DNA of 64,000 bases from an uncultured Gammaproteobacteria bacterium. Its GTDB lineage: Bacteria > Patescibacteriota > Microgenomatia > Levybacterales > GWA1-39-11. The position numbers and the translations under genes are program-made. Numbering within the stretch: the first letter of the stretch is position 1; the number at the start of each line of letters is the position of its first letter. Under the pieces are notes generated by a model that was given only the letters and a program-made list of their open reading frames with translations, ran no database searches and was not told the DNA's origin. This document shows positions 1-64,000 of this stretch, one piece after another. The DNA lies in the NCBI GenBank assembly GCA_964425075.1, contig CAYRKM010000001.1:705793-769792 (forward strand). The letters are read 5' to 3'.

Positions 1-279
1 ATTAAGAAAGCTGGATATGTTGTGATGTATGAGCCAACAGCAATTTTATGGCACAAGAATGCAGTTTCCTCAGGCGGTTCGGGTTCAAAGCTCCAGGACT
101 ATTATATTTCAAGAAATCGAATGTTGTTGGGGATGAGGTATGCTCCGCTAAGAACAAAAGCTGCATTAATTAGAGAAAGCTTAATGATTTTAAAATCCGG
201 AAGAGAATGGCAAAAGTTGGGAATTAGAGATTTTTACCTAAGAAAGTTTGGGAAAGGCACTTTTTTCAGTAAACAGTGA
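1..279 (+). CDS. GT2 glycosyltransferase, C-terminal fragment; the 5' end lies outside the window
   Basis: Frame 1 is open from base 1. The tail IKKAGYVVMYEPTAILWHK... aligns with the C-termini of the GT2 paralogs at 8689..9621 (AQKSGYKISFNSKSVVEHL) and 62347..63261 (ARKAGYETMYLPYATIKHR). Confidence 0.6.
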   Translation: MKKAGYVVMYEPTAILWHKNAVSSGGSGSKLQDYYISRNRMLLGMRYAPLRTKAALIRESLMILKSGREWQKLGIRDFYLRKFGKGTFFSKQ

Positions 280-1931
280 AATTATTTAGAAAACATTTAG
301 GACTCCTTATAATATTGGTAGTAGGTTTTCTGCCTCTGCTTGCTTTGTTTCATGTTGGGCTTCCAATAACTCATGATGGAGTTGATCACGTTGCGCGTAT
401 AGCAAATTTTTATATCTCTCTTCAGGAAGGGGTAGTAATTCCTAGGTGGGGAGCACTTTTAAATTGGGGATATGGACATCCGGTGATGATGTTTCTATAT
501 CCATTTTCTTCTTATGCCTCCTCATTTTTTCATCTTCTCGGAGCATCTTTTACTGATTCCGTAAAGATTGTCTTTGGAATAGGATTTATTGCAAGCGGGA
601 TATCAATGTATCTTTGGGCAAGAAATGCATTTAATGAATATGCTGGAATTGCAGCTGGTGTTCTTTATATGTATGCGCCTTATAGATTTGTTGATCTTTA
701 TGTAAGAGGTGCAATTGGAGAGCATACTGCATTTATTTTTCCTCCTTTGGTTCTATATTTCTTATTTAAGTTTTTTAAAAAGAATAATACTAAAAGTAGT
801 TATTGGTATTTTCTAGGAATAGTTGCTTCGATGGCTTCCTTGCTCCTTTCTCATAACGCAATTAGTATTATGTTCTTGCCGGTTATCGTTTTTTATACTT
901 TATATCTTTATTTCAATACAAATGATAAGAAAAAATTAATATATGCAGTAGGCGGGTTATTATATGGTTTTCTTCTTTCATCGTTCTTTCTTTTGCCAGC
1001 ATTTCTAGAAGGAAAATATACATTAAGAGACATAGTTACAGGAAATGAATATGCTACTCGTTTTGTGGATCCTGCCAGATTTATTTGGGGAAAATGGAAC
1101 TATGGCATAACGGGTGAATTTACAGTTCAACTAGGATTATTGCAATGGCTAGGAATTTTTGCATTCCCAGTTGTTTTATGGAACGAAATCAAACATAAGA
1201 GTAAACACCTGATTTTACTTAATGGTATATTTGTGTTTTTTTTAATTTCGCTATTTATTCAGACGCAATATTCTCAATTTCTTTACGAGATAATAACAAC
1301 TCTTAAGAAATTTCAGTTCCCATGGAGGTTTTTAAGTTTGACTGTATTTACAACAGCAATTATTACTGCCTCATTATTTTTATTAATAAAAAAGGAAAAA
1401 TATAAAAAAATAATTCTTGGAATTCTTGTCGTAACTTCAGTTTTAATAAATTGGGAATACATGCAGGCTAAAAATTATATCCTACATCCTGACAGTTTTT
1501 ATACGAGTATTTATAAAAGCACTACAGACACAGGTGAGAGTAGTCCGATTTGGTCGGTTAGATTTATGGAAAAAGTTCCCAAGGATAAAGTAGAGGTTGT
1601 GGATGGGGAGGCAACAATAACTGAAACAAGACGTTCTACAACAAGGCATTCGTACAGAATCATTTCAAAGGGTGATGCTCGTATTAAAGACAATACCGTA
1701 TATTTCCCCGGGTGGAAAGTATACGTAGATGGAAATCCGATTTTAATCGAATTTCAGGATCCTTCACAAAGAGGCCTTATCACATTTATGATCCCCACAG
1801 GAGAGCACGAGGTTGAAGTTGTCTTTGAGGATACAAAACTTAGAGTATTTGCAAACATAATTTCTATCCTGTCAGCAATTGGTTTAATTGTGTTGGGAAT
1901 ATATTTTCTAAAAAAATATGAAGAAAAATAA
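276..1931 (+). CDS. Polytopic membrane protein, GT-C-like (YfhO/PTPS-related-like superfamily); paralog of 24720..26396
   Basis: 551 aa. An N-terminal TM helix is followed by an HDGVDH acidic/His motif and then many TM segments. The C-terminus (FPGWKVYVDGNPI... plus a terminal TM anchor) resembles YfhO C-termini. ATGA overlap with the downstream gene. Confidence 0.55.
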   Translation: MKLFRKHLGLLIILVVGFLPLLALFHVGLPITHDGVDHVARIANFYISLQEGVVIPRWGALLNWGYGHPVMMFLYPFSSYASSFFHLLGASFTDSVKIVFGIGFIASGISMYLWARNAFNEYAGIAAGVLYMYAPYRFVDLYVRGAIGEHTAFIFPPLVLYFLFKFFKKNNTKSSYWYFLGIVASMASLLLSHNAISIMFLPVIVFYTLYLYFNTNDKKKLIYAVGGLLYGFLLSSFFLLPAFLEGKYTLRDIVTGNEYATRFVDPARFIWGKWNYGITGEFTVQLGLLQWLGIFAFPVVLWNEIKHKSKHLILLNGIFVFFLISLFIQTQYSQFLYEIITTLKKFQFPWRFLSLTVFTTAIITASLFLLIKKEKYKKIILGILVVTSVLINWEYMQAKNYILHPDSFYTSIYKSTTDTGESSPIWSVRFMEKVPKDKVEVVDGEATITETRRSTTRHSYRIISKGDARIKDNTVYFPGWKVYVDGNPILIEFQDPSQRGLITFMIPTGEHEVEVVFEDTKLRVFANIISILSAIGLIVLGIYFLKKYEEK

Positions 1932-4266
1932 ATTTTTTATTAAATTGTTGCCGCTTCTATTTTTAATAATGGTTTGGTTTGGATTTAGTTACCCATTTTT
2001 TATTCAGAGTAAAGTTCCATTTGCATCAAATTACCAGGTAAATTTTTTCTCTCCATGGAGTGGTTACCCTGAATTAGCGGGTCCCGTAAAGAACGATGCA
2101 CAGCCAGACGTTATTACGCAAATTTACCCATGGAGGTTGTTTGCAGTTGAAGAGCTTAAGCAAGGAAGAATTCCATTATGGAATCCATATAGTTTTTCAG
2201 GGACACCACACCTTGCAAACTATCAATCCGCAGCGCTATCTCCACTAAATATCCTTTTCTTTGTGTTCTCAGATATTGATGCCTGGAGCATACTTGTGTT
2301 ACTTCAGCCGTTGCTTGCGGGGATTGGTATTTATCTATTCGCAAGATCTTTAAAAATTTCAGAAATTGGTAGTCTTTTGTCATCCATATCCTTTATGTTT
2401 TGCGGGTTTATTACAACCTGGATGGGATATGCAACTCTTGGTTATGCTATTCTTTTTCTTCCATATTCCTTATATGCAATTCAAAAATATCTATCACAAA
2501 AATCCATTTTTTATCTTATTCTTCTCTCATTAAGCATTGCATTTTCATTTCTTAGTGGACATTTTCAAATCAGCATGTATCTTCTTTTGTGCATTATTGC
2601 ATTTAGTATATATAAATTATTTCCAGTCTATAATAACAAGAATTCTATTTTTGTTAGCCTCTTTATTTTTGTTGGAATTTTACTAGCAATGCCTCAAATT
2701 TTGCCGACCATCGAATTCTATACTTTGTCAGTTCGTAGCGCCTCATTCCAACAAACTGAAATAATTCCTTGGAGTTATCTTCCGACGTTTTTTGCGCCAG
2801 ATTTCTATGGGAATCCTGTAACGCGAAATGGTTGGTTTGGACATTATGCTGAGTGGAATGGATATATTGGAGTTGCTGGGTTAGCTTTTGCGCTTCTTGC
2901 TTTATTCAACTATAAAAAAAGAGACGTACTTTTTTTCGCTGGTGTTTCACTTTTAGCGCTACTTCTATCTTTCAACACCCCTCTGATACCATTATTAATG
3001 GCTTTAAAAATTCCTGTTCTCTCGACTAGTGCAGCAGGTAGAATTATTGTTATTTTGAGTTTTTCTTTGTCAGTACTTGCCGGGTTTGGCTTCGATACTC
3101 TACAGGACTTTAGAGAGAAAAAAAGAAAAAAAATAATCTGGTGGATATCCACACTTACACTCATGTTTATTTGCATAGTTGCATATGCAATGTTTGGTCT
3201 ACCAGATTCTCAAAAGACACCTATTGCGTTAAGTAATCTTAAGTTGCCAATTGGAATTATTGTTATTGTTTTTGCCTACATAGTAGGTATTCTATTAATA
3301 AAATCAAAGAAAATATTAGTATTTTTATCAATTGTGCTTTTAGTAATTGCCTCCTTTGATATGTTACGGTTTGCAAAAAAATGGCAGGCATTTGATCCGA
3401 AAGAACTAGTGTTTAAGGACGTTGCTACAACTGCATTTTATAAAAGTCAAAACACAGAGAAAAGATTCTTAACCGATTCAACAGCGGAAAACAGTGTTTA
3501 TTACAAACTACAAACGTTAGGTGGATATGATCCATTGTATCCTGAGGCTTATGGTGAATTTATTAAGTATGTTAATAGCGAAGAATTAATAAAGCCAGAC
3601 AGGTCCGTTGTGTCTTTTCCTAAAGATGGCATGCATACACCAGAGGCTATAAATTTTTTGGGGGTTTCATATATCATCGAAAAGATTTCTGATGAGGGGC
3701 GCCCTTGGGGTTTTCCATTTAAAAAATATCCATTGGATCAATTCAGTAAAATTTATGATGATAAAGTTTTTAGAGTTTATGAAAATAAAAAAGCATTTCC
3801 GCGTACTTTTCTTGCTTACGACACAATTACATCTGGAGATAAAAAAGAACAACTAATAAATATGTTCTCACAAGATCTTTCCAAAATTGCAGTAACAGGA
3901 GGCTCAATTCAAGGACTTAACAAAAACGGTAGGGGGAATGCAAAAATTGTAGAGTATTTACCTAATAAGATTACAATCGAAACAAATTCCTCAGGAAGCG
4001 GGTTGTTGGTTCTAACGGATAATTACTACCCAGGATGGAAAGCTAATGTAAACAATGTTAGGCAAAAAATATATAAAATAGACTATAATTTTAGAGGAGT
4101 TGTGGTACCAGAGGGTAAAAGCAGAGTGGTAATGGAGTATTTACCTCAATCTTTTTTTGTAGGTATATATCTTAGCTTAATTGGGGTGCTTATAATTGCA
4201 ACAAGTTTTGTTTTGCAAAGAATAAGAAGATTTGAATTTTTAATCAAAAAAACAAACATAAAATGA
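1918..4266 (+). CDS. YfhO-family membrane glycosyltransferase (GT-C)
   Basis: 782 aa. Has the LWNPYSFSGTPHLANYQSA motif near the N-terminus and a C-terminal YYPGWKANVNN...YNFRGVVVPEGK module followed by a terminal TM helix, both typical of YfhO. Confidence 0.7.
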   Translation: MKKNKFFIKLLPLLFLIMVWFGFSYPFFIQSKVPFASNYQVNFFSPWSGYPELAGPVKNDAQPDVITQIYPWRLFAVEELKQGRIPLWNPYSFSGTPHLANYQSAALSPLNILFFVFSDIDAWSILVLLQPLLAGIGIYLFARSLKISEIGSLLSSISFMFCGFITTWMGYATLGYAILFLPYSLYAIQKYLSQKSIFYLILLSLSIAFSFLSGHFQISMYLLLCIIAFSIYKLFPVYNNKNSIFVSLFIFVGILLAMPQILPTIEFYTLSVRSASFQQTEIIPWSYLPTFFAPDFYGNPVTRNGWFGHYAEWNGYIGVAGLAFALLALFNYKKRDVLFFAGVSLLALLLSFNTPLIPLLMALKIPVLSTSAAGRIIVILSFSLSVLAGFGFDTLQDFREKKRKKIIWWISTLTLMFICIVAYAMFGLPDSQKTPIALSNLKLPIGIIVIVFAYIVGILLIKSKKILVFLSIVLLVIASFDMLRFAKKWQAFDPKELVFKDVATTAFYKSQNTEKRFLTDSTAENSVYYKLQTLGGYDPLYPEAYGEFIKYVNSEELIKPDRSVVSFPKDGMHTPEAINFLGVSYIIEKISDEGRPWGFPFKKYPLDQFSKIYDDKVFRVYENKKAFPRTFLAYDTITSGDKKEQLINMFSQDLSKIAVTGGSIQGLNKNGRGNAKIVEYLPNKITIETNSSGSGLLVLTDNYYPGWKANVNNVRQKIYKIDYNFRGVVVPEGKSRVVMEYLPQSFFVGIYLSLIGVLIIATSFVLQRIRRFEFLIKKTNIK

Positions 4267-5018
4267 AGGACATAACCATAATAATCCTCGCCTTAAATGA
4301 GGCAGATGTAATCAAAGATGCAATTCTCTCAGTTAAGGATATTGCAAAGGAAATTTTAGTGATAAATGCTAATTCCACAGACAACACCAAAGAAATTGCT
4401 GAAAAAAATGGCGCTTTAGTAATTTCTCGTCAATTTAAAGATTTTTCAGATCAAAGAAATTTTGCCATTCTACATGCGAAAACACCATGGATAATGTATT
4501 TGGATGCAGATGAAAGATTGACAGATTCTTTTAAGAAAGAACTTAAAGAAAAAATTGAGTCATATGATGAAAAAGGGTCCGTTGGAGGATTTTATGTTAA
4601 CAGAAAAACATTTTATTTCGGTAAAGACTGGAATTTAACGGATAGGGTGCAAAGAGTTTTTTATAAAGAAAAATTCATTGAATGGTATGGAGTAGTGCAT
4701 GAAACACCAAAAATTCACGGTGAATTCAGTGAAATTAATAGTCCAATTCTGCATTTTACTCATAGGAATTTGTCTCAAATGGTAGGAAAAACAAATGAGT
4801 GGTCTGAGTATGAAGCAAGATTACGCCTTAAGTCAAACCACCCCTCTATGACAGCCTGGAGATTTATTAGGGTGATGGGAACGGAATTTATAAATTCATA
4901 CATTAAAAATGGCGGATATAAGAACGGCACTTATGGACTAATTGAAGCAATTTATCAGGCTTTCTCGATGTTTATAACTTATGCAAAGTTGTGGGAGTTG
5001 CAGCAAAAAAAACACTAA
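4263..5018 (+). CDS. GT2 family glycosyltransferase (GT-A fold)
   Basis: 251 aa. N-terminal IIILALNEADVI... and a DADE motif (YLDADERL). Paralog of 19526..20302. Start overlaps the YfhO stop (ATGA). Confidence 0.7.
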   Translation: MKDITIIILALNEADVIKDAILSVKDIAKEILVINANSTDNTKEIAEKNGALVISRQFKDFSDQRNFAILHAKTPWIMYLDADERLTDSFKKELKEKIESYDEKGSVGGFYVNRKTFYFGKDWNLTDRVQRVFYKEKFIEWYGVVHETPKIHGEFSEINSPILHFTHRNLSQMVGKTNEWSEYEARLRLKSNHPSMTAWRFIRVMGTEFINSYIKNGGYKNGTYGLIEAIYQAFSMFITYAKLWELQQKKH

Positions 5019-5272
5019 CTCTTTTTAAACCAAGAACGCACCTCAACAATTGTAAGTCTTTTTTTGCTGAATCTTATTAAGTAAATTAACTCAACAATTC
5101 CTAAATCATTTAGTGGAATAAGTACAAAAAGTACTAAAAACCAATTGCGTTGTTTTTGATTAGAAGCTTTCCATAATGCGACGCCTTTCCAAAAAAGCTG
5201 CCAGACACTTGCTATAAAGACAAGAGCCAAAAGTCCCATGTTATTTTGAATATTAGCGAGTTGGTTATCCAT
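5015..5272 (-). CDS. DUF5652-like small membrane protein
   Basis: 85 aa. Two hydrophobic helices with a WKGVALWKASNQKQRNWFLVLFVLIPLNDLGIVELIYL pattern, recalled as characteristic of DUF5652 proteins common in CPR genomes. Confidence 0.5.
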   Translation of the reverse strand: MDNQLANIQNNMGLLALVFIASVWQLFWKGVALWKASNQKQRNWFLVLFVLIPLNDLGIVELIYLIRFSKKRLTIVEVRSWFKKS

Positions 5273-5358
5273 TTTCCTAACTGTAACATAGCTTCACTTG
5301 ATATTCAATAACTGCTACAATAACCTTAAGGTTTTGGTTTTTTTAGAATTTAAACAAA

Positions 5359-6423
5359 ATGAAAATAGGAATTTATTCTCCATATCTTGACACGATGACT
5401 GGGGGAGAAAAGTATATATTTTCAATTGCCTCATGTCTCTCAAAAAATCATTCAGTAGATATTTTTTGGAATGATAAAGAAATAATTGAAAAGGCAACAC
5501 GAAAATTTAATTTAAATCTTGAGGGGGTAAGGATTGTTCCTAACGTTTTTTCTGAGCAAGTAAACACTTTAAAAAGATTAAAAGGAACATTTGCTTATGA
5601 CAGAATAATTGTTCTTTCAGATGGCAGCATACCGTTAGTTGCAAGCAAACAACTTATACTTCATTTTCAATTTCCAGTAGAGTGGGTGAATGCTAAGTCA
5701 CCATTTATTAAATTTAAAATGAGTAGGGTTAGTAAGGTAATTTGCAATTCTTATTACACAAAAAAATATATTGATAAGAAATTTAATATACAAAGCAATA
5801 TTCTTTTTCCTCCTTCAGACGTTAATACTGGAGATATACCTGAAAAAAAGAATCTGATTCTAACAGTTGGAAGATTCAATCCATTATCAGATGGAACAGA
5901 CTTTAAAAAGTTAACAGTAATGGTTGATGCTTTTAAAGACTTTCAGAAAAAAAGATTAAAAGGTTGGAGATTTGCAATAGTAACCAACGTATTGCCGGAG
6001 AATGATAAGGAGTTCGAAGAATTTAAAAGTAAAATTGGAAGTCAATACATCGAGATACATAAAAATGTCCCATTTGATGACATAGCAAAATTGTATAAAG
6101 AAGCAAAGATTTATTGGCACGCTGCAGGATTTGGAGTTGATATAGAAAAGAGGCCAGAATGGTTGGAGCATTTTGGTATGGCAACAGTTGAGGCGATGTC
6201 ATATGGAGCAGTGCCGGTTGTTATCAATGCGGGTGGTCAGAGGGAGATTGTGAGTAATGGGAAAAATGGTTTTTTATGGAATACAACTGAAGAGTTGGTT
6301 AACTATACACACAAAATTGCAACCGAACCAAAATTATATGAGGAATTATCTGTGAGCGCTAATGAATCTTCAAAACAATTTAGTAAAGGAAGGTTTTGCG
6401 AGGAGCTTAATCAGGTAATATGA
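5359..6423 (+). CDS. GT4 family glycosyltransferase (GT-B fold)
   Basis: 354 aa. C-terminal-domain motif EHFGMATVEAMSYGAVPVVINAGGQREIV matches the GT4 E-x7-E region. Confidence 0.7.
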   Translation: MKIGIYSPYLDTMTGGEKYIFSIASCLSKNHSVDIFWNDKEIIEKATRKFNLNLEGVRIVPNVFSEQVNTLKRLKGTFAYDRIIVLSDGSIPLVASKQLILHFQFPVEWVNAKSPFIKFKMSRVSKVICNSYYTKKYIDKKFNIQSNILFPPSDVNTGDIPEKKNLILTVGRFNPLSDGTDFKKLTVMVDAFKDFQKKRLKGWRFAIVTNVLPENDKEFEEFKSKIGSQYIEIHKNVPFDDIAKLYKEAKIYWHAAGFGVDIEKRPEWLEHFGMATVEAMSYGAVPVVINAGGQREIVSNGKNGFLWNTTEELVNYTHKIATEPKLYEELSVSANESSKQFSKGRFCEELNQVI

Positions 6424-8687
6424 TACAAAAAATATTTAAGTTCTACCTTCATATTAAAACATTTCTTTTTCCGCTTTTTTTGTTAATCCTTGTAGTTATT
6501 TTTTATTATCCAACATTTCTCCAAAACAAATTGCCAATTCCATCGGATACTATAGTTGGTTTGTATCACCCATACAGAGACTTATATGACAGAGAATATC
6601 CTCGAGGAATTCCATATAAAAACTTTTTAATCACAGATCCAGTTCGTCAAACTTTTGTATGGAAAGAATTAGCAACTAGTTCATTCAAAAAAATGGAATT
6701 ACCACTTTGGAATCCATACGAAATGGCAGGAAAACCTTTGTTAGCTAATTTCCAGTCAGGAGTGTTTTATCCCTTAAATATTTTGTTTGTTGTTCTGCCT
6801 TTTACAACTGCATGGACAGTTTTTATTGTTTTACAAAGTGTTTTTATGGGTTTATTCATGTATTTGTATTTAAGAAATTTAAGGCTATCTTTTATATCAT
6901 CTTTTCTGGGATCAATAGCTCTCATATTTTCATCATTTTCAGTTGTATGGCTTGAATGGGGGAATATTATACATGCTTTTTTGTGGCTTCCATTAATACT
7001 ACTTGCAGTCGACAAATTATTTCAGAAAAAGGATAGGTATTTATTTTTTTGGGGCATATTATACGTTCTAGCTTTATTGTCTGCTTTTTTTGCAGGATAT
7101 CTTCAGACCTTTTTCTACATGTTTGTTATTTCAATATTTTATTTTGTTCTTCGCTTAGGAACAAAAAATGCTAGGCGCCTTTTACACTTCATATTACTTA
7201 ATACAATTTTTGTTCTATTGTCTTTCATACAATGGTATCCAACATATAAATTTATTCTTTTATCTGCTCGAAGTATTGACCAGAATTATTTAGTCACTGA
7301 AGGATGGTTTATTCCCTTTAAGCATCTAATACAATTTGTAGCACCAGATTTTTTTGGAAATCCTACAACCCTTAATTATTGGGGAATGTGGAATTATGCT
7401 GAGCTTGGGGGATATATAGGCATAGTTTCTCTGATGCTCGTTCCCTTCGCTTTTTTTATAAGAAGAAAACTTGTGATGTTCTTTACTGCAATTGTTTTCA
7501 GCGGATTATTATTTGCAACTGACAATTTAATTGCAAGGATTCCCTTTCAATTAGATATTCCACTTATTTCCTCCTCCCAACCTACTCGTCTGCTATCAAT
7601 TATTTTATTCTCACTTGCTGTTCTTGCGTCATTTGGCATGGAATATGTACTTAATATAAAAAGAAAATTTTCAACCTTATTCCCGTTAGCAATATGGTTA
7701 GGTGTTGTCTTGCTATTATGGTCTGCGGTTTTTCTAAAAAGCCCATTATTATTTGACGATCAGAACGTAATAGCTATAGCAAAAAGAAATTTATTTCTTC
7801 CAACAGCGCTTATTTTAAGTAGTTCCCTTTTATTTTTTGCCTTAGCCTTTTTTAAGAATAAAACCTTTAGAGCGGGAATTATAATTTTAATTTTTGTTTT
7901 TCTTTCTTTCGATCTTCTTCGCTATTCATGGAAATTTACACCCTTCACTAAGTCTGAATATCTTTTTCCACAAACTAAAATAATAAGTTTTTTACAAAAT
8001 GATAAAAGCATTTTTAGAGTCGCAGCTACTGACCAGCGTATTATGCCTCCTAATTTTCTTACACATTATAGAATTCAAACTTTAGAAGGATATGACCCAT
8101 TATATTTAAGATCTTATGCTGAATTCATAGCTTCAATGGAAAGAGGAAAGCCAGATATTAATCCTCCCTTTGGATTTAATAGAATAATTACACCACATAA
8201 TGTTAATTCTTCCTTGATGGACTCTCTAAACGTTAAATATATTCTTTCTTTTGATGAGCTAACGGATAGTAAATTTAAAAAAATAATGGTAGAGGGTAGG
8301 ACTAAACTTTATGAAAATACCCAATCATTCCCACGTGCATATTTTGTAAAAAGTATAGATACTGGTAGTAATAATCAAATTGAAATTGAGAAAATACATA
8401 AAGTAGATCTTGAAAATGTGGCTATATTATCGCAATTCAGTGCACCAGGAGAAAAAGACTACACCAAAGGAGAGGCGAGAATAAAGTTATATTCAGAGAA
8501 TAAAGTTGTTATAGAAACTCAAAATATTGGTACGGGATTTCTTGTGCTTGCAGATTCTTTCTATCCTTCCTGGAAAGCAACAATTGATGGGAGTAAAACA
8601 ACAATTTATCCTACAAACTATATATTCAGAGGAGTTGTTGTGCCGGCTGGCAAGCATACTGTAGAATTTAGTATTACGCTTTTCTAA
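6420..8687 (+). CDS. YfhO-family membrane glycosyltransferase (GT-C); paralog of 1918..4266
   Basis: 755 aa. LPLWNPYEMAGKPLLANFQSGVFYPLNILF motif and C-terminal LVLADSFYPSWKATIDG...YIFRGVVVPAGKH module. Confidence 0.7.
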   Translation: MIQKIFKFYLHIKTFLFPLFLLILVVIFYYPTFLQNKLPIPSDTIVGLYHPYRDLYDREYPRGIPYKNFLITDPVRQTFVWKELATSSFKKMELPLWNPYEMAGKPLLANFQSGVFYPLNILFVVLPFTTAWTVFIVLQSVFMGLFMYLYLRNLRLSFISSFLGSIALIFSSFSVVWLEWGNIIHAFLWLPLILLAVDKLFQKKDRYLFFWGILYVLALLSAFFAGYLQTFFYMFVISIFYFVLRLGTKNARRLLHFILLNTIFVLLSFIQWYPTYKFILLSARSIDQNYLVTEGWFIPFKHLIQFVAPDFFGNPTTLNYWGMWNYAELGGYIGIVSLMLVPFAFFIRRKLVMFFTAIVFSGLLFATDNLIARIPFQLDIPLISSSQPTRLLSIILFSLAVLASFGMEYVLNIKRKFSTLFPLAIWLGVVLLLWSAVFLKSPLLFDDQNVIAIAKRNLFLPTALILSSSLLFFALAFFKNKTFRAGIIILIFVFLSFDLLRYSWKFTPFTKSEYLFPQTKIISFLQNDKSIFRVAATDQRIMPPNFLTHYRIQTLEGYDPLYLRSYAEFIASMERGKPDINPPFGFNRIITPHNVNSSLMDSLNVKYILSFDELTDSKFKKIMVEGRTKLYENTQSFPRAYFVKSIDTGSNNQIEIEKIHKVDLENVAILSQFSAPGEKDYTKGEARIKLYSENKVVIETQNIGTGFLVLADSFYPSWKATIDGSKTTIYPTNYIFRGVVVPAGKHTVEFSITLF

Positions 8688-8688
8688 T

Positions 8689-9621
8689 ATGCGAGTAGAT
8701 ATTATTATTCCGAATTACAACGGATCACATTTGATACGCGAAAACCTTCCAAAAGTACTCAATACTCTTAAGCCTTATAAAGGCAAAGTGATAATTGTTG
8801 ATGATGGTTCAAAACCTGAAGATAGGGTATCTTTACGAGAGGTTGTAAAAGGGTATTCAGGTAGTGAGGTTGAGTTGATTGAACACACCGTAAATAAAGG
8901 TTTTTCATCAGCAGTTAACACTGGAGTTAGGGCCTCTACGGCTGATTATGTTGTTCTTTTAAATTCGGATGTAATTCCTAATAAGGATTTTCTAAAACCT
9001 CTTCTTGAAGAAATTGAGAAGGACCCCTTAATTTTTGGAATAGGTTGCATGGACGAGAGTATTGAGGGCGAAAAAACAACACTAAGAGGGAGAGGTCAAG
9101 CAAAATGGAGTAGGGGGATGCTTATACATGAAAGGGGAGACGTTAGTAGTAGTGATACATTTTGGATATCGGGGGGTAGCAGCATCTTCAGAAGAGAATT
9201 ATATATGAAGCTTGGTGGGATGGATGAGATATATAACCCTTTTTACTGGGAGGATATAGACCTTTCATATAGGGCCCAAAAATCTGGATATAAAATTTCT
9301 TTTAATAGTAAATCAGTTGTTGAACATCTTCACGAAAAAGGTGCGATAAAGAAAAACTTTCGTAAGAACAAAGTAACAACAATTGTCTATCGAAATCAAT
9401 TTACTTTTCATTGGAAAAATATTAGTGAGCAACGACTATTAATAAGTCACATCCTGTGTCTTCCATACCACGCGCTAGGTGCACTAAAAAGAGGTGATAG
9501 TGAATTTTTTAAAGGATTATTCCTTGCCCTATTAAGGCTTTCTGCTATAATAAAAAAGCGAAGTATTCAAAAGAAAAATTACAAACTTTTGGATTCGGAA
9601 ATTATTAAAAAATTTGAATGA
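8689..9621 (+). CDS. GT2 family glycosyltransferase
   Basis: 310 aa. N-terminal VDIIIPNYNG and VDDGS motifs; C-terminal region paralogous to 1..279 and 62347..63261. Confidence 0.7.
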   Translation: MRVDIIIPNYNGSHLIRENLPKVLNTLKPYKGKVIIVDDGSKPEDRVSLREVVKGYSGSEVELIEHTVNKGFSSAVNTGVRASTADYVVLLNSDVIPNKDFLKPLLEEIEKDPLIFGIGCMDESIEGEKTTLRGRGQAKWSRGMLIHERGDVSSSDTFWISGGSSIFRRELYMKLGGMDEIYNPFYWEDIDLSYRAQKSGYKISFNSKSVVEHLHEKGAIKKNFRKNKVTTIVYRNQFTFHWKNISEQRLLISHILCLPYHALGALKRGDSEFFKGLFLALLRLSAIIKKRSIQKKNYKLLDSEIIKKFE

Positions 9622-10349
9622 AAAATAGCTCGTCACCAACATTGTCAATTATAATTCCTGCATATAACGAAGAAAATACAATAGGTGAGGTGCTTGATAA
9701 TCTTAAGAAGCTCGATTTTCTTTCAGGTTCTAGAGAATTTATCGTCGTAGACGATGGATCAAAAGATAATACTGCAAAAATTATTAAAGAGAAGAGCAAA
9801 AAAATATCTGAGATTAATTTTATCCAACACGAAAAAAATAAGGGAAAGGGTGCTGCCGTAAGAACAGGTATCCAAGCTTCAAAAGGGAAAGTTCTTATAG
9901 TTCAAGATGCTGATTTGGAGTACAGTCCAAGTGACATTCCTCGTTTGATTGAACCTATTCTTAAAAACAAAACTAAGGTTGTTTATGGGACAAGACTTCG
10001 TCAAAAACCTGTATTTTTTGGAAAAGACAAGACTCCTTTATTGTTAAATTTCTTTGGAAATAAATTTTTAAGTCTTGTAACCTCAGCGCTCTACGGTTCT
10101 TCAATTACCGATATGGAAACTGGATATAAGGCATTCTTAAGAACAGTTATTGAAGATATGAAGTTAAAGTCTCGTTCTTTTGATTTTGAACCTGAAATTA
10201 CTGCAAAAATACTTAAAAAAGGGATAAAAATTTTGGAACTTGATATAAAAGTGAATCCAAGAGGGTACGATGAGGGAAAAAAGATTGATGTTAGAAAAGA
10301 TGGTGCTATCGCCCTTTGGACGCTTATTAAATATAGATTTATAAATTAA
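9618..10349 (+). CDS. GT2, polyprenyl-phosphate sugar synthase type (Ppm/DPM1/GtrB/ArnC-like)
   Basis: 243 aa. LSIIIPAYNEENTIGEVL...VVDDGSKDNT...VQDADLEY is the signature of Dpm1-like enzymes that load sugars onto polyprenyl phosphate. Confidence 0.7.
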   Translation: MKNSSSPTLSIIIPAYNEENTIGEVLDNLKKLDFLSGSREFIVVDDGSKDNTAKIIKEKSKKISEINFIQHEKNKGKGAAVRTGIQASKGKVLIVQDADLEYSPSDIPRLIEPILKNKTKVVYGTRLRQKPVFFGKDKTPLLLNFFGNKFLSLVTSALYGSSITDMETGYKAFLRTVIEDMKLKSRSFDFEPEITAKILKKGIKILELDIKVNPRGYDEGKKIDVRKDGAIALWTLIKYRFIN

Positions 10350-10352
10350 TGC

Positions 10353-11855
10353 ATGTCGCGTCCTACTTCTTCATGGACAGTTGCCTTTATTAGAAATAAT
10401 TTACCGCTTATTGCTATTCTTTTTTTGGGAGCAATACTTCGTTTTTATAATTACCCCGACAGATGGGGAATTGCATATGACCAGGCTTGGTTTGCCACTA
10501 TTGCCCACTATGCATTAGATACTTATCAATTACCATTACTTGGACCTTTCGCCTCTGGTGGGCCTTTCCAAACTGGCGGTGAGTGGTTTTGGGTTTTAAT
10601 GCTAGGGATTGCCCCTTTCCCTTACGTAGTAAATGCCCCCTGGATTTTTTTAACGGTACTTTCAGTAGTCCAAATTTTTGTTAGCTATGTTTTGGGTGTT
10701 GTTTACAAAAATAAATCATTTGGGCTTCTTCTCGCATTTCTTTGTGCAATTTCCTCCACACTAGTTTTGCAGTCAACAAATCTTACGAACCAAATGCTTA
10801 TATCAATGATTTCAACTGTATTTCTCATATTCTCCATTTTATACTTAAGAATCCCAAAAATATCCACACTTTTTTATGCAAGTTTATGTGTTGGTTTAGC
10901 TTCGGCAATGCATTTTCAGGGGGTTATTCTTCTTCCCGCGCTTTTTTTATTAATTTTAGTTAGTAAGTCTTTTCAATTTAAAAGAATTGTTACAGTAATT
11001 TTGGGAGTTGTTGTGCCCTGGTTGCCGGTGCTATACGTTGATACGCAAAATAATTTTTTTAACACAATAAATATTCTTACATATTATAAAAATCCCCAGA
11101 GCCAAGCTTCATATGAAGTTTTAGGAAGAAGATGGCTAACATTTATTTTCGACTATATACCGACATCGTGGGGATATGTAGTGGGGGGGAATAGGTGGAT
11201 GGGGTATTTAGAGGTTACTCTTGTAAGTTTATTAGTTTTAAAAAAATTCATAAAAAGGAAGATTACTAAGGAGTTTCTTTTTGTAATTTCAACAATTGCA
11301 ACTCTAACTATAGTTCTTAGATATCTAAAAATTCCTCTTTACGAAAATTACATAAACTTCCTGCACCCATTTATATTTCTTGTGGTTGCATTAAGTGTCT
11401 TTTTTATATTTAGATTTAGCAAGATTTTAGGTATAGGATTTATTTGTCTTATTGCAATTTTCAGTTTTCAAAGGATTAATGAAAACGTCTCAATAAGTAC
11501 GAATACAACAGCAACTCAAAGCGCAGAGCTTGCAAAGATCCTAAAGGGAAAATATCCAGGCGAGAAATTTGCCATTTATGACTTTGGAGATTCTCAAGGT
11601 CATCGTTCTATGCCGCTTTCATATTACTTATTGGTTGATGGACTTGCAGATAGCTCTGGAAGAAAAATAGGTTTGGCAGCAGCAACTATTGGAGGACAAC
11701 TAGAATTTCAGTCACACAAATTAATATTTGGTGAGTTTGGCAAGAGTCAAATATTTGATTTATCCAGTTCATCAGAGGCAGAGCTCCTTCATTCTGGATG
11801 GAATGATAGGAGTCCTGAGCATGTTTATAATTCTGTTCAAAATTGGTATAAATAA
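10353..11855 (+). CDS. Polytopic membrane protein, GT-C-like; distant paralog of 15181, 16687 and 17969
   Basis: 500 aa, at least 10 predicted TM segments. A WGIAYDQAW acidic motif follows TM1 and is shared with the downstream paralogs. Confidence 0.5.
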   Translation: MSRPTSSWTVAFIRNNLPLIAILFLGAILRFYNYPDRWGIAYDQAWFATIAHYALDTYQLPLLGPFASGGPFQTGGEWFWVLMLGIAPFPYVVNAPWIFLTVLSVVQIFVSYVLGVVYKNKSFGLLLAFLCAISSTLVLQSTNLTNQMLISMISTVFLIFSILYLRIPKISTLFYASLCVGLASAMHFQGVILLPALFLLILVSKSFQFKRIVTVILGVVVPWLPVLYVDTQNNFFNTINILTYYKNPQSQASYEVLGRRWLTFIFDYIPTSWGYVVGGNRWMGYLEVTLVSLLVLKKFIKRKITKEFLFVISTIATLTIVLRYLKIPLYENYINFLHPFIFLVVALSVFFIFRFSKILGIGFICLIAIFSFQRINENVSISTNTTATQSAELAKILKGKYPGEKFAIYDFGDSQGHRSMPLSYYLLVDGLADSSGRKIGLAAATIGGQLEFQSHKLIFGEFGKSQIFDLSSSSEAELLHSGWNDRSPEHVYNSVQNWYK

Positions 11856-11880
11856 TCAATAAGATTTATTCTGCAAGACT

Positions 11881-13524
11881 ATGTTTAAAAAAGTTTTTGG
11901 CTCTACAAAGTATTTGCTTGTGTTAATTTTTCTTCTTGCAGGAGTTCTACGAATATGGGGAATTGGACACCTTCCCCCTTCGCTTACTTGGGATGAGGTA
12001 GCATGGGGCTACAATGCTTATACATTAGGAATTGATGGAAAGGATGAGTTTGGACGATTACTGCCATATGAATACTTAGAGTCATTTGGCGATTTCAAGC
12101 CACCTTTATATGCGTATTTAGATATTATTCCTATAAAAATATTTGGGCTGACTGAATTTGCCGTCAGACTACCTTCAGCAATATTTGGAACTTTGACTGT
12201 ACTTTTAACATATTTTCTAGTCAGAGAAATTTTTTACTCTTCTAAAAGAAGAGAGTTTTATGCATTGCTTTCAACAGTAATCATGGCATTTTCTCCCTGG
12301 CATATAAATTTGTCCAGGGCTGCATTTGAAGCAAATGTTGCCTCTTTCTTCCTAATTTTTGGTGTTTTTGCATTCCTAATAGCTACCAGACGAAATATTT
12401 GGCTTCTAATTCTATCATCAACCTCTTTTGCTCTTTCTTTTTATGTTTTTAATACATCCCGTATAGTAGCTCCACTTTTGGTGATTGTGCTTGCTCTTTT
12501 TTTCTTTAAAAAACTTACAAAAAATCTGTTACCAACAATTGTAGCAATTGTTGTTGGTGTAGCATTGTTGTTGCCATTGGTGAATTTTCTCCTTTCACCT
12601 CAAGCAAGTCTTAGGTTTAGAGAGGTGAATATTTTTACAGATGAAAATGTAGTCAAGACTGCAAACCAGGAAATACTAAACGACAATAATTCTCCGTTTA
12701 GTAAGATACTGCATAATAGAAGGCTTAAATATGCTATTTCATTTACTACACATTATTTAGACAATCTTAATCCTTCATTCCTATTTATCAAGGGAGACGG
12801 TAACCCAAAGTTTTCAACGAGAGATGTCGGTCAGTTGTACCTTTGGTGTCTTCCTTTTCTTCTTATTGGGTCTGTTATGTTGTTTAGGAAACGTGAAGGT
12901 AGGTGGTGGATTGTACCTTTTTGGTTATTTCTTGGAATAATTCCTGCAGCAACTGCAAGGGAAACGCCCCACGCACTTCGTATAGAGACAGTTCTTCCCA
13001 CCTTGCAAATAGTTGTTGCCTATGGGGCAGTGACAGCATATTTTTATCTGAAAGAGCACCTTAAGAAAAATATCTTTAGAGCAGTTATTTTCATTTTAGT
13101 ATTTTCATATCTTCTTAATGTGACTTATTATCTTTATGGATATTATGTGCATTATGCACGCGAACAATCTGGTGAATGGCAGTATGGATATAAAGAAGCA
13201 TTAAGTTTTACAAGAGAAAATGAAAACAATTTTAATGATATTTACTTTACTACAGTTTTAGGTAGACCCTACATCTACTATCTTTTTTATGGAAAAATCG
13301 AGCCGACTTATTTTAGAGAAAATTCGACAGTTGAACGAGACGCTTTCGGTTTTGTAAATGTTTCAAGAGTTGGGAAATACCATTTTTTAAGTGATGCAAA
13401 AATGAGAGAACACAAGAATGCCCTTTATGTTGGGCAAACGACTGATATTCCTAAGAATGCAATTATTTTAAAAACAATTTATAAATTAAATAGTGAGAGC
13501 GCACTTGTTATCTATAAGTTCTAA
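11881..13524 (+). CDS. ArnT/PMT_2-like glycosyltransferase (GT39/GT83-type GT-C)
   Basis: 547 aa. LTWDEVAWGYNAY (the DE motif of the first loop) and DFKPPLYAYL (the xPPL motif) resemble PMT_2/ArnT-family proteins. Confidence 0.65.
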   Translation: MFKKVFGSTKYLLVLIFLLAGVLRIWGIGHLPPSLTWDEVAWGYNAYTLGIDGKDEFGRLLPYEYLESFGDFKPPLYAYLDIIPIKIFGLTEFAVRLPSAIFGTLTVLLTYFLVREIFYSSKRREFYALLSTVIMAFSPWHINLSRAAFEANVASFFLIFGVFAFLIATRRNIWLLILSSTSFALSFYVFNTSRIVAPLLVIVLALFFFKKLTKNLLPTIVAIVVGVALLLPLVNFLLSPQASLRFREVNIFTDENVVKTANQEILNDNNSPFSKILHNRRLKYAISFTTHYLDNLNPSFLFIKGDGNPKFSTRDVGQLYLWCLPFLLIGSVMLFRKREGRWWIVPFWLFLGIIPAATARETPHALRIETVLPTLQIVVAYGAVTAYFYLKEHLKKNIFRAVIFILVFSYLLNVTYYLYGYYVHYAREQSGEWQYGYKEALSFTRENENNFNDIYFTTVLGRPYIYYLFYGKIEPTYFRENSTVERDAFGFVNVSRVGKYHFLSDAKMREHKNALYVGQTTDIPKNAIILKTIYKLNSESALVIYKF

Positions 13525-13525
13525 T

Positions 13526-15178
13526 ATGATTAAAGATTTAGTTGAAGGAAAAAAAATGACTTTAATAATTTTTGCGATTATTATTCTTTTAGGATCTATA
13601 TTGCGTCTGTGGCAATTGGGAAATACGCCACCATCACTAAATTGGGACGAGGTTGCTTTAGGATATGACGCATACTCTATTTTTGAAACGGGGAGAGATG
13701 AATTTAGTGCAAAGTTCCCAATAATACTTCGTTCATTCGACGATTATAAGCCAGCTCTTTATGCGTATTTAATAATTCCAGCTTATAAAGCTTTTGGACT
13801 CAATGAATTTGCAGTAAGATTGCCTTCAGCTTTCTTTGGAATATTAACTCTAATTAGCGTTTTCTATTTATCAAAGAAACTCTTTAACCGGAATGATTTA
13901 GCGCTTCTAGTTATGCTAATTCTTGCGATATCTCCTTGGCATATTCAGTTTTCACGGGTTGCCTTTGAATCTAATGTGGGTTTAGCTTTCAATGTGTTTG
14001 CCGCAACCCTTTTTCTTTATAGTTTCAAACGTCCTTATCTTTTAATTATTGCGGCCATTATGGCAGGATTGAGTCTTCACACGTATCAAAGTGAAAAAGT
14101 ATTTACTCCTCTTTTTATGCTTGGAATATCAGTTATTTATCTAAAGGATTTGCTGAGAATTCCACGAAAATATCTTATTGGTGCTGTTTTTGCAGGACTT
14201 ATTGTCATACTCCCATTATTAATTTATATAGTTAACGACCAAAATGCACTTCTTAGGGCAAAGGGTACAAGTATTTTTAGCAACAATACCGTTTTATTAA
14301 AGGAGAATGCCAAACGAAACGAATATAACATAACAGCAAATAATCCTTTGGGAAGAATTCTTGATAATAGACGAATTGTTTATGCTAAAAGCATTGCAAA
14401 TGGATATTTATCTCATTTTGACCCGAATTGGCTTTTGAAGGGAGATATTGGTCGTCACCATGCACCAGAAATGGGCCTTATATATCTGTGGGAATTGCCA
14501 ATTATATTGTTTGGTATATACATATTATTATTCTCAAAATTTGATAAAAAGACAAAATACCTCATTTTCTTTTGGTTTGCTCTAGCACCTGTTCCTGCTT
14601 CAGTTACACAAGAAGTTCCACATGCAGTAAGAACCCTTAATTTTTTACCAACATGGCAAATATTTACTGCTCTTGGTTTGTGGGGCGCAATCATATTTTT
14701 ACGAACATTAAATATTTCAAAAATTTACAAAGCGACAATTCTCGGTTTAGTTGGGGCATTTATTGTTTTTAACTTTGTTTATTACCTGAATCAATATTTC
14801 GTTCAGCAGAATTATTTTAGCGCGCAAGATTGGATATATGGACATAAACAGATGATTTCTGAAGTCTTAAAAAGAGAGAAAAAGTTTGAAAAAATTGTTA
14901 TATCAGATGATAGACCCATGGATAAATCATATATGTTTTATTTGTTTTTTTCTAAATATCCTCCCGAAAAGTACCAGCAAACAAAATCTCCATCAGGAAA
15001 TTTCAAGACTCATCAGAAGTTTGGTAAATACGAATTTCGTCCAATTAATTGGGTAGAGGATAGTGGCAAAAAGAACGTATTGTTTGTTGGTAACCCTTGG
15101 GAGATTGATAAAAGAGATGTTGTATTTACAGTTTATTATCCAAATGGCGAACCTGCGATGGTTATGGCCGAAAATTAA
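13526..15178 (+). CDS. ArnT/PMT_2-like glycosyltransferase; tandem paralog of 11881..13524
   Basis: LNWDEVALGYDAY and DYKPALYAYL motifs. The start was moved to the ATG at 13526, just after the upstream stop; the ORF track gives an upstream-extended 13493. Confidence 0.65.
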   Translation: MIKDLVEGKKMTLIIFAIIILLGSILRLWQLGNTPPSLNWDEVALGYDAYSIFETGRDEFSAKFPIILRSFDDYKPALYAYLIIPAYKAFGLNEFAVRLPSAFFGILTLISVFYLSKKLFNRNDLALLVMLILAISPWHIQFSRVAFESNVGLAFNVFAATLFLYSFKRPYLLIIAAIMAGLSLHTYQSEKVFTPLFMLGISVIYLKDLLRIPRKYLIGAVFAGLIVILPLLIYIVNDQNALLRAKGTSIFSNNTVLLKENAKRNEYNITANNPLGRILDNRRIVYAKSIANGYLSHFDPNWLLKGDIGRHHAPEMGLIYLWELPIILFGIYILLFSKFDKKTKYLIFFWFALAPVPASVTQEVPHAVRTLNFLPTWQIFTALGLWGAIIFLRTLNISKIYKATILGLVGAFIVFNFVYYLNQYFVQQNYFSAQDWIYGHKQMISEVLKREKKFEKIVISDDRPMDKSYMFYLFFSKYPPEKYQQTKSPSGNFKTHQKFGKYEFRPINWVEDSGKKNVLFVGNPWEIDKRDVVFTVYYPNGEPAMVMAEN

Positions 15179-15180
15179 CA

Positions 15181-16686
15181 ATGAAAATAACTCCCTTTTT
15201 AAGTAGTAAGAAATTTGGATATTTAACTTTTTTTGTTATATTGTTTTTTGCTATTTTTTTAAGGTTCCAGGGGGTTATCACCAACTCATTTCCATTTACT
15301 TATGACATTGGGCGAGACCTTATTACGGCTCGTGAAATTGCTACCCTCCAAAAAATCCCTCTGATTGGACAAACGACAGGATTACCCGGATTGTTTTACG
15401 GCCCAAGTTGGCACTATATACTTGCGTTTTTTTACCACCCTCTACAAGGAGACCCGCAATTTTTTACAGGACTAATTAATGCTACTGGAGTTATCATGGT
15501 CTCTTTAGCCTATTTTTTGGGAAAAAAAATTGGAGGAACAGTTTTGGCAATATCTTGGTCCGGTCTTCTTGCAGTCTCTCCTGCTGTTATTGCATTAACA
15601 AGTCAAATATGGAATCCAGACCTTATTCCTATTTTTTGGATAGGAACATACATATCTCTTTATTTTATTTATAAGAATCGAAAACCACAACTTAACTTCT
15701 TTGTTTTGGGGGTATTAATGGCATTAATTATAGATATGGAAATAGTAGTGGGACTTTTATATGCAGCCGGCATATTTTTAAGTGTAATTATTTTAGGAAA
15801 AAAGTTTTTTTCTATTAAAAAAGTATTATTGTGTGTGTTGGGATTTTTAATCATAATGTCTCCTCGTTTTATATTTGACTTTCGTCATGACAATGTACTT
15901 AGTAGGACCTTAATAAATGGCTTATTGCAGATGTTTGTTAGGGGAGGGGATGGAAGCCCAACAACTCCGTTTTCCCAAAAGGCACTTGCTATTTTTTCTA
16001 TTTGGAATGAAACCTTTACCAGTGGGAATGTAATTCTCGGAGGAATAATGTTAGCAACCGTTTTGTTATTGACGATTATTTTGTTTAGAAAAACAAATAG
16101 CACAATTAAATTCTTTTTAACAACAACCATCGTTACAATTAGTATTTCTATAATTGGTTTATTCTTATTTGGACATGAAATTTGGAATCATTATTTAGTT
16201 ATGTTCCCAGTGTTATTTGTTACTTGGCTGGCCGTAGTGATAACAATGGTTGGTTCTGTAAAGAAATACCGAATAAGCGCATTACTGTTTGCCTTTATAC
16301 TTATTGTTCTAAATATAAATTTACCCCAACAATATAAAAATTTGACAACTCCTCTTTGGGAGGGTGATGCTGCTGTTTACAGAAACCAAGTAAAAGTAGT
16401 TGATTACATTTATGAAAAAGCAAATAAAAATCCTTTTAAGTTTATTGTTTACACTCCCCCAGTACACGACTATACTTATGAATACTTATTCAATTGGTAT
16501 GGCCCAAAGAAATATGGATACACGCCAAACGAGTCATCTAAGTTGTTTTTTGTAATTTTAGAACCTGATAACGAACAACCCCAACGTCTTAAAGATTGGT
16601 TAAAGGTGAGAGAAAATGATGGGGAAACAATTGAAGTTTCAAAAGTTACAGGGGGGATTGTTGTTCAGACGAGGAAAGTACAGTAA
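15181..16686 (+). CDS. Polytopic membrane protein, GT-C-like (paralog group B)
   Basis: 501 aa. FTYDIGRDLITAREIA...LIGQTTGLPGLFYGPSWHY aligns with 17969 (FGFDHGREYLMVRDIV...LIGTQLGAGSAGIQGIFHGPGYYY). Confidence 0.5.
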   Translation: MKITPFLSSKKFGYLTFFVILFFAIFLRFQGVITNSFPFTYDIGRDLITAREIATLQKIPLIGQTTGLPGLFYGPSWHYILAFFYHPLQGDPQFFTGLINATGVIMVSLAYFLGKKIGGTVLAISWSGLLAVSPAVIALTSQIWNPDLIPIFWIGTYISLYFIYKNRKPQLNFFVLGVLMALIIDMEIVVGLLYAAGIFLSVIILGKKFFSIKKVLLCVLGFLIIMSPRFIFDFRHDNVLSRTLINGLLQMFVRGGDGSPTTPFSQKALAIFSIWNETFTSGNVILGGIMLATVLLLTIILFRKTNSTIKFFLTTTIVTISISIIGLFLFGHEIWNHYLVMFPVLFVTWLAVVITMVGSVKKYRISALLFAFILIVLNINLPQQYKNLTTPLWEGDAAVYRNQVKVVDYIYEKANKNPFKFIVYTPPVHDYTYEYLFNWYGPKKYGYTPNESSKLFFVILEPDNEQPQRLKDWLKVRENDGETIEVSKVTGGIVVQTRKVQ

Positions 16687-17988
16687 ATGAAAAAAAATAG
16701 GGAAAATTTTTTGGCAAGAATTCATAAATACATAATGGCGAATCCGCTAATAGTCTTGGTTTTGGCTATTTTTATTGTAGCTATATTCCTTCGTTTTTTT
16801 GAGATCAATGAAAGAACACCTTTTGGTTGGGACCAGGTGGATAATGCTTGGGCTGCGGCAAGGCTAATTTCAGAAGGGCAGTTCCCCCTTTTGGGTATGC
16901 AGGCAAAAGGGAATAGTGGGGTATTTATTGGTCCTTTCTATTATTATTTTGTTTCAATTTTCTATTTCATTACCAATCTTGATCCGATTGCCGCAGGAAT
17001 TATTGCTGGAGTAACCAGCATTTTTTCACTTCTCGTCATTTTTTATGTGACAAAAAGGATATTCTCAGTAGGCGTTGCCATTATTGCGATATTTATTAAT
17101 ACTGTTTCTACTACTGCTATTATCTCAGAACGCTCCCAGTGGCCTGTAAATTTCATACCAGTAATTGCACTTCTTACTCTCTATTCTCTTTATGAAATAT
17201 CGAGGGGAAAAAGTAGGTATATTCTACTGCTTGCCCTTGTATTTGGGTTTTCATTTCATATTCATTTTACGTCGCTATATTATCCGATTATTTTTTTGCT
17301 CATGCTACCATTCTTTCCAAGAAATAAAGAAATGGTAAGGTATTCGTTATTTGGGTTACTGATTCTTATTCCCTTTTTTATTCCAACAGCAATTGCTTTT
17401 GCTTCAAGCATTCAAGATTCTGCAAGAATTGCAACTTATGGACAAAGTTATTTTCATGGGTTTCATTTAAGACGCGTAATGCAATTAACTGGTGACGCCG
17501 TTATTCAGTTTGGTCCATATTTAAAGTATGATTTTTTACGACCTTTTCAATTCATTCTTCTACCATTATTTATTTTTGTTTATCTTTACAAAAAATTAAA
17601 ACGTGAAAGAATAATTCTATGCTATCTATTCTTACTTTTTTTCATTGTTCCTTGGTTGGTTCTCTCAACATATAGTGGAGAACTTACAGATTATTATTTT
17701 TCAGTTTCAAAATTTGTTGCTCTTATTATAATTTCTTATCTCATATATAGAGTTTTCTCAATAAGATTAGTTTTTGTAAAAATTATTGTTGTAATTCTGC
17801 TTATTGCATATGGCGTTTTAAATATTAGAGACTATTTTATTAGTGATAAAAGTAATTCGTTAAATGTGCATAGAGCAAGAACGCTAGAAAAAATAGAAAA
17901 AAAGGAATTTGTTGAGTATCAAGATGGGGTTCCCGAAGTATATTTATATTATTATTACATGAGACAAAATGGAAAAAAAGTTTATTAA
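16687..17988 (+). CDS. Polytopic membrane protein, GT-C-like (paralog group B)
   Basis: 433 aa. FGWDQVDNAWAAARLI...PLLGMQAKGNSGVFIGPFYYY. The start codon directly abuts the upstream stop (TAAATG). Confidence 0.5.
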   Translation: MKKNRENFLARIHKYIMANPLIVLVLAIFIVAIFLRFFEINERTPFGWDQVDNAWAAARLISEGQFPLLGMQAKGNSGVFIGPFYYYFVSIFYFITNLDPIAAGIIAGVTSIFSLLVIFYVTKRIFSVGVAIIAIFINTVSTTAIISERSQWPVNFIPVIALLTLYSLYEISRGKSRYILLLALVFGFSFHIHFTSLYYPIIFLLMLPFFPRNKEMVRYSLFGLLILIPFFIPTAIAFASSIQDSARIATYGQSYFHGFHLRRVMQLTGDAVIQFGPYLKYDFLRPFQFILLPLFIFVYLYKKLKRERIILCYLFLLFFIVPWLVLSTYSGELTDYYFSVSKFVALIIISYLIYRVFSIRLVFVKIIVVILLIAYGVLNIRDYFISDKSNSLNVHRARTLEKIEKKEFVEYQDGVPEVYLYYYYMRQNGKKVY

Positions 17989-19513
17989 AAAAGAGTCACG
18001 TTCATTTGAAAAATGGCAAGCTTATGCAAAGCGGGTTATTGTAGTTGTGGGAATTCTTTTAATAGCCTTGGGTATTTTGATGAGGGCAACTGAGGTAATT
18101 AACAAAAATTATGTTTTTGGATTTGATCATGGGAGAGAGTACCTAATGGTAAGAGATATTGTTGAAAACAAAGACCTTCGACTTATTGGAACGCAGCTTG
18201 GGGCAGGGTCTGCTGGCATACAGGGAATTTTCCATGGACCTGGTTACTATTATTTTCTAGCAATCCCCTACATATTGTTTAGTGGTGATCCGTATGGTGG
18301 AGTAGTGTTAATGTTTGTATTTGGACTTGGAGCAATTTTTCTAAGTTTTTTGATTGGTAAAAAGTCATTTGGAACCATAGGTGGAATAATACTCGCTACA
18401 TTCATTGCACTTTCCCCACCAATTATTGCACAGTCCAGATTTTTCTGGAGTCCATTTCCTTCTACTTTTTTTGCCCTCATTGCATTTTACTTTGTTTATC
18501 AAATTAGGAAAAATTACAAATATGCATTTTTTGCTTCTTTTTTCTCTGCTTTTGTTTATCACTTTGAATTCGCAATTGCGGTTCCCCTACTTATCGCATT
18601 GTTTTTTTATTCTTTAGTTGTTCTTAAGATAAATAACATTAAGCATTACGGAGTAATGTTTTTGGGAGCAATAATTGCCGCGTTACCAGCGATTATCTTT
18701 GAAGTAAGGCATAATTTTATGGCAATTAGAGGTGCCTTTAGCTATGTTGCCTCTCCTGTAAGAGATTCTCATGCACCCAGTTTTTTACAAAATCAAATTG
18801 ATCATTTTGGAGCGTTCATTCTTAATTTTTCTGATACATTTCCAAATAGAGAACTTTTTCCGCCTTTATTTCTTTTTGTCTTAATTTCTGTTCCATTATT
18901 TATTTATATAGCTAAAGAAAAAGATAAGAGCATCAGGCAATTCGTCATTTATTTATTAATTCTTACGGCAATAACTTTTGTTTCATTTATGCCCTTAAGA
19001 AACGCTGTTTATCAATACTACCTATTTCATTTAGTTGTTGTGTATTCATTCTTTTGTACATACATTCTTGTAAAATCCTTTAAAAAAGATAAAGCAATTT
19101 TTGCAATATTTTCTGTAGTTATGCTTCTATATATAATTACCTCTGTTCCCAAGTTCATCCAAACATTTAAATACGACATTGATGATTATGGAGGAATTGC
19201 AAAAATAGAGGGCAAGGTGGATGCAATTGATTATATATTTGCTGACGCAAAGGGCGAAAAATTTGGCTTATTAGTATTTTCGCCACCTGTTTATACTTAT
19301 CCCTACGACTATATTATTTTATGGAGACAAAATCGGTATAATTACTTTCCTCACCAATCAAAAAAAGGTGTATTTTATTTATTGATAGAAAAGGATCCCG
19401 ATAAGCCCTGGTCTTATAAAGGTTGGTTGGAAACCGTTATTAAGAGTGGGAGGGTAATAAAAGAAGTGACGCTTCCAAGTGGATTTATTATCCAGAAAAG
19501 AATAGAAGAATGA
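17969..19513 (+). CDS. Polytopic membrane protein, GT-C-like (paralog group B)
   Basis: 514 aa. Its C-terminal soluble tail (FSPPVYTYPYDYII...) mirrors the 15181 tail (YTPPVHDYTYEYLF...). Confidence 0.5.
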   Translation: MEKKFIKKESRSFEKWQAYAKRVIVVVGILLIALGILMRATEVINKNYVFGFDHGREYLMVRDIVENKDLRLIGTQLGAGSAGIQGIFHGPGYYYFLAIPYILFSGDPYGGVVLMFVFGLGAIFLSFLIGKKSFGTIGGIILATFIALSPPIIAQSRFFWSPFPSTFFALIAFYFVYQIRKNYKYAFFASFFSAFVYHFEFAIAVPLLIALFFYSLVVLKINNIKHYGVMFLGAIIAALPAIIFEVRHNFMAIRGAFSYVASPVRDSHAPSFLQNQIDHFGAFILNFSDTFPNRELFPPLFLFVLISVPLFIYIAKEKDKSIRQFVIYLLILTAITFVSFMPLRNAVYQYYLFHLVVVYSFFCTYILVKSFKKDKAIFAIFSVVMLLYIITSVPKFIQTFKYDIDDYGGIAKIEGKVDAIDYIFADAKGEKFGLLVFSPPVYTYPYDYIILWRQNRYNYFPHQSKKGVFYLLIEKDPDKPWSYKGWLETVIKSGRVIKEVTLPSGFIIQKRIEE

Positions 19514-19525
19514 TACAATATAGAT

Positions 19526-20302
19526 ATGAAGAAATTATCTGTGGTTCTAGCTACTTTTAATGAAGAGGAAAATTTGCCTAGGTGTCTTGATGCAGTTAAG
19601 GAATTGGCAGATGAGATAGTAATAGTCGATGGGACATCAAAAGACAAAACAGTAGAAATTGCACGAGGATATGGTGCAAAAGTTATTGTTACTTCAAATC
19701 CACCCAATTTTCACATTAACAAACAAAAAGCAATCGATAAAGCGAGTGGAGAGTGGATTTTACAATTAGATGCTGATGAAGTTGTATCCTCAGAGCTTGC
19801 AAAAGAGATTCAAAAATTAATTGCCCACAATACAGAAGAAAACGGATTTTGGATGCCAAGGAAAAATTATTTTTTGGGGCGCTACTTAATGAAGGGTGGT
19901 CAATATCCTGATTATACAGTGAGACTTTACAAAAATGGAAAAGGAAAGTTGCCACAAAAGGATGTTCACGAGCAGGCTACTATTGAAGGGAAAGTTGGGT
20001 ATCTCAAAGAGGCATTGCTTCATTATCCATACAAAAACTTTAATGTATATTGCAAAAAATGGATGAGATACAATAGGCTAATTGCGGCACAAACTGCAGA
20101 TCAGCTCAAGGGGAAAAATTTATTTTACAAAGTGTATATAGCAGTTGCCGATTTGGTTTTACGTCCATCTCACTGGATGTTAACTACCTACTTTCGCCAC
20201 AAAGGTTTTGTAGATGGATGGCAAGGATTTGTGTTTTCATTAATGTCTTCTCTTCGTTTTCCAGTTTCGTACATACTGTATTTAGCTGGAAAGTATGTTT
20301 AA
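19526..20302 (+). CDS. GT2 family glycosyltransferase; paralog of 4263..5018
   Basis: 258 aa. LSVVLATFNEEENL...IVDGTSKDKT...LQLDADEVV. Confidence 0.7.
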   Translation: MKKLSVVLATFNEEENLPRCLDAVKELADEIVIVDGTSKDKTVEIARGYGAKVIVTSNPPNFHINKQKAIDKASGEWILQLDADEVVSSELAKEIQKLIAHNTEENGFWMPRKNYFLGRYLMKGGQYPDYTVRLYKNGKGKLPQKDVHEQATIEGKVGYLKEALLHYPYKNFNVYCKKWMRYNRLIAAQTADQLKGKNLFYKVYIAVADLVLRPSHWMLTTYFRHKGFVDGWQGFVFSLMSSLRFPVSYILYLAGKYV

Positions 20303-20311
20303 ATAAGTAAT

Positions 20312-21289
20312 ATGGAAAAGAAAATCTTAGTAACAGGGGCAGCCGGATATATAGGTGGTTTCATGTTAAGGGTTTTGCAAGACAGGGGATACGCGCCGAT
20401 AGCACTTGATAATTTGTCACGGGGTAATCGTGATGTTGTGCCTGAAAATGTACCATTCTATCAGGGAAACGTTGGGGATGAGGAGATAGTAAATAAGATT
20501 ACATCTGAGCATCAAATTTTAGGGGTTATTCATTTTGCGGGATACATTTCAATGAAAGAGAGCATGGATAACCCAGAGATTTATTTTGAGAATAATACTT
20601 TCCAAACACTAAAGTTACTTGAAGCACTTAAAAAAAATAATATCCGCGACATAATTTTTTCATCAACCGCTGGAGTTTATGGTAATCCCGAAAGAATACC
20701 AATTGGCGAGGATGATAGGAAAATTCCCACAAATCCTTATGGAGAAAGTAAATTAATGGTAGAAAAAATACTTTCTTGGTATCAGCGTAATTTTGGAATA
20801 AACTTTGCTGCTTTAAGGTATTTCAATGCATGTGGAGCACAGCTTGATGGTAGTTTGGGTGAGGAGCACAAACCCGAGACACATATCTTGCCTCTTGCAA
20901 TACAGGCAGCTATAAATGACGAAGAATTTACTCTTTACGGCACAGATTACAAGACACCTGATGGTACCTGCGTACGGGATTACATTCATGTCCTTGATTT
21001 AGCAGAGGCGCATATTTTAGCACTCGAGAAAATAATTAGTTCTCCCGGTGCATACTACTATAATGTGGGAACTGGCAAAGGACTTTCAAATAAAGAGGTT
21101 GTAGAAAAATTAAAAGAGGTTTCAGGAAAAGATCTTCGTGTTAAATTTGCAGAAAGAAGGCCTGGGGATGCGGATGAATTAGTTGCAGATGTTACAAAAA
21201 TAAAGACGGAATTAGGATTTGAGCCAAAATATTCAGATCTTCAGACAATTATTGAGAGTGCTTGGAAGTGGCATAGTCGAAATTCTTAA
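20312..21289 (+). CDS. galE: UDP-glucose 4-epimerase
   Basis: 325 aa. VTGAAGYIGG Rossmann motif, catalytic YGESK, and the ALRYFNACGA motif found in GalE. Confidence 0.8.
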   Translation: MEKKILVTGAAGYIGGFMLRVLQDRGYAPIALDNLSRGNRDVVPENVPFYQGNVGDEEIVNKITSEHQILGVIHFAGYISMKESMDNPEIYFENNTFQTLKLLEALKKNNIRDIIFSSTAGVYGNPERIPIGEDDRKIPTNPYGESKLMVEKILSWYQRNFGINFAALRYFNACGAQLDGSLGEEHKPETHILPLAIQAAINDEEFTLYGTDYKTPDGTCVRDYIHVLDLAEAHILALEKIISSPGAYYYNVGTGKGLSNKEVVEKLKEVSGKDLRVKFAERRPGDADELVADVTKIKTELGFEPKYSDLQTIIESAWKWHSRNS

Positions 21290-21291
21290 GT

Positions 21292-21816
21292 ATGTTTCGA
21301 TATTATTTTATTTTTGCTACTGCTTTTTTACTATTTCTTTTCTTCACTACCCCAACATTTGCCCAGTCTACATATGTTTTACCTTATCCGTCAGCCATGC
21401 CGGGAAGCGTATGGTATAAAGTAAGCTTGGTAAAAGAAATGTTGTCAAAATATTGGCAATATGGGGATTTTGGGCAGTTTGATTACAATCTTAAACAGTC
21501 TGATAAATATCTTGTTGAGGCAAAAATCCTATTTGACTACAAACAATATCTTCTTGGTTATAGCGCTCTTCTCAAATCGGACAAATATTTTATCCAAATT
21601 CCTAAGCATCTTGAAAGTGCCTCAAAAAATGGCAAAATCATAAATGACAAGAAAAAAATCTTTATTGAAGCGTCACTTAAGCACACAGAAGAGTTGAAAA
21701 AAATGAAGGATAGTGTTCCTGAAGTTTTTACTTGGACGCCAGAAAAAAACGAACCGACAGTTTTAATGCTTTCAAAAACAATAAATTCATCAATTGAAAA
21801 AAGGAGTATTAAGTGA
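21292..21816 (+). CDS. Secreted DUF5667-like protein
   Basis: 174 aa. Signal peptide (…TPTFAQS) followed by LPYPSAMPGSVWYKVSLVKE, resembling the LPYPG.LP..P.Y..K..E start of DUF5667 proteins typical of CPR. Confidence 0.45.
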   Translation: MFRYYFIFATAFLLFLFFTTPTFAQSTYVLPYPSAMPGSVWYKVSLVKEMLSKYWQYGDFGQFDYNLKQSDKYLVEAKILFDYKQYLLGYSALLKSDKYFIQIPKHLESASKNGKIINDKKKIFIEASLKHTEELKKMKDSVPEVFTWTPEKNEPTVLMLSKTINSSIEKRSIK

Positions 21817-22925
21817 TTTTATATATTTATTCAATTTCTTTAATTCTATTTTCCTTTTTTACTTATCTTTTTGTAGATATTAATTTCATTTATCTTAAAA
21901 ATTTTATTACACGAATAGCTCTTGATAACAGGATTATTGTAAGTACTATTTATTTCGTTTTTATATCTTCTTTTTTCATACTTTATGCTTTAATTCTTAA
22001 TAAAAACAAAATTGAGACTATTTTTAAGCACAAATTTACATTGTGTATTGTTGCAATACTTTTGCTTTTGGCATATCCTGCATATGTTTCTTATGATATT
22101 TTTAATTACATAGCAACGGCAAAAGTTACTTTTTTCTATTTCGAGAATCCTTATGTTGTTATGCCCATTGAATTCACCAAAGATCCAGTTTTGCTTTTTA
22201 CCCACGCTGCCAACAAATTGGCGCTTTATGGCCCATTTTGGATTATATTATCGGGTATTCCATTCATGCTTTCGTTTGGAAACTATTTAGTTGCTATTTT
22301 TCTATTCAAGTTGATTTCTGCAGGGTTTTTTGTAGGATTATGTTATTTAATATTAAAAATAACTAACAGTAAATTTAGCCTCGTATTATTTTCTTTAAGT
22401 CCTTTAGTTCTTTTGGAAACCTTTGTGAGTGGGCATAATGATACGGCAATGATGTTTCTGGCACTATTCTCATTTTATCTGATACAAAAGAAAAAAATTA
22501 TTTTGGCAATTGTTTTTATTATGCTTTCCATTTTGATTAAATTCGCAACAGCCATTCTTTTACCAGTTATTTTTTATTGTGTTTACAAAAAATTTAAAAA
22601 GCAAAATTTAAATTGGAACAACGTATGGCTAATATCATTTTTGCTAATGCTTATTATATTTTTTCTTTCTTTCCTGCGTGAAGAAATTTATCCTTGGTAT
22701 GCTATTTGGCCACTGACGTTTCTTGTACTTATGCCTCAAAAGAAAAATATAATTATACTTTTCTCGGTATTTACTTATGGATTAATGTTGAGATATCTAC
22801 CCTATATGCTATTGGGAGATCATTTTGGAATAACGCCCATTCTTAAAATTATTTTTATGACAATTCCGGTTGTGGTCACTTTTTTCTTTTTGTATATAAA
22901 CAAAAAAATTAGAGCAAAATTTTAA
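21813..22925 (+). CDS. Polytopic membrane protein, possible GT-C (unassigned family)
   Basis: 370 aa, about 10 TM segments. Contains a conserved-looking SGHNDTAMMF motif. Confidence 0.4.
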   Translation: MILYIYSISLILFSFFTYLFVDINFIYLKNFITRIALDNRIIVSTIYFVFISSFFILYALILNKNKIETIFKHKFTLCIVAILLLLAYPAYVSYDIFNYIATAKVTFFYFENPYVVMPIEFTKDPVLLFTHAANKLALYGPFWIILSGIPFMLSFGNYLVAIFLFKLISAGFFVGLCYLILKITNSKFSLVLFSLSPLVLLETFVSGHNDTAMMFLALFSFYLIQKKKIILAIVFIMLSILIKFATAILLPVIFYCVYKKFKKQNLNWNNVWLISFLLMLIIFFLSFLREEIYPWYAIWPLTFLVLMPQKKNIIILFSVFTYGLMLRYLPYMLLGDHFGITPILKIIFMTIPVVVTFFFLYINKKIRAKF

Positions 22926-24754
22926 TGTTAGTACTTATTTTTCTCCTAGCAGTTTTGTTTTTTGGATATTCAATATGTGCAAACTTAATTTTGCATACAA
23001 AACTGCCAATTGTTGTATCAACATTTTTTGTTGGAAGTCTATTCTCTATCCCGTTAGTTTTTGTCTTGCTATTCGCGTTTAAAAATCTTGAAGGAGCTAT
23101 CATTATATTTATTTTTCTTGTATCTTTATTTGTTGGGCTTTCTGTAAAAAATTTTGTTCGGGAACTTAAGAAAGAGGTGCTAAACTTTAGAGAGACAATT
23201 TTAAACATTCTCCTTTTTACTTTATTTTTTCTTCTTTTCGAACGTTCATTCGCATATGATGGAAAAGTTAATTCTATCTTAATACAAACTAATCTTTTTC
23301 AGGATTTCGGGGCACATATTCCCTTCATTAGGGCATTTTCAATGGGAAACGCAACAACACCTGAAGTGCCATTTTTTGCAGGAATGGGATTACTGTACCA
23401 CTTTATGTTTGATTTTTACGCTGCAATTCTTGAAAAACTCGGCTTAAGAATTGATTATGCCATGAATTTACTGAGTGCACTATCTTTATTGGGATTATTT
23501 AATGTGTTCAAGTATTTATCTCAAATATTGTTTAAGAGTAAAATACCGGGAATATTTGCGCTTGTATTTTTATTGTTTAGTACTGATTTGTCGATTTTAC
23601 AATTATTTAACCAATATGGTTTTTCATTTTCAGAGTGGTACAACCACAATACATATTTCCCAGTTAACTCTTTAGGCATAAATATAGAGAAATATTTTTT
23701 GAACATAAACACATTCCTTAACCAAAGACATTTGCTTTTTGGACTTCTGATCTTTTTTTCTTTCTTCTATATATTATTAGCGGAGAAAGTAAAATCTTTA
23801 AAAAAAATAATTTTTCTCTCATTACTTATTGGATTTTCTCCTTTTTGGCATGTTCAGGTTACTGCTGCGTTGTATATTTTTTTAATAAGTCTTTTTGTCT
23901 TGTTTAGAGAAAGAAGAGGAGAGTTACTAAAAATAATTGTAATTTCTCTTATTTTTTCTTTTCCTCAGTTGCTTCTAATAAAATCATCCTCAGTTAATAG
24001 AATTGTAATTAATCCTGGTTTCCTTCTCCACAATACTTTTACGTTTAAAAACTTTCTACTATTTTGGATTTGGAATTTTGGCCTACTATTACCACTTGGG
24101 ATTTGGGGGTTCATTCGATCCAACACTTTTCAAAGAAAAATTCTATTTAGTTCGCTACCAATTTTTATAATTCCAAATATATTTCAATTTTCTCAGGATA
24201 TTTTCGATAATCATAAGTTTTTTAATATATGGATTGTTTTTTTGGGTCTTTTTGCAGGTGTTGCTGTTAAGCTTGTTTTAAATAGAAGTGTTCCTCTTAA
24301 AATAGTAGCAAGCGCTATCGTTATTGTTACTATTTCTTCAGGTATTTTCCATATGCTTGTTGTCAAAAATGATATATATGCCTCGGTTGTAGATATCGCC
24401 TCAACTCCACTCGGGAAATATGTAAATAACAACATAGGTTCGGGTGATATAGTGTTAACGAACGGACAAATTTATGACCCAGTTTCGCTAATTGGGGTGA
24501 GGACATTTATTGGACGAGCACATTATATTTATTTGTACGGTGGCAATCCCGACAGTAGGGTAATTGAGAAAGATATAATATTAAAGGGATTTAGCGATAG
24601 TATTTTTAGAATACTTTCGTCAAATAAGATAACCTACGTAATAATATACAAGGAAGGAGAAGTATTTAACCCTGAGAAGGCAAATATGCAGTATTTAAAT
24701 AAAAGTTTTAAAAAGGTATATGAAGACGATACAGCAATTATTTATAAAATTTAG
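22925..24754 (+). CDS. Polytopic membrane protein, possible GT-C (unassigned family)
   Basis: 609 aa. Mostly hydrophobic, with one loop carrying DFGAHIPFIRAFSMG and a soluble C-terminal domain. Confidence 0.4.
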   Translation: MLVLIFLLAVLFFGYSICANLILHTKLPIVVSTFFVGSLFSIPLVFVLLFAFKNLEGAIIIFIFLVSLFVGLSVKNFVRELKKEVLNFRETILNILLFTLFFLLFERSFAYDGKVNSILIQTNLFQDFGAHIPFIRAFSMGNATTPEVPFFAGMGLLYHFMFDFYAAILEKLGLRIDYAMNLLSALSLLGLFNVFKYLSQILFKSKIPGIFALVFLLFSTDLSILQLFNQYGFSFSEWYNHNTYFPVNSLGINIEKYFLNINTFLNQRHLLFGLLIFFSFFYILLAEKVKSLKKIIFLSLLIGFSPFWHVQVTAALYIFLISLFVLFRERRGELLKIIVISLIFSFPQLLLIKSSSVNRIVINPGFLLHNTFTFKNFLLFWIWNFGLLLPLGIWGFIRSNTFQRKILFSSLPIFIIPNIFQFSQDIFDNHKFFNIWIVFLGLFAGVAVKLVLNRSVPLKIVASAIVIVTISSGIFHMLVVKNDIYASVVDIASTPLGKYVNNNIGSGDIVLTNGQIYDPVSLIGVRTFIGRAHYIYLYGGNPDSRVIEKDIILKGFSDSIFRILSSNKITYVIIYKEGEVFNPEKANMQYLNKSFKKVYEDDTAIIYKI

Positions 24755-26396
24755 TGGTTTAACAGTAGTAATTCTTATAGCTTTACTTGCTGTTTTTGAT
24801 CTTTCGCATTATGGTATTCCGCCTACCCATGATGGCGAATATCACATTATGCGCTTTTGGCAATTCTACAAGAATCTCGAGGGTGGAATTATTTATCCTC
24901 GATGGGCACCAGATTTTAATAATGGTTTTGGAATTCCGCTATTTAATTATGTTTATCCCTTGCCTAATTACGTTGCTTCCCTTTTTCATTTATTTGGGTT
25001 TGGTTTTATTGAAAGCTTAAAGCTTAATTTTGCTTTTGCAACAATTACTGGTAGCATTTTTTTCTACTTGTGGACAAAAAAATATTGGGGCAATTTGGGT
25101 GGGGTTGTATCAAGTGTTTTTTATACTTTTTCGCCATATCATTTTCTAGACATATATGTACGAGGATCTGTTGGTGAAGTTTGGAGTTTAGCGTTGTTTC
25201 CAGGTTTATTATGGGCATATTATAATTACGTTTATTCTAGGAAATATAAATATTTTGTATTATCCGCAGTTTTTCTTGCATTACTGATCCTGGCGCACAA
25301 TATCCTGGCAGTAATTTTTTTCTCACTTTTCCTCTTGTATGCTTTATCATTTCTCAATATTAAAAAGAATGTAGATGTTAATTTAATTGGCTTAATTTGC
25401 CTTACGTTAATAGGATTTGGATTAGCAGCTCCTTTTTGGCTCCCTGCGATTCTTGAGACAAAATATGTTTCAGGACTCCAAATATTTAATCCCACAGACC
25501 ATTTCCCCAAACTATATCAACTTATATATTCTTCGTGGGGATACGGATTTTCTGGTGTTAAGCCGTCAGGGGCAGAAGGACAAATGTCTTTTCAAATTGG
25601 TATTGCCAACCTTCTTGCTGTGGTCGTTTCATCTGTAATAGTTTTTCTAAATAGAAAAAGGATAGTTTTCTTATCTATTCTAGCTTTTTTTGTTTTTGTT
25701 TTTCTAATAACGCCCCTGTCTGGTTGGCTGTGGGATGTTATTCCTGGCGTGTCCTACGTGCAGTTTCCATGGAGACTTCTTAGTGCGGTAATAGTTTTAG
25801 CATCTTTTTTGGCAGGTAGTGTTGTTTCAGACGATTTATTTAAGAAAAAAAGAAAAATTCAAATATTAATGGCAGCTGGGGCAATATGTATTTCGATAAT
25901 CTTGGGCATAAAGTACGCCAAAGCCCCTTTTTACCATGAACGAGCAGATGAACACTATTTAACCAGAAGTAATTTCACCGATGGAACAAATAGTCCGGGA
26001 AATTTATTTAATACAAAATGGCTTAAGAATGTTCCAGAGAAAAAAAGCAAAAAAGTAGAAATCATTAGAGGAAGGGGAAATATTGCTATTGCGAAGCAAG
26101 CAACTGATGGTTTGTTATTTTCTGTTAAAACGAACGAGAATCTTCTAATTCAGGTTAATACTGCTTTCTTTCCAGGTTGGGTAGCTTTGGTTGATAATTC
26201 TTCGACCGAGATAATAAATAACTCAGGAATAGTAAATTTAGTAGTACCTAGTGGGAAGCATAGTGTTAGAATATTTCTCAAAAATACAGTAATTCAAGAG
26301 ATATCCTACATGTATTTTTTATTTTCGATTTTACTTATAATATTAATGCCTAAAAATAAATTTTTTGAAAGAAAAAAATATGAGAATTGGAATTGA
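24720..26396 (+). CDS. Polytopic membrane protein, GT-C-like; paralog of 276..1931
   Basis: 558 aa. GIPPTHDGEYHIMRF...YPRWAPDFNNGFGIPLFNYVYP parallels the N-terminus of 276..1931. C-terminus FFPGWVALVDNSS. Confidence 0.55.
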   Translation: MKTIQQLFIKFSGLTVVILIALLAVFDLSHYGIPPTHDGEYHIMRFWQFYKNLEGGIIYPRWAPDFNNGFGIPLFNYVYPLPNYVASLFHLFGFGFIESLKLNFAFATITGSIFFYLWTKKYWGNLGGVVSSVFYTFSPYHFLDIYVRGSVGEVWSLALFPGLLWAYYNYVYSRKYKYFVLSAVFLALLILAHNILAVIFFSLFLLYALSFLNIKKNVDVNLIGLICLTLIGFGLAAPFWLPAILETKYVSGLQIFNPTDHFPKLYQLIYSSWGYGFSGVKPSGAEGQMSFQIGIANLLAVVVSSVIVFLNRKRIVFLSILAFFVFVFLITPLSGWLWDVIPGVSYVQFPWRLLSAVIVLASFLAGSVVSDDLFKKKRKIQILMAAGAICISIILGIKYAKAPFYHERADEHYLTRSNFTDGTNSPGNLFNTKWLKNVPEKKSKKVEIIRGRGNIAIAKQATDGLLFSVKTNENLLIQVNTAFFPGWVALVDNSSTEIINNSGIVNLVVPSGKHSVRIFLKNTVIQEISYMYFLFSILLIILMPKNKFFERKKYENWN

Positions 26397-27447
26397 TATA
26401 TCGCCAATTAGCACAAAATCGACTTCACAGCACAAAGTACGTGGTGTTGGAGCATATATCAATTTATTAAAAGAACATCTACCAGTCGAGGACAAAAAAA
26501 ATGAATATTTATTTATCGAAGACAAGAAAATTCCAAAGGACATAGACTTACTCCATTTTCCGTATTTTGACCCTTTTTTCTTAACTTTTCCCTTAATTAA
26601 AAAAAAGAAAACAGTCATAACGATTCACGATATTATTCCGCTTGCTCATGGGAAGGAGTTTCCTGCAGGAATTAAAGGGAATTTAAAATGGCAAATTAAT
26701 AAAAGAATTTTATTGTCTGCAGATGGGATTATTACTGATTCAAAGGCTTCTAGAAATGCTTTAAATAAGCTCTTAAATTATCCTAACGAGAAAACATACG
26801 TTGTTCCTCTTGGTGTTAGTAGTGACTTTAAAAAAATAAAGCTTTCTAATTTTGATATTAAGACAATCAAGGAAAAATATTCGCTGCCGGATCGTTTCCT
26901 GATGTATGTTGGCGATGTTACATGGAATAAAAATTTGCCAAGGCTTATTGAGGCCATTAATTTAATACATAACATTCCTCTTGTTATGGTAGGAAGAGCT
27001 ATAACAGAAAAAGAATTCGATAAGTCTAATTCTTGGAATAGAGATAGAAATTATTTGATTAAGAATACAGAGAATAAGTTATTTCACAAACTAGGATTTG
27101 TTCCTACAACTGACCTAATAATGCTTTATAACCTTGCTGATGCTTTGGTCATGCCTTCCCTTGATGAAGGGTTTGGGTTACCGGCATTGGAAGCGATGAG
27201 CTGTGGTTGCCCAGTGATTATATCTCATGAAGGAAGTCTTCCTGAGGTAGGGGGAGAGGCTGCATTATATGTAGATGCTTATTCTACAGAGAACATAAAA
27301 AAAACACTAGAAAAAGTTTGGACCGATTCAGAATTAAGAAAGAGATTATCAACTAAGTCGATTGAACAATCTAGAAAATTTTCTATTGAAAAAATGATAA
27401 GAGATACAGTAAGTGCTTACGAAATAATAAATGAAAAAGCACATTAA
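26365..27447 (+). CDS. GT4 family glycosyltransferase
   Basis: 360 aa. DEGFGLPALEAMSCGCPVIISHEGSLPEVGG matches the GT4 C-terminal domain. An alternative start at 26380 (MRIGIDI) is possible. Confidence 0.7.
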   Translation: MKEKNMRIGIDISPISTKSTSQHKVRGVGAYINLLKEHLPVEDKKNEYLFIEDKKIPKDIDLLHFPYFDPFFLTFPLIKKKKTVITIHDIIPLAHGKEFPAGIKGNLKWQINKRILLSADGIITDSKASRNALNKLLNYPNEKTYVVPLGVSSDFKKIKLSNFDIKTIKEKYSLPDRFLMYVGDVTWNKNLPRLIEAINLIHNIPLVMVGRAITEKEFDKSNSWNRDRNYLIKNTENKLFHKLGFVPTTDLIMLYNLADALVMPSLDEGFGLPALEAMSCGCPVIISHEGSLPEVGGEAALYVDAYSTENIKKTLEKVWTDSELRKRLSTKSIEQSRKFSIEKMIRDTVSAYEIINEKAH

Positions 27448-28699
27448 TAAAATTATTTCAAATCCTCTCATTTCGGGAAGCAGCATCATTTTTCTGGGAA
27501 CTTTTTTTGCGAATATTTTTAACTATGGATTTAGTCTAATTCTTGGTAGATTATTGCCAGTTTCAGAATATGGATTGGTTGTTTCTCTTGCATCAATAAT
27601 TGCGATATTTACACTTTTTCAAGCATCTTTTTCAAGTATTTTTGCAAAATTTACTGCTCAATATTATGCAAGCGGGGACAGCAAAAAACTAAAACTCTTG
27701 ATAAGTGGTGGGATGCAAGCTGTATTATTGTGTGGAGCAATTGTTTTCTGTCTTTTTTTAATAGGGATACCATTTCTTTCCTCATTTCTACATCTGAATA
27801 ATTTTTTTCTACTTTTAGTTATTGGCGTTTATATTTTTGTATCCTTTTTATACTCATTGCCATATGGTGTGTTGCAGGGAGAACTTCGATTCTTTTCTCT
27901 TTCAGGTTTAAATATTGCAAGCTCTGCTGTAAAAATAATTGTTGGAACTTTTCTAGTTTTATTGGGTTGGGGTGTTTTGGGAGCATTGGGAGGATATCTT
28001 TTCTCAATGATTGTGCCATTTATTATTGGTGTTGCTCTTATCTTTTCAAAAGTTGGATTTTCATGGGGAAAATCAAAACAGCTGGGAATATTCTTTTATG
28101 AATTTAGAAAATATAGTTTTTATTTTTTCCTTGCTTCTCTTGGAATAACCATTTTTAATACTTTGGACGTTGTTTTGGTGAGAAACATTTTTGATGAAGT
28201 AACATCTGGGCAATATGCTGCACTATCATTAATTGGAAAATCAATTTTCTATCTCACCTCTCCAATTTATTTTGTATTTTTTCCACTAATTTCAAAAAAG
28301 AATGAATTAAAAGAGAAACTTACCCCAACCCTTCTCCTTGCGTCCATTATTGTACTTGCAGTTTCAGGTAGTGCTTCTGTTTTCTATTTTCTTTTTCCGC
28401 ATTTAGTTGTTAACATCTTTTTTCCGGCAAAGGAATACGCAATGTTATCGCAATATGTAGGACTGTATTCAGTATTTATTACGGTGTTCTCATTGGCTTT
28501 TCTTTTAAATAATTTTTTCCTTTCTGTCGGGAAAACAGCAGTTTATAAAATAAATATTACATGTGGAGTTTTATTGGTAGGACTTATTTTTATGTTTAGT
28601 AAAAACCTTTATGATGTGATTTGGACCTTGTTAGTAATGTCTCTTGTGCTTTTTACTTCGCTTCTTATATACTACTTTTATTCTTATGCAAGGAATTAA
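27431..28699 (+). CDS. Wzx-like polysaccharide/oligosaccharide flippase (MOP superfamily)
   Basis: 422 aa, about 12 TM segments, with the helix-pair architecture typical of polysaccharide biosynthesis (Wzx) proteins. Confidence 0.5.
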   Translation: MKKHINKIISNPLISGSSIIFLGTFFANIFNYGFSLILGRLLPVSEYGLVVSLASIIAIFTLFQASFSSIFAKFTAQYYASGDSKKLKLLISGGMQAVLLCGAIVFCLFLIGIPFLSSFLHLNNFFLLLVIGVYIFVSFLYSLPYGVLQGELRFFSLSGLNIASSAVKIIVGTFLVLLGWGVLGALGGYLFSMIVPFIIGVALIFSKVGFSWGKSKQLGIFFYEFRKYSFYFFLASLGITIFNTLDVVLVRNIFDEVTSGQYAALSLIGKSIFYLTSPIYFVFFPLISKKNELKEKLTPTLLLASIIVLAVSGSASVFYFLFPHLVVNIFFPAKEYAMLSQYVGLYSVFITVFSLAFLLNNFFLSVGKTAVYKINITCGVLLVGLIFMFSKNLYDVIWTLLVMSLVLFTSLLIYYFYSYARN

Positions 28700-29462
28700 A
28701 TCCCTCTCTCTGATTATCCCAGCATATAAAGAGGAAAAAAACATATCAAAAAGTATTGTTGCTGTTGAGAACATTTTGAAAAAAATGGGAGTGAAATACG
28801 AACTAATTATAGTTGTTGATGGATTTGTTGATAATACATTTAAAAATGCCTCAAAGAAAATATCGAAAAAGGTTAAGGTTTTGGGATATAAAAAAAACAA
28901 GGGTAAAGGATATGCTATTCGGTATGGAATAATTAAGTCAAAGGGAGATGTTGTAGGATTTATTGACGCTGGCCTGGATATAGATCCCGCAGCAATACCA
29001 TTGCTTCTTGAGTATTTAAAAATAAATAGTGCTGATATTGTGTTGGGAAGCAAACTCCATCCTGATTCAATAATTAATTATCCACTTCCAAGAAAGCTGT
29101 TGTCATGGTGTTATCGAAAGTGTTCCCAAGTACTTTTTGGATTTGATATTAAAGACACGCAGGTTGGACTGAAATTATATAGAGGAGATGTTGCGAGAGA
29201 TATTTTTTCAAAGTTAGTCATCAATGGTTTTGCATTTGACATTGAGGTTTTGGCTTTAGCGCATGCATTGGGTTACAGGAAAATTATCGAGGCACCTATT
29301 AAGTTGAGATTTAATAATTTCAGCACAATTACCTCTTATAATTTTTGGCAAATATCCTTAGCAACACTCCTTGACACTTTATCCGTGTTTTACAGGCTAA
29401 AAATAGCAAAGAGCTATGGTAAAATTGAAAAAAATAAAGTTAGGAAAAAACAAAAAAAATGA
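28686..29462 (+). CDS. GT2, polyprenyl-phosphate sugar synthase type (Ppm/DPM1-like)
   Basis: LSLIIPAYKEEKNI...IVVDGFVDNT...GFIDAGLDIDP. The start was moved to ATG 28686, overlapping the upstream stop; the ORF track gives 28644. Confidence 0.65.
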   Translation: MQGIKSLSLIIPAYKEEKNISKSIVAVENILKKMGVKYELIIVVDGFVDNTFKNASKKISKKVKVLGYKKNKGKGYAIRYGIIKSKGDVVGFIDAGLDIDPAAIPLLLEYLKINSADIVLGSKLHPDSIINYPLPRKLLSWCYRKCSQVLFGFDIKDTQVGLKLYRGDVARDIFSKLVINGFAFDIEVLALAHALGYRKIIEAPIKLRFNNFSTITSYNFWQISLATLLDTLSVFYRLKIAKSYGKIEKNKVRKKQKK

Positions 29463-30574
29463 AAATTCTTATTTATAACTGGCGTGATTTAAAACATGAA
29501 TGGGCTGGGGGTAGTGAAGTATACATTTTTGAGTTGGCTAAAAGGTGGGTAGATATGGGTCATGAAGTAACTCTGTTTTGCGGACAAAATGTTAGAAATA
29601 ATCTTAAGGAAGAAGAAATGGTTGGAAAAATAAAAATTTATAGAAAGGGGAACAAATTTACACTTTATTTCTGGGGAGCATATTATTATCTAACAAAATT
29701 TCATGGACAATTTGATGTGATTGTTGATGTTGAAAACGGTACACCATTCTTTACGCCATTGTTTTCAAGAACTCCAAAGGTGTGTCTGGTGCACCATGTG
29801 CATGGGAGTCAATTTTTTTACGAATTCCCTTTTCCACTAAGTTATGTCGGATTTTTTATAGAAAGATATTTTTTTCCGCTTTTTTACAAAAATATTCCCA
29901 TTATTGCTGTTTCTAATACAACAAAAAACAAATTGGTTAAATTGGGATTTCGAAAAAACAACATTAGTGTTGTTTATAATGCTGTCAAAAGTATAAAAAA
30001 ATCAAGCTTTACCCAAGCAAGATTTTCTCATCCCACTTTTGTTTATTTGGGAAGGATTAAGAAATATAAAAGAGTGGATATGTTGGTTAGAATTATGCCA
30101 GAAATTTTGAAAAAAGTGCCAAATGCAAGCCTTATTATTGCAGGCTGGGGAACAGAAGCATCGACAATTGCTGATATCTCAATGCGAAGCGCGGTTAGAA
30201 AAAAGGTAAAAATAATGGGTCCTGTCTCTGAAAGTGAAAAAAAACATCTTCTTGCAAAATCATGGGTTTTTGTGAACCCTTCAATAGGAGAGGGTTGGGG
30301 CCTTTCCGTTATTGAGGCCAATCTTTATGGAACACCGGCAATCGCTTTTAGGGTGCCTGGTTTGTCAGAGTCTATTAGAGATAAAGAAACTGGACTTCTT
30401 GTGGACAGTGAAAAAGATTTAGTAAACAAAATATTGTTTGTTCTAATGAATTCAAAAGAAAGGGAAAGGTTGAGTAAGAACGCGCTTGCATGGGCAAAGC
30501 AATTTAATTGGGACGAGTCTGCTGTTAAGAGTAGCCATATTCTTAGGAATGCTCTGAAAAGACAAAATGCTTAA
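29459..30574 (+). CDS. GT4 family glycosyltransferase
   Basis: 371 aa. GEGWGLSVIEANLYGTPAIAFRVPGLSESI motif. Confidence 0.7.
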   Translation: MKILIYNWRDLKHEWAGGSEVYIFELAKRWVDMGHEVTLFCGQNVRNNLKEEEMVGKIKIYRKGNKFTLYFWGAYYYLTKFHGQFDVIVDVENGTPFFTPLFSRTPKVCLVHHVHGSQFFYEFPFPLSYVGFFIERYFFPLFYKNIPIIAVSNTTKNKLVKLGFRKNNISVVYNAVKSIKKSSFTQARFSHPTFVYLGRIKKYKRVDMLVRIMPEILKKVPNASLIIAGWGTEASTIADISMRSAVRKKVKIMGPVSESEKKHLLAKSWVFVNPSIGEGWGLSVIEANLYGTPAIAFRVPGLSESIRDKETGLLVDSEKDLVNKILFVLMNSKERERLSKNALAWAKQFNWDESAVKSSHILRNALKRQNA

Positions 30575-31898
30575 AAATATATTTAAATCACCTCAAATAT
30601 TATTTATTTTTCTCTTAATTTTAATTGTTGGATTACATCTTAGAGCTCACAATTTAATTACCTGGCCACGTCTTGGTGCAACTTTCGATGAATATGCTTG
30701 GACATGGCAAGGGGTAAGTCTTATTCAGGATGGAATGCCTCAATCTTGGTCATATCATCCACAATACAAAAACCGCAAAGAAATTAAATATCAAAAAGCA
30801 ACATTCATATTGGTAAAGCCCTACCTTGAGCACCCTCCGCTATTTGGTTTGGTTGCGGGTTCCTACGCATTGCTTACTGGTTCTAATAATATGTTTGACA
30901 TCAACATTCCTACCATGCGTGGTCTTGCATTAATTTTGGGGGCATTAAGCATTACCATGGTGTTTTTTGTTGCAGGTAAAATTTATGGACCCGGTATTGG
31001 ATTGCTGTCTTCTCTCCTTTATGCAGTGATTCCTACGATTGCTGTTGGTTCGAGAATTGTTCAGAATGAAAACTTTTTTATTCCCATGTGGCTTTTATCC
31101 ATCTATTTCGCAATTTTGTATCTAGAAAAAAATAAGTCGATTTTTCGAAATATAGCAATAATAATCGCGTCCCTCCTAATTCTTTCTAAAATTCCTTGGA
31201 TTGCTGCCCCTTTTTCTATAGGCATCATCTTTCTTTTTAGTAAAAAATATAAGGATATAACTATTCTTTTAATTAGCGTGCTAGCGGTTTTTTTGGCTTA
31301 TTTTCTTTACGGATTTTATTACGATAGAGAAGTTTTTTTGGGTTTGTGGGGGCTTCAGCTTAATCGCTATGATTTAGCTTTTGATAGTATTTATGCACTT
31401 TTTCAAAAGCCATATCTTGCTGATAGATATTATACGGATGGGTGGATTTTTTGGGGATGGATATCCTTTGTTCTTTTATTAATTAAAGACTTTAGGAAAA
31501 ACTTTATTTTAATTTCAGTACTTCTTTCTTATTTTCTGGTTTTCTTAGCTGGTATCCCTGATGAATCAGGTCATGGGTGGTATAGATACCCCTTCTATCC
31601 ATTTCTTGCGATTTCAATTGCGCTTTTCATAAAGGAATATTTTGCAAAAAATTGGGTTTTGACATTTCTTTTTTTGGTTTTTGTTGGAACAACGCTTATG
31701 AATTTAGTATGGACTCCAAAATTTGGATTCTCTTATCCAATATTTAGGTTAAGTATTATTAGTTGGGCACTAGTTCTTGTCCCATTGTACATAAGCGATA
31801 AAAAGATAATTTTATTTGGAAAAATTGTTAGTTATTCTTGGTTAATAATTTTAATAATGATGAGTATCAGGGCAATTATTTATTATAACGAGATGTAG
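30567..31898 (+). CDS. ArnT/PMT_2-like membrane glycosyltransferase (GT-C)
   Basis: 443 aa. ATFDEYAWTWQG acidic motif after TM1 and YLEHPPLFGLV (the xPPL motif). Confidence 0.55.
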   Translation: MLKNIFKSPQILFIFLLILIVGLHLRAHNLITWPRLGATFDEYAWTWQGVSLIQDGMPQSWSYHPQYKNRKEIKYQKATFILVKPYLEHPPLFGLVAGSYALLTGSNNMFDINIPTMRGLALILGALSITMVFFVAGKIYGPGIGLLSSLLYAVIPTIAVGSRIVQNENFFIPMWLLSIYFAILYLEKNKSIFRNIAIIIASLLILSKIPWIAAPFSIGIIFLFSKKYKDITILLISVLAVFLAYFLYGFYYDREVFLGLWGLQLNRYDLAFDSIYALFQKPYLADRYYTDGWIFWGWISFVLLLIKDFRKNFILISVLLSYFLVFLAGIPDESGHGWYRYPFYPFLAISIALFIKEYFAKNWVLTFLFLVFVGTTLMNLVWTPKFGFSYPIFRLSIISWALVLVPLYISDKKIILFGKIVSYSWLIILIMMSIRAIIYYNEM

Positions 31899-31915
31899 TA
31901 TAATGTACTCATAAA

Positions 31916-32809
31916 ATGCGCAAAGCTTGCGGACAATATCCTAAAGCGCAAGCGAAATACAATTTTAAATTTATGTTTGGAAGAGAATATTCTAATTACC
32001 CCGAAATCCTTCTTTCCTCTTTTCGGCAAATGAATTCAAAATATAAAAAAATAGGCAAGAAAAGCAATAATAATTTGCTTCAAAAAATTTATATCTACTT
32101 GTTTGGAATTCCCGAAATAGGGTTTCAAATCAGGAGCATGTATTTTAATTCTATAATAGAAAAAAAATTGGGTAGGAAGAACCTTAAAAATATTCTTGAT
32201 GCTGGAAGTGGAATAGGAACATATGCTTTTTGGCTTTCAAAAAAATATCCTAAAGCAAAAGTCACAGGTGGAGAAGTTGACGCTGAGAAAATAGAGTTTA
32301 GTAAAAGGTTTGCAAAAGAAAGAAAAATAGAAAACACAGAATTTAAGAAAATGGATATTACTAAACTTACTGGAAAGAAAGATGGATTTGATTTAATAGT
32401 AAATATTGACGTTCTAGAACATATTGATGATTATAAAAAAGTTATAGCAAATTTTAAAAAAATACTTAGTCCAAGGGGTTATCTTTTTATACACACACCC
32501 CAGCCCAACCAAAAAAGAATTTTTAAAAGCACTAGAAATTGGTCGCATGAAGACCATAAGCACGAAGGATATGAGCCGTCTGAGTTAAGAAAAACACTTG
32601 AAGACAATGGTTTTAAGGTGTTAGTTATGAAAGAGACGTTTGGATATTTTGGAAAACTTGCATGGGAACTGAATCATATGAGTTTTAAAAAAGGATTTAT
32701 AGTTGCAGGCCTTCTTTACCCGATAACTTATGTGGTCTCAAAAGCAGATCTTTTAGTTAATAATAAGGGTGGATTGGGAACAGCTCTTCTTGTTCAGAAA
32801 AAGAATTAA
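31916..32809 (+). CDS. Class I SAM-dependent methyltransferase
   Basis: 297 aa. ILDAGSGIGTYAFWL (motif I) and DLIVNIDVLEHI (motif II/III). The true start may be a downstream Met. Confidence 0.65.
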   Translation: MRKACGQYPKAQAKYNFKFMFGREYSNYPEILLSSFRQMNSKYKKIGKKSNNNLLQKIYIYLFGIPEIGFQIRSMYFNSIIEKKLGRKNLKNILDAGSGIGTYAFWLSKKYPKAKVTGGEVDAEKIEFSKRFAKERKIENTEFKKMDITKLTGKKDGFDLIVNIDVLEHIDDYKKVIANFKKILSPRGYLFIHTPQPNQKRIFKSTRNWSHEDHKHEGYEPSELRKTLEDNGFKVLVMKETFGYFGKLAWELNHMSFKKGFIVAGLLYPITYVVSKADLLVNNKGGLGTALLVQKKN

Positions 32810-34008
32810 ATATACTTTTTAAGGAAAGCTTCGAATAATTCTTCAAGTCTCTTTATGTGTTTCTTTTCCAGTCCATGATGACATCCAATAACAAATGCAT
32901 TTTTCATTATCTCATCAGTAACGGGAAACTTTTCTTTTCCACTTGCTAAACCTTTGAATGCAGGCTGGCGCAAAATATTTCCCGTAAAAACGGGTCTTGT
33001 TTGTACATTATTTTTTTCAAGGTAGGTGGTAATTTCCTTTCTGGTAAATCCAGCACCACTTTTAATTGTAAGTGGATATGCAAGCCACTGTGTTTTTATT
33101 GTTTTATCTTGTATTGGCAAAACAAATAATTTTTGGTATTTCGTGAAGAATTTGCTAAGCTCCGCAAAATTTTCCTCTCTTATTTTTCTAAATTTAGGCA
33201 ATTTTGCTAATTGTACGTTTCCAAAAGCAGAACACATCTCGTTAGGGAGTAAATTATAAGCGATTTCATCAAATATAAATTTCGCATCATAATCAATTGG
33301 TCCAATTTTGTATTTAAATCGTTTGTTAATATCTTCTGATTCGCTAAAGAGAGAAGAACTTCTTCCCCAACCTCTTAATACCTTAGCTCTGTCAGCCCAT
33401 TTTGGATTATTCACCATCAGCATTCCGCCATTACCCCCTGCTGTTATGATATGAGATCCGAAGAATGACGTTGTAGTAATGTCTGAATATTTTCCCGTTG
33501 GGTCTCCATTAATTTTGGCCCCGAGAGTATCGCAAGAATCTTCTATCAAAAAGAGTTTATATTTATTTGCAATCATTCTTAATTTTTTCATATCCGGGAC
33601 ATTTCCTAGCAAAAGCGGAATCATTAATGCTTTTGTTTTTTTTGTAATTTTTTTCTCTATGTCATCAACATTAATGATATATTTTCCAGGGACTACATCG
33701 ACAAAAACTGGCTTTAATCCGTGTTGAAGTAATGGTGCTACGGTTGTTGAAAAGGTTAGGACTGGAGTTATAACCTCAGAACCTGGTGGAAGCGAAAGCA
33801 GGGAAATGGCAATAAAATTTGCAGAAGAGCCTGAATTTACCATAATTCCATATTTTTTTGAATTGATTGCAGCTACCTTTTTTTCAAAAGTCTTAGTTTC
33901 AATTCCCATGTTGGAGCGATGCTCTTTAAGGACATTTACTACAGCTTTTATTTCTTTTTCATCGTAAACAGAAAGAGCGTAAGGAACTCGAAGTGGTGTT
34001 TGTTTCAT
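32806..34008 (-). CDS. DegT/DnrJ/EryC1-family PLP/PMP enzyme with His in place of the Schiff-base Lys: sugar 3-dehydratase type (ColD/E1-like)
   Basis: 400 aa. EDSCDTLGA and TTSFFGSHIITAGGNGG align with the SFxxxKxIT...EGG motif of sugar aminotransferases, but the Lys position is H. Confidence 0.55.
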   Translation of the reverse strand: MKQTPLRVPYALSVYDEKEIKAVVNVLKEHRSNMGIETKTFEKKVAAINSKKYGIMVNSGSSANFIAISLLSLPPGSEVITPVLTFSTTVAPLLQHGLKPVFVDVVPGKYIINVDDIEKKITKKTKALMIPLLLGNVPDMKKLRMIANKYKLFLIEDSCDTLGAKINGDPTGKYSDITTTSFFGSHIITAGGNGGMLMVNNPKWADRAKVLRGWGRSSSLFSESEDINKRFKYKIGPIDYDAKFIFDEIAYNLLPNEMCSAFGNVQLAKLPKFRKIREENFAELSKFFTKYQKLFVLPIQDKTIKTQWLAYPLTIKSGAGFTRKEITTYLEKNNVQTRPVFTGNILRQPAFKGLASGKEKFPVTDEIMKNAFVIGCHHGLEKKHIKRLEELFEAFLKKYI

Positions 34009-34089
34009 ATTGCAATTATATTAATCTTTTCCTGTAATAACAAGACATTTTACATATTTTAGAGTTTAAATATATTAGCAATTTACCTA

Positions 34090-34098
34090 TGATAAAAT
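34090..34098 (+). promoter_or_regulatory. Extended -10 element TGaTAAAAT, 7 nt upstream of ATG 34105 (possible leaderless start)
   Basis: TGnTAAAAT at 34090..34098 places the predicted TSS at the A of the ATG. The region is AT-rich, so specificity is low. Confidence 0.2.
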
Positions 34099-34104
34099 TA
34101 CACA

Positions 34105-35115
34105 ATGAAAACCCACCCCCCATTATCCATTATTATTGTTGCCCTTAACGCAGAAAGGACAATTAAGGACTGTCTTAAATATATTGAAAATCAAACATAC
34201 AAAAACATAGCGGAAGTTTTAATAGTTGATGGGGGAAGTACAGACAATACGCTTACAATAGCCAATAATTCAAACCTTCCAATCAAAATTATTAAGGGTG
34301 GGTACAAGAATAATCAGGAAGCAAGAAGATCGGTCGGATTAAAAAAGGCAAAGAATGAACTTTGTGTCTATCTAGACACCGATAATTTTATTCTTGACAA
34401 ATCGTGGCTTGAGAAAATGGTCGAACCATTAATTACTCATAAAGAAGTTATCGCTTCACAAACACTTCGATATGCGGTTCCGAAGAACACCACGTTACTA
34501 AATAGGTATTTTGGGTTGATTGGTGCAAGTGACCCAGTTGCATATTATTTAGGAAAAGACGATAGATTGAGTTGGGCGTTTGATAAGTGGAATTTAAGGG
34601 GGAAGGTTTTAAAGGATTATAAAAAATACATAATTGTAGATTTTAGACCGGACATGTATCCCACAGTAGGTTGTAATGGTATAGTTTTTAGACGCTCGAA
34701 TCTCCTTAAATCAAATTGGGGTAATCCTGAAAATTATATACACACTGACGTATTTGTTGATGTTGCAAAATTGGGATATACAAAATTTGCAATTGTAAAA
34801 AATGAGATATTTCATAATACGGCTGAGAATATTTTTACTTTTTTTCAAAAGAGGAGGAGGTACATGGGTATATATCATGGAAATCTTAATAAAAAAAGAC
34901 GCCATCTCACATTTGACCCAAAAAGTCGCAGCGATGTTTTTAGGCTTTTCCTTTTTTTGATTTTTTCCTTAACCCTTATTGAGCCTTTAGCAGAGTCAAT
35001 AAGAGGATTTATAAAAAAAAGAGACATTGCGTGGTTTCTTCATCCAATTATTTGTCTTGGTATAATGCTTGTATATTCAGAAGTAACCTTAAGGAGAGCT
35101 ATTTTTAAAAAATAA
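34105..35115 (+). CDS. GT2 family glycosyltransferase with a C-terminal TM segment; paralog of 50332..51396
   Basis: 336 aa. LSIIIVALNAERTI...IVDGGSTDNT. The C-terminal AWFLHPIICLGIMLV is shared with 50332 (AWFLHPLMCLLMVV). Confidence 0.65.
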   Translation: MKTHPPLSIIIVALNAERTIKDCLKYIENQTYKNIAEVLIVDGGSTDNTLTIANNSNLPIKIIKGGYKNNQEARRSVGLKKAKNELCVYLDTDNFILDKSWLEKMVEPLITHKEVIASQTLRYAVPKNTTLLNRYFGLIGASDPVAYYLGKDDRLSWAFDKWNLRGKVLKDYKKYIIVDFRPDMYPTVGCNGIVFRRSNLLKSNWGNPENYIHTDVFVDVAKLGYTKFAIVKNEIFHNTAENIFTFFQKRRRYMGIYHGNLNKKRRHLTFDPKSRSDVFRLFLFLIFSLTLIEPLAESIRGFIKKRDIAWFLHPIICLGIMLVYSEVTLRRAIFKK

Positions 35116-35116
35116 T

Positions 35117-35989
35117 ATGACAAAAATTTTAATTTTTGGTGGACATGGTTTTATTGGTTTGAATATTCGAGATATCTTTATGGAAAATAGTGATTTTAAA
35201 ATCATTTCACCAACATCAAAAGAATGTGATCTTTTGAATCTGAATGATGTTAAAAGGATTATTAGGAAAGAGAAACCTGAAATTATTATTAATGCCGCAT
35301 TTGTTGGTGTTAGTGCTCGCATAAAATTTTCTGCGGATTATATTTTTACCAATACAACTTTAATAACAAATATTTTGCAATCATGCATTAATCAAAAAAA
35401 CATAAAAAAAATCATTCATTTTGGTTCAGCAGCGGAGTATGGTGATTCTGAAAAATTGATTGACGAGAATTTTTCAATTGCTCCCAAAAATATTTACGCT
35501 ACGGCAAAAGCAATTTCATCTCTTGCTGCACTGCAAATGCAAAGAGAATATGATCTTCCACTAATAATAATAAGACCATTCTATCTTTATGGCCCACATA
35601 ATAATAAAGGAGTTTTGTTAGACGTAGTCAGTGCAGTTGTAAAAAACGAGACACTATCAGTAACGAAGGGGGAGCAAGCAAGAGATTATATGTACGTGAA
35701 GGATCTAGCAAAAATAATTCTTAGGATTTGCCAACAACCTGAGTTGTTTAAAAATGGAGAGATTTACAATGTTGGCACGGGTAAGGGAGTAAGGCTTAAT
35801 CAAGTCTTTAAAATAATATTTGAATTATTTAAGAAAAAACCGTCATATTCCTATAGACCTTATAATAAATATGAATATTTTCATCAAGTCGCTGATAATA
35901 AAAAAATAAATAAGATATTAAAAATGAAATATACACCAATTGCCAAAGGTATGAAAGAGACGATTAGACTATTGCAGCAAGAAAAATAG
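35117..35989 (+). CDS. NAD(P)-dependent sugar epimerase/reductase (SDR); candidate CDP-dideoxyhexose 4-reductase (RfbJ/RfbS-like) or fucose-synthase-like
   Basis: 290 aa. IFGGHGFIG Rossmann motif and catalytic YATAK. Lies directly upstream of rfbF/rfbG. Confidence 0.5.
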   Translation: MTKILIFGGHGFIGLNIRDIFMENSDFKIISPTSKECDLLNLNDVKRIIRKEKPEIIINAAFVGVSARIKFSADYIFTNTTLITNILQSCINQKNIKKIIHFGSAAEYGDSEKLIDENFSIAPKNIYATAKAISSLAALQMQREYDLPLIIIRPFYLYGPHNNKGVLLDVVSAVVKNETLSVTKGEQARDYMYVKDLAKIILRICQQPELFKNGEIYNVGTGKGVRLNQVFKIIFELFKKKPSYSYRPYNKYEYFHQVADNKKINKILKMKYTPIAKGMKETIRLLQQEK

Positions 35990-36028
35990 CGTTGCAATTA
36001 CCCTTCTTAAAGGGTATATTAAACCCAT

Positions 36029-36808
36029 ATGAAAACAGTAATATTGGCAGGTGGCTTAGGATATAGATTAAAGGAAGAAACGGAATTTAAGCCAAAACCA
36101 ATGGTCCTAATAGGTGGTAAGCCAATGCTTTGGCATATAATGAAAATATATTCTCACTATGGTTTCAATGAATTTATAATAGCACTTGGTTATAAAGGAG
36201 ACTACATAAAGCAATATTTTCTAAATCAACAACATTACGCTAACAACTTCACAATAAACACAAAAACAGGTGTCACAAAATTTCATAAAAAGGATGAAAG
36301 CATAGATAATTTCAAGATAACCTTTGTTAATACAGGTGAGGAGACACAGCCAGGAGAAAGAATATTAAAAATAAAAAAGTTTATTCCTAAAGAGGATAAG
36401 TATTTTATGGTTACATATGGTGATGGAGTGGCAGACATTAACATAAAGGAGCTTGTTAAGTTTCACAAAAAACAAAAAACAATAGGTACTGTTACGGGAG
36501 TCCACCCAGGTTCTAGCAGATATGGTCTTTTGAAAGAGAATAGTAAAAATATAGTTACAGAGTTTGCAGAAAAGCCTATGGTGAAAGAAACAGTGAATGG
36601 AGGTTTTATGGTTTTTGATAAAAAAATATTTAATTTCATAAAAGAGGGGGAATTGGAACATGAAGCTCTTAAAAGACTCATCAAAATATCTCAACTTTCT
36701 GTTTTTAAGCACAGTGGATTTTGGCATTGCATGGATACATATCGCGATGTAGACGATCTTAACAAGTTATGGATTGAAGACCCCAAGTGGAAGTTATGGC
36801 GGGATTAA
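36029..36808 (+). CDS. rfbF: Glucose-1-phosphate cytidylyltransferase
   Basis: 259 aa. ILAGGLGYRLKEETEFKPKPMVLIGGKPMLWHIMKIYSHYG closely matches RfbF/DdhA. Confidence 0.8.
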   Translation: MKTVILAGGLGYRLKEETEFKPKPMVLIGGKPMLWHIMKIYSHYGFNEFIIALGYKGDYIKQYFLNQQHYANNFTINTKTGVTKFHKKDESIDNFKITFVNTGEETQPGERILKIKKFIPKEDKYFMVTYGDGVADINIKELVKFHKKQKTIGTVTGVHPGSSRYGLLKENSKNIVTEFAEKPMVKETVNGGFMVFDKKIFNFIKEGELEHEALKRLIKISQLSVFKHSGFWHCMDTYRDVDDLNKLWIEDPKWKLWRD

Positions 36809-37749
36809 CAAAACAAACTGTCCTTGTTACCGGTGGAACCGGATTTATTGGAAGTCATTTATCTTTAGCTTTAGCCAAAGCTGGATTTTCTGTAGTTGTA
36901 TTGGATATTGCAGTTAATCCTAATTCCTTTTTCTCGGTTGAAAAAATATATAGCTCCGTAATATTTGAGCTTTGTGATATTCGTGATAAAGATGCTGTCT
37001 TTAATATAGTACAAAAACACTCTCCAGACTATATTTTTCATCTTGCTGCAGAACCCATTGTGGAGAAAGCATTCGAGAATCCCTATTCTGCATTTGAGAC
37101 TAACATAATGGGTACGGTCAATGTCTTGGAGGCAGCACGTGGAAATGAAAATATAAAAGGTATTATCGTGACCTCCTCAGATAAAGCATACGGCAAAACT
37201 TTAAAAGCTTACACAGAAAACTCTGCTCTAAAGGGAGACCATCCATACGATGTTTCAAAATCAGCGCAGGATTTGATATCTCAAACATATTTTAAGACAT
37301 ACAATATGCCAATTGTAATAACACGCTTCGGTAATGTATATGGAGAGGGAGACATTCACCTAAACAGAATAATTCCTGGAATTTGTGAAGCGGTCATTAA
37401 AAATAAAACGCTTCAAATTAGAAGTAATGGAAAATATGTAAGAGATTATTTGTATGTTGGGGATGTTATTGCTGGATGTTTAGTGCTTTTAGAAAAATTT
37501 GAGAACAATATTGGGGAAGCATTTAATTTTTCATCAAGTGAGGGAATGAATGTCATTCAGGTCGTAAGATTAGCAGAAAAAGTTCTTGACAGAAAAATTC
37601 CTTTTAAAATTCTTGATATTGCCAAAAATGAAATTCCATATCAGCATCTTGATGACAAAAAAATTCGTAGGTTGGGTTTTAAGAATAAAGATAATTTTGC
37701 AAGCACTTTCCCAAAAATTATTACCTGGTACAGAAAAATTATTACTTAA
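36787..37749 (+). CDS. rfbG: CDP-glucose 4,6-dehydratase
   Basis: VTGGTGFIGSHLSLAL, CDIRD, IFHLAAEPIVEKAFENPYSAFETNIMGTVNVLEAAR and NIKGIIVTSSDKAYG align with RfbG/DdhB. The likely start is Met at 36796. Confidence 0.7.
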   Translation: MEVMAGLTKQTVLVTGGTGFIGSHLSLALAKAGFSVVVLDIAVNPNSFFSVEKIYSSVIFELCDIRDKDAVFNIVQKHSPDYIFHLAAEPIVEKAFENPYSAFETNIMGTVNVLEAARGNENIKGIIVTSSDKAYGKTLKAYTENSALKGDHPYDVSKSAQDLISQTYFKTYNMPIVITRFGNVYGEGDIHLNRIIPGICEAVIKNKTLQIRSNGKYVRDYLYVGDVIAGCLVLLEKFENNIGEAFNFSSSEGMNVIQVVRLAEKVLDRKIPFKILDIAKNEIPYQHLDDKKIRRLGFKNKDNFASTFPKIITWYRKIIT

Positions 37750-37813
37750 AAAGCTTTGTGGTATTCTTTAGCTGTTGAAATTAATTCAAAATGTGTTAAA
37801 TTAGATTTACAAA

Positions 37814-38836
37814 ATGGCAAAAAACGGATTAGTTAAAAATGGTTTGAAAGGACAAAAAAAGACAGCCTTAGTCTTGGGTGCAGGAGGTTTTATAGGAGGT
37901 CATTTAGTAAAAAGACTTAAGAAAGAAGGATTTTGGGTTAGGGGAGTTGATATTAAAAAACCAGAATATAGTGAGACTTTGGCTGACGAGTTTTATCTTG
38001 GAGACTTAAGAGATCAAGTTGTTTTTGCAAAAATAATGGATAAGCCATTTGATGAAGTTTATCAACTTGCAGCAGATATGGGAGGGGCTGGATATATTTT
38101 TTCAGGAGAACACGATGCAGACGTAATGCATAATTCTGCACAAATTAATTTAAACGCACTTCATTATGGTAGAAAGGCAAAAATCAAAAAAATATTCTTT
38201 TCCTCATCAGCCTGTATCTATCCAGAGCATAACCAATTAGATCCTGACAATCCAACAACCTCTGAGGAATCTGCATATCCTGCAGCTCCAGATAGTGAGT
38301 ATGGGTGGGAAAAATTATTCACAGAACGAATGTTTCTTGCGTACCACAGAAACTACGGAATGGAAGTTCGCATAGCAAGGTTCCACAACATTTTTGGTCC
38401 TGAAGGGGCATGGAATAATGGGAAAGAGAAGTCGCCTGCAGCAATTTGTAGAAAAATTGCACAAGCATCAAACGGAGGAACAATTGAAATGTGGGGGGAC
38501 GGAGAACAAACTAGGTCTTATCTTTATATAGATGAATGTTTGGAGGGAGTAAGGCGACTTATGAACTCGAATTTTACAGGACCCGTCAATATTGGGTCTG
38601 AGGAAATGGTAAGTATCAATAAGCTTGCCGAAACTGTTATGAAAATAGCCGGGAAGAAATTAAAAATAAAACACATAGAAGGCCCTCTGGGGGTTAGAGG
38701 TAGAAATTCAGACAATAAATTAATTGAAGAAAAATTGAAATGGAAACCAACAGCTCCACTTGCTGATGGTTTGAAGGAGACTTACGCCTGGATTGCTGCA
38801 CAAGTTGCGAAATCTGCGAAGTACATTCAAATATGA
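37814..38836 (+). CDS. GDP-mannose 3,5-epimerase homolog (GME family SDR)
   Basis: 340 aa. AADMGGAGYIFSGEHDADVMHNSAQINLNAL...FFSSSACIYPE, ARFHNIFGPEGAWNNGKEKSPAAICRK, MWGDGEQTRSYLYIDECLEGVRRLM and GPLGVRGRNSDNKLIEEKLKW are near-identical in pattern to plant GME. Confidence 0.7.
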   Translation: MAKNGLVKNGLKGQKKTALVLGAGGFIGGHLVKRLKKEGFWVRGVDIKKPEYSETLADEFYLGDLRDQVVFAKIMDKPFDEVYQLAADMGGAGYIFSGEHDADVMHNSAQINLNALHYGRKAKIKKIFFSSSACIYPEHNQLDPDNPTTSEESAYPAAPDSEYGWEKLFTERMFLAYHRNYGMEVRIARFHNIFGPEGAWNNGKEKSPAAICRKIAQASNGGTIEMWGDGEQTRSYLYIDECLEGVRRLMNSNFTGPVNIGSEEMVSINKLAETVMKIAGKKLKIKHIEGPLGVRGRNSDNKLIEEKLKWKPTAPLADGLKETYAWIAAQVAKSAKYIQI

Positions 38837-39657
38837 TAAGGAATCTGGTTATTGGATCTGCCGGATTCATAGGTAGGCCTTTTTGTAGGTACCTTGAGTA
38901 TAAAGGTGAAGAAGTAGTAACTTTCGACATCAAGAGCGAAAAATCACAGGACGGTAGAATATTTAATTTTGATTTCACAGAAATTGATAGGATATATTTC
39001 CTCGCATGGGATGTAGGAGGTTCTAAATATCTATACGAGTCAAAGCTCCAATTGTCACAGCTGAAATGGAATTTACAGTTGATGACTAACATTTTTGAAC
39101 ATCTTGAGAAACAAAAAAAGGATTTCCTTTTTGTTTCCAGTCAATTAGCCGAGGAAACAGATACTGTTTATGGGGTTACTAAAAAATTAGGGGAAGTTTG
39201 GACGAAAGAGTTAGGTGGGGCATGTATTAGAGTTTGGAATGCCTATGGATATATGGAACCATCAGACATCAAGAGCCATGTTATTTCCGATTTTATTTAT
39301 CAAGCGCTTGAAACCGGGAAAATAAAAATGATGACTGATGGAAGTGAATGGCGACAATTTACGCATATTGAAGATTTATCTCGTGCTTTTCATGGGGCAC
39401 TAACTTTGAAAAACCGAAAACGAACGATTTATGATGCGAGTAGCTATGAATGGGTAAGAATAATTGATGTTGCACAAATTATTGCAGATATAACTGGTGC
39501 AAAAATTATTCCAGGAGATAAAAAGGGGCATGATCCTCTTCCGTCTCAAAATTGCGGAAGAGTTCCCGGTTGGCTTCCTGAAATATCATTAGCGGACGGA
39601 ATTTCTCAAATGATTGATGAGGCAAAAGGAAAAATAAAGAATGCCAGAAAAAAGTAA
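38833..39657 (+). CDS. Short SDR-family NDP-sugar epimerase/reductase, translationally coupled to the GME homolog
   Basis: 274 aa. GSAGFIG Rossmann motif and YGVTK catalytic dyad. ATGA overlap with 37814..38836. Confidence 0.45.
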   Translation: MIRNLVIGSAGFIGRPFCRYLEYKGEEVVTFDIKSEKSQDGRIFNFDFTEIDRIYFLAWDVGGSKYLYESKLQLSQLKWNLQLMTNIFEHLEKQKKDFLFVSSQLAEETDTVYGVTKKLGEVWTKELGGACIRVWNAYGYMEPSDIKSHVISDFIYQALETGKIKMMTDGSEWRQFTHIEDLSRAFHGALTLKNRKRTIYDASSYEWVRIIDVAQIIADITGAKIIPGDKKGHDPLPSQNCGRVPGWLPEISLADGISQMIDEAKGKIKNARKK

Positions 39658-40891
39658 ATTCTCCCTTAACAAGAATTCCTCAGTATTATTTGTAACCTTT
39701 TCTAGGTGGGATGGTGATGTGCGTTCTCCAACTACTGGAAGTCTTGATCCGCTTAGAGATTTTTTGGTCCCAAAAATTAGAAAACTTTCAATAATTGACC
39801 AAGTACATCCAAGTGGAGATGGAGTGATGCCTGTTATTGAAGAATATAAAAACCAAAAAATAAAGGGCAAACAATATCACTCATCGTGGTGGATGTATAT
39901 TTTAAAGCCATGGTTATCTTTGCCTCATACTAACCCAAACGGGACATACGTGAGATTTAAGATCAGAGACTTCTTGTCAGTAATTGATTGGTCCTTTAGG
40001 GAAAAAACTCCTTACGACTACTGTATTTGCCTTGAAAGCATTAATACTCTTGCTGCAATACTTTTAAAAAAAATGGGTAGAGTGAAGTGTGTTGTGTATT
40101 ATGTTTCTGACTATTCTCCAAGCAGGTATCCACAAAAATGGTTTAATAATTTATACCTTGCGCTTGATAGATTTTGCGCAACACATGCAGACTTTATTTG
40201 GGATGTTTCTCCCGCAATGCAAAAGGCTAGAATTAGTGAGGGAGGGCTTGATTCAGCAAAATCAGCGCCAGTTATTCATGTTCCAAATGGTTTACACCCA
40301 GGGCAAATCAAGGCAGAACCAATTTCAAAAATTGATAAACAAGCACTTGTATATATGGGAACAGTTGGAGCAGAAAATGGTCCGGATGTGGCAATAAAGT
40401 CTTTAGCAATAGTTAAGAAAAGTTTTCCGAAGGCAAATCTTCATTTGGTTGGAGGAACAGAGAAAGATTTAGTTTGGTTAAAAAGGATTGCTAAAAAGCT
40501 GGGAATTGAAAAGTCAGTGACATTCCATGGTTTTGTTAAGGATGGATTCGAAATGTCAAAAATTATAAGAAAGTGCGCTGTGGGATTAGCACCCTACAGA
40601 GCAATACCAGGTTCTATTCGCTATTATGCAGATGCAGGAAAAATAAGAAATTATTGCGCTGCTGGTCTTCCAACAGTAAGTTCGCAAGTCCCACCCCTGG
40701 GACTTTTTGTTGCTGAAAAAGGGGCAGCAGTGATTGCTAAAGATAACGCTCAGAGTTTTGCTAAAGCCATAATAAATATTTTTAAAAATAAGAAGACTTA
40801 CGAGAGCTTAAGGAGAAATGCTATAATTTTGGCTAGGAATAACACATGGGAAAATTCATTTAAAAATGCATTTAAAATTATGTCAAAGTAA
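39641..40891 (+). CDS. GT-B glycosyltransferase (GT4-like)
   Basis: 416 aa. N-terminal domain followed by a LHLVGGTEKD...GFVKDG...GLAPYRAIPGS C-terminal Rossmann domain. Confidence 0.5.
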   Translation: MPEKSKFSLNKNSSVLFVTFSRWDGDVRSPTTGSLDPLRDFLVPKIRKLSIIDQVHPSGDGVMPVIEEYKNQKIKGKQYHSSWWMYILKPWLSLPHTNPNGTYVRFKIRDFLSVIDWSFREKTPYDYCICLESINTLAAILLKKMGRVKCVVYYVSDYSPSRYPQKWFNNLYLALDRFCATHADFIWDVSPAMQKARISEGGLDSAKSAPVIHVPNGLHPGQIKAEPISKIDKQALVYMGTVGAENGPDVAIKSLAIVKKSFPKANLHLVGGTEKDLVWLKRIAKKLGIEKSVTFHGFVKDGFEMSKIIRKCAVGLAPYRAIPGSIRYYADAGKIRNYCAAGLPTVSSQVPPLGLFVAEKGAAVIAKDNAQSFAKAIINIFKNKKTYESLRRNAIILARNNTWENSFKNAFKIMSK

Positions 40892-41787
40892 TGAATAAAA
40901 ATAACAAAAAAAGCAAGCAACATTTTGATTATGATGAAGTCTTTATGGGTGTCTTTAAAGATAGACCTAAGGGATTTCATAAAAATATTTATAATCAGAA
41001 ACCAGAACTGAGGCGAGTTGTTGAAATGGTTAAAGTGAAAAAAGGTAAAATCCTAGATATTGGCTGTGGAGGAGGACTAATTACAGAATGTTTGCCTTTT
41101 TATTACCCGAAAGCCAACATCTATGGGTGTGATGTAAGCACTACGGCCATAAAATATGCAAAAGAATACGGAGTTGGAAAAGTAAGTTACAAAGTAATGC
41201 AAAAAAGATTGCCCTACCCATCAAACTATTTTGAAGCAGCAGTTTGTCTTGATGTTATGGAACATATTCCAGACGTAGACTTTTTCTTAAGGGAAGTAAG
41301 GAGGGTTCTAAAGAAAGATGGAGTGTTTTTTGCCGCAATTCCATGTGAAGGGCAACCATTCACTTTTACATGGCTTTTTGAAAAACTTGGATTTTGGCAG
41401 AATTTAACATTTAAACACGTGGGGCATATACATCCAGAATTTACACACAAATATATAGTGGATTTATTTCAGAAGCATGGTTTTACCGTTCTTAGAAAAA
41501 GTTTTAGTGAAAGAATCGTAGTTCAACTGCTTAGATATACGCAATTTATGTTGCCAAAAGAGTTGCTAGAGGTTTTTGTTGGAAAAAAGAAGGCAGAAAA
41601 ATATTATGATAGAAGCGTTTTAAAACAAAAAGAAAATGCAAAAAAAGATCTTATAATGCTTTTGCGAATTATTTGGTTTAAAATCTGTAAGATAACTAAA
41701 TTCATTGATGATTTTGATGCCGAAAAATTGAGAAATATTAGTTTTACGGCATGGAAAATAAATATTCTAGTTAAAAATAAGAAGTAA
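40891..41787 (+). CDS. Class I SAM-dependent methyltransferase
   Basis: 298 aa. ILDIGCGGGLITECL (motif I) and CLDVMEHIPDVD. Confidence 0.65.
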   Translation: MNKNNKKSKQHFDYDEVFMGVFKDRPKGFHKNIYNQKPELRRVVEMVKVKKGKILDIGCGGGLITECLPFYYPKANIYGCDVSTTAIKYAKEYGVGKVSYKVMQKRLPYPSNYFEAAVCLDVMEHIPDVDFFLREVRRVLKKDGVFFAAIPCEGQPFTFTWLFEKLGFWQNLTFKHVGHIHPEFTHKYIVDLFQKHGFTVLRKSFSERIVVQLLRYTQFMLPKELLEVFVGKKKAEKYYDRSVLKQKENAKKDLIMLLRIIWFKICKITKFIDDFDAEKLRNISFTAWKINILVKNKK

Positions 41788-41798
41788 AGTAAAATGAT

Positions 41799-44700
41799 AT
41801 GCAGTTTATTAAAAAAAACCACTTTTTCTTTGAGATTGCATTTATTGTTCTTTTAAGTCTTATACCCCTCATCTGGTTCTCTCCACAACATATGATTTTT
41901 GGTAGTGATTCGGGTTATCCATTGGATTATGTTCAGTATTTTATTCAAAGAACCTATACTTGGACATCTGCCCAGAGCTTCGGTGAAGACATGTCGACAT
42001 TTATGGGAGCATTGCCACTCCATGGAATTCAGTTCGTTCTATCCATTCTAGGAATACCGTATTTTGATATCCAAAAAGTAACTTTAGTGTTTTGGTTTGC
42101 TTCGATCGCCTTTGCAATGTATTTCTGTGTAAAGTATTTTTTTAACAAACCTGAGCATTGGCCGATAAGACTAATATCTGTTGTTCTTTACTCTATCAAT
42201 TTTTACATCTTCCTTTTTTGGACAATAGGTTCTCAAACTACTTTAAGCGCTTATGTATTGTTACCGCTCAGTTTTCTTATTGTATTCATGTTTATAGATA
42301 AGAAAATCTCTCCCATACTTGCCGCAGTTTGTTTTAACTTATCCTACTTAGTTTTTAATGCAGGAGGAATAGGTGGAGTACCGCTTTTAGGTCCTGTTGC
42401 CGTAACCATTTTGAGTGGAATAATTTACCAGTCTATATTCACATTCAACAAAGAGTTCTTTGTGAGAGTACTAAGTCTTCTATTTTTTTCATTTATAATC
42501 TTTCTTGGATTAAATGCCTACTTTCTTTTTCCTTTTCTTTCTTCATTTGCTCAGCAGTTTAATACCCTGGTCGTAAAAAGTGGTGGTATTGATGGAGTTA
42601 TCGAATGGACAAATTTTATAAGCAAGTACGATAGTTATGCAAATCTGTTTAGACTACAGGGGGATAATATTTGGTATACGACGGAAAAAACATATGCTAC
42701 GCCGTATCTTAATAACCCAATCCTTATTTTAGCTAGTTTCAGTTTTCCAATACTTGCTTATTTTGTTCTATTTTTTAAATTAGAATATCGGATAAAAAAA
42801 CTTGTTTATTTTTTAATTACCATTTCATTGGTTGGGATTTTTTTATCAGCAGGTTCTCATGATCCATTGGGCTTTTTATATGAGTTAATGCTTAGGTTTA
42901 TCCCTGGATTTGCAGCATTTAGATCAGCTTTCTATAAATTTATGCCGTTGGTTCTTCTGCCCTTTTCAATCCTTATTGCAATGTCAATTTACATGATTTC
43001 ACAAAAAATTAGAATGTCTTATAGATTTTTAATCCCTATTATATTTATTTCATCTATTTTCGTTTATCACTATCCATTTTTTAATGTAGGAAATTTTTTG
43101 ACAAATAACACATTCAGCACAATGATTAAGATTCCAAATTACGTTACCAAATTTGTTGAAGAAAAACCTCCGCCAAATGATCAGTATCGAACTTTGGTTT
43201 TACCTCCATTTGACGATAACTATGCTATTGAGGCATACAAATGGAGTTATTTTAGTGGATATCCAATATTTCCGGGCGTTAGTAATAAGTCATTTATAGA
43301 GAACAATGCTTATTTAAATACTAATGAAGGAATTTTGGTGAACAGGCTTTACAAATTATTACGCAACGAAGAATATGATTTGTTTGTCGAAGAAGCATCA
43401 AGATTAAGTATTAGATATGTCCTTTTAACATCAGATGTCCATACCGAGATTACACCTCGTGAGGATCCTAAATTTTATCAAAGTAAATTGAAAACTAGCT
43501 ATTTTAAACCCGTTTGGAGCAATGGCCCATGGAGTATTTATGAAATTAACAGACCAACTAATTCAAAATTTCATGCATTTAGTGCCCTTACGTCATTTAA
43601 TGGAGAAAATCTTGAGGTACTTCCAATTCTCCCAGCCGGCAATAACAAATTTATTGAAAAAACAAAACAACATCCATCAAGTTCTTTAAATAGTGCAATA
43701 GATTCTATCAAATGTTCGTCTTGTATTTCTGTTGACAATGAGGACTTAGTTGCGGAACCACCAATTATTTTACCCAACTCCATATTTTACTCAATAAAGC
43801 TTTCTCGTGAAAGCAAAATAAATCCAAACCCATCAACAAATCAAGCAATTTACGATTTATTGGGAAGATCTCAAATAAGACTTTCTGAATTAAGAGGATT
43901 ATCTCAAATTCCAGAGATAAACGATGAAAATTGGTTTAAATCTATAGGTTTATTGACATCTAACTGGGCAACGATTTCAAGGATTCAAGATGAAAATACA
44001 GCAAATGATCTTTATCTTTTTAATAAATTAGAGAATTATAGTCATTTTCAGATAACCAATCTTAAGGAAATTTATTTTTACGAACCAGTTGGCAAAAGTA
44101 AAAAAATGGGAGGCTTGATAAGAGAGGCAATTGCAATGATCGAGAAAGTTCAGATAAAAAATGAAAGTAATATACAGAAAACAGAGAGTGGAAATATGTT
44201 TACATATAATATTGATTCTTTAACTCTTTTACAGAAGTCAAATCTAATTGTTGATCATGTTAGCCTTATGAAAAATGAGAATGGCGGTGTGATTTATCCG
44301 AATGCAATTAAATTTGATAATAACGAACCATTAAGTATTTATGCACAAAATGACACTAAGGACATTGTTATTCCAATACCCAAGATAAATCCAATCAAGA
44401 AAATCACTTTGTTTTTTCCGGAGAAAGAAAATAAATTTGTCTTTCCACGAGAAAAAGTTATCAACTCATCCTTTTTCAAGAAGGAAAGCTGCATTACTGG
44501 AGACATTAAAGACTTCAAATGGTATAAGACGTATCGCGTTACTTCAAAAATTGTTGGTAGTCCCGATAACCTGCATGTTTATATTACAAATATTTCAGCG
44601 GAAAAGCCCGATGCTGAAATATTTAAACCCGACAGGATAATTGACATTGATAAAGCAAGCATTAGGTATTTACATGTTGACATTCAAGGACGAGAAAACA

Positions 44701-45179
44701 CAACAGCTGTTCAGATTTATTTTTGTGCTGATCCTGGTAGAAATCCTTTTGGAGCATATCTAGATACAAGGGTAGAGGAAGTTTACACACCAATTATGTA
44801 TATAAAAAGTGATTTAAGAGAGAGCAACAAAATTGTTCCCAAGATTAGTTACAAAACAGTTACTCCAACAGAATACAGAATCAAAATTAATAATGCATCA
44901 ACACCGTATTTTCTTGGATTTTCAGAAAGATATTCTGACTTTTGGGAATTAAAAGATTTATCAACGGGTAAGGTAATAGAGGCTAAACATTTTACTCTTA
45001 ATGGTTATGCGAATGGATGGCTAATAACAAGAAAGGGCACATATGAGCTTGTATTAAAATTCACTCAACAGAGTATATTTAATACTGGATTTAAAATAAG
45101 CATAATATCTATATTATTAGTTGTTTTTTACTTAATAAGTAAGATTAGGAGTAAAAAAAATAAAAATGGAAAAATTTAA
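41799..45179 (+). CDS. Giant polytopic membrane protein (1126 aa): N-terminal multi-TM GT-C-like domain, extracytoplasmic domain of about 600 aa, C-terminal TM anchor
   Basis: SDSGYPLDY acidic motif after TM1, then 12 or more TM segments to about residue 440, then a long hydrophilic region. The C-terminus FSERYSDFWELKD...GTYELVLKF plus a TM helix is paralogous to the C-terminus of 52621..54612. Confidence 0.5.
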   Translation: MQFIKKNHFFFEIAFIVLLSLIPLIWFSPQHMIFGSDSGYPLDYVQYFIQRTYTWTSAQSFGEDMSTFMGALPLHGIQFVLSILGIPYFDIQKVTLVFWFASIAFAMYFCVKYFFNKPEHWPIRLISVVLYSINFYIFLFWTIGSQTTLSAYVLLPLSFLIVFMFIDKKISPILAAVCFNLSYLVFNAGGIGGVPLLGPVAVTILSGIIYQSIFTFNKEFFVRVLSLLFFSFIIFLGLNAYFLFPFLSSFAQQFNTLVVKSGGIDGVIEWTNFISKYDSYANLFRLQGDNIWYTTEKTYATPYLNNPILILASFSFPILAYFVLFFKLEYRIKKLVYFLITISLVGIFLSAGSHDPLGFLYELMLRFIPGFAAFRSAFYKFMPLVLLPFSILIAMSIYMISQKIRMSYRFLIPIIFISSIFVYHYPFFNVGNFLTNNTFSTMIKIPNYVTKFVEEKPPPNDQYRTLVLPPFDDNYAIEAYKWSYFSGYPIFPGVSNKSFIENNAYLNTNEGILVNRLYKLLRNEEYDLFVEEASRLSIRYVLLTSDVHTEITPREDPKFYQSKLKTSYFKPVWSNGPWSIYEINRPTNSKFHAFSALTSFNGENLEVLPILPAGNNKFIEKTKQHPSSSLNSAIDSIKCSSCISVDNEDLVAEPPIILPNSIFYSIKLSRESKINPNPSTNQAIYDLLGRSQIRLSELRGLSQIPEINDENWFKSIGLLTSNWATISRIQDENTANDLYLFNKLENYSHFQITNLKEIYFYEPVGKSKKMGGLIREAIAMIEKVQIKNESNIQKTESGNMFTYNIDSLTLLQKSNLIVDHVSLMKNENGGVIYPNAIKFDNNEPLSIYAQNDTKDIVIPIPKINPIKKITLFFPEKENKFVFPREKVINSSFFKKESCITGDIKDFKWYKTYRVTSKIVGSPDNLHVYITNISAEKPDAEIFKPDRIIDIDKASIRYLHVDIQGRENTTAVQIYFCADPGRNPFGAYLDTRVEEVYTPIMYIKSDLRESNKIVPKISYKTVTPTEYRIKINNASTPYFLGFSERYSDFWELKDLSTGKVIEAKHFTLNGYANGWLITRKGTYELVLKFTQQSIFNTGFKISIISILLVVFYLISKIRSKKNKNGKI

Positions 45180-45564
45180 AAAAAAATATACACAATTTGA
45201 TACCTTTGTCAAAAAGTCAATGCCTCTTTATCTTGTTAACAACAGTCAGAGAATATATATATCATTATTTATAATAATAGGAGGATTTGTAATTGTTAGA
45301 ATTCCTTATTTGGTTTTAATTTTTAAGCCTGAACTTTTATATCCAATTACCATTGCTCTTGCTTTTTTTATACTCAGGGTTAACGAGCGAATAATGCTTT
45401 ACACAATAATTCTGATTTTTGGCTTTGCTCCAATTTTGGTGATATTCAATAATTCTAATTCAGCTGATCGAATCATTAATATAGCCTTTTTTCTTATACT
45501 GCTTCTTTCTATAAAACTAATTAATAATCTCCGGCAAAAAAAATATGAAAAAAGAAAAAGTTAG
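45166..45564 (+). CDS. Small 4-TM membrane protein (possible GtrA/GtcA-like polyprenyl-P-sugar flippase)
   Basis: 132 aa with four hydrophobic helices. Function is inferred only from size, topology and context. Confidence 0.3.
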   Translation: MEKFKKKYTQFDTFVKKSMPLYLVNNSQRIYISLFIIIGGFVIVRIPYLVLIFKPELLYPITIALAFFILRVNERIMLYTIILIFGFAPILVIFNNSNSADRIINIAFFLILLLSIKLINNLRQKKYEKRKS

Positions 45565-46159
45565 CATAACAAGAAAAATTAAGCAGAGCGGGATATTCGA
45601 AAGTTGTTATTTTATTTTAAGTTTTTTTATTTTTAAAGTAATTTCAACCGCGAAAATTTTTATTTTGAATTTAAGATTATTCAAAGTAAGTTATCAAGCC
45701 GAAATTGGAAAGGGAGTTGTTTTTTTTCAAAGTATTAAATATTCAATCGAGATTAATGATTATTCACGAATTGGTGTAGGGGTAAGAATAAAGTCTGGAT
45801 TTGGAGGGAAAATAAAAATTGGAAAAAAAGTACTGGTTGATGATTATTCTTTTATTAGTGCACATGAAAGCATTGAGATTGGAGATGAGACAATGATTGC
45901 TGCTAATTGCTATATTGTGGATTTCAACCACGCTCTTCCTCTTTCAAAATCTAAGAAATTATTGTTATCCAAAAGGGGTTATGTATCAAAGCCAGTAAAA
46001 ATAGGCAAATATGTATGGATTGGAGCGAATGTCGTGATTTTGCCTGGTGTTACAATCGGGGACAATGCTGTAATTGGAGCAGGAGCGGTAGTAACAAAGA
46101 GTATTCCTGCTAATACTATTGCGGTCGGAAACCCGGCAAAAGTAATTAGAAAAATTTGA
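45545..46159 (+). CDS. Hexapeptide-repeat (LbH) acetyltransferase
   Basis: C-terminal IGANVVILPGVTIGDNAVIGAGAVVTKSIPANTIAVGNPAKVIRK is typical of the maltose/galactoside O-acetyltransferase family. The real start may lie downstream. Confidence 0.65.
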   Translation: MKKEKVSITRKIKQSGIFESCYFILSFFIFKVISTAKIFILNLRLFKVSYQAEIGKGVVFFQSIKYSIEINDYSRIGVGVRIKSGFGGKIKIGKKVLVDDYSFISAHESIEIGDETMIAANCYIVDFNHALPLSKSKKLLLSKRGYVSKPVKIGKYVWIGANVVILPGVTIGDNAVIGAGAVVTKSIPANTIAVGNPAKVIRKI

Positions 46160-46162
46160 AAA

Positions 46163-47137
46163 TTATTCTAGTGTCTTTTTAATTGCTTCCTTAAATTTTT
46201 CTGATATTTTTTCTTGTGAATTAATACTTGGATGTATTGCATCTGAAAAATCATTTTCTTCTAGCCAGTTGGTAGTATCGATTAGATAAACATTTGATTC
46301 TTTTGCGACCCTACTAATAACATTGTTATAAATATTTAAATTTTCATTGCTTATGTCCTTTCTTGTAAATAATAATGGTATAAATATTTTCCCCTTAGGG
46401 TTCCATTTCTTAATATCGTTGATAATTTCTAGATAATCTTTCTCAAACGCTTCAACTGAAACATTATTTGCTGCGTCATTTGAGCCAAGAAAAATAACAA
46501 CGATATCGGACTTATATTCCATAAGGTCTTTTTCATATCTTTTTACAGCGTTATCAATTCCTTTGACTTCGGTCAAAGAGGAGCCCAAAATACTTGCATT
46601 ATGAAGCTCGTAATCAAGTTTGTTTGCCAATAAATGTGAGTAATTATTCTTTCCATATATTGTGGAGATGGAATCACCCAATAGGGAGATGGTTTTTTCG
46701 TGTAATTTGAATGGTTGGATTTTTGATGCTTTATTAACATTAATACTATTTAGAGTAATGTCGCATGGTTCATAAAAGTATGTGCAGAAATGGCGAATGG
46801 TTATATGATGCTGCTTGTTTTTATCTACAAGAATTGTGAGTTTTTGCTTGCTAATATTAGGAGAACTAATAATATATTTTTCATCATCAACTAAAATCTC
46901 CACTCCTTGATCAGCTTTAGAGTTTGTCGAAAATTGAAAACTAATATTTTCGGTATTGTTTATTCTAAAGCCAAGTTCCCCTCCTGCATAAAGACTTTTA
47001 TTATTCTTCCATCCCATACCTCGAACTAATTTCGAGCTTTGTGAGATATCCTTTTCCCTGTAGGAATTCATGAAAAAGTTTGTAAGAAAAAAGCCAAGTG
47101 CCGCCAAACAAATAATTAAAAGTAGGGTGTGTTTCAT
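46163..47137 (-). CDS. SGNH/GDSL-family hydrolase with N-terminal TM anchor
   Basis: 324 aa. ISLLGDSIS (block I, with Ser) and IVVIFLGSNDA (block III) motifs; N-terminal hydrophobic helix. Confidence 0.6.
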   Translation of the reverse strand: MKHTLLLIICLAALGFFLTNFFMNSYREKDISQSSKLVRGMGWKNNKSLYAGGELGFRINNTENISFQFSTNSKADQGVEILVDDEKYIISSPNISKQKLTILVDKNKQHHITIRHFCTYFYEPCDITLNSINVNKASKIQPFKLHEKTISLLGDSISTIYGKNNYSHLLANKLDYELHNASILGSSLTEVKGIDNAVKRYEKDLMEYKSDIVVIFLGSNDAANNVSVEAFEKDYLEIINDIKKWNPKGKIFIPLLFTRKDISNENLNIYNNVISRVAKESNVYLIDTTNWLEENDFSDAIHPSINSQEKISEKFKEAIKKTLE

Positions 47138-47156
47138 ATGGTAATACTTATTTGAA

Positions 47157-47185
47157 TTGTATTATATTTCCATTTTGCTATAATT
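47157..47185 (+). promoter_or_regulatory. Candidate sigma70-like promoter for 47219 (TTGTAT, 17 nt spacer, TATAAT)
   Basis: Exact TATAAT at 47180..47185 with TTGTAT 17 nt upstream, about 34 nt before the ATG. The region is AT-rich, so specificity is low. Confidence 0.3.
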
Positions 47186-47218
47186 ACCAATATCAAACCG
47201 AACTCTTTTAGTAAAATA

Positions 47219-48901
47219 ATGCCTTTTAAAACCCTACTTACTTTTCTCAAAATTTTCTCCATTTTCTTCATAGTTATTTTTATATCGACATTTGGTGTAA
47301 TGAATGGTTATTTCGAGCAGGATGAATGGATGGGGATTGCCAATACAATGAAGTTTTTAAATGATCCTTGGTGGAGAGTTTTTATTCCAACCAATCTTCA
47401 CTTTTCTCCCATCGGAATCTCATTTTGGAATAGCATGTATTATATTTTTAAACTTCATGCTGAGTATTACCACCTGGTCCAACTTATTGTTCATGCTTCT
47501 GTCTCCACTTTAGTTTGTATTCTAGCTTTTCGCTTGACTAAAAATAAGACAATTGCAGTTTTAACTGGAATGATGTTTCTACTAAATGGAAGAGCACATC
47601 AGGGATTTACACATCTAGCAATTTTTCATTCAACTGATACTGCAATGTTTTTTATACTTCTCTTTTTCATTTATTTTACAAGTATTAAAGAAAAGGTTGT
47701 AAATATAAAAAAGGCTTGCATTTTGCTTTTGATTTTTCTTGGAGCGGTTTTTACTCGTGAAGAGGGTTTTATTATTCTCCCACTTTTGGCAGTATACGTT
47801 GTACTCTTGGATAAAAATAAAATAAGCAAAAAAAACATAAGACCTGCAGCGCTTTTTGTCATGGGTGTTGCGCTTTTTGTAATATTTAGGTTCTTTACTC
47901 AATCTCTTTATACAGAACCTATACCAGTTCAATATCAAATCACTGGAGTAGGTGCAGAATATAATCTAGCAACAATTCCGATTAAGTTTGTTGTCCAAAA
48001 TCTCATTTGGTCAGAAAGAATCGCCCAATTTTTTGTGGTAAATACGCCTGGCCTATACCCAGACATAGAAGGTTTTTTTACCAGTCATGCGCCAATTATG
48101 GATGCAGCCTTTTTCTACATATTTGGATTACTTTCCTTTTCTTTTGCTGTATGGATTTGGTTGATAAAGCCAAAGAACTTTGCTCCAATATTTACCTTTC
48201 TTCTTACTTGGATTTTTGCAAACGCCTTCATGTTAGCATTTGTTGGTAGACATATATCGGTTGTTGAACCAAGGTATTTATATTATTCTGCATTTCCAGT
48301 CCTTTGCCTTATTTCTATATTTGTATATTTTTTGTATGTGTCTAATTCAAGTATAAAACTCATCAATATGGTCAAGAAAGGTATAGCAGTTTTAATAATT
48401 TTGATTTTACTTGGAACATCTGTGCAGGAGATTAGATTCGCCGTCAATCGTACAGAAAGAGATGGTTTAGTGAAAAGAAAAGTATTTGAGAATTTATTAA
48501 AGGTTCATCCAAAGCTTGCTAAAAACACAATATTTTTTGTTAAGTGCAAAACTGAATGCTACAGAAATTCAGAGCTTGGTATAAGTCCTAAGAATGTATT
48601 ACCTTTTTCCTCAGGACCCGGAATGAATATTCTAATTACCTATGCTTCTCTTCAAAAAGAAGAGAAAGAATGGGGGCCATTCTTTAGTGAGTTTTTTATA
48701 TTTTATACCTTTTCAGAAGACTATAAGAAAATAGGAGATAGAAGTTTTGGTTATTTTGTAACAAAGGATAAATTAGAAGAAGCATTGATAAAGAATAAAT
48801 TACCGAAGGAAACTGTAATAGCATTAGAGCTTAATGAAAGAGATTATACATTTCGCAACATAACGCCTGAATTTATTAAAAGCCTAAATATAAATAGATG
48901 A
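47219..48901 (+). CDS. Polytopic membrane protein, GT-C-like (unassigned)
   Basis: 560 aa. EQDEWMGIANTMKF acidic motif after TM1, then multiple TM segments and a C-terminal soluble domain. Confidence 0.45.
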   Translation: MPFKTLLTFLKIFSIFFIVIFISTFGVMNGYFEQDEWMGIANTMKFLNDPWWRVFIPTNLHFSPIGISFWNSMYYIFKLHAEYYHLVQLIVHASVSTLVCILAFRLTKNKTIAVLTGMMFLLNGRAHQGFTHLAIFHSTDTAMFFILLFFIYFTSIKEKVVNIKKACILLLIFLGAVFTREEGFIILPLLAVYVVLLDKNKISKKNIRPAALFVMGVALFVIFRFFTQSLYTEPIPVQYQITGVGAEYNLATIPIKFVVQNLIWSERIAQFFVVNTPGLYPDIEGFFTSHAPIMDAAFFYIFGLLSFSFAVWIWLIKPKNFAPIFTFLLTWIFANAFMLAFVGRHISVVEPRYLYYSAFPVLCLISIFVYFLYVSNSSIKLINMVKKGIAVLIILILLGTSVQEIRFAVNRTERDGLVKRKVFENLLKVHPKLAKNTIFFVKCKTECYRNSELGISPKNVLPFSSGPGMNILITYASLQKEEKEWGPFFSEFFIFYTFSEDYKKIGDRSFGYFVTKDKLEEALIKNKLPKETVIALELNERDYTFRNITPEFIKSLNINR

Positions 48902-49653
48902 ATACAAAGGCTATAATTAAACAATTTACTTCAATTTATAGAAATCAGGGGCCATTGTCTCTTTTTGTTTACCTTTTTAAGGCATTCAATGATGGATATA
49001 TAAACAAATATTTTCGAGGATCCTTTAGTCAAAAAGGAGAAGATTTGGTTATTGAAAAATTTATTGGTACAAAAAAGAGGGGTTTTTATATTGATGTTGG
49101 AGCGCATAATCCAAACGTTTTTAATAATACAAAAAAATTTTATTCGAAAGGCTGGAGGGGGATAAACATTGAACCAAATCCAGTTTTGTTCGAAGCTTTT
49201 ACTAGAGAACGCAAGCGAGATATCAATTTAAACATAGGGATTGGTAGAACAGAGGGTACAGCTTTATTTTACGAATTGGAACCAGACAGTCTTTCAACGT
49301 TTTCGGAAAAAGAAATGAAGGATAAATTGAAATTGGGATATGAATTAAGAAAGAAATATAAAATAAAAGTTACTAGCTTAAAAGAAATAATTTCTAAATA
49401 CTGCAAAACCAGGATAGATTTTTTATCAATTGATACTGAGGGTTTGGATTACGAAGTCCTGCAAAGTAACGATTGGAAAAGATTTAGACCCACATTGGTT
49501 TGCGTAGAGACAGCCGACTTTAATTCAAAAATAACTGGAACGAAAAAATCTAATAAAGAAAATCTTATCAATGCTTTTATGAAGAATAATGGCTATGAGG
49601 AAGTTTTCAGTAATGGCCTAAACTCACTTTATAAAGATTTGAAGAAAAATTAG
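48898..49653 (+). CDS. FkbM-family methyltransferase
   Basis: 251 aa. GFYIDVGAHNPNVFNNTKKF...GINIEPNP...IDFLSIDTEG matches the FkbM-family pattern. Confidence 0.6.
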   Translation: MNTKAIIKQFTSIYRNQGPLSLFVYLFKAFNDGYINKYFRGSFSQKGEDLVIEKFIGTKKRGFYIDVGAHNPNVFNNTKKFYSKGWRGINIEPNPVLFEAFTRERKRDINLNIGIGRTEGTALFYELEPDSLSTFSEKEMKDKLKLGYELRKKYKIKVTSLKEIISKYCKTRIDFLSIDTEGLDYEVLQSNDWKRFRPTLVCVETADFNSKITGTKKSNKENLINAFMKNNGYEEVFSNGLNSLYKDLKKN

Positions 49654-50324
49654 GTTAATTGTTGTCTTTTGGCTTCTTTAGTTTTTTTTGCGACTACATA
49701 CATGCCCATTGAGACGGGCTTAAATCTTCCATACTGTCCATAATCCACAATAGTAAATCCATATTTTTTCAAAAGGTTTGTTAGGCTTTTCTTGCTAAAA
49801 AATCTTATATGTTGGGCTGTAGGATTAAATGAAATTTCAAATCCGATAAGCGCAATTATTAAGTTTTTGATAGTCCCATGATATGGTGTACTAATAAATA
49901 TTTTGCCTCCTCTTTTCAAAACCCTATTCATTTCACTCACAAAGTTAGGAGTGTCGAATATATGCTCTATAACATCTGCAGCTAAGATAAAATCTACACT
50001 TTTATCATTCAAGGGAACTCTGTCGTCTCCTGATACAACATGAAACTTACCTTTTGGAAAATTCTTTTTTGCGCGGTTAATTGCATAAGAAGAGATATCT
50101 GTTCCAATTATCTTATATGGATTTACTTTCAAAAATTCCTCAATATACCTTCCTTCGCCGCAACCGAAATCAAGTATTGTGCTATTCTTTGGTGGAAGAA
50201 CCTCTTTTATTTTTGGCCACTTCCATTTAAAGTCATGTCCCTCCCAATGTCTATCTTCCTTCCACCAATAGTCGTAAAATTTTTTCATGAATAATATGCT
50301 ATCACATTTTGGCAAGTAATGCAT
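49650..50324 (-). CDS. Class I SAM-dependent methyltransferase
   Basis: 224 aa. ILDFGCGEGRY (motif I) and FILAADVIEHI. Confidence 0.65.
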   Translation of the reverse strand: MHYLPKCDSILFMKKFYDYWWKEDRHWEGHDFKWKWPKIKEVLPPKNSTILDFGCGEGRYIEEFLKVNPYKIIGTDISSYAINRAKKNFPKGKFHVVSGDDRVPLNDKSVDFILAADVIEHIFDTPNFVSEMNRVLKRGGKIFISTPYHGTIKNLIIALIGFEISFNPTAQHIRFFSKKSLTNLLKKYGFTIVDYGQYGRFKPVSMGMYVVAKKTKEAKRQQLT

Positions 50325-50331
50325 AGGTATT

Positions 50332-51396
50332 TTGAATGCTTATGTTTTTTTTGATAAGATACGAAAGATGAAAAAAAGAAAAAAAGAAGAACTGCCCTTC
50401 ATATCAATTGTTACAAATACTTACAATCCCGATCCTGTTTTATTTAAAGAGGTATTAAAGGCCTTAGCTATTCAAACTTACCCTAAAAAATTGGTTGAGC
50501 ATTTGGTAATTGATGGTGGTTCTACAAATGAAACTGTAAAACTTGCCCGCTCTTTTAAATGCCGTGTTGTTGTAAGAGCCGATCTTAAAGAACAAGAACA
50601 AATGCGTTCTAGTATGGGTTTTAAAATGGCGAAAGGAAAAATTATCGCTGTAATTCAATCAGATAATATTGTAACTTCAAAAAACTGGTTGTTAAAGATG
50701 GTGCAACCATTTATTGATAATCCAGATGTGTTTTGCGCATTCAGTCAAAAAAATAGTTATAGGAAAAATATGGATGTTCTAACTCGATATTGTGCACTGT
50801 TTGGTGTTAATGATCCAACGATTTATTATCTTAATAAGACGGAAAAATTAAGAATGGATGAGACAAAATATAATAAAGGCACGATTCTTGAGGAGAGGAA
50901 AGATTATTATATTGTGAAGTTTGACAGAAGTAATTTACCACCTCTTGGTGATAATGGCCATATGTTCTTGAAAAGCGCTATCAGAAAAGTTGCCAAGGAT
51001 ACTAAAAACTACATGCACACTGATGCTTTTGGTGCACTTCTTGATATGGGATATGACACTGTTGGAGTTGTGAAAAATTCAATTATTCATGCACAAAAAC
51101 CAAATATAATTAAGACTATAAAAAGAAGAGTAGAGCTAAAAGAAAAGTTTTACGATACTTATAGAGGAAAAAGGAAATATTTGGTTTACGATCCCGGTTC
51201 TGTGCGAGACAGAATAAATCTTGTCAAATATATAATTTTCTCTTTAACTATTGTAATTCCTTTGCTTGAAAGCATAAGAGGATATATGAGAATTCGAGAC
51301 AAAGCTTGGTTTCTGCATCCCCTAATGTGTTTGCTTATGGTTGTAGGATTTGGAGTATCGGAAATAAAGCATTCTTTTAACAAACTTCTTCGTTAA
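50332..51396 (+). CDS. GT2 family glycosyltransferase with C-terminal TM segment; paralog of 34105..35115
   Basis: ISIVTNTYNPDPVLF...VIDGGSTNET. A possible alternative start is Met 50368. Confidence 0.65.
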   Translation: MNAYVFFDKIRKMKKRKKEELPFISIVTNTYNPDPVLFKEVLKALAIQTYPKKLVEHLVIDGGSTNETVKLARSFKCRVVVRADLKEQEQMRSSMGFKMAKGKIIAVIQSDNIVTSKNWLLKMVQPFIDNPDVFCAFSQKNSYRKNMDVLTRYCALFGVNDPTIYYLNKTEKLRMDETKYNKGTILEERKDYYIVKFDRSNLPPLGDNGHMFLKSAIRKVAKDTKNYMHTDAFGALLDMGYDTVGVVKNSIIHAQKPNIIKTIKRRVELKEKFYDTYRGKRKYLVYDPGSVRDRINLVKYIIFSLTIVIPLLESIRGYMRIRDKAWFLHPLMCLLMVVGFGVSEIKHSFNKLLR

Positions 51397-51417
51397 ATTA
51401 AACCTTCCTAAAATACG

Positions 51418-51445
51418 TTGCTAGTGTTATTTTTCTTGTTATGAT
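51418..51445 (+). promoter_or_regulatory. Candidate promoter for 51461: TTGCTA, 16 nt spacer, TGtTATGAT (extended -10)
   Basis: The -35-like TTGCTA at 51418 and TATGAT at 51440, preceded by TG, sit 16 nt before the ATG, implying a very short leader. Confidence 0.3.
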
Positions 51446-51460
51446 AATATCGTAAAGATA

Positions 51461-52621
51461 ATGAAAAGCACCGCCAAATCAATAATATATGTAAATTATT
51501 CCCCCTACGAAAATTCTGGAAAAATATTAGATTATCTGTTAGAGAATTTCAAAATTGTGTGTCTTTTTTCAATCGGGTTCCACAGTTTGGAGAACAAAAA
51601 AAATTATAATATCCTCTCAATTTACAAAAAAGGTAAATTAATTGAAACTTATTCCTTGTTTCAATTACCCATTCCGCAAAATTTAGTTTTTATTCTTATT
51701 CCAATAAGGTCTGCAATTTCTTTTATAGAAATTATTATTTATTCAATATGGTTAAAGAATAAGTTTAAGAAAATTGACATTTATTTCACTGCAAATGCAT
51801 TCACTGCCTGGATAGGAAAAATTTTGAAGTCATTTCGAATTGTTAATAGGACTGTATTTTGGGTGTGGGATTATTACCCTCCAATTCATGAGAATAAATT
51901 GATAATGCTAATGCGCTATGTTTATTGGCAGTTTGATAAGATGAGTTCTCACTCTGATACGGTAGCATTTGTTAATCAAAGGTTACTTGATTTGAGAAAA
52001 GATATTGGAATTTATCCTAAGGACTCAGAATACCCTATTGTGCCAATTGGAACAGATAAAATTAAAATCAAAAATGAAAAAAAAGTGCGCAAGAAATTGA
52101 AATTTGGATTTATTGGTGTATTAAAGAAGAGTCAGGGGGTTGACATAATATTTAAGAATGCAAATGACTTAACCAAGAAATTTGGGGAAGTGAAGTACGA
52201 GATAGTTGGCTCTGGACCTGATGAAAAGTATTTTAAAGGTAGAGCTAGAAAATCTGGTATAAAAACAACCTTTTATGGATATCTTGAAGGGGATTCGTTT
52301 AACGACGTTTTAAAAGATTGCACTATTGGAATTGCAACATACACTTCTGAGGCTAGTAATGTTTCTCAGTATGGAGATCCAGGTAAAATTAAGAGATATT
52401 TGAGTTTGGGGATCCCGGTGATTACAACTGATATAATTGAATTTGCAGAAGAAATTGAAAAGTCTGGCGCAGGTGTTATTGTAAAATATAATGATAAGAA
52501 ATCTTTAATGGAGGCAGTTGAAAAAATTATGAATAAGCAGGAGGAGTATAGGAAGAATGCATATAAGCTTGGCCAAAAATTTTATTATAGAAAAATTTAT
52601 CCGCAGATGTTTGCAATTTAA
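51461..52621 (+). CDS. GT-B glycosyltransferase (GT4-like)
   Basis: 386 aa. C-terminal Rossmann domain with FGFIGVLKKSQG...GDPGKIKRYLSLGIPVITTD. Confidence 0.5.
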   Translation: MKSTAKSIIYVNYSPYENSGKILDYLLENFKIVCLFSIGFHSLENKKNYNILSIYKKGKLIETYSLFQLPIPQNLVFILIPIRSAISFIEIIIYSIWLKNKFKKIDIYFTANAFTAWIGKILKSFRIVNRTVFWVWDYYPPIHENKLIMLMRYVYWQFDKMSSHSDTVAFVNQRLLDLRKDIGIYPKDSEYPIVPIGTDKIKIKNEKKVRKKLKFGFIGVLKKSQGVDIIFKNANDLTKKFGEVKYEIVGSGPDEKYFKGRARKSGIKTTFYGYLEGDSFNDVLKDCTIGIATYTSEASNVSQYGDPGKIKRYLSLGIPVITTDIIEFAEEIEKSGAGVIVKYNDKKSLMEAVEKIMNKQEEYRKNAYKLGQKFYYRKIYPQMFAI

Positions 52622-54612
52622 TGACAAATAGACTAGACAAGATTACTGTACCTACCCTCGTTTTTTTATTAATTCTCTCGATTTTTTATAGGTGGTTTTG
52701 GGGTGGTGTTCTTGCGGGTGGAGACTGGCCATATCTATATCCTCAGGGTGTTCTTGAAGTTGTCCCTTTGTCTTCATGGGATCTTCTTTTTAATAATGGT
52801 ATGGGGCAGAGTGCTTTTCCTAAAATCTGGTTTGACGCGTATTCTCTTTTAATAGTAAAACTTGCCCAATTTTTGCCTTGGGGAGTCTTTGAAAGACTTG
52901 TGTGGTTTTTCCCGTATATTGTGGTTTCTTTTTTTGCTTCTTATTTTCTTGGGAAAAAGATGAATTTGTCCTCAAATTTTGCCTGTCTTGCCGGAGTAAT
53001 TTATTCGCTTAATACCTACATTTTTATGGTTGTTTCAGGGGGGCAGGCTGGTGTCTTTACTGCATATGCTTTTATGCCGGTAGTTTTTTATGGAGTTCTT
53101 AGTTTATTTGAAAATTTTACGTTTAGGCGATCTTTAATCCTCTCCCTTTGCTTCTCGATTCTTATGCTGCTCGATTTAAGAGTGGGATATATGTTTTTGT
53201 TTGCTTTGTTTTTATTTACTATTGTTAATCTCACTTTTTATCCTAAAGGTTTTATTAAAAAAGTAATGTTAATATTTACAGTTCCGGGAGTTGTTGCATT
53301 TCTCTTGCATATTTTTTGGATAGGTCCAATTTTAATAATGAGAAGAAATCCAGCCGTAGAACTTACGGATGTTTATACATCCTCATCAACTTTAGATTTT
53401 TTTAGTTTTGCCAGACTTGAAAATGCAATAAGCCTTCTGCATCCCAACTGGCCTGATAATATTTTTGGGAAAGTAGCATTCCTAAGACCCGAATTTTTAA
53501 TAACCCCAATAATAGTATTTGTGTCACTTCTCTTTGTTGAAAAAGAGAAAAAATCTAGAAAGTTGTATTTATTGTCATTCATGCTGTTGGCATTATTTGG
53601 AATTTTCCTGGCAAAAGGTACCAATGATCCTTTTGGGGAAATATACAGAACCGCTTTTAACGTCATTCCAGGTTTTGTAATGTTTCGCGACCCAACAAAG
53701 TGGTACATGCTAATTGCTGTCTCTTTTTCAGTTTTAATTCCTTACTCACTTTCTAAGCTGACAGAAATTTTTGTAAACTTGAAATTTAAAAAGGCGGAAT
53801 TAATAGTATGTGCTGTGTTTCTTATTTTTTGGGCATTTATTATGCAGGATGCTGTTTCTGGAAAGGTTAAGGGAACTTTTTATCCTCGGCAGATTCCTTC
53901 AGAATTTAGTAGTCTTGCTGAGAAAATTTCCAATGATAAAGAATTTTATCGAACACTTTGGGTGCCAACATATCCTACGCTTGCTTATGTTTCCAATACG
54001 CATCCGGCAATTCCTGGAATCGAATTTTTTAAGGCAACTTCACTCGACAACCTATTAAATAATCTTGAAAAAGGAAATAATATAACTCAACTACAATATG
54101 CATCTGTTAAATATGTAATTTTACCTGAAGACATTTATGGAAGGATTTTTGTAAATGATAGAAAATACGATGACAACGTATACAAAAGAGCTCTTGATAA
54201 ATTGGAAAAAAATTCAAATATAAAAGAGGTAGGTAGATACGGTAAAAATGTTGTTTTTGAAATCAAAAACCCAAAACAGCATTTTTGGTTGGAGAACAAC
54301 TCTGCTAAAGTGAACTACAAATATGTCTCTCCCACCGAATACATCTTGGATATCTCAAACGTAAAGAAGGGTGACAGGCTTATTTTTTCAGAAACTTTTG
54401 ATAAATTTTGGGAGGCAAAAAACGATAAATTTGTTGTGGGTAGTGCTCAATTTGGCAGGTTTAATAGTTTTAGTCTGCCAAAAGAAGGAACTTATCAATT
54501 TAGGGTTATTTACAAACCTCAGGCATGGCTAAATATGGGTTTATTTATAAGTGGAGCATGCTTATTAATTGTCGCGATTTTAATTATCAAGATTAAGGAT
54601 AAAAAAATATGA
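52621..54612 (+). CDS. Polytopic membrane protein, GT-C-like, with extracytoplasmic C-terminal domain and terminal TM anchor; related to 41799
   Basis: 663 aa. GGDWPYLYPQ motif after TM1. The C-terminus FSETFDKFWEAKND...EGTYQFRVIYKP plus a TM helix parallels the C-terminus of 41799. Confidence 0.5.
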   Translation: MTNRLDKITVPTLVFLLILSIFYRWFWGGVLAGGDWPYLYPQGVLEVVPLSSWDLLFNNGMGQSAFPKIWFDAYSLLIVKLAQFLPWGVFERLVWFFPYIVVSFFASYFLGKKMNLSSNFACLAGVIYSLNTYIFMVVSGGQAGVFTAYAFMPVVFYGVLSLFENFTFRRSLILSLCFSILMLLDLRVGYMFLFALFLFTIVNLTFYPKGFIKKVMLIFTVPGVVAFLLHIFWIGPILIMRRNPAVELTDVYTSSSTLDFFSFARLENAISLLHPNWPDNIFGKVAFLRPEFLITPIIVFVSLLFVEKEKKSRKLYLLSFMLLALFGIFLAKGTNDPFGEIYRTAFNVIPGFVMFRDPTKWYMLIAVSFSVLIPYSLSKLTEIFVNLKFKKAELIVCAVFLIFWAFIMQDAVSGKVKGTFYPRQIPSEFSSLAEKISNDKEFYRTLWVPTYPTLAYVSNTHPAIPGIEFFKATSLDNLLNNLEKGNNITQLQYASVKYVILPEDIYGRIFVNDRKYDDNVYKRALDKLEKNSNIKEVGRYGKNVVFEIKNPKQHFWLENNSAKVNYKYVSPTEYILDISNVKKGDRLIFSETFDKFWEAKNDKFVVGSAQFGRFNSFSLPKEGTYQFRVIYKPQAWLNMGLFISGACLLIVAILIIKIKDKKI

Positions 54613-54836
54613 AACCACAGGACTTAGTATTTATTGCAATAATTATAATATTATTTTTTCTAAAAAAACCAAGAGCGATGGTAGTAGCTGGTTTAGTTTG
54701 TCTTTTGCTTGCTATTCCATTGTTTGGCTTCTGGATATTTTTTACTGCACAAAGATTAACTTATTATGCAGCAGGTTTTTTTCTTGCCGCGAGTATTCTA
54801 TATTTGTGGTTTCTAAGGATAAAAAATACTAAATGA
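54609..54836 (+). CDS. Small 2-TM membrane protein
   Basis: 75 aa with two hydrophobic helices. ATGA-coupled to both neighbouring genes. Confidence 0.35.
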   Translation: MKPQDLVFIAIIIILFFLKKPRAMVVAGLVCLLLAIPLFGFWIFFTAQRLTYYAAGFFLAASILYLWFLRIKNTK

Positions 54837-56008
54837 TAAATTTAATTAAATCAACATTCTATAATGAGGAATTAACTAAGAAAAAATTAGCCTCTTTTAT
54901 CAAGCGCTCTACTAAATTAAGCTTTGGAAATTACTGTCAGAAATTTGAGAAACAATTCGCAAAGTACCAGGGCAGAAAATATTGCATATTTGTAAATAGT
55001 GGAAGTTCGGCAAATTTAGCTTTGATTCAGTCTCTTCTTAACCTTAGGAAAATTAAGAAAGGGGATAGAGTAGGATTCTCTGCTTTAACATGGTCTACAA
55101 ATGTTATGCCACTTATCCAGTTGGGTCTTGAACCTGTACCAATTGATGTGGAGCTTTCGACCCTTAATATTTCAAGCAAGACGCTTCAGTTAACACTTAA
55201 AAAAAATAAAATAAAAATGTTGTTTCTTACCAATCTTTTGGGATTTTGTAGCGACATTGACGAAATTCAAAAAATTTGCAAGCAAGAAAGAATAATTTTA
55301 ATCGAGGACACATGCGAATCATTGGGAACTGTTTATAAAGGAAAAAAACTCGGAAATTTTGGTGTCGCTTCTACCTTCTCCTTTTATGTAGGACATCACA
55401 TGTCAACAATTGAAGGAGGAGCAATAGTAACAGATAGTTTGGAGCTTGCAAATCAATTAAGAATTGTAAGAGCGCATGGGTGGGATAGGAATCTTACATT
55501 AAAGCGGCAGGAAAAAATGAGAAGCAATTTTAAAGTGAATTCAACATTTTATTCTCGATACACATTTTATGATTTGGGTTTTAATTTAAGGCCTACAGAA
55601 ATTAATGGATATATAGGTTGCTTGCAAATTCAGTATATCAATGAAATTACAAGAACCAGAAACAAAAATTTTTTTGAGTTTGCAAAGAAAATATATTCTC
55701 GTACAGATAAATATTATCCGATTAGCTTTTCGCATATTGATTTTGTATCAAACTTTGCAGTTCCAGTTATTTGTAAGACTAAAAAAATCAGAGATGAATT
55801 AGTTGAAAAGTGTGATAATAAGGTTGAGATACGTCCAATTGTGGGAGGGAATATTGTTTCTCAGCCCTTTTTTGCAAAATATTTTTCATACTCAAAAAAA
55901 GATAATCCAAACGCTTCTCTTGTCCATGAACAGGGATTATACTTTGGTAACAATCCTGAATTAACAAAAAGAGAAAAGAGCGAGATTATTAAGATTTTTG
56001 CGGATTAG
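54833..56008 (+). CDS. DegT-family PLP/PMP-dependent sugar 3-dehydratase (ColD/E1 (RfbH)-like; His replaces the catalytic Lys)
   Basis: 391 aa. EDTCESLG, TFSFYVGHHMSTIEGGAIVTD and RAHGWDRNL match the ColD/E1 3-dehydratase pattern, in which His replaces the PLP-binding Lys. Confidence 0.6.
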   Translation: MINLIKSTFYNEELTKKKLASFIKRSTKLSFGNYCQKFEKQFAKYQGRKYCIFVNSGSSANLALIQSLLNLRKIKKGDRVGFSALTWSTNVMPLIQLGLEPVPIDVELSTLNISSKTLQLTLKKNKIKMLFLTNLLGFCSDIDEIQKICKQERIILIEDTCESLGTVYKGKKLGNFGVASTFSFYVGHHMSTIEGGAIVTDSLELANQLRIVRAHGWDRNLTLKRQEKMRSNFKVNSTFYSRYTFYDLGFNLRPTEINGYIGCLQIQYINEITRTRNKNFFEFAKKIYSRTDKYYPISFSHIDFVSNFAVPVICKTKKIRDELVEKCDNKVEIRPIVGGNIVSQPFFAKYFSYSKKDNPNASLVHEQGLYFGNNPELTKREKSEIIKIFAD

Positions 56009-56714
56009 TTGAAGGTGCATTTTTTACTCCATACAAAAACCACTTAAAATAACTTGGAAGCCACTTCAAAAGTTTGAATTTTGATGTTCCATGTATTCTT
56101 TCTTTCCAAACAGTGGGAACTTCATCAATTTTGTAACCCAATCTATATGCCTTAACAGTTAACTCAAGAGGGAGTTCGAACCCGCCAGTGCTTTCAATTT
56201 TTATATCTTTAAGAATTTCTCTTCTAAAACATTTAAACGCATTTGTTGCGTCTAATGTATTAATTCCTGAAAAGCGATTTAGAAGAGTACTTCCTATCCT
56301 TGAAAGCCCGCCTTTTATTTTCGGACCGCCAACTCTTTTCCCTCCACGGCTATATCGAGAACCTGAAACAAAATCTGCACCAGAATCAAGTTTTTTTACC
56401 ATTTTATCTACGTCTTTTGGATTATCTGAAAGATCTGCCATCATAATACAAACATATTCAGTTTGGGATTCTTCAAGACCCGTTTTTAGAGCCTTAATAA
56501 CACCAATCCCATACTTATTTTTAACAAGTCTTATATCTTTGTTCCCTTTGCCCCATTTCTTAATAGCATTAATTGTTGGGTCAGTATTTGTGTCATAGAT
56601 AAAATTTATAATGTAGGGCGTTTTGACATAAGAAGTAATACCCTTTAGCAAAGGAGGAATATTTGCTGCCTCATTGAAGACAGGTATAACGAATGTAAGT
56701 TTCTTTTTTTTCAC
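55989..56714 (-). CDS. GT2, polyprenyl-phosphate sugar synthase type (Ppm/ArnC-like)
   Basis: 241 aa. LTFVIPVFNEAANIPPLL...MMADLSDNP. Last gene of a three-gene minus-strand operon. Confidence 0.65.
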   Translation of the reverse strand: MKKKKLTFVIPVFNEAANIPPLLKGITSYVKTPYIINFIYDTNTDPTINAIKKWGKGNKDIRLVKNKYGIGVIKALKTGLEESQTEYVCIMMADLSDNPKDVDKMVKKLDSGADFVSGSRYSRGGKRVGGPKIKGGLSRIGSTLLNRFSGINTLDATNAFKCFRREILKDIKIESTGGFELPLELTVKAYRLGYKIDEVPTVWKERIHGTSKFKLLKWLPSYFKWFLYGVKNAPSTNPQKS

Positions 56715-57970
56715 TAGTCAGAATTAATTCGATATATAATTTTATTTTTCCCTAAAACATTCCAAATATCACACACTAAGCAATTTTTTTTGACCAACCT
56801 TTTAATTTTATTAATATTTAACTTTCTATAGTCCTTATGATTTGTAGCAATAAAGATTAAATCAGCGTCTTTAAGTGCTTCATATGGGTCTTGAATAATT
56901 TCCTGATTTGCATAGCTTTTGACATATGGGTCATGAAGAGTTAATTTTGCTCTTTCGCGAAGCAGTGCTTTTCTAACTTTAAAGCTTAATGACTCTCTAA
57001 TATCATCAATCTCCGATTTGAATGAGAGCCCCAAGATTACAGCTTTTTTGCCATCTAGCTTCATGCGTTCACGTATAAGTTTTACTAGGAGAAGTGGAAT
57101 TGATTCATTGATTTTCCAACTTGTTGTAATCAAGTCAATATATGGAATATCTGAGATTAAAAAGAATCCATCTTTAAAAAGGCAAGGTCCACCAGTAAGC
57201 CCTGGCACGGTTAGTCCTCCGCGTTTGTACTTATAATTTACAAGATTCACAATTTCATAGATATCCCGATGGTAATTTTGTGCAAGCAGCATAAATTCAT
57301 TTGCAATCGCAAAATTAATATAGCGATACATATTCGTAAAAAGTTTTGCAAGTTCTGCAGATGTGTCATCAGTAAGTAGGGTTTGAACGCCCATTTTTTT
57401 AAAAATTTCCTCTGCCTTTTTTGCGCTTTTCTTATCAACTCCACCAATAATTTGTGGGATTTCACGCATTTCGTCCAAAGAATTTCCTTCGGCAATTCTT
57501 TCGGGGCAGAATGCAATATAAAAGTTTTTTCCGGCAATTAAATTTGCTTTTTCTTCTATTAAAGATTTAACAAATTGAGTTGTTCTTGGAGAGACAGTAC
57601 TTCTTAGAATGAGTGTTTGATTCGGTTGTAAGTAGCTCATTGCAGAGGTCAGTGCTTGATTGATTTGGTCAAGAATTGGGTTCATATTCTCATCAACGGG
57701 CGTTCCAAGGGTTAGTATAACGTAGCTACATTCTGAAATTACCGAATAATCTGTTGTAAAATTCAAACTTTTTTTTATATTTTTGCGAAGTAATTGGGTT
57801 GCGCCTTTTTCCATAAAGGGCATTTTTCCACGCAATAGATTACTTATCTTTTCCTCATTCTTACCAACTCCATATACCATGTATCCTAATTCCGACAAGA
57901 ATAAAGCCAGCGGAAGCCCAACTCTCCCAATCCCTATAACTGCAATTGATTCTTTTTGTTTACTCTCCAT
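56714..57970 (-). CDS. Nucleotide-sugar 6-dehydrogenase (UDP-glucose/UDP-ManNAc/UDP-GlcNAc dehydrogenase family)
   Basis: 418 aa. N-terminal IAVIGIGRVGLPLALFL Rossmann motif, central GGPCLFKD catalytic-Cys motif and a C-terminal UDP-binding domain. Confidence 0.7.
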   Translation of the reverse strand: MESKQKESIAVIGIGRVGLPLALFLSELGYMVYGVGKNEEKISNLLRGKMPFMEKGATQLLRKNIKKSLNFTTDYSVISECSYVILTLGTPVDENMNPILDQINQALTSAMSYLQPNQTLILRSTVSPRTTQFVKSLIEEKANLIAGKNFYIAFCPERIAEGNSLDEMREIPQIIGGVDKKSAKKAEEIFKKMGVQTLLTDDTSAELAKLFTNMYRYINFAIANEFMLLAQNYHRDIYEIVNLVNYKYKRGGLTVPGLTGGPCLFKDGFFLISDIPYIDLITTSWKINESIPLLLVKLIRERMKLDGKKAVILGLSFKSEIDDIRESLSFKVRKALLRERAKLTLHDPYVKSYANQEIIQDPYEALKDADLIFIATNHKDYRKLNINKIKRLVKKNCLVCDIWNVLGKNKIIYRINSD

Positions 57971-57971
57971 T

Positions 57972-58919
57972 TTAAAGTTTTGTTAGCCAATTTATCGTTT
58001 CTGGTAGTCCTTCATCTAGCTTAATTTTGGCGCTCCAGCCTAGCATCTCTTTCATTTTTGAAACATCAGGAATTCTATTTTTTACATCAGACCTAAATGG
58101 CTTAACGTGCTTTACCTTAAATGTTTTTGTATTGCCTGAAATTTCCCAAATTTTCTTTGCAAGTTCAAGCATTGTAATGGGTTCATTGTTTGCTATGTTA
58201 AAGTCGTTATTTAATGCTTTTTCACTTTCCATCGTCTTGATTATGCCCTCAGCAAGGTCTTTTACATGAGTAAAACATCTGACTTGATTTCCGTCCCCCA
58301 AAAGCTCAAGAGGATATTGGTCTGATAAAATTTTTTTTGCGAGATCTGGAATTACATGGGCATAGCCTATTTCCTTTTCGGGATATTCATTTATTCCATA
58401 AGCGTTAAATGGTCTACAAATGGTGTAATTTAAGCCAAATTCTTCAAAAAAAGCTTTGCAATATTGCTCACCAATAAGTTTGGAAAAACCATACGAGGTA
58501 ATAGGAGGAAGAGTGGTGTTAATATCTTTTTCAGCTGATGGAAATTTGGTTGCACTCTCAAAAACCATTGATGAGGAAATATATATTATTCTTTCAATCT
58601 TATTTTTGACTGATGCCTCAAAGACTGCAGAATACATTTTGTTGTTTTCGGAGAGAATCGTTGCGGGGTATTTATGAAAATATCCAATCCCCCCAATTTT
58701 CGCAGCCAAATGGATGCAGATATCCATTCCTTCAAGTGCCTTGTTGGCATTCAACTTATCCGTTAAGTCCAAATTTATAAACTCAGACGAATATAGTGGC
58801 TTTTTGTTGTGTTTGCTTAAGTTGTCTACAACTCTTACAAAATATCCTTTTTCAAGAAGTTGCCTTACAATTTCTTGTCCAATGAAGCCTGCACCCCCTG
58901 TTACGACAATCTTTTTCAT
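57972..58919 (-). CDS. NAD-dependent NDP-sugar epimerase/dehydratase (SDR)
   Basis: 315 aa. VTGGAGFIG and catalytic YGFSK. The HLAAKIGGIGY motif is reminiscent of the GME AADMGG motif. Confidence 0.6.
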   Translation of the reverse strand: MKKIVVTGGAGFIGQEIVRQLLEKGYFVRVVDNLSKHNKKPLYSSEFINLDLTDKLNANKALEGMDICIHLAAKIGGIGYFHKYPATILSENNKMYSAVFEASVKNKIERIIYISSSMVFESATKFPSAEKDINTTLPPITSYGFSKLIGEQYCKAFFEEFGLNYTICRPFNAYGINEYPEKEIGYAHVIPDLAKKILSDQYPLELLGDGNQVRCFTHVKDLAEGIIKTMESEKALNNDFNIANNEPITMLELAKKIWEISGNTKTFKVKHVKPFRSDVKNRIPDVSKMKEMLGWSAKIKLDEGLPETINWLTKL

Positions 58920-59039
58920 TGAGTCTGATTATAACAAAAACATTAAAAAATGAGTTTATCAATACTATAACAAGTTGCCGGTATTATATACTCTTGTCAA
59001 AGTCTTCTTTTCTTACTTAAAAAACGGTAATATAAATAC

Positions 59040-59933
59040 ATGAGTCATATAAATCCTTCAGAGATTGCGATTATTGGTATAGTTTATGAACCAAAATGGT
59101 ATGCAGGGAGGCTTAAAAGCATAAAGCATATAGAGAAAATACGAGGCGACCTTATTTTATATAGCCTTAGATATGCTTCCTCAGTTGGCTATAAAATATC
59201 AATTGTAGACGGTGGGAGCACTAAAACTTTTCAAAAAGAGATAAAAAAAATAAATGGTGTAAATATTGTATTTTCAAAAATCCACAAACGTTCTCCAAAT
59301 AGAAGACGAGCAGTTTTGGAAGGTTCAAAAATTCCTGGTGTAAAAGCAATAGTAATGACTGAGATTGAAAAGGTCACCTTTATTACAGATTGTATTGAAA
59401 AAAGCGTGAAGCCAGTACTTATGGACGAAGCAGATATTGTAGTTCCGAAAAGGGAGGACAAGTTGTTTAAGAAATCATATCCGTTGTATATGTATGAATC
59501 TGAAAGTGAGGGAAATTTACTTTATAATGAGGGGCTTCGGTCTGTGGGTCTTTTATCTCCCCATCAGGAAGATTTAGATGTGTTTTTTGGAACACGAGTT
59601 TTTAAAAATGATAAGAAAATGCTAAAACAGATATTTTCTCACTATGAGGCACATATGTTTGATTCTCTTATCGCACATAATTTATTTGATTTGGAAGAAT
59701 ATTCAAATGGACAATTTTTTCCTGTGGTAAAGGCGCTCGAGAAGGGATATAGGGTAATTTCAGTTACTGTTCCTTTTCAATATCCCGAAAAACAGAAGGA
59801 AAATGAGGATAATGGTGAGAGAGAGCAATTTATTTACAAAAGAAGATTTCAGAAGTTAACTATTGTAATTGAACTTATGCATTTCTTAGGACATATTAAT
59901 AGGAAGAAAACGAGAGCAATACATAAAGTTTAA
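59040..59933 (+). CDS. Hypothetical protein; possible GT-A-like fold
   Basis: 297 aa. ISIVDGGSTKTF recalls the GT2 DGGS motif and MDEADIVV is a possible DxD. No confident family assignment. Confidence 0.3.
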   Translation: MSHINPSEIAIIGIVYEPKWYAGRLKSIKHIEKIRGDLILYSLRYASSVGYKISIVDGGSTKTFQKEIKKINGVNIVFSKIHKRSPNRRRAVLEGSKIPGVKAIVMTEIEKVTFITDCIEKSVKPVLMDEADIVVPKREDKLFKKSYPLYMYESESEGNLLYNEGLRSVGLLSPHQEDLDVFFGTRVFKNDKKMLKQIFSHYEAHMFDSLIAHNLFDLEEYSNGQFFPVVKALEKGYRVISVTVPFQYPEKQKENEDNGEREQFIYKRRFQKLTIVIELMHFLGHINRKKTRAIHKV

Positions 59934-59989
59934 CCATTGTGAGAAACATCATCGGTTAGATTGCCTAAATTTTAACTAAAAAACAGAAT

Positions 59990-60535
59990 ATGAGCAAAAT
60001 TATTGGTATCGATATCAGCCAACTCGCGTACGAAAACACTGGAGTTGCCAATTACTTAGAAAATTTAGTTATAAACCTTATTGAGCAAGATGAGAAAAAT
60101 GAATACGTATTGTTTTTCTCTTCACTAAGAGGAAAAGTTTCCAAAAAGATTGCTTTACTTTCTGCAAAGCAAAATGTGCGGATAAAAACATTTCGATTTC
60201 CACCTTATGCGCTTAATTTTTTATGGAATCAAGTTCACACACTTCCAATTGACACATTAATCGGAAAAGTGGATTTTTTTCTTACCTCAGACTGGACTGA
60301 GCCACCCTTAAGGTCAGGAATTAAAGCAACTATTTTATATGACTTAATTGTTTATAAATACCCTCAAGAGACTGCTGCAAAAATTGTTGACGTTCAAAAA
60401 AAGAAACTTAAATGGGTGAAGAAAGAAAGTAATTTTGTTTTTTGCATTTCAGAGGCTACAAAAAAGGATGCTGAGGATTTGCTTAAAATTGATCCCAAAA
60501 AACTTCATGTAATTTATCCCGGTTTAACTTTGTAA
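59990..60535 (+). pseudogene. GT4 N-terminal-domain-only ORF (181 aa); probable truncated paralog of 60617..61738
   Basis: Starts MSKIIGIDIS like the downstream MSKIIAIDAN gene and the GT4 at 26365. Ends right after the VIYPGLTL N-domain boundary, with no C-terminal Rossmann domain. Confidence 0.4.
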
Positions 60536-60616
60536 AGATATGAACATATCATCAACTCATCCTTCGACAAGCTCAGGACGAGCCCCAAGATATGTTTTTT
60601 CAATTATAAATAGGAT

Positions 60617-61738
60617 ATGTCAAAAATCATAGCAATTGATGCAAATGAGGCAAATGTTGAAAGGCGTGTAGGAATATCGGAATACGCCTATCAAGTAATT
60701 AGTGAATTATATAAAATGCGTGAGGAGGGTAAGATTTCGCACAACTTTATAATTTACTTAAAGTCCACTCCCTTAACGTTTCTTCCAGAAGAAACTTCTT
60801 GGTGGAAATATAAAGTTGTAAAGCCGGCAAGACTATGGACACAAATAGGCTTGCCCTTGAATTTATTTTTATCTCCAAAAAAACCCGATGTTTTTTACAC
60901 AACAAGTCATTATGCACCTCGTTTTTCCCCAGTTCCAACAGTGGTTTCGGTAATGGATGTGTCTTATCTGAGATTTCCAGAGACTTTTAAGAAGAATGAT
61001 TTGTACCAATTAACAGAATGGACAAAGTATTCGGTTAATAAAGCAAAGGCAATAATTACCATAAGTGAAAGCTCCAAAAGTGATATAATAAAATTCTATA
61101 AAACACCAAAGGACAAGATAAAAGTTGTGCATTTGGGATTAAAAGATCTACCTAATTCTATGGCTTCATCAAAATCTCCCCAAGAATATGGAGTTGAAAA
61201 AAACTTCGTACTATTTGTTGGAACACTTCAACCAAGAAAAAATATTTCTCGACTTATTGAGGCTTTTTCTCTTCTGCCAAAGGAACTACAAGACAAAAAT
61301 GACCTTGTAATAATTGGTAAAAAAGGATGGCTATATGAGGAAATTCTTACAGCTCCAAAGAAATATGGAATTGAGGATAGGGTGAGGTTTTTAGATTTTG
61401 TAACTGACGAGGACTTGCCAGGATTTTATAAGAAGGCAGAAGTTTATGTGCTTCCAAGCCTTTATGAGGGTTTTGGATTGCCTGTTCTTGAAGCCATGAG
61501 ATATGGATGCCCAGTTATAACAAGTGATGTTTCAAGTCTTCCAGAAGCCGGAGGAGATGCCGCCTTGTATTTTAACCCAGAAAGCGCTAATGATATAAAA
61601 GATAAGATTGAAAAAGTTTTGACAGACAGGGAATTACGCGAGAAAATGATAGAGAAGGGACGAGTTCATTACAAAAAATTTACATGGGAAAAAGCGGCTA
61701 AAGAAGTATTGGAAGTAATTGAGTCAGCGGTAAAATAA
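60617..61738 (+). CDS. GT4 family glycosyltransferase
   Basis: 373 aa. FVGTLQPRKN and YEGFGLPVLEAMRYGCPVITSDVSSLPEAGG. Confidence 0.7.
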   Translation: MSKIIAIDANEANVERRVGISEYAYQVISELYKMREEGKISHNFIIYLKSTPLTFLPEETSWWKYKVVKPARLWTQIGLPLNLFLSPKKPDVFYTTSHYAPRFSPVPTVVSVMDVSYLRFPETFKKNDLYQLTEWTKYSVNKAKAIITISESSKSDIIKFYKTPKDKIKVVHLGLKDLPNSMASSKSPQEYGVEKNFVLFVGTLQPRKNISRLIEAFSLLPKELQDKNDLVIIGKKGWLYEEILTAPKKYGIEDRVRFLDFVTDEDLPGFYKKAEVYVLPSLYEGFGLPVLEAMRYGCPVITSDVSSLPEAGGDAALYFNPESANDIKDKIEKVLTDRELREKMIEKGRVHYKKFTWEKAAKEVLEVIESAVK

Positions 61739-61739
61739 T

Positions 61740-62342
61740 ATGCAAAAAATAAGAACCTTTCACTTCGCTCAAGAACCTTCCTTTTTGAGGCAAAAAGTAG
61801 AAAGAAGAATTGGGGCGATATTTAACGAGCTTATTTGCGCGAAATTAAGAACAGTTGGGTACATTCCTTTTCATCACATAAGGCGGTTTTTCTATAGAAT
61901 TTGCGGCATAAAAATTGGAAGAGGTTCAGCCGTTCATATGTTTGCGACATTTTATAAGCCAAACAATATCCGTATCGGAAAAGACACCATTATTGGTGAA
62001 TGGGCAGTTTTAGATGGAAGAGACACCCTTGTGATTGGAAATCATGTCGATATAGCTTCACAGGTTATGATTTATAATGCCGAACATGATATTCATTCGA
62101 CTGATTTTAGAAAAGCAAAGACAGGGAAAGTTGAAATAGGAGACTATGTATTTATTGGACCAAGGGCAATTATTTTGCCTGGCGTAACAATTGGAAGGGG
62201 AGCAGTCGTAGCTGCGGGAGCAGTTGTAACGAAAAACGTGGAAGCACTTACGATAGTTGGTGGCATACCTGCCAAGGAGATCGGAAAAAGAGAAGAGGAA
62301 AGCCTTAATTACACTTTGGGTCGCGCTGCATGGTTTAGGTAA
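61740..62342 (+). CDS. Hexapeptide-repeat acetyltransferase
   Basis: IGPRAIILPGVTIGRGAVVAAGAVVTKNVEALTIVGGIPAKEIGKR; homolog of 45545..46159. Confidence 0.65.
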   Translation: MQKIRTFHFAQEPSFLRQKVERRIGAIFNELICAKLRTVGYIPFHHIRRFFYRICGIKIGRGSAVHMFATFYKPNNIRIGKDTIIGEWAVLDGRDTLVIGNHVDIASQVMIYNAEHDIHSTDFRKAKTGKVEIGDYVFIGPRAIILPGVTIGRGAVVAAGAVVTKNVEALTIVGGIPAKEIGKREEESLNYTLGRAAWFR

Positions 62343-62346
62343 TTTT

Positions 62347-63261
62347 ATGCTTACATTCTCCTTCCTAATATTAACGTATAAGTCGTCAGGAGTTATATCT
62401 AAATTTATAAGTACATTCTTGGAGGAAATATTACCAAGCATTAGAAAAGGTGAAAGTGAGGTTATTTTTGTTGACAACATGTCTCCAGATGATACCTACA
62501 AGGAAACATTAAAGAGCCTTTCAAAGTACAAAGAATTAGTGACAGAAGATGGAAAATCATCAAAACCTATTAAAGTAATTCAGAATACAGAAAATGCAGG
62601 TTACGCTAAAGGAATTAATTTTGCCTCCACTTTTGCAAAAGGAGAAATTCTAATTATTGTAAATCCAGATGCTGAGCTTGTAAGTCAGGATTTTAGTAAA
62701 GTTAAGGATAAATTCGACGAGGAAAAAAAACTTGCAATTGCAGGATTAAGACTTGAAACATATGAGCGACAGACAGAGAAAACCGCAGGAAGATTTTTTA
62801 ACCCGCTAACACTTTTTCTTTATGCAATTGGGCTTGAGAATACTTTTTCTTTACGATTTACCCCCGCAAACGAGCAAAAGGTTGATTTTGTAAGTGGAGG
62901 TTTTACTGCAGTAAGACGTGAAATGTTTGAGAAGCTTAAGGGGTATGATATTGACTACTTCATGTATGTAGAAGATATGGATTTGTGTTATAGGGCAAGA
63001 AAAGCAGGATACGAAACGATGTATTTGCCCTATGCTACAATTAAACATCGAGGTCAAGGCAGTTCAAGTAAAGAGTTTGCTATTGTAAATATTTATAAAG
63101 GACTTCAAACTTTTTTTAGAAAACACTCAAGCATGGTTTTTCAATGGTATGTTGGGTGCTTGCTTGCTTTAAAAGCAGTATCTATAATTTTTATAGCCAC
63201 GCTTTTTGGTAAACAAGATGTTGCTAGCACTTATAAAAAGGCATTGCAAACAATTATATGA
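62347..63261 (+). CDS. GT2 family glycosyltransferase
   Basis: FSFLILTYKSSG...IFVDNMSPDDT...NPDAEL. The C-terminus is paralogous to 1..279 and 8689..9621. The start was moved to the ATG immediately after the upstream stop. Confidence 0.65.
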   Translation: MLTFSFLILTYKSSGVISKFISTFLEEILPSIRKGESEVIFVDNMSPDDTYKETLKSLSKYKELVTEDGKSSKPIKVIQNTENAGYAKGINFASTFAKGEILIIVNPDAELVSQDFSKVKDKFDEEKKLAIAGLRLETYERQTEKTAGRFFNPLTLFLYAIGLENTFSLRFTPANEQKVDFVSGGFTAVRREMFEKLKGYDIDYFMYVEDMDLCYRARKAGYETMYLPYATIKHRGQGSSSKEFAIVNIYKGLQTFFRKHSSMVFQWYVGCLLALKAVSIIFIATLFGKQDVASTYKKALQTII

Positions 63262-64000
63262 ATCTATTTAAAAAAATAATTGATAATTCACTTCTTGGAA
63301 TAACACTGTTTTTCATTGCATTCATACCACTTTATCCAAAACTTCCATTGCTCGACATCAAGAATACTTGGGTTTATATAAGAGTAGAAGATTTTTTGGT
63401 TTTAGGCGTGCTTTTGATATGGACAGTGCTTTTTATAAGAAAAAAGGTAAGCCTAAAAACCCCACTCACACTTCCAATTCTTGCCTTTTGGCTAATAGGA
63501 GCAATTGCAACCATTCATGGGGTTTTAATTATTTTTCCTGAACTTGCAAATATTTTTCCGAATGTTGCTTTCTTGTCTTATGTTCGGCACATAGAATACA
63601 TGAGTCTTTTTTTTGTTGCGTATTCTGGAATGAGAGATAAAAACTCCATTCACCCAGTTATTTGGACCGTTGTTGTTACATTTGTTATTGTTTGTCTGTA
63701 TGGTTTGGGGCAAAAATATCTAGGATTTCCGGCCTTTCTTACAATGAATGAGGAATTTGCCAAGGGAGTTCCAATTCAGCTTTCCCAGCTTTCTCGCGTT
63801 CCTTCAACTTTTGCTGGACATTATGATTTTGCAGCATATCTTGTTCTTATAATCCCAATTATTGCAAGTCTCTTTTTTGCTTTTAAAAACGTATTTGCAA
63901 AACTTTTTTTTGTAGCGCTTGTTGGACTAGGGTGTGTTTTATTGTTTATGACAGTTTCAAGGGTTTCCTTCTTTGTGCTTTTTATTGCTCTTTTCTTTGT
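63258..64000 (+). CDS. Polytopic membrane protein, O-antigen ligase/polymerase-like (Wzy_C-like); 3' end outside the window
   Basis: Open frame from ATG 63258 (ATGA overlap) to the window end. At least 8 TM helices; the loop RVPSTFAGHYDFAAYLVL and MTVSRVSFFVLF resemble O-antigen-ligase-family proteins. Confidence 0.4.
   Translation, partial: MNLFKKIIDNSLLGITLFFIAFIPLYPKLPLLDIKNTWVYIRVEDFLVLGVLLIWTVLFIRKKVSLKTPLTLPILAFWLIGAIATIHGVLIIFPELANIFPNVAFLSYVRHIEYMSLFFVAYSGMRDKNSIHPVIWTVVVTFVIVCLYGLGQKYLGFPAFLTMNEEFAKGVPIQLSQLSRVPSTFAGHYDFAAYLVLIIPIIASLFFAFKNVFAKLFFVALVGLGCVLLFMTVSRVSFFVLFIALFF

Follow-up and report, generated by a model that had tools for sequence, protein, structure and literature searches.

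Sixteen GT-C-type genes in a putative cell-envelope glycan island of a Microgenomates-type Patescibacterium

Described systems closest to the island

A GT2 polyprenyl-phosphate sugar synthase working with a flippase and a GT-C transferase is an established logic in other bacteria (PMC11127046). The three-component systems built this way (PMC11127046) include GtrA/GtrB/Gtr*, CsbB/GtcA/YfhO for teichoic acids, ArnC/ArnE-F/ArnT and GT136 of Citrobacter, and the same logic appears here in an island of ~55 kb with 16 GT-C-type genes, which holds two YfhO-family proteins and two proteins resembling dolichol-P-mannose synthase (DPMS), GtrB and ArnC. Unlike those systems, the island has 16 GT-Cs per two recognisable synthases, and neither a GtrA-family small flippase nor an SMR-type flippase was detected in the window (the whole 64-kb stretch of DNA analysed). 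Further, three-component systems add side-chain decoration, whereas the GT-Cs of the island outnumber its cytoplasmic glycosyltransferases of either class.

Another comparison is with the assembly of lipomannan, lipoarabinomannan and arabinogalactan in mycobacteria and corynebacteria, which uses PimE, MptA/B/C, EmbA/B/C, AftA-D and Pmt, with Ppm1 making polyprenyl-P-mannose. The mycobacterial GT-C genes are spread over a 4-Mb genome, while those described here lie in one 55-kb island on a contig of ~0.8 Mb. Unlike the mycobacterial system, the window has no DprE1/E2 or UbiA-type arabinose-donor genes, and the identity of the island proteins to the mycobacterial enzymes is ~10%, so that the likeness is one of fold alone. 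The host, unlike mycobacteria, has no mycolic acids and is a monoderm-like CPR bacterium. Only a few GT-C genes apiece are found in the lactococcal and streptococcal loci for rhamnose-rich cell-wall polysaccharide (cwps), against 16 here, some in families without a Pfam model. Like the island, cwps loci are large and combine cytoplasmic glycosyltransferases and flippases with several GT-C enzymes for extracytoplasmic steps, as outlined in PMC9574508 and PMC10821137.

The GT-C-type gene set

All sixteen of the large multi-TM proteins in the original prediction were found at the predicted starts, as polytopic membrane ORFs of 370-1126 aa on the + strand (Table 1; genes are named by start), each with 7-13 TM segments in a Kyte-Doolittle scan. 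Their summed length of 9,473 codons, or 28.4 kb, is 44% of the window, in line with the ~28 kb and ~44% first estimated, and their density is 2.9 genes/10 kb. For 13526, the mechanical ORF opens with GTG at 13493, while the ATG at 13526, the start in the original prediction, gives a length in line with those of the orthologs; 13493 and 13526 denote the same gene.

Table 1. Features of the window, with evidence for each assignment.
Feature	Coordinates	Strand	Evidence
GT-C, PTPS_related, 551 aa	276..1931	+	Pfam PF10131 1.2e-14, 54 bits vs cutoff 26.4; paralog of 24720 (phmmer 3e-72); HDGVDH, D34/D37 invariant
GT-C, YfhO family, 782 aa	1918..4266	+	Pfam PF09586 3.1e-27, 95.8 bits vs cutoff 28.5; paralog of 6420 (phmmer 6e-104)
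GT2, 251 aa	4263..5018	+	Pfam PF00535 5e-21
GT4 / GT-B, 354 aa	5359..6423	+	Pfam Glycos_transf_1 9e-21
GT-C, YfhO family, 755 aa	6420..8687	+	Pfam PF09586 1.2e-17, 64 bits; 13 predicted TM
GT2, 310 aa	8689..9621	+	Pfam PF00535 5e-27
GT2, candidate polyprenyl-phosphate sugar synthase, 243 aa	9618..10349	+	PDB best: dolichol-P-mannose synthase 5mlz 1.2e-16 (residues 7-215), ArnC, GtrB
GT-C, divergent PMT_2-like group D, 500 aa	10353..11855	+	No Pfam match; hhalign 99.5% to 15181 family, 95.7% (E 8.8e-9) to 13493 PMT_2 family; phmmer to 17969 6e-4; YDQAW, D43 (always acidic)
GT-C, PMT/PMT_2 (GT39-like), 547 aa	11881..13524	+	Pfam PMT 2.1e-12, PMT_2 1.1e-10, both over cutoff; WDE
GT-C, PMT/PMT_2 (GT39-like), 550 aa	13526..15178	+	Pfam PMT_2 2.2e-10, PMT 8e-7; phmmer to 11881 1e-96; D52-E53 invariant in 12 sequences
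GT-C, group D, 501 aa	15181..16686	+	Pfam PMT_2 1e-4, under cutoff; phmmer to 17969 2e-43; hhalign 96% to 13493 family; YDIGRD, D42/D46 invariant
GT-C, group D, 433 aa	16687..17988	+	Pfam PMT_2 27.2 bits vs cutoff 26.1; WDQVD, D49/D52 invariant
GT-C, group D, 514 aa	17969..19513	+	No Pfam match; phmmer to 15181 8e-45; hhalign 96-97% to PMT families; FDHGRE, D53 invariant
GT2, 258 aa	19526..20302	+	Pfam PF00535 2e-22
NAD-dependent epimerase/dehydratase	20312..21289	+	Pfam Epimerase 5e-54
GT-C, MptA/MptB (GT87-like) family, 370 aa	21813..22925	+	Pfam GT87 9.8e-5, under cutoff; NCBIfam TIGR03459 alpha-1,6-mannosyltransferase A 6e-8, under cutoff; D22 and D95 invariant in 13 sequences
Probable GT-C, DUF2298-related, 609 aa, N-terminal 3-TM extension	22925..24754	+	hhalign; D127 invariant in 35 sequences
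GT-C, PTPS_related, 558 aa	24720..26396	+	Pfam PF10131 9.7e-12, 44.6 bits; HDGEYH, D38 invariant
GT4, 360 aa	26365..27447	+	Pfam Glycos_transf_1 6e-28
Wzx-type flippase, 422 aa, 11 TM	27431..28699	+	Pfam Polysacc_synt 3e-17, Polysacc_synt_3
GT2, 272 aa	28644..29462	+	Pfam PF00535 7e-18; weak ArnC/PpgS-like matches
GT4, 371 aa	29459..30574	+	Pfam Glycos_transf_1 2e-33
GT-C, PMT_2, 443 aa	30567..31898	+	Pfam PMT_2 4.7e-14, 53 bits; FDEY, D41-E42 invariant
SAM methyltransferase (+), DegT-type sugar aminotransferase (-)	31916..34008	both	Pfam
GT2 with 2 TM, 336 aa	34105..35115	+	Pfam PF00535 8e-21; PDB matches are generic GT2 enzymes
Nucleotide-sugar block: epimerase, nucleotidyltransferase, three epimerase/dehydratases	35117..39657	+	Pfam
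GT4, 416 aa	39641..40891	+	Pfam Glycos_transf_1 4e-18
SAM methyltransferase	40891..41787	+	Pfam
GT-C, AftD/PTPS-like group E, 1126 aa	41799..45179	+	phmmer to 52621 2.6e-19; hhalign 99.4% over 509 columns; SDSGY
Hexapeptide acyltransferase (+), GDSL/SGNH hydrolase (-)	45545..47137	both	Pfam
GT-C fold, family without Pfam model, 560 aa	47219..48901	+	D35-E36 invariant
FkbM methyltransferase (+), SAM methyltransferase (-)	48898..50324	both	Pfam
GT2 with 2 TM, 354 aa	50332..51396	+	Pfam PF00535 1e-12
GT4, 386 aa	51461..52621	+	Pfam Glycos_transf_1 3e-18
GT-C fold, AftD/PTPS-like group E, 663 aa	52621..54612	+	C-terminal beta-sandwich domain, TM anchor; D35 invariant
DegT-type sugar aminotransferase	54833..56008	+	Pfam 3.5e-64
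GT2, second candidate polyprenyl-phosphate sugar synthase, 241 aa	55989..56714	-	Sole PDB matches DPMS 5mlz 1.9e-15, GtrB, ArnC, ~full length
UDP-glucose/GDP-mannose dehydrogenase, epimerase	56714..58919	-	Pfam
Stand-alone GT4 N-domain ORF (181 aa), then full GT4 (373 aa)	59990..61738	+	Pfam Glyco_transf_4 3e-7, Glycos_transf_1 6e-44
Hexapeptide acyltransferase	61740..62342	+	Pfam
GT2, 334 aa	62257..63261	+	Pfam PF00535 2e-16

At least 15 of the 16 proteins belong to the GT-C superfamily, and 22925 is probably the sixteenth. Eight pass the Pfam gathering score, in the families PTPS_related, YfhO, PMT/PMT_2 or PMT_2, and phmmer and hhalign connect 41799, 10353, 17969 and 15181 to them. The ortholog of 21813 in a relative (locus L082) carries PF26314 MptA_B_family. 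The family of 22925 aligns with DUF2298 ('YYY') membrane proteins of Blautia loci (hhalign 98.6%, E 1e-15, 502 columns), which we take to be members of the Pfam GT-C clan, yet 22925 has its extra N-terminal segment and itself falls short of the Pfam DUF2298 model, a few of its homologs weakly matching Dpy19 or DUF2298. Its links to PMT_2-like families are moderate only and direction-dependent (56-90% to the 16687 family, 46-78% to 13493), so its GT-C status is probable. By phmmer and hhalign, the 16 proteins fall into ~9 distinct families in 2-3 deep groups, with only five closely related groups. The term paralogs in the original prediction thus holds at superfamily level but not as close kin.

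An acidic motif in the first loop had been claimed for almost all of these proteins, and every motif quoted was found: those in Table 1, with WDE occurring twice, as well as EQDEW and GDW. The loop-1 Asp does not vary across 12 family alignments, except that the position in 10353 is always acidic; these alignments left out 1918, 6420 and 41799 (no ortholog alignment) and 11881 (truncated ORFs spoiled the alignment). GT-C enzymes are described as depending on a DxD/D-E motif that follows TM1 (PMC6801728), and the invariant Asp agrees with this. The conserved Asp of 22925 comes after the fourth predicted TM because of the N-terminal extension, which shorter homologs lack. Loop 1 would lie on the extracytoplasmic side, judging from positively charged N-tails and the fold matches of two members.

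That the proteins are instead transporters or permeases, the outcome the original prediction named as telling against it, is extremely improbable. All are polytopic membrane proteins, six have no Pfam match, and one 22925 homolog has isolated weak matches to BPD_transp_2 and Oxidored_q3, but each kind of comparison (Pfam, NCBIfam, profile-profile and structure) led to GT-C families and never to transporters, and when a Wzx flippase profile was run against all 16 as a negative control, its hhalign probability did not exceed 0.9%; we have set this identity aside. It is also unlikely that a substantial fraction are GT-C-fold proteins lacking transferase activity, with scaffold, lipid-delivery or flippase-associated roles (compare PIG-U, MmpA and Agl23), as the loop-1 Asp, invariant wherever a family could be aligned, argues against this, matches to MmpA and Agl23 were far under curated cutoffs and covered each protein in part only, and the best structural matches are active transferases.

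Island content, conservation and proposed glycan assembly

Glycan-related functions account for 50 of the 52 window ORFs of at least 150 aa, and the GT-C genes are interleaved with nine GT2 and six to seven GT4 cytoplasmic glycosyltransferases. Orthologs of the Wzx flippase occupy the same position in relative loci L002-L010, and the split of a GT4 N-domain from a full GT4 recurs in the relative locus L083. The window ORFs of at least 150 aa did not include an initiating phosphoglycosyltransferase, and membrane ORFs of 132 and 75 aa had no family match. Only two candidates, 9618 and 55989, are clear polyprenyl-P-sugar synthases, against 16 GT-Cs; their matches to dolichol-P-mannose synthase, GtrB and ArnC extend over about the whole length, so we take them as the donor supply. 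NCBIfam matches of 9618 to AglJ, Dol-P-hexose transferase, ArnC and PpgS were all under cutoffs, and 55989 matched the same set of families.

We think it likely that a single long cell-envelope glycan island of a Microgenomates-type Patescibacterium, conserved in the lineage, fills the window and extends past both its ends, and that GT-C transfer would proceed as follows. Cytoplasmic GT2 and GT4 enzymes would assemble an oligosaccharide on polyprenyl diphosphate, drawing on modified nucleotide sugars (amino, acetylated, methylated, uronic), and Wzx would flip it to the outer face of the membrane. In parallel, 9618 and 55989 would load single sugars onto polyprenyl phosphate; once these lipids were flipped, each GT-C, with its own linkage and acceptor specificity, would move that sugar to acceptors of the envelope at the outer face. 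Enzyme activities, donors and acceptors in this scheme are inferred.

Gene order is kept in Levybacteria (the complete 762-kb chromosome CP066685), Gottesmanbacteria and other Patescibacteria MAGs at 30-60% protein identity, so the island is typical of the lineage, syntenic across Microgenomates-type Patescibacteria, as the comparison with other CPR genomes proposed in the original prediction now indicates. The syntenic loci have 6-8 GT-C genes per ~21 kb; related Patescibacteria loci have 1.8-4.5 per 10 kb, against 2.9 here, and Blautia loci, chosen because each has one 22925 homolog, have at most two per locus. We found no prior description of the island in the literature, as had been claimed for any locus with so many GT-C enzymes, but its synteny in relatives means that it is not unique. 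A strain-specific, fast-diversifying surface-antigen island, recently acquired or expanded by duplication under phage or host pressure, is very unlikely. Glycan loci are often hypervariable, and the relatives do vary somewhat, with extra or missing members of groups C, D and A and with 41799 split into two ORFs (746 + 366 aa) in L083. However, besides the conserved order, every GT-C gene is closer to its ortholog in other genomes than to its in-locus neighbour (for 11881, ~1e-190 vs 1e-96 to 13493), GC content (29-38%) and GC skew are uniform along the window, and no tRNA or mobile-element signature was found there. The 16 genes are, by these sequence distances, not recent paralogs.

The original prediction preferred stepwise assembly of one very complex surface glycan or glycoprotein. 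Its GT-C-type, lipid-sugar-dependent part agrees with our reading, but the single product is an extrapolation, several acceptors being equally possible. If all 16 GT-Cs acted in sequence on one acceptor, the product would be one branched lipoglycan or wall polysaccharide, a CPR counterpart of mycobacterial lipomannan, lipoarabinomannan or arabinogalactan. The genes run in one direction with tight packing or overlaps, giving an operon-like look, their order is kept in relatives, and MptA/B-like and AftD-like families occur. Since there are only two donor synthases, a donor must also be common to many GT-Cs, as outlined for polyprenyl-P-mannose in mycobacteria in PMC3485146. Against this possible but doubtful account stand the variable retention of group C, D and A members, the absence of decaprenyl-P-arabinose pathway genes from the window, the lack of a link of all 16 enzymes to one acceptor, and the presence of PMT-like and YfhO-like enzymes. 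Characterised PMT-like relatives act on proteins and YfhO-like ones on teichoic acids.

The mix of PMT-like, YfhO-like and MptA/B-like enzymes and of AftD/PTPS-like ones with carbohydrate-binding-type C-terminal domains suggests more than one acceptor class, candidates being a glycopolymer or lipoglycan together with secreted, S-layer or pilus proteins. 1918 is predicted to have 10 TM and, at its C terminus, an extracytoplasmic domain and a further TM, and 41799 a ~650-aa extracytoplasmic C-terminal region followed by a TM. The beta-sandwich domain of 52621 and a discoidin (F5/8 type C) domain on distant members of the 47219 family hint at glycan acceptors. These data suggest that minimal CPR cells invest heavily in surface sugar coats outside the cell membrane.

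Sixteen GT-C proteins in one locus

The original prediction had placed sixteen large, multi-pass membrane proteins in the window, and all of them are present (see table, where they are named by start coordinate). In sum they comprise 9,473 residues, their coding sequence fills 28.4 kb (44%) of the window, and a Kyte-Doolittle scan finds 7-13 TM segments in each of the 16. The sixth ORF opens with a GTG at 13493, and the ATG at 13526 that had been chosen at first gives a protein of 550 aa, as long as its orthologs. Every acidic motif that had been quoted for the first loop was also recovered by the hydropathy scan. The window has a GC content of 29-38% and a steadily positive GC skew, and its + strand carries nearly all genes. 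It contains no tRNA or Rfam family, and a promoter/terminator scan found fewer sites than in shuffled sequences and gave no operon information.

GT-C genes and other features of the window
Coordinates	Strand	Product	Family evidence	Close relatives in the window (phmmer)
276		GT-C	PTPS_related, above gathering score	24720
1918		GT-C	YfhO, above gathering score	6420
6420		GT-C	YfhO, above gathering score	1918
10353		GT-C	hhalign/phmmer only	(15181, 16687, 17969)
11881		GT-C	PMT and PMT_2, above gathering score	13493
13493		GT-C	PMT and PMT_2, above gathering score	11881
15181		GT-C	PMT_2, slightly under cutoff	16687, 17969 (10353)
16687		GT-C	PMT_2, above gathering score	15181, 17969 (10353)
17969		GT-C	hhalign/phmmer only	15181, 16687 (10353)
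21813		GT-C	GT87, slightly under cutoff	singleton
22925		probable GT-C, weakest case	no Pfam match	singleton
24720		GT-C	PTPS_related, above gathering score	276
30567		GT-C	PMT_2, above gathering score	singleton
41799-45179		GT-C, 1126 aa	hhalign/phmmer only	52621
47219-48901		GT-C	hhalign/phmmer only	singleton
52621		GT-C	hhalign/phmmer only	41799
9618		GT2, soluble	DPMS (5mlz), 1e-16	
55989		GT2, soluble	DPMS (5mlz), 2e-15	
1-275		partial ORF		
21292-21816	+	ORF without glycan-related assignment	ortholog with DUF5667 (L082, 1034-1540)	
45166-45564	+	132 aa, 3 predicted TM	no Pfam or NCBIfam match	
54609-54836	+	75 aa, 3 predicted TM	no family match	
59040-59933	+	ORF without glycan-related assignment	no match at all	
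59990-60535	+	stand-alone GT4 N-terminal domain, 181 aa	Glyco_transf_4	
60617-61738	+	complete GT4		
63258-64000	+	polytopic, 7 TM in 247 aa, cut by window end	no meaningful Pfam match	

The reading of these proteins as GT-C glycosyltransferases is supported by Pfam, by hhalign and phmmer comparisons and by fold. The YfhO (PF09586) matches of 1918 and 6420 reach 95.8 and 64.1 bits against a cutoff of 28.5 and cover model positions ~73-600 of 835. Six of the 16 proteins have no Pfam match, and among these 41799 is clearly related to 52621 (phmmer 2.6e-19, hhalign 99.4%), while 10353 and 17969 group with 15181 and 16687 (hhalign 99-100%) in a set that matches the PMT families at 95-98%. Family alignments were built for three of the Pfam-less proteins (52621, 22925 and 47219) and AF2 models for two (52621 and 47219), both of which contain the helical bundle of the GT-C three-dimensional fold. 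Comparison of the three family profiles with PDB sequences returned nothing meaningful, and fold comparison alone succeeded. The 21813 protein has sub-threshold matches to both GT87 and MptA, and its ortholog on a 43-kb relative contig (L082) carries PF26314 (MptA_B_family). As for 22925, homology to DUF2298 is evident (hhalign 98.6%, E 1e-15), a few of its homologs weakly touch Dpy19 or DUF2298, and its links to the 16687 and 13493 families are only moderate (46-90%, varying with the query profile). The DUF2298 profile did not connect directly with the PMT-like families and so does not by itself establish a GT-C fold for 22925.

We also considered whether the sixteen might be transporters or permeases. 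This reading was dropped, as Pfam, NCBIfam, profile and structure comparisons all lead to GT-C, and the profile of the island's Wzx flippase, a specificity control that is also polytopic, reached no more than 0.9% against all 16 families (hhalign).

The loop-1 Asp is invariant across 12 family alignments, the position of D43 in 10353 is always acidic, and the motif is present in 1918, 6420, 41799 and 11881, where it was read in the single sequence of each. In 22925 an N-terminal extension places the conserved Asp behind the fourth predicted TM. GT-C active sites are defined by a conserved acidic motif (DxD, DD or D/E) that lies in the first extracytoplasmic loop, close behind TM1 (PMC6801728), and the predicted loop-1 residue fits this motif. 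Most members carry 1-8 Lys/Arg in their N-tails, where the 15 residues that follow TM1 have 0-2; counting whole-protein K/R parity ('positive-inside') from crude TM calls yielded no information. The positively charged N-tails agree with an N-in topology, and together with the fold matches they are compatible with a loop 1 that would face outward.

The 41799 protein is a single ORF here and two genes (746 aa and 366 aa) in a locus of a relative (L083, 5587-8914), and its stretch of ~500 aa beyond the segment alignable to 52621 gave no family match. For 47219, the NCBI protein (P0193, 533 aa) lacks 27 of the ORF's residues and its start would delete most of TM1; homologs of 555-573 aa support the longer start. 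The 47219 family comprises 522 clusters at 50% identity (E<=1e-30), whose membrane domains all stay below the Pfam cutoffs. Distant members of ~700 aa (P0250, P0258, P0273, P0288, P0322, P0353) end in an F5/8 type C (discoidin, galactose-binding-like) domain, which is missing from the window protein. The 52621 protein has a C-terminal beta-sandwich. Both are carbohydrate-binding-type C-terminal domains and suggest that the acceptors of some members are glycans.

Kinship and conservation of the island

The description of the sixteen as paralogs holds only loosely. All-against-all phmmer searches gave five close groups and four singletons, and every gene is much nearer to an ortholog elsewhere than to its neighbors in the locus, so the duplications go back far and the copies have since stayed distinct. 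Profile comparison joined the proteins into two deep clusters, with 21813 apart: one holds the PTPS_related, YfhO and AftD-like (52621/41799) groups, the other the PMT/PMT_2-like proteins, the group of 10353, 15181, 16687 and 17969, and 47219 (with 22925).

The notion that the locus is unique or strain-specific was overturned by syntenic loci in other Patescibacteria-type genomes. Scanning species-representative genomes for the 22925 family identified 13 such loci, one of them on the complete 762-kb chromosome of a Candidatus Levyibacteriota and another in a MAG of Gottesmanbacteria; the loci hold 3-8 GT-C genes in 7.5-22 kb. The order shared with the window runs through the PMT pair, the 10353/15181/16687/17969 group, the MptA-like gene, the 22925-like gene, PTPS_related, Wzx and PMT_2, and the 43-kb relative contig (~55% protein identity) also reproduces the order of the window's right half. 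The island is thus a conserved trait of a Microgenomates-type lineage, its gene order kept in Levybacteria and Gottesmanbacteria.

Several of the TPA MAG records syntenic with the window (L002, L003, L006-L008, L011-L013) are titled 'uncultured Gammaproteobacteria bacterium'. They are also syntenic with records labelled Patescibacteria, Levybacteria and Gottesmanbacteria, and the Gammaproteobacteria titles look mislabelled.

The 22925 family also occurs in gut Blautia species, in loci with only two GT-C-type genes each. In Blautia sp. (L015, 9680-13934) a homolog of ~25% identity adjoins a genuine DUF2298 gene (Pfam 8e-114); a like pair is found at about 65 further loci of Lachnospiraceae. This two-gene pair of related membrane proteins in cultivable bacteria could serve as an experimental handle.

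Gene content and a model for the product

Of the window's 52 ORFs with 150 aa or more, 50 are glycan-related: besides the 16 GT-C genes they encode nine GT2 and seven GT4 glycosyltransferases (one a stand-alone N-domain), six epimerase/dehydratases, four methyltransferases, two DegT aminotransferases, two hexapeptide acyltransferases, and one each of nucleotidyltransferase, UDP-glucose dehydrogenase, GDSL hydrolase and Wzx flippase. The GT2 proteins 9618 and 55989 align almost end to end with dolichol-P-mannose synthase (DPMS), GtrB and ArnC, and every one of their NCBIfam matches falls under the equivalog cutoff. Judged by these similarities, both are likely candidates for the synthesis of lipid-linked monosaccharide donors, and in this context of two DPMS/GtrB/ArnC-like genes the 16 GT-C proteins may use polyprenyl-phosphate-linked sugars. 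An initiating phosphoglycosyltransferase is missing among the window ORFs of at least 150 aa.

Several smaller or incomplete ORFs were observed. The 75-aa ORF overlaps the stop codon of 52621, and an ORF of equal length lies at the same place behind the 52621 ortholog in L083 (17480-17707). Its product might be a flippase subunit, or else a small protein that partners the GT-C in the membrane. The 132-aa ORF overlaps the end of 41799 and matches a GtrA-type flippase in size. The stand-alone GT4 domain lies upstream of the complete GT4 and, given that the split recurs in L083 (18863-20526; 178 and 376 aa), is probably no recent pseudogene. By eye only, the ORF at the right edge resembles O-antigen ligase/polymerase-type proteins and the one at the left edge appears glycosyltransferase-like; these partial ORFs indicate that the island runs past both window ends.

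The best-supported model is that a Wzx-type pathway makes a product which the GT-C enzymes would extend or decorate outside the membrane, probably along with other envelope molecules. This follows the three-component logic (synthase, flippase, GT-C) established in the Gtr, YfhO and ArnT systems (PMC11127046). The island has putative synthases in 9618 and 55989 but no dedicated small flippase was recognized: the ORFs scanned gave no GtrA, SMR or MATE match and only the Wzx-type Polysacc_synt protein. In scale, mycobacterial LM/LAM/AG assembly comes closest, but the decaprenyl-P-arabinose donor genes of the arabinan-type pathway were not found within the window, where the 52 ORFs include no Pfam family for UbiA-type PRPP transferase or DprE1/E2. 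A more far-reaching reading, which we put forward tentatively and consider rather doubtful, is that Microgenomates-type CPR with genomes of roughly 0.8 Mb keep a conserved LAM/arabinogalactan-like line of ~16 GT-C enzymes for extracytoplasmic glycan assembly. At least two to three of its families would have no Pfam entry, namely those of 47219, of 22925 (DUF2298-like) and of the pair 52621/41799. Its product might be a lineage-specific surface lipoglycan or S-layer/pilus glycan, central to episymbiotic attachment to hosts.

Significance for CPR bacteria

Our literature searches found no description of GT-C enzymes or of such a locus in CPR bacteria. A complete Microgenomates genome was noted in passing to have '29 genes of glycosyl transferases' (PMC7143001), and Peribacteria have multiple dolichol-phosphate mannosyltransferase copies (PMC4736985). 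All components of the island are of known kinds. The novelty lies in how many GT-C genes a reduced genome concentrates at one place, in the conservation of these genes, and in GT-C families for which Pfam has no model. At least one of these families (47219) is sizeable, which matters for the annotation of GT-C enzymes in metagenomes.

Attachment to host cells is the presumed way of life of CPR/Patescibacteria, and to our knowledge almost nothing is known of their surface chemistry. Homolog tables place 52621, 22925 and 47219 on an 835,411-bp NCBI contig, of which the 64-kb island is ~7.7% and GT-C coding sequence ~3.4%. So large an outlay by a reduced genome argues for extracytoplasmic glycosylation as a core function under selection, and the two donor synthases, the 16 transferases and the invariant Asp of each aligned family provide targets for study of the CPR envelope glycan.

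Follow-up and report, generated by a model that had tools for sequence, protein, structure and literature searches.

We assign a probability of roughly 0.6 to the reading that positions 1918–10349 of the DNA analyzed here (one stretch of 64,000 nucleotides, hereafter the window) form the middle of a cell-envelope glycosylation cluster (~20 kb, ~14 genes) conserved across Candidatus Levybacteria (CPR/Patescibacteria, Microgenomates), that this cluster is best grouped, as a CPR representative, with the multi-component transmembrane glycosylation systems, by analogy closest in its logic to streptococcal GacI/J/K/L, and that the whole is best explained if its duplicated GT-C enzymes share few donor synthases. 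Surface sugar decoration by the known lipid-carrier route is most likely the cluster’s role. Multi-component systems combine a GT-A enzyme that forms a C55-P-sugar with a flippase and a GT-C glycosyltransferase, and in one variant GacI is paired with a distinct small membrane protein, GacJ, and the flippase, GacK, is of the Wzx type (reviewed in PMC8035078). Systems of this type are already known from Firmicutes and Actinobacteria, and the Levybacteria cluster is a solid new example rather than a new kind. Our literature search turned up no account of YfhO, or of glycosylation clusters, in CPR.

Gene content and conservation of the cluster

All of the genes named in the initial annotation (YfhO, GT2, DUF5652 and small membrane open reading frames) exist at the coordinates assigned to them (Table 1); the GT4 gene had been overlooked. 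ATGA start/stop overlaps occur at 4263, 6420 and 9618, the first of these at the junction where translational coupling of YfhO1 and the 4263 GT2 had been proposed. Situated between DUF5652 and YfhO2, the GT4 gene is the first of a second transcription unit and overlaps the YfhO2 start by 4 nt; a single promoter-like site (5293–5321) lies upstream of it. The scan for promoters and terminators was uninformative, with sites rarer than in shuffles. The truncated GT2 at the left edge has full-length orthologues of 302–309 aa in relatives and shares 28% identity over 205 aa with the 8689 GT2 (E = 2e-15), which makes the two paralogues. Because this gene is clipped at the window edge, the unit reaches past the window, and the upstream part of the cluster was read from a 73%-identical relative (L091).

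Table 1. Coordinates, strand and defining properties of the genes discussed.
Coordinates	Strand	Feature	Supporting properties
1..279	+	C-terminal fragment of a Glyco_tranf_2_3-type GT2 (~302 aa full length)	Frame open from base 1; clipped by window edge
276..1931	+	PTPS_related polytopic membrane protein, GT-C-like	PF10131 1.2e-14; 8 predicted TM helices
1918..4266	+	YfhO1, YfhO-family GT-C glycosyltransferase	PF09586 3e-27
4263..5018	+	Soluble 251-aa GT2, SunS/ThuS/GmaR-like	PF00535; DAD motif at residue 81; start overlaps YfhO1 stop (ATGA)
5015..5272	-	DUF5652, 85 aa, two predicted TM helices	PF18893 1.2e-17; convergent with upstream operon
5359..6423	+	GT4 (GT-B fold), cytoplasmic glycosyltransferase	PF00534 8.9e-21; ATGA overlap with YfhO2 start
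6420..8687	+	YfhO2, second YfhO-family GT-C	PF09586 1.2e-17
8689..9621	+	Soluble 310-aa GT2, Glyco_tranf_2_3/rhamnosyltransferase-like	PF00535 5e-27; PF13641 9e-16
9618..10349	+	243-aa TM-less Dpm1/PpgS/ArnC/GtrB-like GT2	PF00535; canonical DAD motif
10353..11855	+	M10353, 500-aa polytopic membrane protein	No Pfam match; 8 TM helices
19526..20302	+	Second SunS-like GT2 of the window	Paralogue of 4263; NCBIfam TIGR04283 and SunS
27431..28699	+	Wzx/MOP-type flippase	PF01943 3e-17; PF13440 1e-10; 11 TM helices
28686..29462	+	Dpm1-like GT2 paralogue	35% identity over 215 aa to 9618; DxD position is DAG (non-canonical)
45166..45564	+	132-aa membrane protein, very small family	ORF
54609..54836	+	75-aa membrane ORF	ORF and translation
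55989..56714	-	Dpm1-like GT2 paralogue	DxD position is MAD (non-canonical); NCBIfam AglJ, PgfS, ArnC

We compared 80 loci, one per species, with informative subsets of 69 around YfhO1 and 52 for the second block. A GT2 of the 4263 type adjoins YfhO1 in 66 of 69 loci, and DUF5652 lies antisense at the same position in 60 of 69; in seven loci the gap between YfhO1 and GT4 is too small to hold it. GT4 and YfhO2 both lie within seven genes downstream of YfhO1 in 50 of 52 loci, an 8689-type GT2 is found downstream of YfhO2 in 49, and the strict order GT4–YfhO2–GT2–Dpm1-like GT2 is kept in 44. The least conserved member of the second block is the 9618-type Dpm1-like GT2 (45/52); the four most divergent loci lack one downstream of YfhO2. 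The order is retained in ~70 Levybacteria species whose proteins are only 40–65% identical to one another, a divergence that makes recent common descent an unlikely cause of the gene order. The arrangement at 1918–10349 is far beyond chance, and the proposed linkage of GT-C and GT2 genes is phylogenetically conserved (66/69 and 44/52 loci).

These numbers bear on the idea of a hypervariable, horizontally shuffled surface-antigen island (O-antigen-like, under phage pressure), whose gene neighborhoods would be accidental and without functional pairing. Gene content beyond 10349 does differ among relatives (M10353, PMT-like genes, methyltransferases and extra YfhO copies), and the 64 kb window is dense in sugar-modifying genes. 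However, the 1918–10349 core and the upstream part keep the same order in ~45–66 of the 52–69 informative species-level loci at the identities given above, and GC content is flat over the whole window. Shuffling is refuted for the core and possible beyond ~10.3 kb; as an account of the locus it is extremely improbable.

YfhO paralogues and other GT-C-like membrane proteins

YfhO1 and YfhO2 score 95.8 and 64.1 bits against PF09586 (gathering score 28.5), and their sequences identify them as true, ancient paralogues (32% identity over 745 aa, E = 1e-110). YfhO1 carries a C-terminal beta-rich extracytoplasmic domain followed by a final TM helix. When its AF2 model (pLDDT 83.7) was searched against the PDB with Foldseek, every one of the 16 best matches (probability at least 0.95) was a GT-C glycosyltransferase; AftD, STT3, ArnT, PglB, DPY19 and EmbC were the leading folds, with STT3 and PglB matching no better than ArnT and AftD. 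Together with the PF09586 match, these folds uphold the initial assignment of YfhO to GT-C. An aspartate in the first extracytoplasmic loop (loop 1), Asp64 in YfhO1 and Asp73 in YfhO2, is at least 96% conserved among 52 sequences in both paralogue groups, and we infer a catalytic role for it; ~65 further conserved positions are common to the two proteins.

The window encodes ~16 polytopic GT-C-like proteins, and the island in which the cluster lies spans at least 60 kb, ~7% of the 835 kb contig. Orthologues of the PTPS_related protein at 276–1931 (46–56% identical) lie directly upstream of YfhO1 in ~20 loci, one of two conserved arrangements, and this protein gives a weak match to the STT3 N-terminal profile (PF02516, E = 0.0017, below the cutoff). 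M10353, which directly follows the Dpm1-like GT2 in the window and in 9 relatives, had no match in a PDB search; hhalign against the YfhO profile gave a probability of 32% (E = 5e-4), with the conserved loop-1 Asp region aligned, a weak profile–profile signal that makes M10353 a possible GT-C. A regular-expression search found the WWDxG motif in none of the window proteins, and the reading of any of them as an oligosaccharyltransferase was rejected.

Classes of GT2 enzymes

A neighbor-joining tree separated four classes of GT2. Its Dpm1-like clade includes E. coli ArnC and GtrB (bootstrap 59%, moderate), and among all window proteins E. coli GtrB (YfdH) and ArnC matched exactly 9618, 28686 and 55989. 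The 9618 protein matched NCBIfam models for AglJ (6e-37), Dol-P-hexose transferase (9e-23), ArnC (4e-20) and PpgS (6e-20), covering ~65–90% of each profile and, in the 226-position PpgS model, positions 4–202. Its best PDB match was Pyrococcus DPMS (5mlz, residues 7–215), and it matched E. coli ArnC at 1e-17; its pairwise scores against E. coli PgaC and ArnC were similar. The 9618 protein is a candidate polyprenyl-phosphate sugar synthase. For 28686 (5e-11 to ArnC, 6e-10 to GtrB), the ATG at 28686 agrees better with the family N-terminus than does the TTG at 28644. The 55989 protein matched only DPMS, GtrB and ArnC in the PDB (5mlz, 1.9e-15, residues 4–215; ArnC, 4–219; GtrB, 5–172), and its gene, on the minus strand, forms a unit with those for an NDP-sugar dehydrogenase and an SDR. 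On their NCBIfam, PDB, E. coli and tree placements, these three proteins classify as Dpm1/ArnC/GtrB-like, as first proposed, to the exclusion of 4263 and 8689. A hydropathy scan predicted no TM segments for 9618 and 55989 and a single borderline one for 28644/28686, and in alignment all CPR Dpm1-like proteins, these three included, stop short of the two TM helices of E. coli ArnC/GtrB. C-terminal TM helices like those of CsbB, GtrB and ArnC are absent from the window GT2s, and a GacI-type alternative, with anchoring via a separate membrane protein, is possible by analogy.

The 4263 enzyme is, on sequence and predicted structure, SunS/ThuS/GmaR-like rather than Dpm1-like. Its PDB sequence matches were GmaR (2.8e-12) and ThuS and SunS (~1e-8), at 21–24% identity across the GT-A core and following helices; Foldseek placed its AF2 model (pLDDT 89.7) closest to SunS/ThuS, with DPMS, GtrB and ArnC absent from the top 50, and phmmer gave E values of 0.08 and 0.9 against ArnC and GtrB. 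SunS/ThuS chains in the PDB have 335–430 aa, ~85–180 aa more than 4263, which at only 251 aa is without their additional C-terminal region. The 19526 protein is its paralogue (28% identity over 188 aa; common clade, bootstrap 100%).

The 8689 enzyme, in a clade with 90.5% bootstrap, matched MftF, EpsD, PgaC and rhamnosyltransferase models far under their cutoffs and chondroitin synthase best in the PDB; its sequence points to a generic GT-A, neither Dpm1-like nor processive. The [QR]xxRW motif, present in the E. coli PgaC control, is absent from all nine window GT2s, which rules out a processive synthase of the cellulose, chitin or PNAG type among them, and no TM helices were predicted in 4263, 8689 or 9618. 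The initial annotation had named processive GT2s and a lack of phylogenetic coupling as grounds against it; the motif is absent and the linkage conserved. The C-terminal part of the GT4 showed a weak match to monoglucosyl-DAG synthase (4e-11).

Flippases and the question of independent modules

The window contains a Wzx/MOP-type flippase gene whose 3′ end overlaps the start of the Dpm1-like 28686, and in 58 of 59 relatives a Wzx-type flippase gene directly follows a Dpm1-like GT2. The small membrane proteins 45166 and 54609 had been put forward as GtrA-like flippases, an identity that failed all sequence tests. PF04138 (GtrA) at E ≤ 5 matched neither of them, nor 21292 or DUF5652; phmmer searches with E. 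coli GtrA, ArnE and ArnF matched no window protein; and the 45166 family has only 13 relatives among 1.84 billion representatives, none of which matched GtrA in a Pfam scan. The Wzx-type proteins beside Dpm1-like GT2s are the better flippase candidates, and would flip lipid-P-monosaccharides.

These results also bear on whether two or more independent three-component systems adjoin one another, with a separate CsbB-like synthase for each YfhO (4263 for YfhO1; 8689 and/or 9618 for YfhO2) and with GtrA-like flippases, and glycosylate teichoic acid. A GT2 does lie immediately downstream of each YfhO, with overlapping or abutting stop and start codons and conserved adjacency, and B. subtilis csbB (BSU08600) and yfhO (BSU08610) have consecutive locus numbers, with GtcA as the flippase (PMC8035078). 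Yet 4263 is SunS-like and 8689 generic, so it is not the case that every module has its own lipid-P-sugar synthase; the CsbB-type TM helices are missing from every GT2, no window protein matches GtrA, ArnE or ArnF, and no teichoic-acid synthesis gene was seen within the window, which leaves teichoic acid as acceptor only an analogy. We therefore consider independent systems, and this allocation of synthases, very unlikely. Of the repeated three-part modules first described, the recurrence of a GT-C beside some GT2 stands; since 4263 is paralogous to 19526 and not to 8689 or 9618, the pairing is repeated in that sense only. Nor do the numbers fit one donor stream per GT-C: against ~16 GT-C-like proteins the window has three Dpm1-like GT2s, to which relatives add a further one just upstream.

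A possible partner role for DUF5652

DUF5652 also occurs outside this setting: a more distant member (P0298, 44% identical) sits among unrelated genes, and a literature search on the family found nothing. One tentative and rather doubtful extension of our reading is an extracytoplasmic glycan assembly line in which DUF5652 might be the synthase’s membrane partner, by analogy with GacJ or eukaryotic DPM2/DPM3. In that assembly line, just as speculatively, the lipid-P-sugars would come from a small number of TM-less Dpm1/PpgS-type synthases and be flipped by Wzx-type proteins; its likeness to LM/LAM synthesis in mycobacteria or to the lumenal ALG pathway is drawn with the same reserve. If true, it would give the CPR-specific DUF5652 its first function.

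Proposed pathway

By homology, 9618 and its paralogues would take a nucleotide sugar as donor and load its sugar onto polyprenyl phosphate, on the cytoplasmic face. Gene linkage suggests that the lipid-P-sugar would then be flipped, most plausibly by the Wzx/MOP-type flippases beside the Dpm1-like GT2s. YfhO1, YfhO2 and the other GT-C-like proteins, judging from fold, loop-1 Asp and family precedent, would pass the sugar to an extracytoplasmic acceptor, which may be a wall polysaccharide, lipoglycan or surface protein. The 4263 GT2, the GT4 and the 8689 GT2 would be soluble nucleotide-sugar-dependent transferases, not lipid-P-sugar synthases, and their most likely task would be the assembly or priming, in the cytoplasm, of the acceptor or of a lipid-linked glycan. 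These steps would make the block one integrated pathway, not two independent three-part modules.

The same genes could instead encode a Wzx-dependent lipid-linked oligosaccharide pathway, in which the soluble GT2s and GT4 build on polyprenyl pyrophosphate, Wzx flips the product, and the YfhO and PTPS-related proteins act as polymerases, ligases or oligosaccharyltransferases on a surface protein (pilin, S-layer) or the wall, with the Dpm1-like enzymes limited to side decorations. Besides a Wzx-type flippase and a GT4, the conserved cluster has four GT2s outside the Dpm class; the closest relatives of 4263 with solved structures have peptides or proteins as substrates; and STT3 signals appear both in the PTPS_related protein and, with PglB, among the best YfhO1 folds. 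However, those folds favor STT3/PglB no more than ArnT/AftD, WWDxG is absent from the window proteins, no priming phosphoglycosyltransferase was found within the window, and characterized YfhO proteins move single sugars from C55-P-sugar (PMC8035078). We regard this oligosaccharide pathway as unlikely, and prefer the shared-donor pathway described above.

Comparison with known systems

As in CsbB/GtcA/YfhO of B. subtilis, S. aureus and Listeria (PMC8035078, PMC5836110), a YfhO-family GT-C is genetically linked to a Dpm1/GtrB-like GT-A, and lipid-P-sugar would be made inside, flipped and transferred outside. In contrast to that system, the cluster’s GT-A lacks C-terminal TM helices, there is no GtrA/GtcA flippase, YfhO is present in two copies alongside a GT4 and GT2s of two further classes, the host is CPR, and no teichoic-acid genes lie nearby.

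Streptococcus pyogenes GacI/GacJ/GacK/GacL adds the GlcNAc side chain of the group A carbohydrate (bioRxiv 10.1101/180810, PMC8035078). Common to both are a separate small membrane protein, a flippase of the Wzx rather than GtrA type, a GT-C, and a GT-A that works with them in Gac and is their cluster neighbor here, within a larger cluster that includes cytoplasmic GT2/GT4 enzymes, in Gac for the polymer backbone. GacL is PMT_2-type whereas the enzymes here are YfhO-type, and GacJ has three TM helices and belongs to a different family, whereas DUF5652 has two, so a GacJ role for DUF5652 is only an analogy.

Actinobacterial polyprenyl-P-sugar systems include Ppm1, with many GT-C mannosyltransferases, and PpgS/Rv3631, with Rv3779. 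They resemble the window in their short Dpm1-type catalytic proteins without TM helices and in serving many GT-C enzymes, including PMT_2- and GT87-like ones, from few donor synthases. All matches lie far under the equivalog cutoffs and so do not indicate orthology, and, unlike in actinobacteria, no mycobacterial-type acceptor pathway genes were identified.

As to the enterobacterial Gtr and Arn modules, E. coli GtrB and ArnC single out 9618, 28686 and 55989, but homologues of GtrA and ArnE/F are absent and matches to ArnT and GtrS are not significant. Positions 52621–58919 hold the best window matches of E. coli ArnA-C, ArnB and ArnC (phmmer); an Arn-like reading of this block is not specific, NCBIfam ranking Fcl/GalE/LegB, RfbH and UDP-ManNAc dehydrogenase models higher. 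SunS/ThuS (glycocin S-glycosyltransferases) and GmaR (flagellin glycosyltransferase) are the best sequence and predicted-structure matches for 4263 and 19526 only; in contrast to them, the conserved partner of 4263 is a GT-C membrane protein, and no gene for a glycocin-like peptide came to notice.

Significance

The class assignments correct an annotation trap: a GT2 adjacent to YfhO is not necessarily a CsbB-type lipid-sugar synthase. They also offer concrete, candidate gene targets in the 9618 donor synthase, the YfhO1 and YfhO2 transferases and the Wzx flippase. CPR/Patescibacteria are tiny, mostly uncultured episymbionts whose surface presumably mediates host attachment. A deeply conserved ~14-gene cluster with duplicated YfhO enzymes, together with ~16 GT-C-like proteins in 64 kb, points to an elaborate and selected surface glycan in this Levybacterium.

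Gene content of the cluster

GC content was ~33% without a compositional break across the window, whose genes are nearly all on the plus strand and packed with glycosylation functions. Pfam annotation recovered every gene listed in the initial annotation for the flagged interval, and the ATGA overlaps at 4263, 6420 and 9618 were confirmed. Two features had been overlooked: the GT4 gene preceding the second YfhO gene, and the 3' end of a GT2 of ~302 aa that the window edge truncates (window 1–279). The two YfhO proteins, YfhO1 and YfhO2, share 32% identity over 745 aa.

Genes of the flagged interval and GT-C-like proteins, in window coordinates
Position	Strand	Product	Basis
276-1931		PTPS_related GT-C-like membrane protein	Pfam; weak STT3 N-terminal match
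1918-4266		YfhO (YfhO1)	Pfam, 3e-27
4263-5018		GT2	Pfam
5015-5272	minus	DUF5652	Pfam
5359-6423		GT4 (Glycos_transf_1)	Pfam
6420-8687		YfhO (YfhO2)	Pfam, 1e-17
8689-9621		GT2, with Glyco_tranf_2_3	Pfam
9618-10349		GT2	Pfam, 5e-36
10353-11855		500-aa, 8-TM protein (M10353)	no Pfam match
starts 276, 1918, 6420, 10353, 11881, 13493, 15181, 16687, 17969, 21813, 22925, 24720, 30567, 41799, 47219, 52621		GT-C-like proteins	

Nine GT2s, six or more GT4s and numerous sugar-nucleotide enzymes also lie within the 64 kb, a glycosylation region amounting to ~7% of an 835 kb contig. Superficially reminiscent of the Arn (Ara4N) pathway, the block at 52621–58919 combines a membrane protein of 663 aa and a membrane ORF of 75 aa with a DegT-type aminotransferase, a Dpm1-like GT2, an NDP-sugar dehydrogenase and an SDR. 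The best matches of E. coli ArnA-C, ArnB and ArnC lie in this block, but the models preferred by NCBIfam are those of RfbH, Fcl/GalE and UDP-ManNAc dehydrogenase. Genes at 32806–37749 resemble a CDP-dideoxyhexose route, with an RfbH-like PLP enzyme scoring 339 bits against a cutoff of 423, a CDP-glucose 4,6-dehydratase-like SDR scoring 196 bits against 278, and a nucleotidyltransferase. A 181-aa ORF at 59990–60535, carrying an N-terminal GT4 domain only and followed by a complete GT4 gene (60617–61738), could be a truncated or split GT4 paralogue.

Identity of the GT2 enzymes

The initial reading, in which lipid-P-sugar synthases feed the GT-C enzymes, fits the Dpm1-like proteins starting at 9618, 28686 and 55989 but fails in part, the GT2s at 4263 and 8689 being of other types. 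NCBIfam grouped 9618 with AglJ, dolichyl-phosphate hexose transferase, ArnC and PpgS (~65–90% of each profile covered), and its best solved relative in a PDB search was Pyrococcus dolichol-phosphate mannose synthase (DPMS; residues 7–215), followed by ArnC and GtrB. DPMS, GtrB and ArnC were the only matches of 55989 in the whole PDB. When all window proteins were searched with ArnC and GtrB from E. coli K-12, exactly 9618, 55989 and 28644/28686 matched (E 1e-17 to 6e-10), whereas 4263 gave E values of 0.08 and 0.9, respectively. The best PDB sequence matches of 4263 were GmaR, ThuS and SunS; its AlphaFold model (pLDDT 89.7) matched SunS/ThuS first, and DPMS, GtrB and ArnC were absent from its top 50 structural matches. 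Judged by sequence, 8689 is a generic GT-A, with a chondroitin synthase match in the PDB and NCBIfam matches to MftF, EpsD and rhamnosyltransferase models far below their cutoffs.

A bootstrapped neighbor-joining tree separated four GT2 classes: Dpm1-like proteins with ArnC/GtrB (59%), SunS-like proteins (4263, 19526 and an upstream 299-aa gene; 100%), 8689-like proteins (8689, 62257 and the upstream 302-aa gene; 90.5%), and the pair 34105 and 50332, with C-terminal TM helices (100%). A motif search found the processive QxxRW motif in none of the GT2s, so that the outcome named in the initial annotation as its refutation, GT2s of the processive type, did not occur. The Dpm1-like proteins of CPR all terminate short of the two C-terminal TM helices found in ArnC/GtrB. 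At the DxD position, 9618 and ArnC carry the canonical DAD, 28686–29462 carries DAG and 55989–56714 (minus strand) carries MAD; in 28686 and 55989, metal or donor binding may therefore be altered, or activity lost. The paralogues 34105–35115 and 50332–51396 (36% identity over 316 aa), each with two predicted C-terminal TM helices, share the architecture of GtrB/CsbB, but in sequence they are generic GT-A rather than Dpm1-like.

GT-C enzymes and flippases

In the model of YfhO1 (pLDDT 83.7, pTM 0.87), a membrane domain of several helices is accompanied by a C-terminal domain rich in beta structure and a last TM helix, and the 16 best PDB matches of the model were GT-C enzymes throughout (AftD, STT3, ArnT, PglB, DPY19, Emb and PMT). 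One aspartate in the first extracytoplasmic loop (D64 in YfhO1, D73 in YfhO2) is conserved in both YfhO paralogue groups, together with ~65 further positions. Across the window, ~16 polytopic proteins other than Wzx resemble GT-Cs in size and topology, 10 of them with Pfam GT-C family matches. The 1126-aa protein at 41799–45179 (~13 TM helices, no Pfam match) is a distant paralogue of the 663-aa protein at 52621–54612 (24% over 483 aa), and the two may represent an undescribed GT-C-like family.

The small membrane proteins at 45166 and 54609, initially proposed as GtrA-like flippases, did not match PF04138, even at E≤5, or E. coli GtrA, ArnE or ArnF, and we abandoned that proposal. None of the 13 representatives of the 45166 family, found among 1.84 billion, is GtrA-like. 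This 132-aa protein (45166–45564) has conserved P-Y and N..F motifs and no known domain; its gene is flanked by that of the giant membrane protein on one side and a hexapeptide acyltransferase gene on the other. A Wzx/MOP-type flippase is linked to a Dpm1-like GT2 twice: within the window, where 27431–28699 overlaps 28686, and in a conserved upstream block, where a Wzx-like gene directly follows the Dpm1-like gene in 58 of 59 loci of relatives. A review describes such a variant of GT-A/GT-C systems, in which GacI and the small membrane protein GacJ act with the Wzx-type GacK and the GT-C GacL (PMC8035078).

An alternative is a Wzx-dependent oligosaccharide pathway in which the GT-Cs serve as ligases or oligosaccharyltransferases. 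Neither a WWDxG oligosaccharyltransferase nor, by Pfam annotation, teichoic-acid genes or a priming phosphoglycosyltransferase were found in the window. We regard this pathway as an unlikely replacement for the model proposed below; it may operate alongside it.

Conservation in Levybacteria relatives

YfhO1 is identical to a protein encoded on an NCBI contig of 835,411 bp, and its relatives are annotated as Candidatus Levybacteria/Levyibacteriota or Patescibacteria. Screening a single genome for each GTDB species yielded 227 confirmed relatives. For the best 80 of the 227, ORFs within flanks of up to 10 kb were mapped onto the window proteins. The recurrent order begins with two PTPS-like GT-Cs, a Dpm1-like GT2, the Wzx-type flippase, a SunS-like GT2 (299 aa) and a Glyco_tranf_2_3 GT2 (302 aa, the gene whose end makes up bases 1–279 of the window). 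It continues with either PTPS-like GT-C, YfhO1 and SunS-like GT2 or SunS-like GT2 and YfhO1, and then with antisense DUF5652, GT4, YfhO2, the 8689-type GT2, the 9618-type Dpm1-like GT2 and variable genes. The 4263-type GT2 adjoins YfhO1 in 66/69 informative loci, and DUF5652 occupies the same antisense slot in 60/69. Downstream of YfhO1, GT4 and YfhO2 occur together in 50/52 informative loci, the 8689-type GT2 in 49 and the 9618-type GT2 in 45, with strict GT4-YfhO2-GT2-Dpm1-like order in 44. The closest relative (YfhO1 73% identical) has the same layout by precomputed Pfam labels. Persistence of synteny at 40–65% protein identity argues for selection on gene arrangement. The idea of a shuffled antigen island is refuted as far as the core is concerned; the variable region beyond ~10.3 kb is compatible with one, and as an account of the cluster we find it scarcely credible.

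The most divergent loci (L074, L076, L078 and L081) keep GT4, YfhO2 and the 8689-type GT2, while YfhO1 overlaps the GT4 gene and DUF5652 is absent. The Dpm1-like gene was not found directly downstream, so that YfhO2 has a closer tie to the 8689-type GT2 than to the presumed donor synthase. Public MAG records bearing the cluster (L003–L014 and many others) are often titled “uncultured Gammaproteobacteria bacterium,” and L011 “Candidatus Pacearchaeota archaeon”; at record level, these taxonomy labels look wrong.

Proposed mechanism

From the gene content, family and fold assignments, paralogy and synteny that we observed, we infer the following biochemical steps. Dpm1-like GT2s would make polyprenyl-P-sugars, Wzx-type proteins would flip them, and YfhO1, YfhO2 and other GT-C proteins would transfer the sugars outside. 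The SunS-like GT2, the GT4 and the 8689-type GT2 would work in the cytoplasm, with the acceptor or a lipid-linked precursor as their substrate.

The initial annotation had described repeated three-part modules. Duplication does exist, at another level: each of three GT2 classes occurs twice in a ~20 kb cluster, where one set accompanies two PTPS-like GT-Cs and the second set the two YfhOs. Two independent modules side by side now seem very unlikely, a picture weakened by the SunS/ThuS-like identity of 4263 and the generic GT-A identity of 8689. With about 4 donor synthases for 16 or more GT-Cs, the arrangement looks less like one donor stream for each GT-C than like that of actinobacteria, in which many GT-Cs are fed by few lipid-P-sugar donors. 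DUF5652 might, as a tentative and rather doubtful suggestion, be a partner protein in an extracytoplasmic assembly line of the LM/LAM or ALG kind.

Our literature search found no coverage of such a cluster in CPR, and none of DUF5652. Systems of this type are already known in Firmicutes, Actinobacteria and Enterobacteria; the novelty lies in the specific gene assignments and in the finding that a CPR lineage has the system in a duplicated and deeply conserved form.

Follow-up and report, generated by a model that had tools for sequence, protein, structure and literature searches.

Three- and multi-component transmembrane glycosylation is known from the GtrA/B/C proteins of Shigella and Salmonella phages and, in Gram-positive bacteria, from the CsbB-GtcA-YfhO, GtlA/GtlB, GacI/J/K/L and CsdAB/CD/EF systems (PMC8035078; PMC11127046). 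In the 64,000-nucleotide stretch of DNA analyzed here (the window), a GT2/GT-A enzyme of the polyprenyl-phosphate-sugar-synthase type likewise adjoins polytopic PMT_2 and YfhO GT-C proteins with a conserved Asp after the first transmembrane helix (TM1). The setting is again a cell-envelope glycan locus, and a candidate flippase lies close by. This arrangement differs from the described systems in placing about six PMT_2-type GT-C genes behind one or two GT2 genes, rather than one GT-C per GT-A, in that the window yielded no flippase of the GtrA family, and in its host, a CPR bacterium. The host belongs to Candidatus Levybacteria (CPR/Patescibacteria) and has a tiny genome, represented by a contig of approximately 0.84 Mb.

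Mycobacterial Emb/Aft-type enzymes use polyprenyl-phosphate-sugar donors at the outer face of the membrane. The array recalls embC-embA-embB in being a tandem of GT-C paralogues retained over the long term, here with presumed distinct specificities and presumed polyprenyl-phosphate-sugar donors, and it recalls the Aft/Mpt/PimE and Emb enzymes in its fold matches, which include Emb and AftA, and in a gene elsewhere in the window that matches GT87 (MptA-like) weakly and below threshold. Emb proteins, however, are about 1,100 aa long, have carbohydrate-binding modules at the C terminus and are classed in GT53, whereas the array proteins are 433-561 aa and PMT_2/ArnT-like, and no decaprenyl-phosphoarabinose pathway is evident. 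The GT39 protein O-mannosyltransferases, which include the yeast Pmt1-Pmt2 heterodimer and actinobacterial Pmt with its Ppm1, form a further point of comparison.

Layout and setting of the array

As the first-pass annotation had described, six consecutive genes for membrane proteins (A to F) occupy positions 10353-19513. They are nearly abutting + strand open reading frames, and each product is polytopic, with 7-10 hydrophobic TM-like segments. A (10353..11855, 500 aa) is a GT-C-fold membrane glycosyltransferase identified by AF2/Foldseek and hhalign, as is F (17969..19513, 514 aa), the paralogue of D. B (11881..13524, 547 aa; PMT/PMT_2, GT39/ArnT-like) and C (13526..15178, 550 aa; PMT_2/PMT) were assigned through Pfam PF02366 and PF13231, D (15181..16686, 501 aa), a full-length paralogue of F, by BLAST and hhalign, and the shorter E (16687..17988, 433 aa) by PF13231 and hhalign. 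Junctions measure 25 nt (A-B), 1 nt (B-C), 2 nt (C-D), 0 nt (D-E) and -20 nt (E-F), so the 0-20 nt spacing claimed in that annotation is nearly right, failing at A-B and at the E-F overlap; an identical 20-nt E/F overlap occurs in the related locus L049. The start of C is ambiguous between ATG 13526 and GTG 13493, the latter giving the longest reading frame and overlapping B, and the protein from the ATG start is absent from the public collection.

The array sits between two conserved GT2 genes. Upstream, 3 nt from A, GT2c (9618..10349, + strand; Pfam Glycos_transf_2, 124.6 bits) encodes a soluble, polyprenyl-phosphate-sugar-synthase-like GT-A (GT2) enzyme. Among solved structures it is most related to dolichol-P-mannose synthase (5mlz, E 1.2e-16), ArnC and GtrB; AglJ, dolichyl-P-hexose transferase, ArnC and PpgS lead its NCBIfam matches, each of them under its cut-off. 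Judged from these relatives it may make the lipid-linked sugar donor. The GT2 enzyme closing the array, GT2d (19526..20302, + strand; Glycos_transf_2, 80.3 bits), lies 12 nt beyond F and is followed by a GalE-like epimerase gene; its best solved relatives, GmaR and SunS, are protein or peptide glycosyltransferases, not lipid-phosphate-sugar synthases. GT2c is directly 5' of A in most related loci, and GT2d orthologues (47-75% identity) stand at the array end in relatives. Natural fusions join an A-family GT-C domain to a GT2c-like domain in P0436 (45% identity, E 4e-60) and to an N-terminus 65% identical to GT2d in P0426 (E 3e-123), an architecture repeated in P0054, which is annotated as one gene in locus L048; both flanking GT2 types are therefore tied to the A-type GT-C family.

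Relatives carry about 3-9 GT-C genes in the slot between the GT2 genes, and content varies across genomes by whole-gene gain, loss and replacement, including replacement by other GT-C families such as YfhO and PTPS_related, which sometimes fill array slots. The window itself also holds two YfhO and two PTPS_related genes, another PMT_2 gene, GT4 genes, sugar-nucleotide epimerases, aminotransferases, and methyl- and acetyltransferases; GT-C-like genes number at least 13 within 32 kb. Its sole flippase candidate, of Wzx type, lies 8 kb downstream of the array and may instead serve repeat-unit export. The array occupies a variable GT-C slot inside a cell-surface glycan synthesis locus of at least 60 kb.

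Two families with a GT-C fold

Both hhalign profile-profile comparison and a bootstrapped tree recovered the originally proposed division of the six proteins into an ArnT/PMT_2-like pair (B and C) and a second family made up of A, D, E and F. BLAST aligns B with C over 539 aa at 35% identity (E 5e-96). B scores 47.6 bits against PF02366 (PMT) and 42.3 bits against PF13231 (PMT_2), and C 29.3 and 41.4 bits, respectively; the corresponding cut-offs are 22.7 (gathering) and 26.1 bits. The predicted alignability of the pair through WDE and KP(P/A)LYAYL was borne out, the former motif being invariant in 26 of 26 B-family and 22 of 22 C-family sequences and the latter aligning with KPPFHMWV of ArnT. 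A joint B+C profile matched ArnT (5ezm) weakly through this KPP motif, which follows the first loop in both (E 1.6e-4), while PDB sequence searches with A, F, B and C singly found nothing.

Within the second family, D and F are 26% identical over 489 aa (BLAST, E 3e-38; 27% in the tree-set comparison), and their families align over 486 columns (hhalign, E 6.8e-80), including the C-terminal domain, which is predicted to be extracytoplasmic and is strongly conserved in D. E is related to both by BLAST (D-E 2e-8; E-F 7e-10) and by hhalign (2.7e-19 and 1.9e-23), lacks most of the C-terminal domain, and has orthologues of similar length in three related loci (421 aa in L044, 428 aa in L045 and 432 aa in L049). 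A, the most divergent member, has no pairwise BLAST match to the other five at E < 0.01 and joins solely at profile level (A-D 1.5e-23, A-F 7.7e-19, A-E 1.1e-15, over 345-364 columns); its family numbers 338 clusters in a collection of 1.84 billion representatives (E <= 1e-30). PF13231 is just exceeded by E (27.2 bits) and slightly missed by D (23 bits; orthologues 40-63% identical). A and F have no Pfam match themselves, but most of their orthologues do carry PF13231, as do D orthologues; source names for these orthologues are GT39 or ArnT-like, some F orthologues being named 'glycosyltransferase family 39 protein' by NCBI.

An Asp directly follows TM1 in all six proteins (A YDQAW, D YDIGR, E WDQVD, F FDHGR, B/C WDEV). 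The D-x-G/A-R/W motif suggested for the second family accordingly stands as regards its Asp, with E outside the exact pattern. As for the suggested G(P/Q)xxG...G(P)x(Y/W)YY segment, D, E and F contain a G-rich ...GP.YYY stretch and A an altered version of it. R30, D43, S134 and P225 are invariant in all six paralogues. D43 of A is kept in at least 90% of 40 A-family sequences, where Q44 is invariant; D42 is invariant in a 40-sequence D-family alignment, D53 within the F family, and the D-Q pair in 9/9 E-family sequences. Residues invariant within the families are found in the stretch that separates the first predicted TM helix from the second and at a few sites further on, and the helix layout of the A and F AF2 models would place these in extracytoplasmic loops.

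The AF2 models of A (pLDDT 90.0, pTM 0.90) and F (pLDDT 90.3, pTM 0.90) answer the question, raised with the original proposal, of whether the second family adopts a GT-C fold. Foldseek placed ArnT first for both, 5ezm for A (E 2.8e-6, TM 0.60) and 5f15 for F (E 2.1e-7, TM 0.56), both of them structures of Cupriavidus metallidurans ArnT (GT83). The best 40 PDB matches of A are GT-C enzymes, those of F continue with STT3, ALG12 and AftA, and the two models match almost only GT-C structures, with Emb and AftA among them. The E-values are moderate (1e-6 to 1e-7) and identity to ArnT is 10-12%. The overall layout matches that of ArnT: A has about 12-13 TM helices and a C-terminal alpha/beta domain of ~100 aa, against about 13 helices and an extracytoplasmic alpha/beta domain in ArnT. 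All six proteins are GT-C-type enzymes, most probably of the GT-C_A class.

That the resemblance of A to D, E and F, and of one group to the other, reflects merely the hydrophobic low-complexity composition of polytopic proteins might be suggested by the failure of A to find the other five by BLAST and by between-group identities of 14-18%. The profile comparisons, the invariant loop residues and the structural models leave this reading a negligible probability and effectively refute it. A joins its family at 1e-15 to 1e-23, and B/C align with D/E/F at 1e-7 to 1e-11 and with A at about 3e-4 to 7e-4, whereas the unrelated polytopic Wzx flippase at 27431, used as a control, gave E > 0.07 against all six, and the Wzx, YfhO and GT87-like proteins of the window taken together gave 0.01-0.6; the signal is therefore not compositional. 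Polar loop residues are invariant in all six, and the independent models of A and F each retrieve ArnT first.

Age and origin of the paralogues

Sequence comparison indicates that B/C and A/D/E/F diverged anciently. Bootstrap support is 100% for B+C, D+F and A+D+E+F, and each gene falls in its own orthologue clade (99-100%). B orthologues (44-61% identity) occur in at least 24 loci, and of 22 evaluable loci, 20 have a C orthologue directly 3' of a B orthologue, the spacing usually being -4 to +6 nt.

The first-pass annotation had read the array as local duplication and divergence. Ancient paralogy is upheld, but expansion in situ is not, and a recent tandem amplification from one or two founder genes whose copies are now diverging is very improbable and already contradicted by the data. 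Adjacency, shared orientation, near-zero spacing and the sister groupings B+C and D+F would all suit such an event. Each copy is nevertheless closer to its own orthologues (41-53% identity within families in Levybacteria and, for B/C, also Gottesmanbacteria) than to its paralogues (35% for B-C, 27% for D-F and 14-18% for the remaining pairs). The B-C tandem was already in place in Gottesmanbacteria (locus L040), and the synteny of relatives points to whole-gene turnover. Among the array genes the sole DNA similarity left joins B and C, over 123 nt with 72% identity; synonymous divergence is therefore saturated, which speaks against recent duplication.

Proposed function and acceptors

We consider it likely that A-F are extracytoplasmic glycosyltransferases using lipid-phosphate-sugar donors in a multi-component surface-glycan system, and that they are six distinct enzymes, probably all active. 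By analogy with the Gtr, CsbB/YfhO and GacI-L systems and the mycobacterial Emb/Aft/Mpt enzymes, a cytoplasmic GT-A enzyme (GT2c, possibly GT2d too) would load a sugar onto polyprenyl phosphate, the lipid-linked sugar would be flipped across the membrane, and each GT-C enzyme would transfer it at the outer face to a surface glycopolymer or glycoprotein, the conserved Asp of the first extracytoplasmic loop being catalytic or otherwise essential.

A possible though rather doubtful alternative shares this chemistry and differs in acceptor: B and C, and perhaps others, would be PMT/GT39-type protein O-glycosyltransferases served by GT2c as a Ppm1-like polyprenyl-P-mannose synthase, modifying secreted or surface proteins (S-layer proteins, pilins, lipoproteins) and not polysaccharides. 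Both proteins pass the Pfam PMT gathering score and keep an invariant Asp-Glu pair in loop 1, NCBI names relatives as family 39, a dolichol-P-mannose synthase is the best solved relative of GT2c, protein or peptide glycosyltransferases are those of GT2d, and the conserved B-C gene pair is reminiscent of the Pmt1-Pmt2 heterodimer. Yet sequence comparison leads to one solved structure, ArnT, and not to Pmt1, Pmt2 or Pmt4; in the rankings for the A and F models, PMT structures come far behind ArnT and STT3; Pfam found no MIR domain in the six proteins; and the surroundings (Wzx flippase, GT4s, sugar-nucleotide tailoring enzymes) are polysaccharide-like. The prominence of ArnT among the structural and profile matches, together with ArnC among the relatives of GT2c, could in turn suggest true ArnT orthologues that modify lipid A with aminoarabinose or a sugar like it. 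This is extremely improbable given the low identity to ArnT, the lack of any ArnT-type NCBIfam equivalog for the six at E <= 0.1, and a window in which no ArnA, ArnB or ArnD was recognized as such. A lipid A acceptor is also implausible in a CPR bacterium, CPR/Patescibacteria being, to our knowledge, generally described as lacking LPS biosynthesis.

Under the favored reading, that of a multi-component surface-glycan system, differing acceptor or linkage specificities are a reasonable expectation because each paralogue has been retained over the long term, and each would then contribute its own acceptor or linkage from a variable slot between the GT2 genes. As genes of this kind are already known, the array is real but ordinary.

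Six tandem GT-C genes and their relationships

Six membrane glycosyltransferase genes of the GT-C type, designated A to F, lie in tandem on the + strand between positions 10353 and 19513: A (10353-11855, 500 aa), B (11881-13524, 547 aa), C (13526-15178, 550 aa), D (15181-16686, 501 aa), E (16687-17988, 433 aa), and F (17969-19513, 514 aa). They belong to a continuous run of + strand genes (276-32809) in a window of approximately 33% GC, and are spaced by 25 (A-B), 1 (B-C), 2 (C-D), and 0 nt (D-E), with E and F overlapping by 20 nt. A GT2 gene, GT2c (9618-10349), precedes the array by 3 nt and a second, GT2d (19526-20302), follows it after 12 nt. The start of C is ambiguous, lying either at ATG 13526, 1 nt past the B stop, or at GTG 13493, which gives the longest ORF and a 32 nt overlap with B; the ATG version is absent from the public protein collection, which means that a different start was chosen in the deposited gene call. 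A promoter and terminator scan returned fewer sites than shuffled controls and was uninformative on operon structure.

The nearest relatives of the six proteins are annotated as Candidatus Levybacteria, Microgenomates, or Patescibacteria, indicating that the source is a CPR bacterium. Many GTDB MAG records with a Levybacteria-type locus (L001, L003, L004, L006, and others in our set) are titled "uncultured Gammaproteobacteria bacterium," while one bears the name Deltaproteobacteria and another Saccharimonadales; such titles are unreliable as taxonomy for these assemblies.

The first-pass annotation had proposed that the six genes are paralogs, and both pairwise BLAST and profile comparison bear this out. 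BLAST linked B to C (35% identity, 539 aa, E 5e-96), D to F (26% identity, 489 aa, E 3e-38), D to E (E 2e-8), and E to F (E 7e-10); A had no match to the other five at E < 0.01, and family profiles were needed to see its relationship. Family alignments were built from orthologs gathered through database searches (A1, A2, and A3) or from related loci (B, C, and E). Profile-profile comparison then joined A to D (E 1.5e-23), F (7.7e-19), and E (1.1e-15), D to E (2.7e-19), E to F (1.9e-23), D to F (6.8e-80), and B to C (2e-132), with B/C matching D/E/F at 1e-7 to 1e-11 and A matching B/C at only ~3e-4 to 7e-4. The possibility that the similarity is merely compositional was rejected, since polytopic controls from the window that are unrelated or only distantly related (the Wzx flippase, YfhO, and GT87-like proteins) gave E 0.01-0.6 and probabilities below 12% in the same test, indicating that the signal does not derive from hydrophobic composition.

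Four residues are invariant in the six-protein alignment (R30, D43, S134, and P225 in A numbering). The WDE and KP(P/A)LYAYL motifs noticed earlier in B and C are present, the former kept in 26/26 B-family and 22/22 C-family sequences and the latter aligned with KPPFHMWV of ArnT. The D-x-G/A-R/W motif assigned to A, D, E, and F holds in part: an Asp after TM1, the proposed catalytic residue of GT-C_A enzymes, is invariant across all six proteins and within every family alignment except that of A, where at least 90% of the sequences keep it, but E reads WDQVD and departs from the exact pattern. Positive-inside N-termini suggest that this loop-1 Asp faces outward.

Fold, family assignment, and age of the array

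Enzymes of the GT-C_A class have 7-13 TM helices in a polytopic membrane domain, and TM1 is followed by a small extracytoplasmic domain (PMC11127046). Each of A to F has 7-10 strongly hydrophobic segments. AlphaFold2 models were computed for A and F from alignments of 40 sequences (pLDDT 90.0 and 90.3, respectively; pTM 0.90). Both contain approximately 12-13 membrane helices, and TM1 is separated from TM2 by short helices and a hairpin. The top Foldseek match in the PDB was ArnT in both cases (5ezm for A, E 2.8e-6, TM 0.60; 5f15 for F, E 2.1e-7, TM 0.56), followed by AglB, PglB, STT3, ALG12, ALG9, Emb, AftA, and PMT, all of them GT-C proteins. The first 40 matches of A and the first 17 of F were all GT-C enzymes, and transporters reached TM ≤ 0.18 against either model. 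Retrieval of ArnT and other GT-C structures indicates that the A/D/E/F group has the GT-C fold, a point for which the first-pass annotation had sought a structural prediction; the structural comparison was made on A and F, and the fold of B, C, D, and E rests on homology.

With the Pfam PMT_2 model (PF13231, cut-off 26.1 bits), B (42.3), C (41.4), and E (27.2) score above and D (23.0) below the threshold, while A and F themselves gave no match in the Pfam search; among precomputed PF13231 matches are most A and F orthologs and a minority of D orthologs. The Pfam PMT model (PF02366, cut-off 22.7 bits) is passed by B (47.6) and C (29.3), with no match for A, D, E, and F. No NCBIfam named-family equivalog was found among the six, scores against Agl23 (TIGR03663, cut-off 126.25 bits) reaching only 28.5 for B and 15.6 for F. 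PDB sequence searches with the A profile, the F profile, B alone, and C alone returned nothing useful. True orthology to ArnT was rejected, as no ArnT-type NCBIfam model matched any of the six at E ≤ 0.1, the profile match to 5ezm was partial (E 1.6e-4 over 165 aa), and identity to ArnT in the structural alignments of A and F was 10-12%.

In a Poisson-corrected neighbor-joining tree (76 sequences, 497 columns, 100 bootstraps), each of the six forms a separate ortholog clade with 99-100% bootstrap support. B groups with C (100%), D with F (100%), and A with D and F (86%), and the split between A/D/E/F and B/C is supported at 100%. Mean identity is 41-53% within families, 35% between B and C, 27% between D and F, and 14-18% for the other pairs. 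Of 22 evaluable loci, 20 have the B and C orthologs in tandem, including one from Gottesmanbacteria (L040), usually with a 4-nt overlap or a gap of a few nt. These individual clades, the within-family identities, and the recurrent B-C tandem mark the copies as ancient and individually conserved; they are not the product of recent local amplification. Local duplication in the sense of a recent event, as the first-pass annotation could be taken to imply, was accordingly rejected, the residual DNA-level similarity of B and C amounting to just 123 nt at 72%. With paralogs at most 35% identical and DNA similarity essentially gone, a synonymous-rate analysis would be saturated.

A mosaic region between two GT2 genes

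Comparison with 43 loci from species-representative genomes and several metagenome contigs revealed a common backbone of GT2a-YfhO-GT4-YfhO-GT2b-GT2c-A ... B-C ... GT2d-GalE. Among the ten loci in which both anchors were captured, ~3-9 polytopic genes occupy 4.9-15.5 kb between GT2c and GT2d. The closest fragment (L049) keeps D-E-F-GT2d-GalE with the same 20-nt E/F overlap, L044 and L045 have eight or nine PMT_2-like genes in succession, and L050 carries a PTPS_related gene (3274-4935) in the slot of A and a YfhO gene (11520-13853) in that of E. When the polytopic ORFs of the window and of 45 loci (285 in all) were clustered at ≥ 36% identity and 75% coverage, 55 clusters resulted. By its gene content the region is a mosaic of GT-C cassettes.

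GT2c is a GT-A enzyme of 243 aa whose best solved relatives are the dolichol-phosphate-mannose synthase 5mlz (E 1.2e-16), then ArnC and GtrB, and whose best NCBIfam matches (AglJ, dolichyl-phosphate hexose transferase, ArnC, and PpgS) are all polyprenyl-phosphate-sugar synthases. It lies 3 nt upstream of A, and its synteny with A is conserved in relatives. An exhaustive A-family profile search returned 338, 1,297, and 4,206 clusters at E ≤ 1e-30, 1e-10, and 1e-3, respectively, and these include fusion proteins of greater length. Among such metagenome proteins, P0436 (731 aa) joins a GT2c-like domain (45% identity, E 4e-60), and P0426 (761 aa) a GT2d-like domain (65% identity, E 3e-123), to a following A-type GT-C domain; P0054 (761 aa) has the architecture of P0426 and is one single gene call in L048 (2180-4465). 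As Rosetta-stone evidence, the fusions link the function of the two GT2 genes that border the array to that of the A-type GT-C family.

The analysis establishes homology and fold as well as orthology and synteny, together with the conserved loop residues and the GT2-GT-C fusions. On the best-supported reading, in which donor chemistry, topology, activity, and acceptors are predicted, A to F would act as extracytoplasmic, polyprenyl-phosphate-sugar-dependent glycosyltransferases. The adjacent DPMS/ArnC/GtrB-like GT2 gene and the fusions lend indirect support to the use of polyprenyl-(pyro)phosphate-linked donors, which would be made by GT2c and possibly also by GT2d, and each paralog would be responsible for a given sugar or linkage on a glycopolymer or glycoprotein of the cell surface. 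GT39/PMT enzymes transfer mannose from polyprenyl-P-mannose onto Ser/Thr of proteins, the eukaryotic enzymes carrying MIR domains. B and C, with their PMT-model matches and DE motif, may likewise glycosylate proteins; Pfam detected no MIR domain, and the sequence searches did not reach solved PMTs.

As predicted donor-dependent outer-face transferases, A to F can be likened to the mycobacterial Emb, Aft, and Mpt enzymes and to the GT-C components of three- and multi-component transmembrane glycosylation systems, which supply the framework for such proteins (PMC8035078, PMC11127046). In such systems a GT-A polyprenyl-P-sugar synthase is encoded together with the GT-C, an arrangement that GT2c and A share. 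A further reading, which we regard as rather unlikely, is that the GT2c ... GT2d interval of Microgenomates-type CPR bacteria is a modular, exchangeable GT-C slot whose enzymes work in sequence on the outer face, following a logic like that of arabinan and mannan synthesis in mycobacteria, and in which B and C, always adjacent and translationally coupled, would form an obligate heterodimer on the model of Pmt1-Pmt2 and EmbA-EmbB. Were this true, up to nine GT-C enzymes (PMT_2-like A to F, YfhO, and PTPS_related) would build a lineage-specific surface glycan, and cassette swapping would vary the cell surface in ways that serve attachment to hosts or escape from phages.

Glycan machinery of the window and its significance

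The rest of the 64-kb window is also glycan machinery. Its GT-C-like and membrane genes comprise two YfhO, two PTPS_related, one weak GT87 (MptA-like) match, and another PMT_2, alongside a Wzx-type flippase, GT4s, and GT2s; tailoring genes encode epimerases/dehydratases, a nucleotidyltransferase, a UDP-sugar dehydrogenase, DegT aminotransferases, and methyl- and acetyltransferases. Three- and multi-component systems also include a dedicated flippase for the lipid-linked monosaccharide (GtrA-type, Wzx, MATE, or SMR). The Wzx-type Polysacc_synt protein (27431-28699) is a candidate that may or may not act on the donor, and a scan of small ORFs in the window turned up no member of the GtrA family. 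The PTPS_related genes (276-1931 and 24720-26396; 28% identical, E 3e-73) and the YfhO genes (1918-4266 and 6420-8687; 32% identical, E 1e-110) are paralogous pairs.

Four polytopic ORFs of 10-13 hydrophobic segments each have no Pfam match (22925-24754, 609 aa; 41799-45179, 1126 aa; 47219-48901, 560 aa; 52621-54612, 663 aa) and may represent additional GT-C enzymes, polymerases, or ligases; those at 41799 and 52621 resemble each other (24% over 483 aa). Downstream of GalE lie a 174-aa protein (21292-21816), whose L044 ortholog carries DUF5667, and a 370-aa membrane protein (21813-22925) with weak GT87/MptA-like matches, whose L044 and L045 orthologs carry Pfam MptA_B_family; recurrence of this order in several relatives suggests another conserved module of the locus. 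A 181-aa ORF (59990-60535) directly upstream of a complete GT4 gene (60617-61738) has a match limited to Glyco_transf_4, the N-terminal domain of GT4 enzymes, which could mean a gene fragment or a split gene. A small DUF5652 ORF (5015-5272, - strand) lies beside a short gap between + strand genes (5018-5359), the sole such gap checked for small ORFs.

The kind of gene described here is itself known: public annotation already labels these proteins "glycosyltransferase family 39 protein" or "ArnT-like," tandem GT-C paralogs are familiar from embCAB, and our understanding of how GT-C enzymes work is unchanged. What is noteworthy is the scale, with at least 13 GT-C-like genes within 32 kb, the cassette-like replacement of slots, and the GT2-GT-C fusions; nothing specific was found in the literature on GT-C arrays of CPR, Patescibacteria, or Levybacteria. 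As small enzymes (433-561 aa) with resolved orthology and with fusions pointing to their donor synthases, these GT-Cs are usable for the biochemistry of GT-C specificity, and the six-gene set can also help in interpreting how surface glycans vary among uncultured lineages. The genomes of CPR bacteria are very small. That at least 60 kb of a ~835-kb contig is given over to surface-glycan genes, with so many GT-C-like enzymes among them, suggests that the surface glycan is important for an episymbiotic lifestyle, with possible roles in host recognition, attachment, and phage avoidance.
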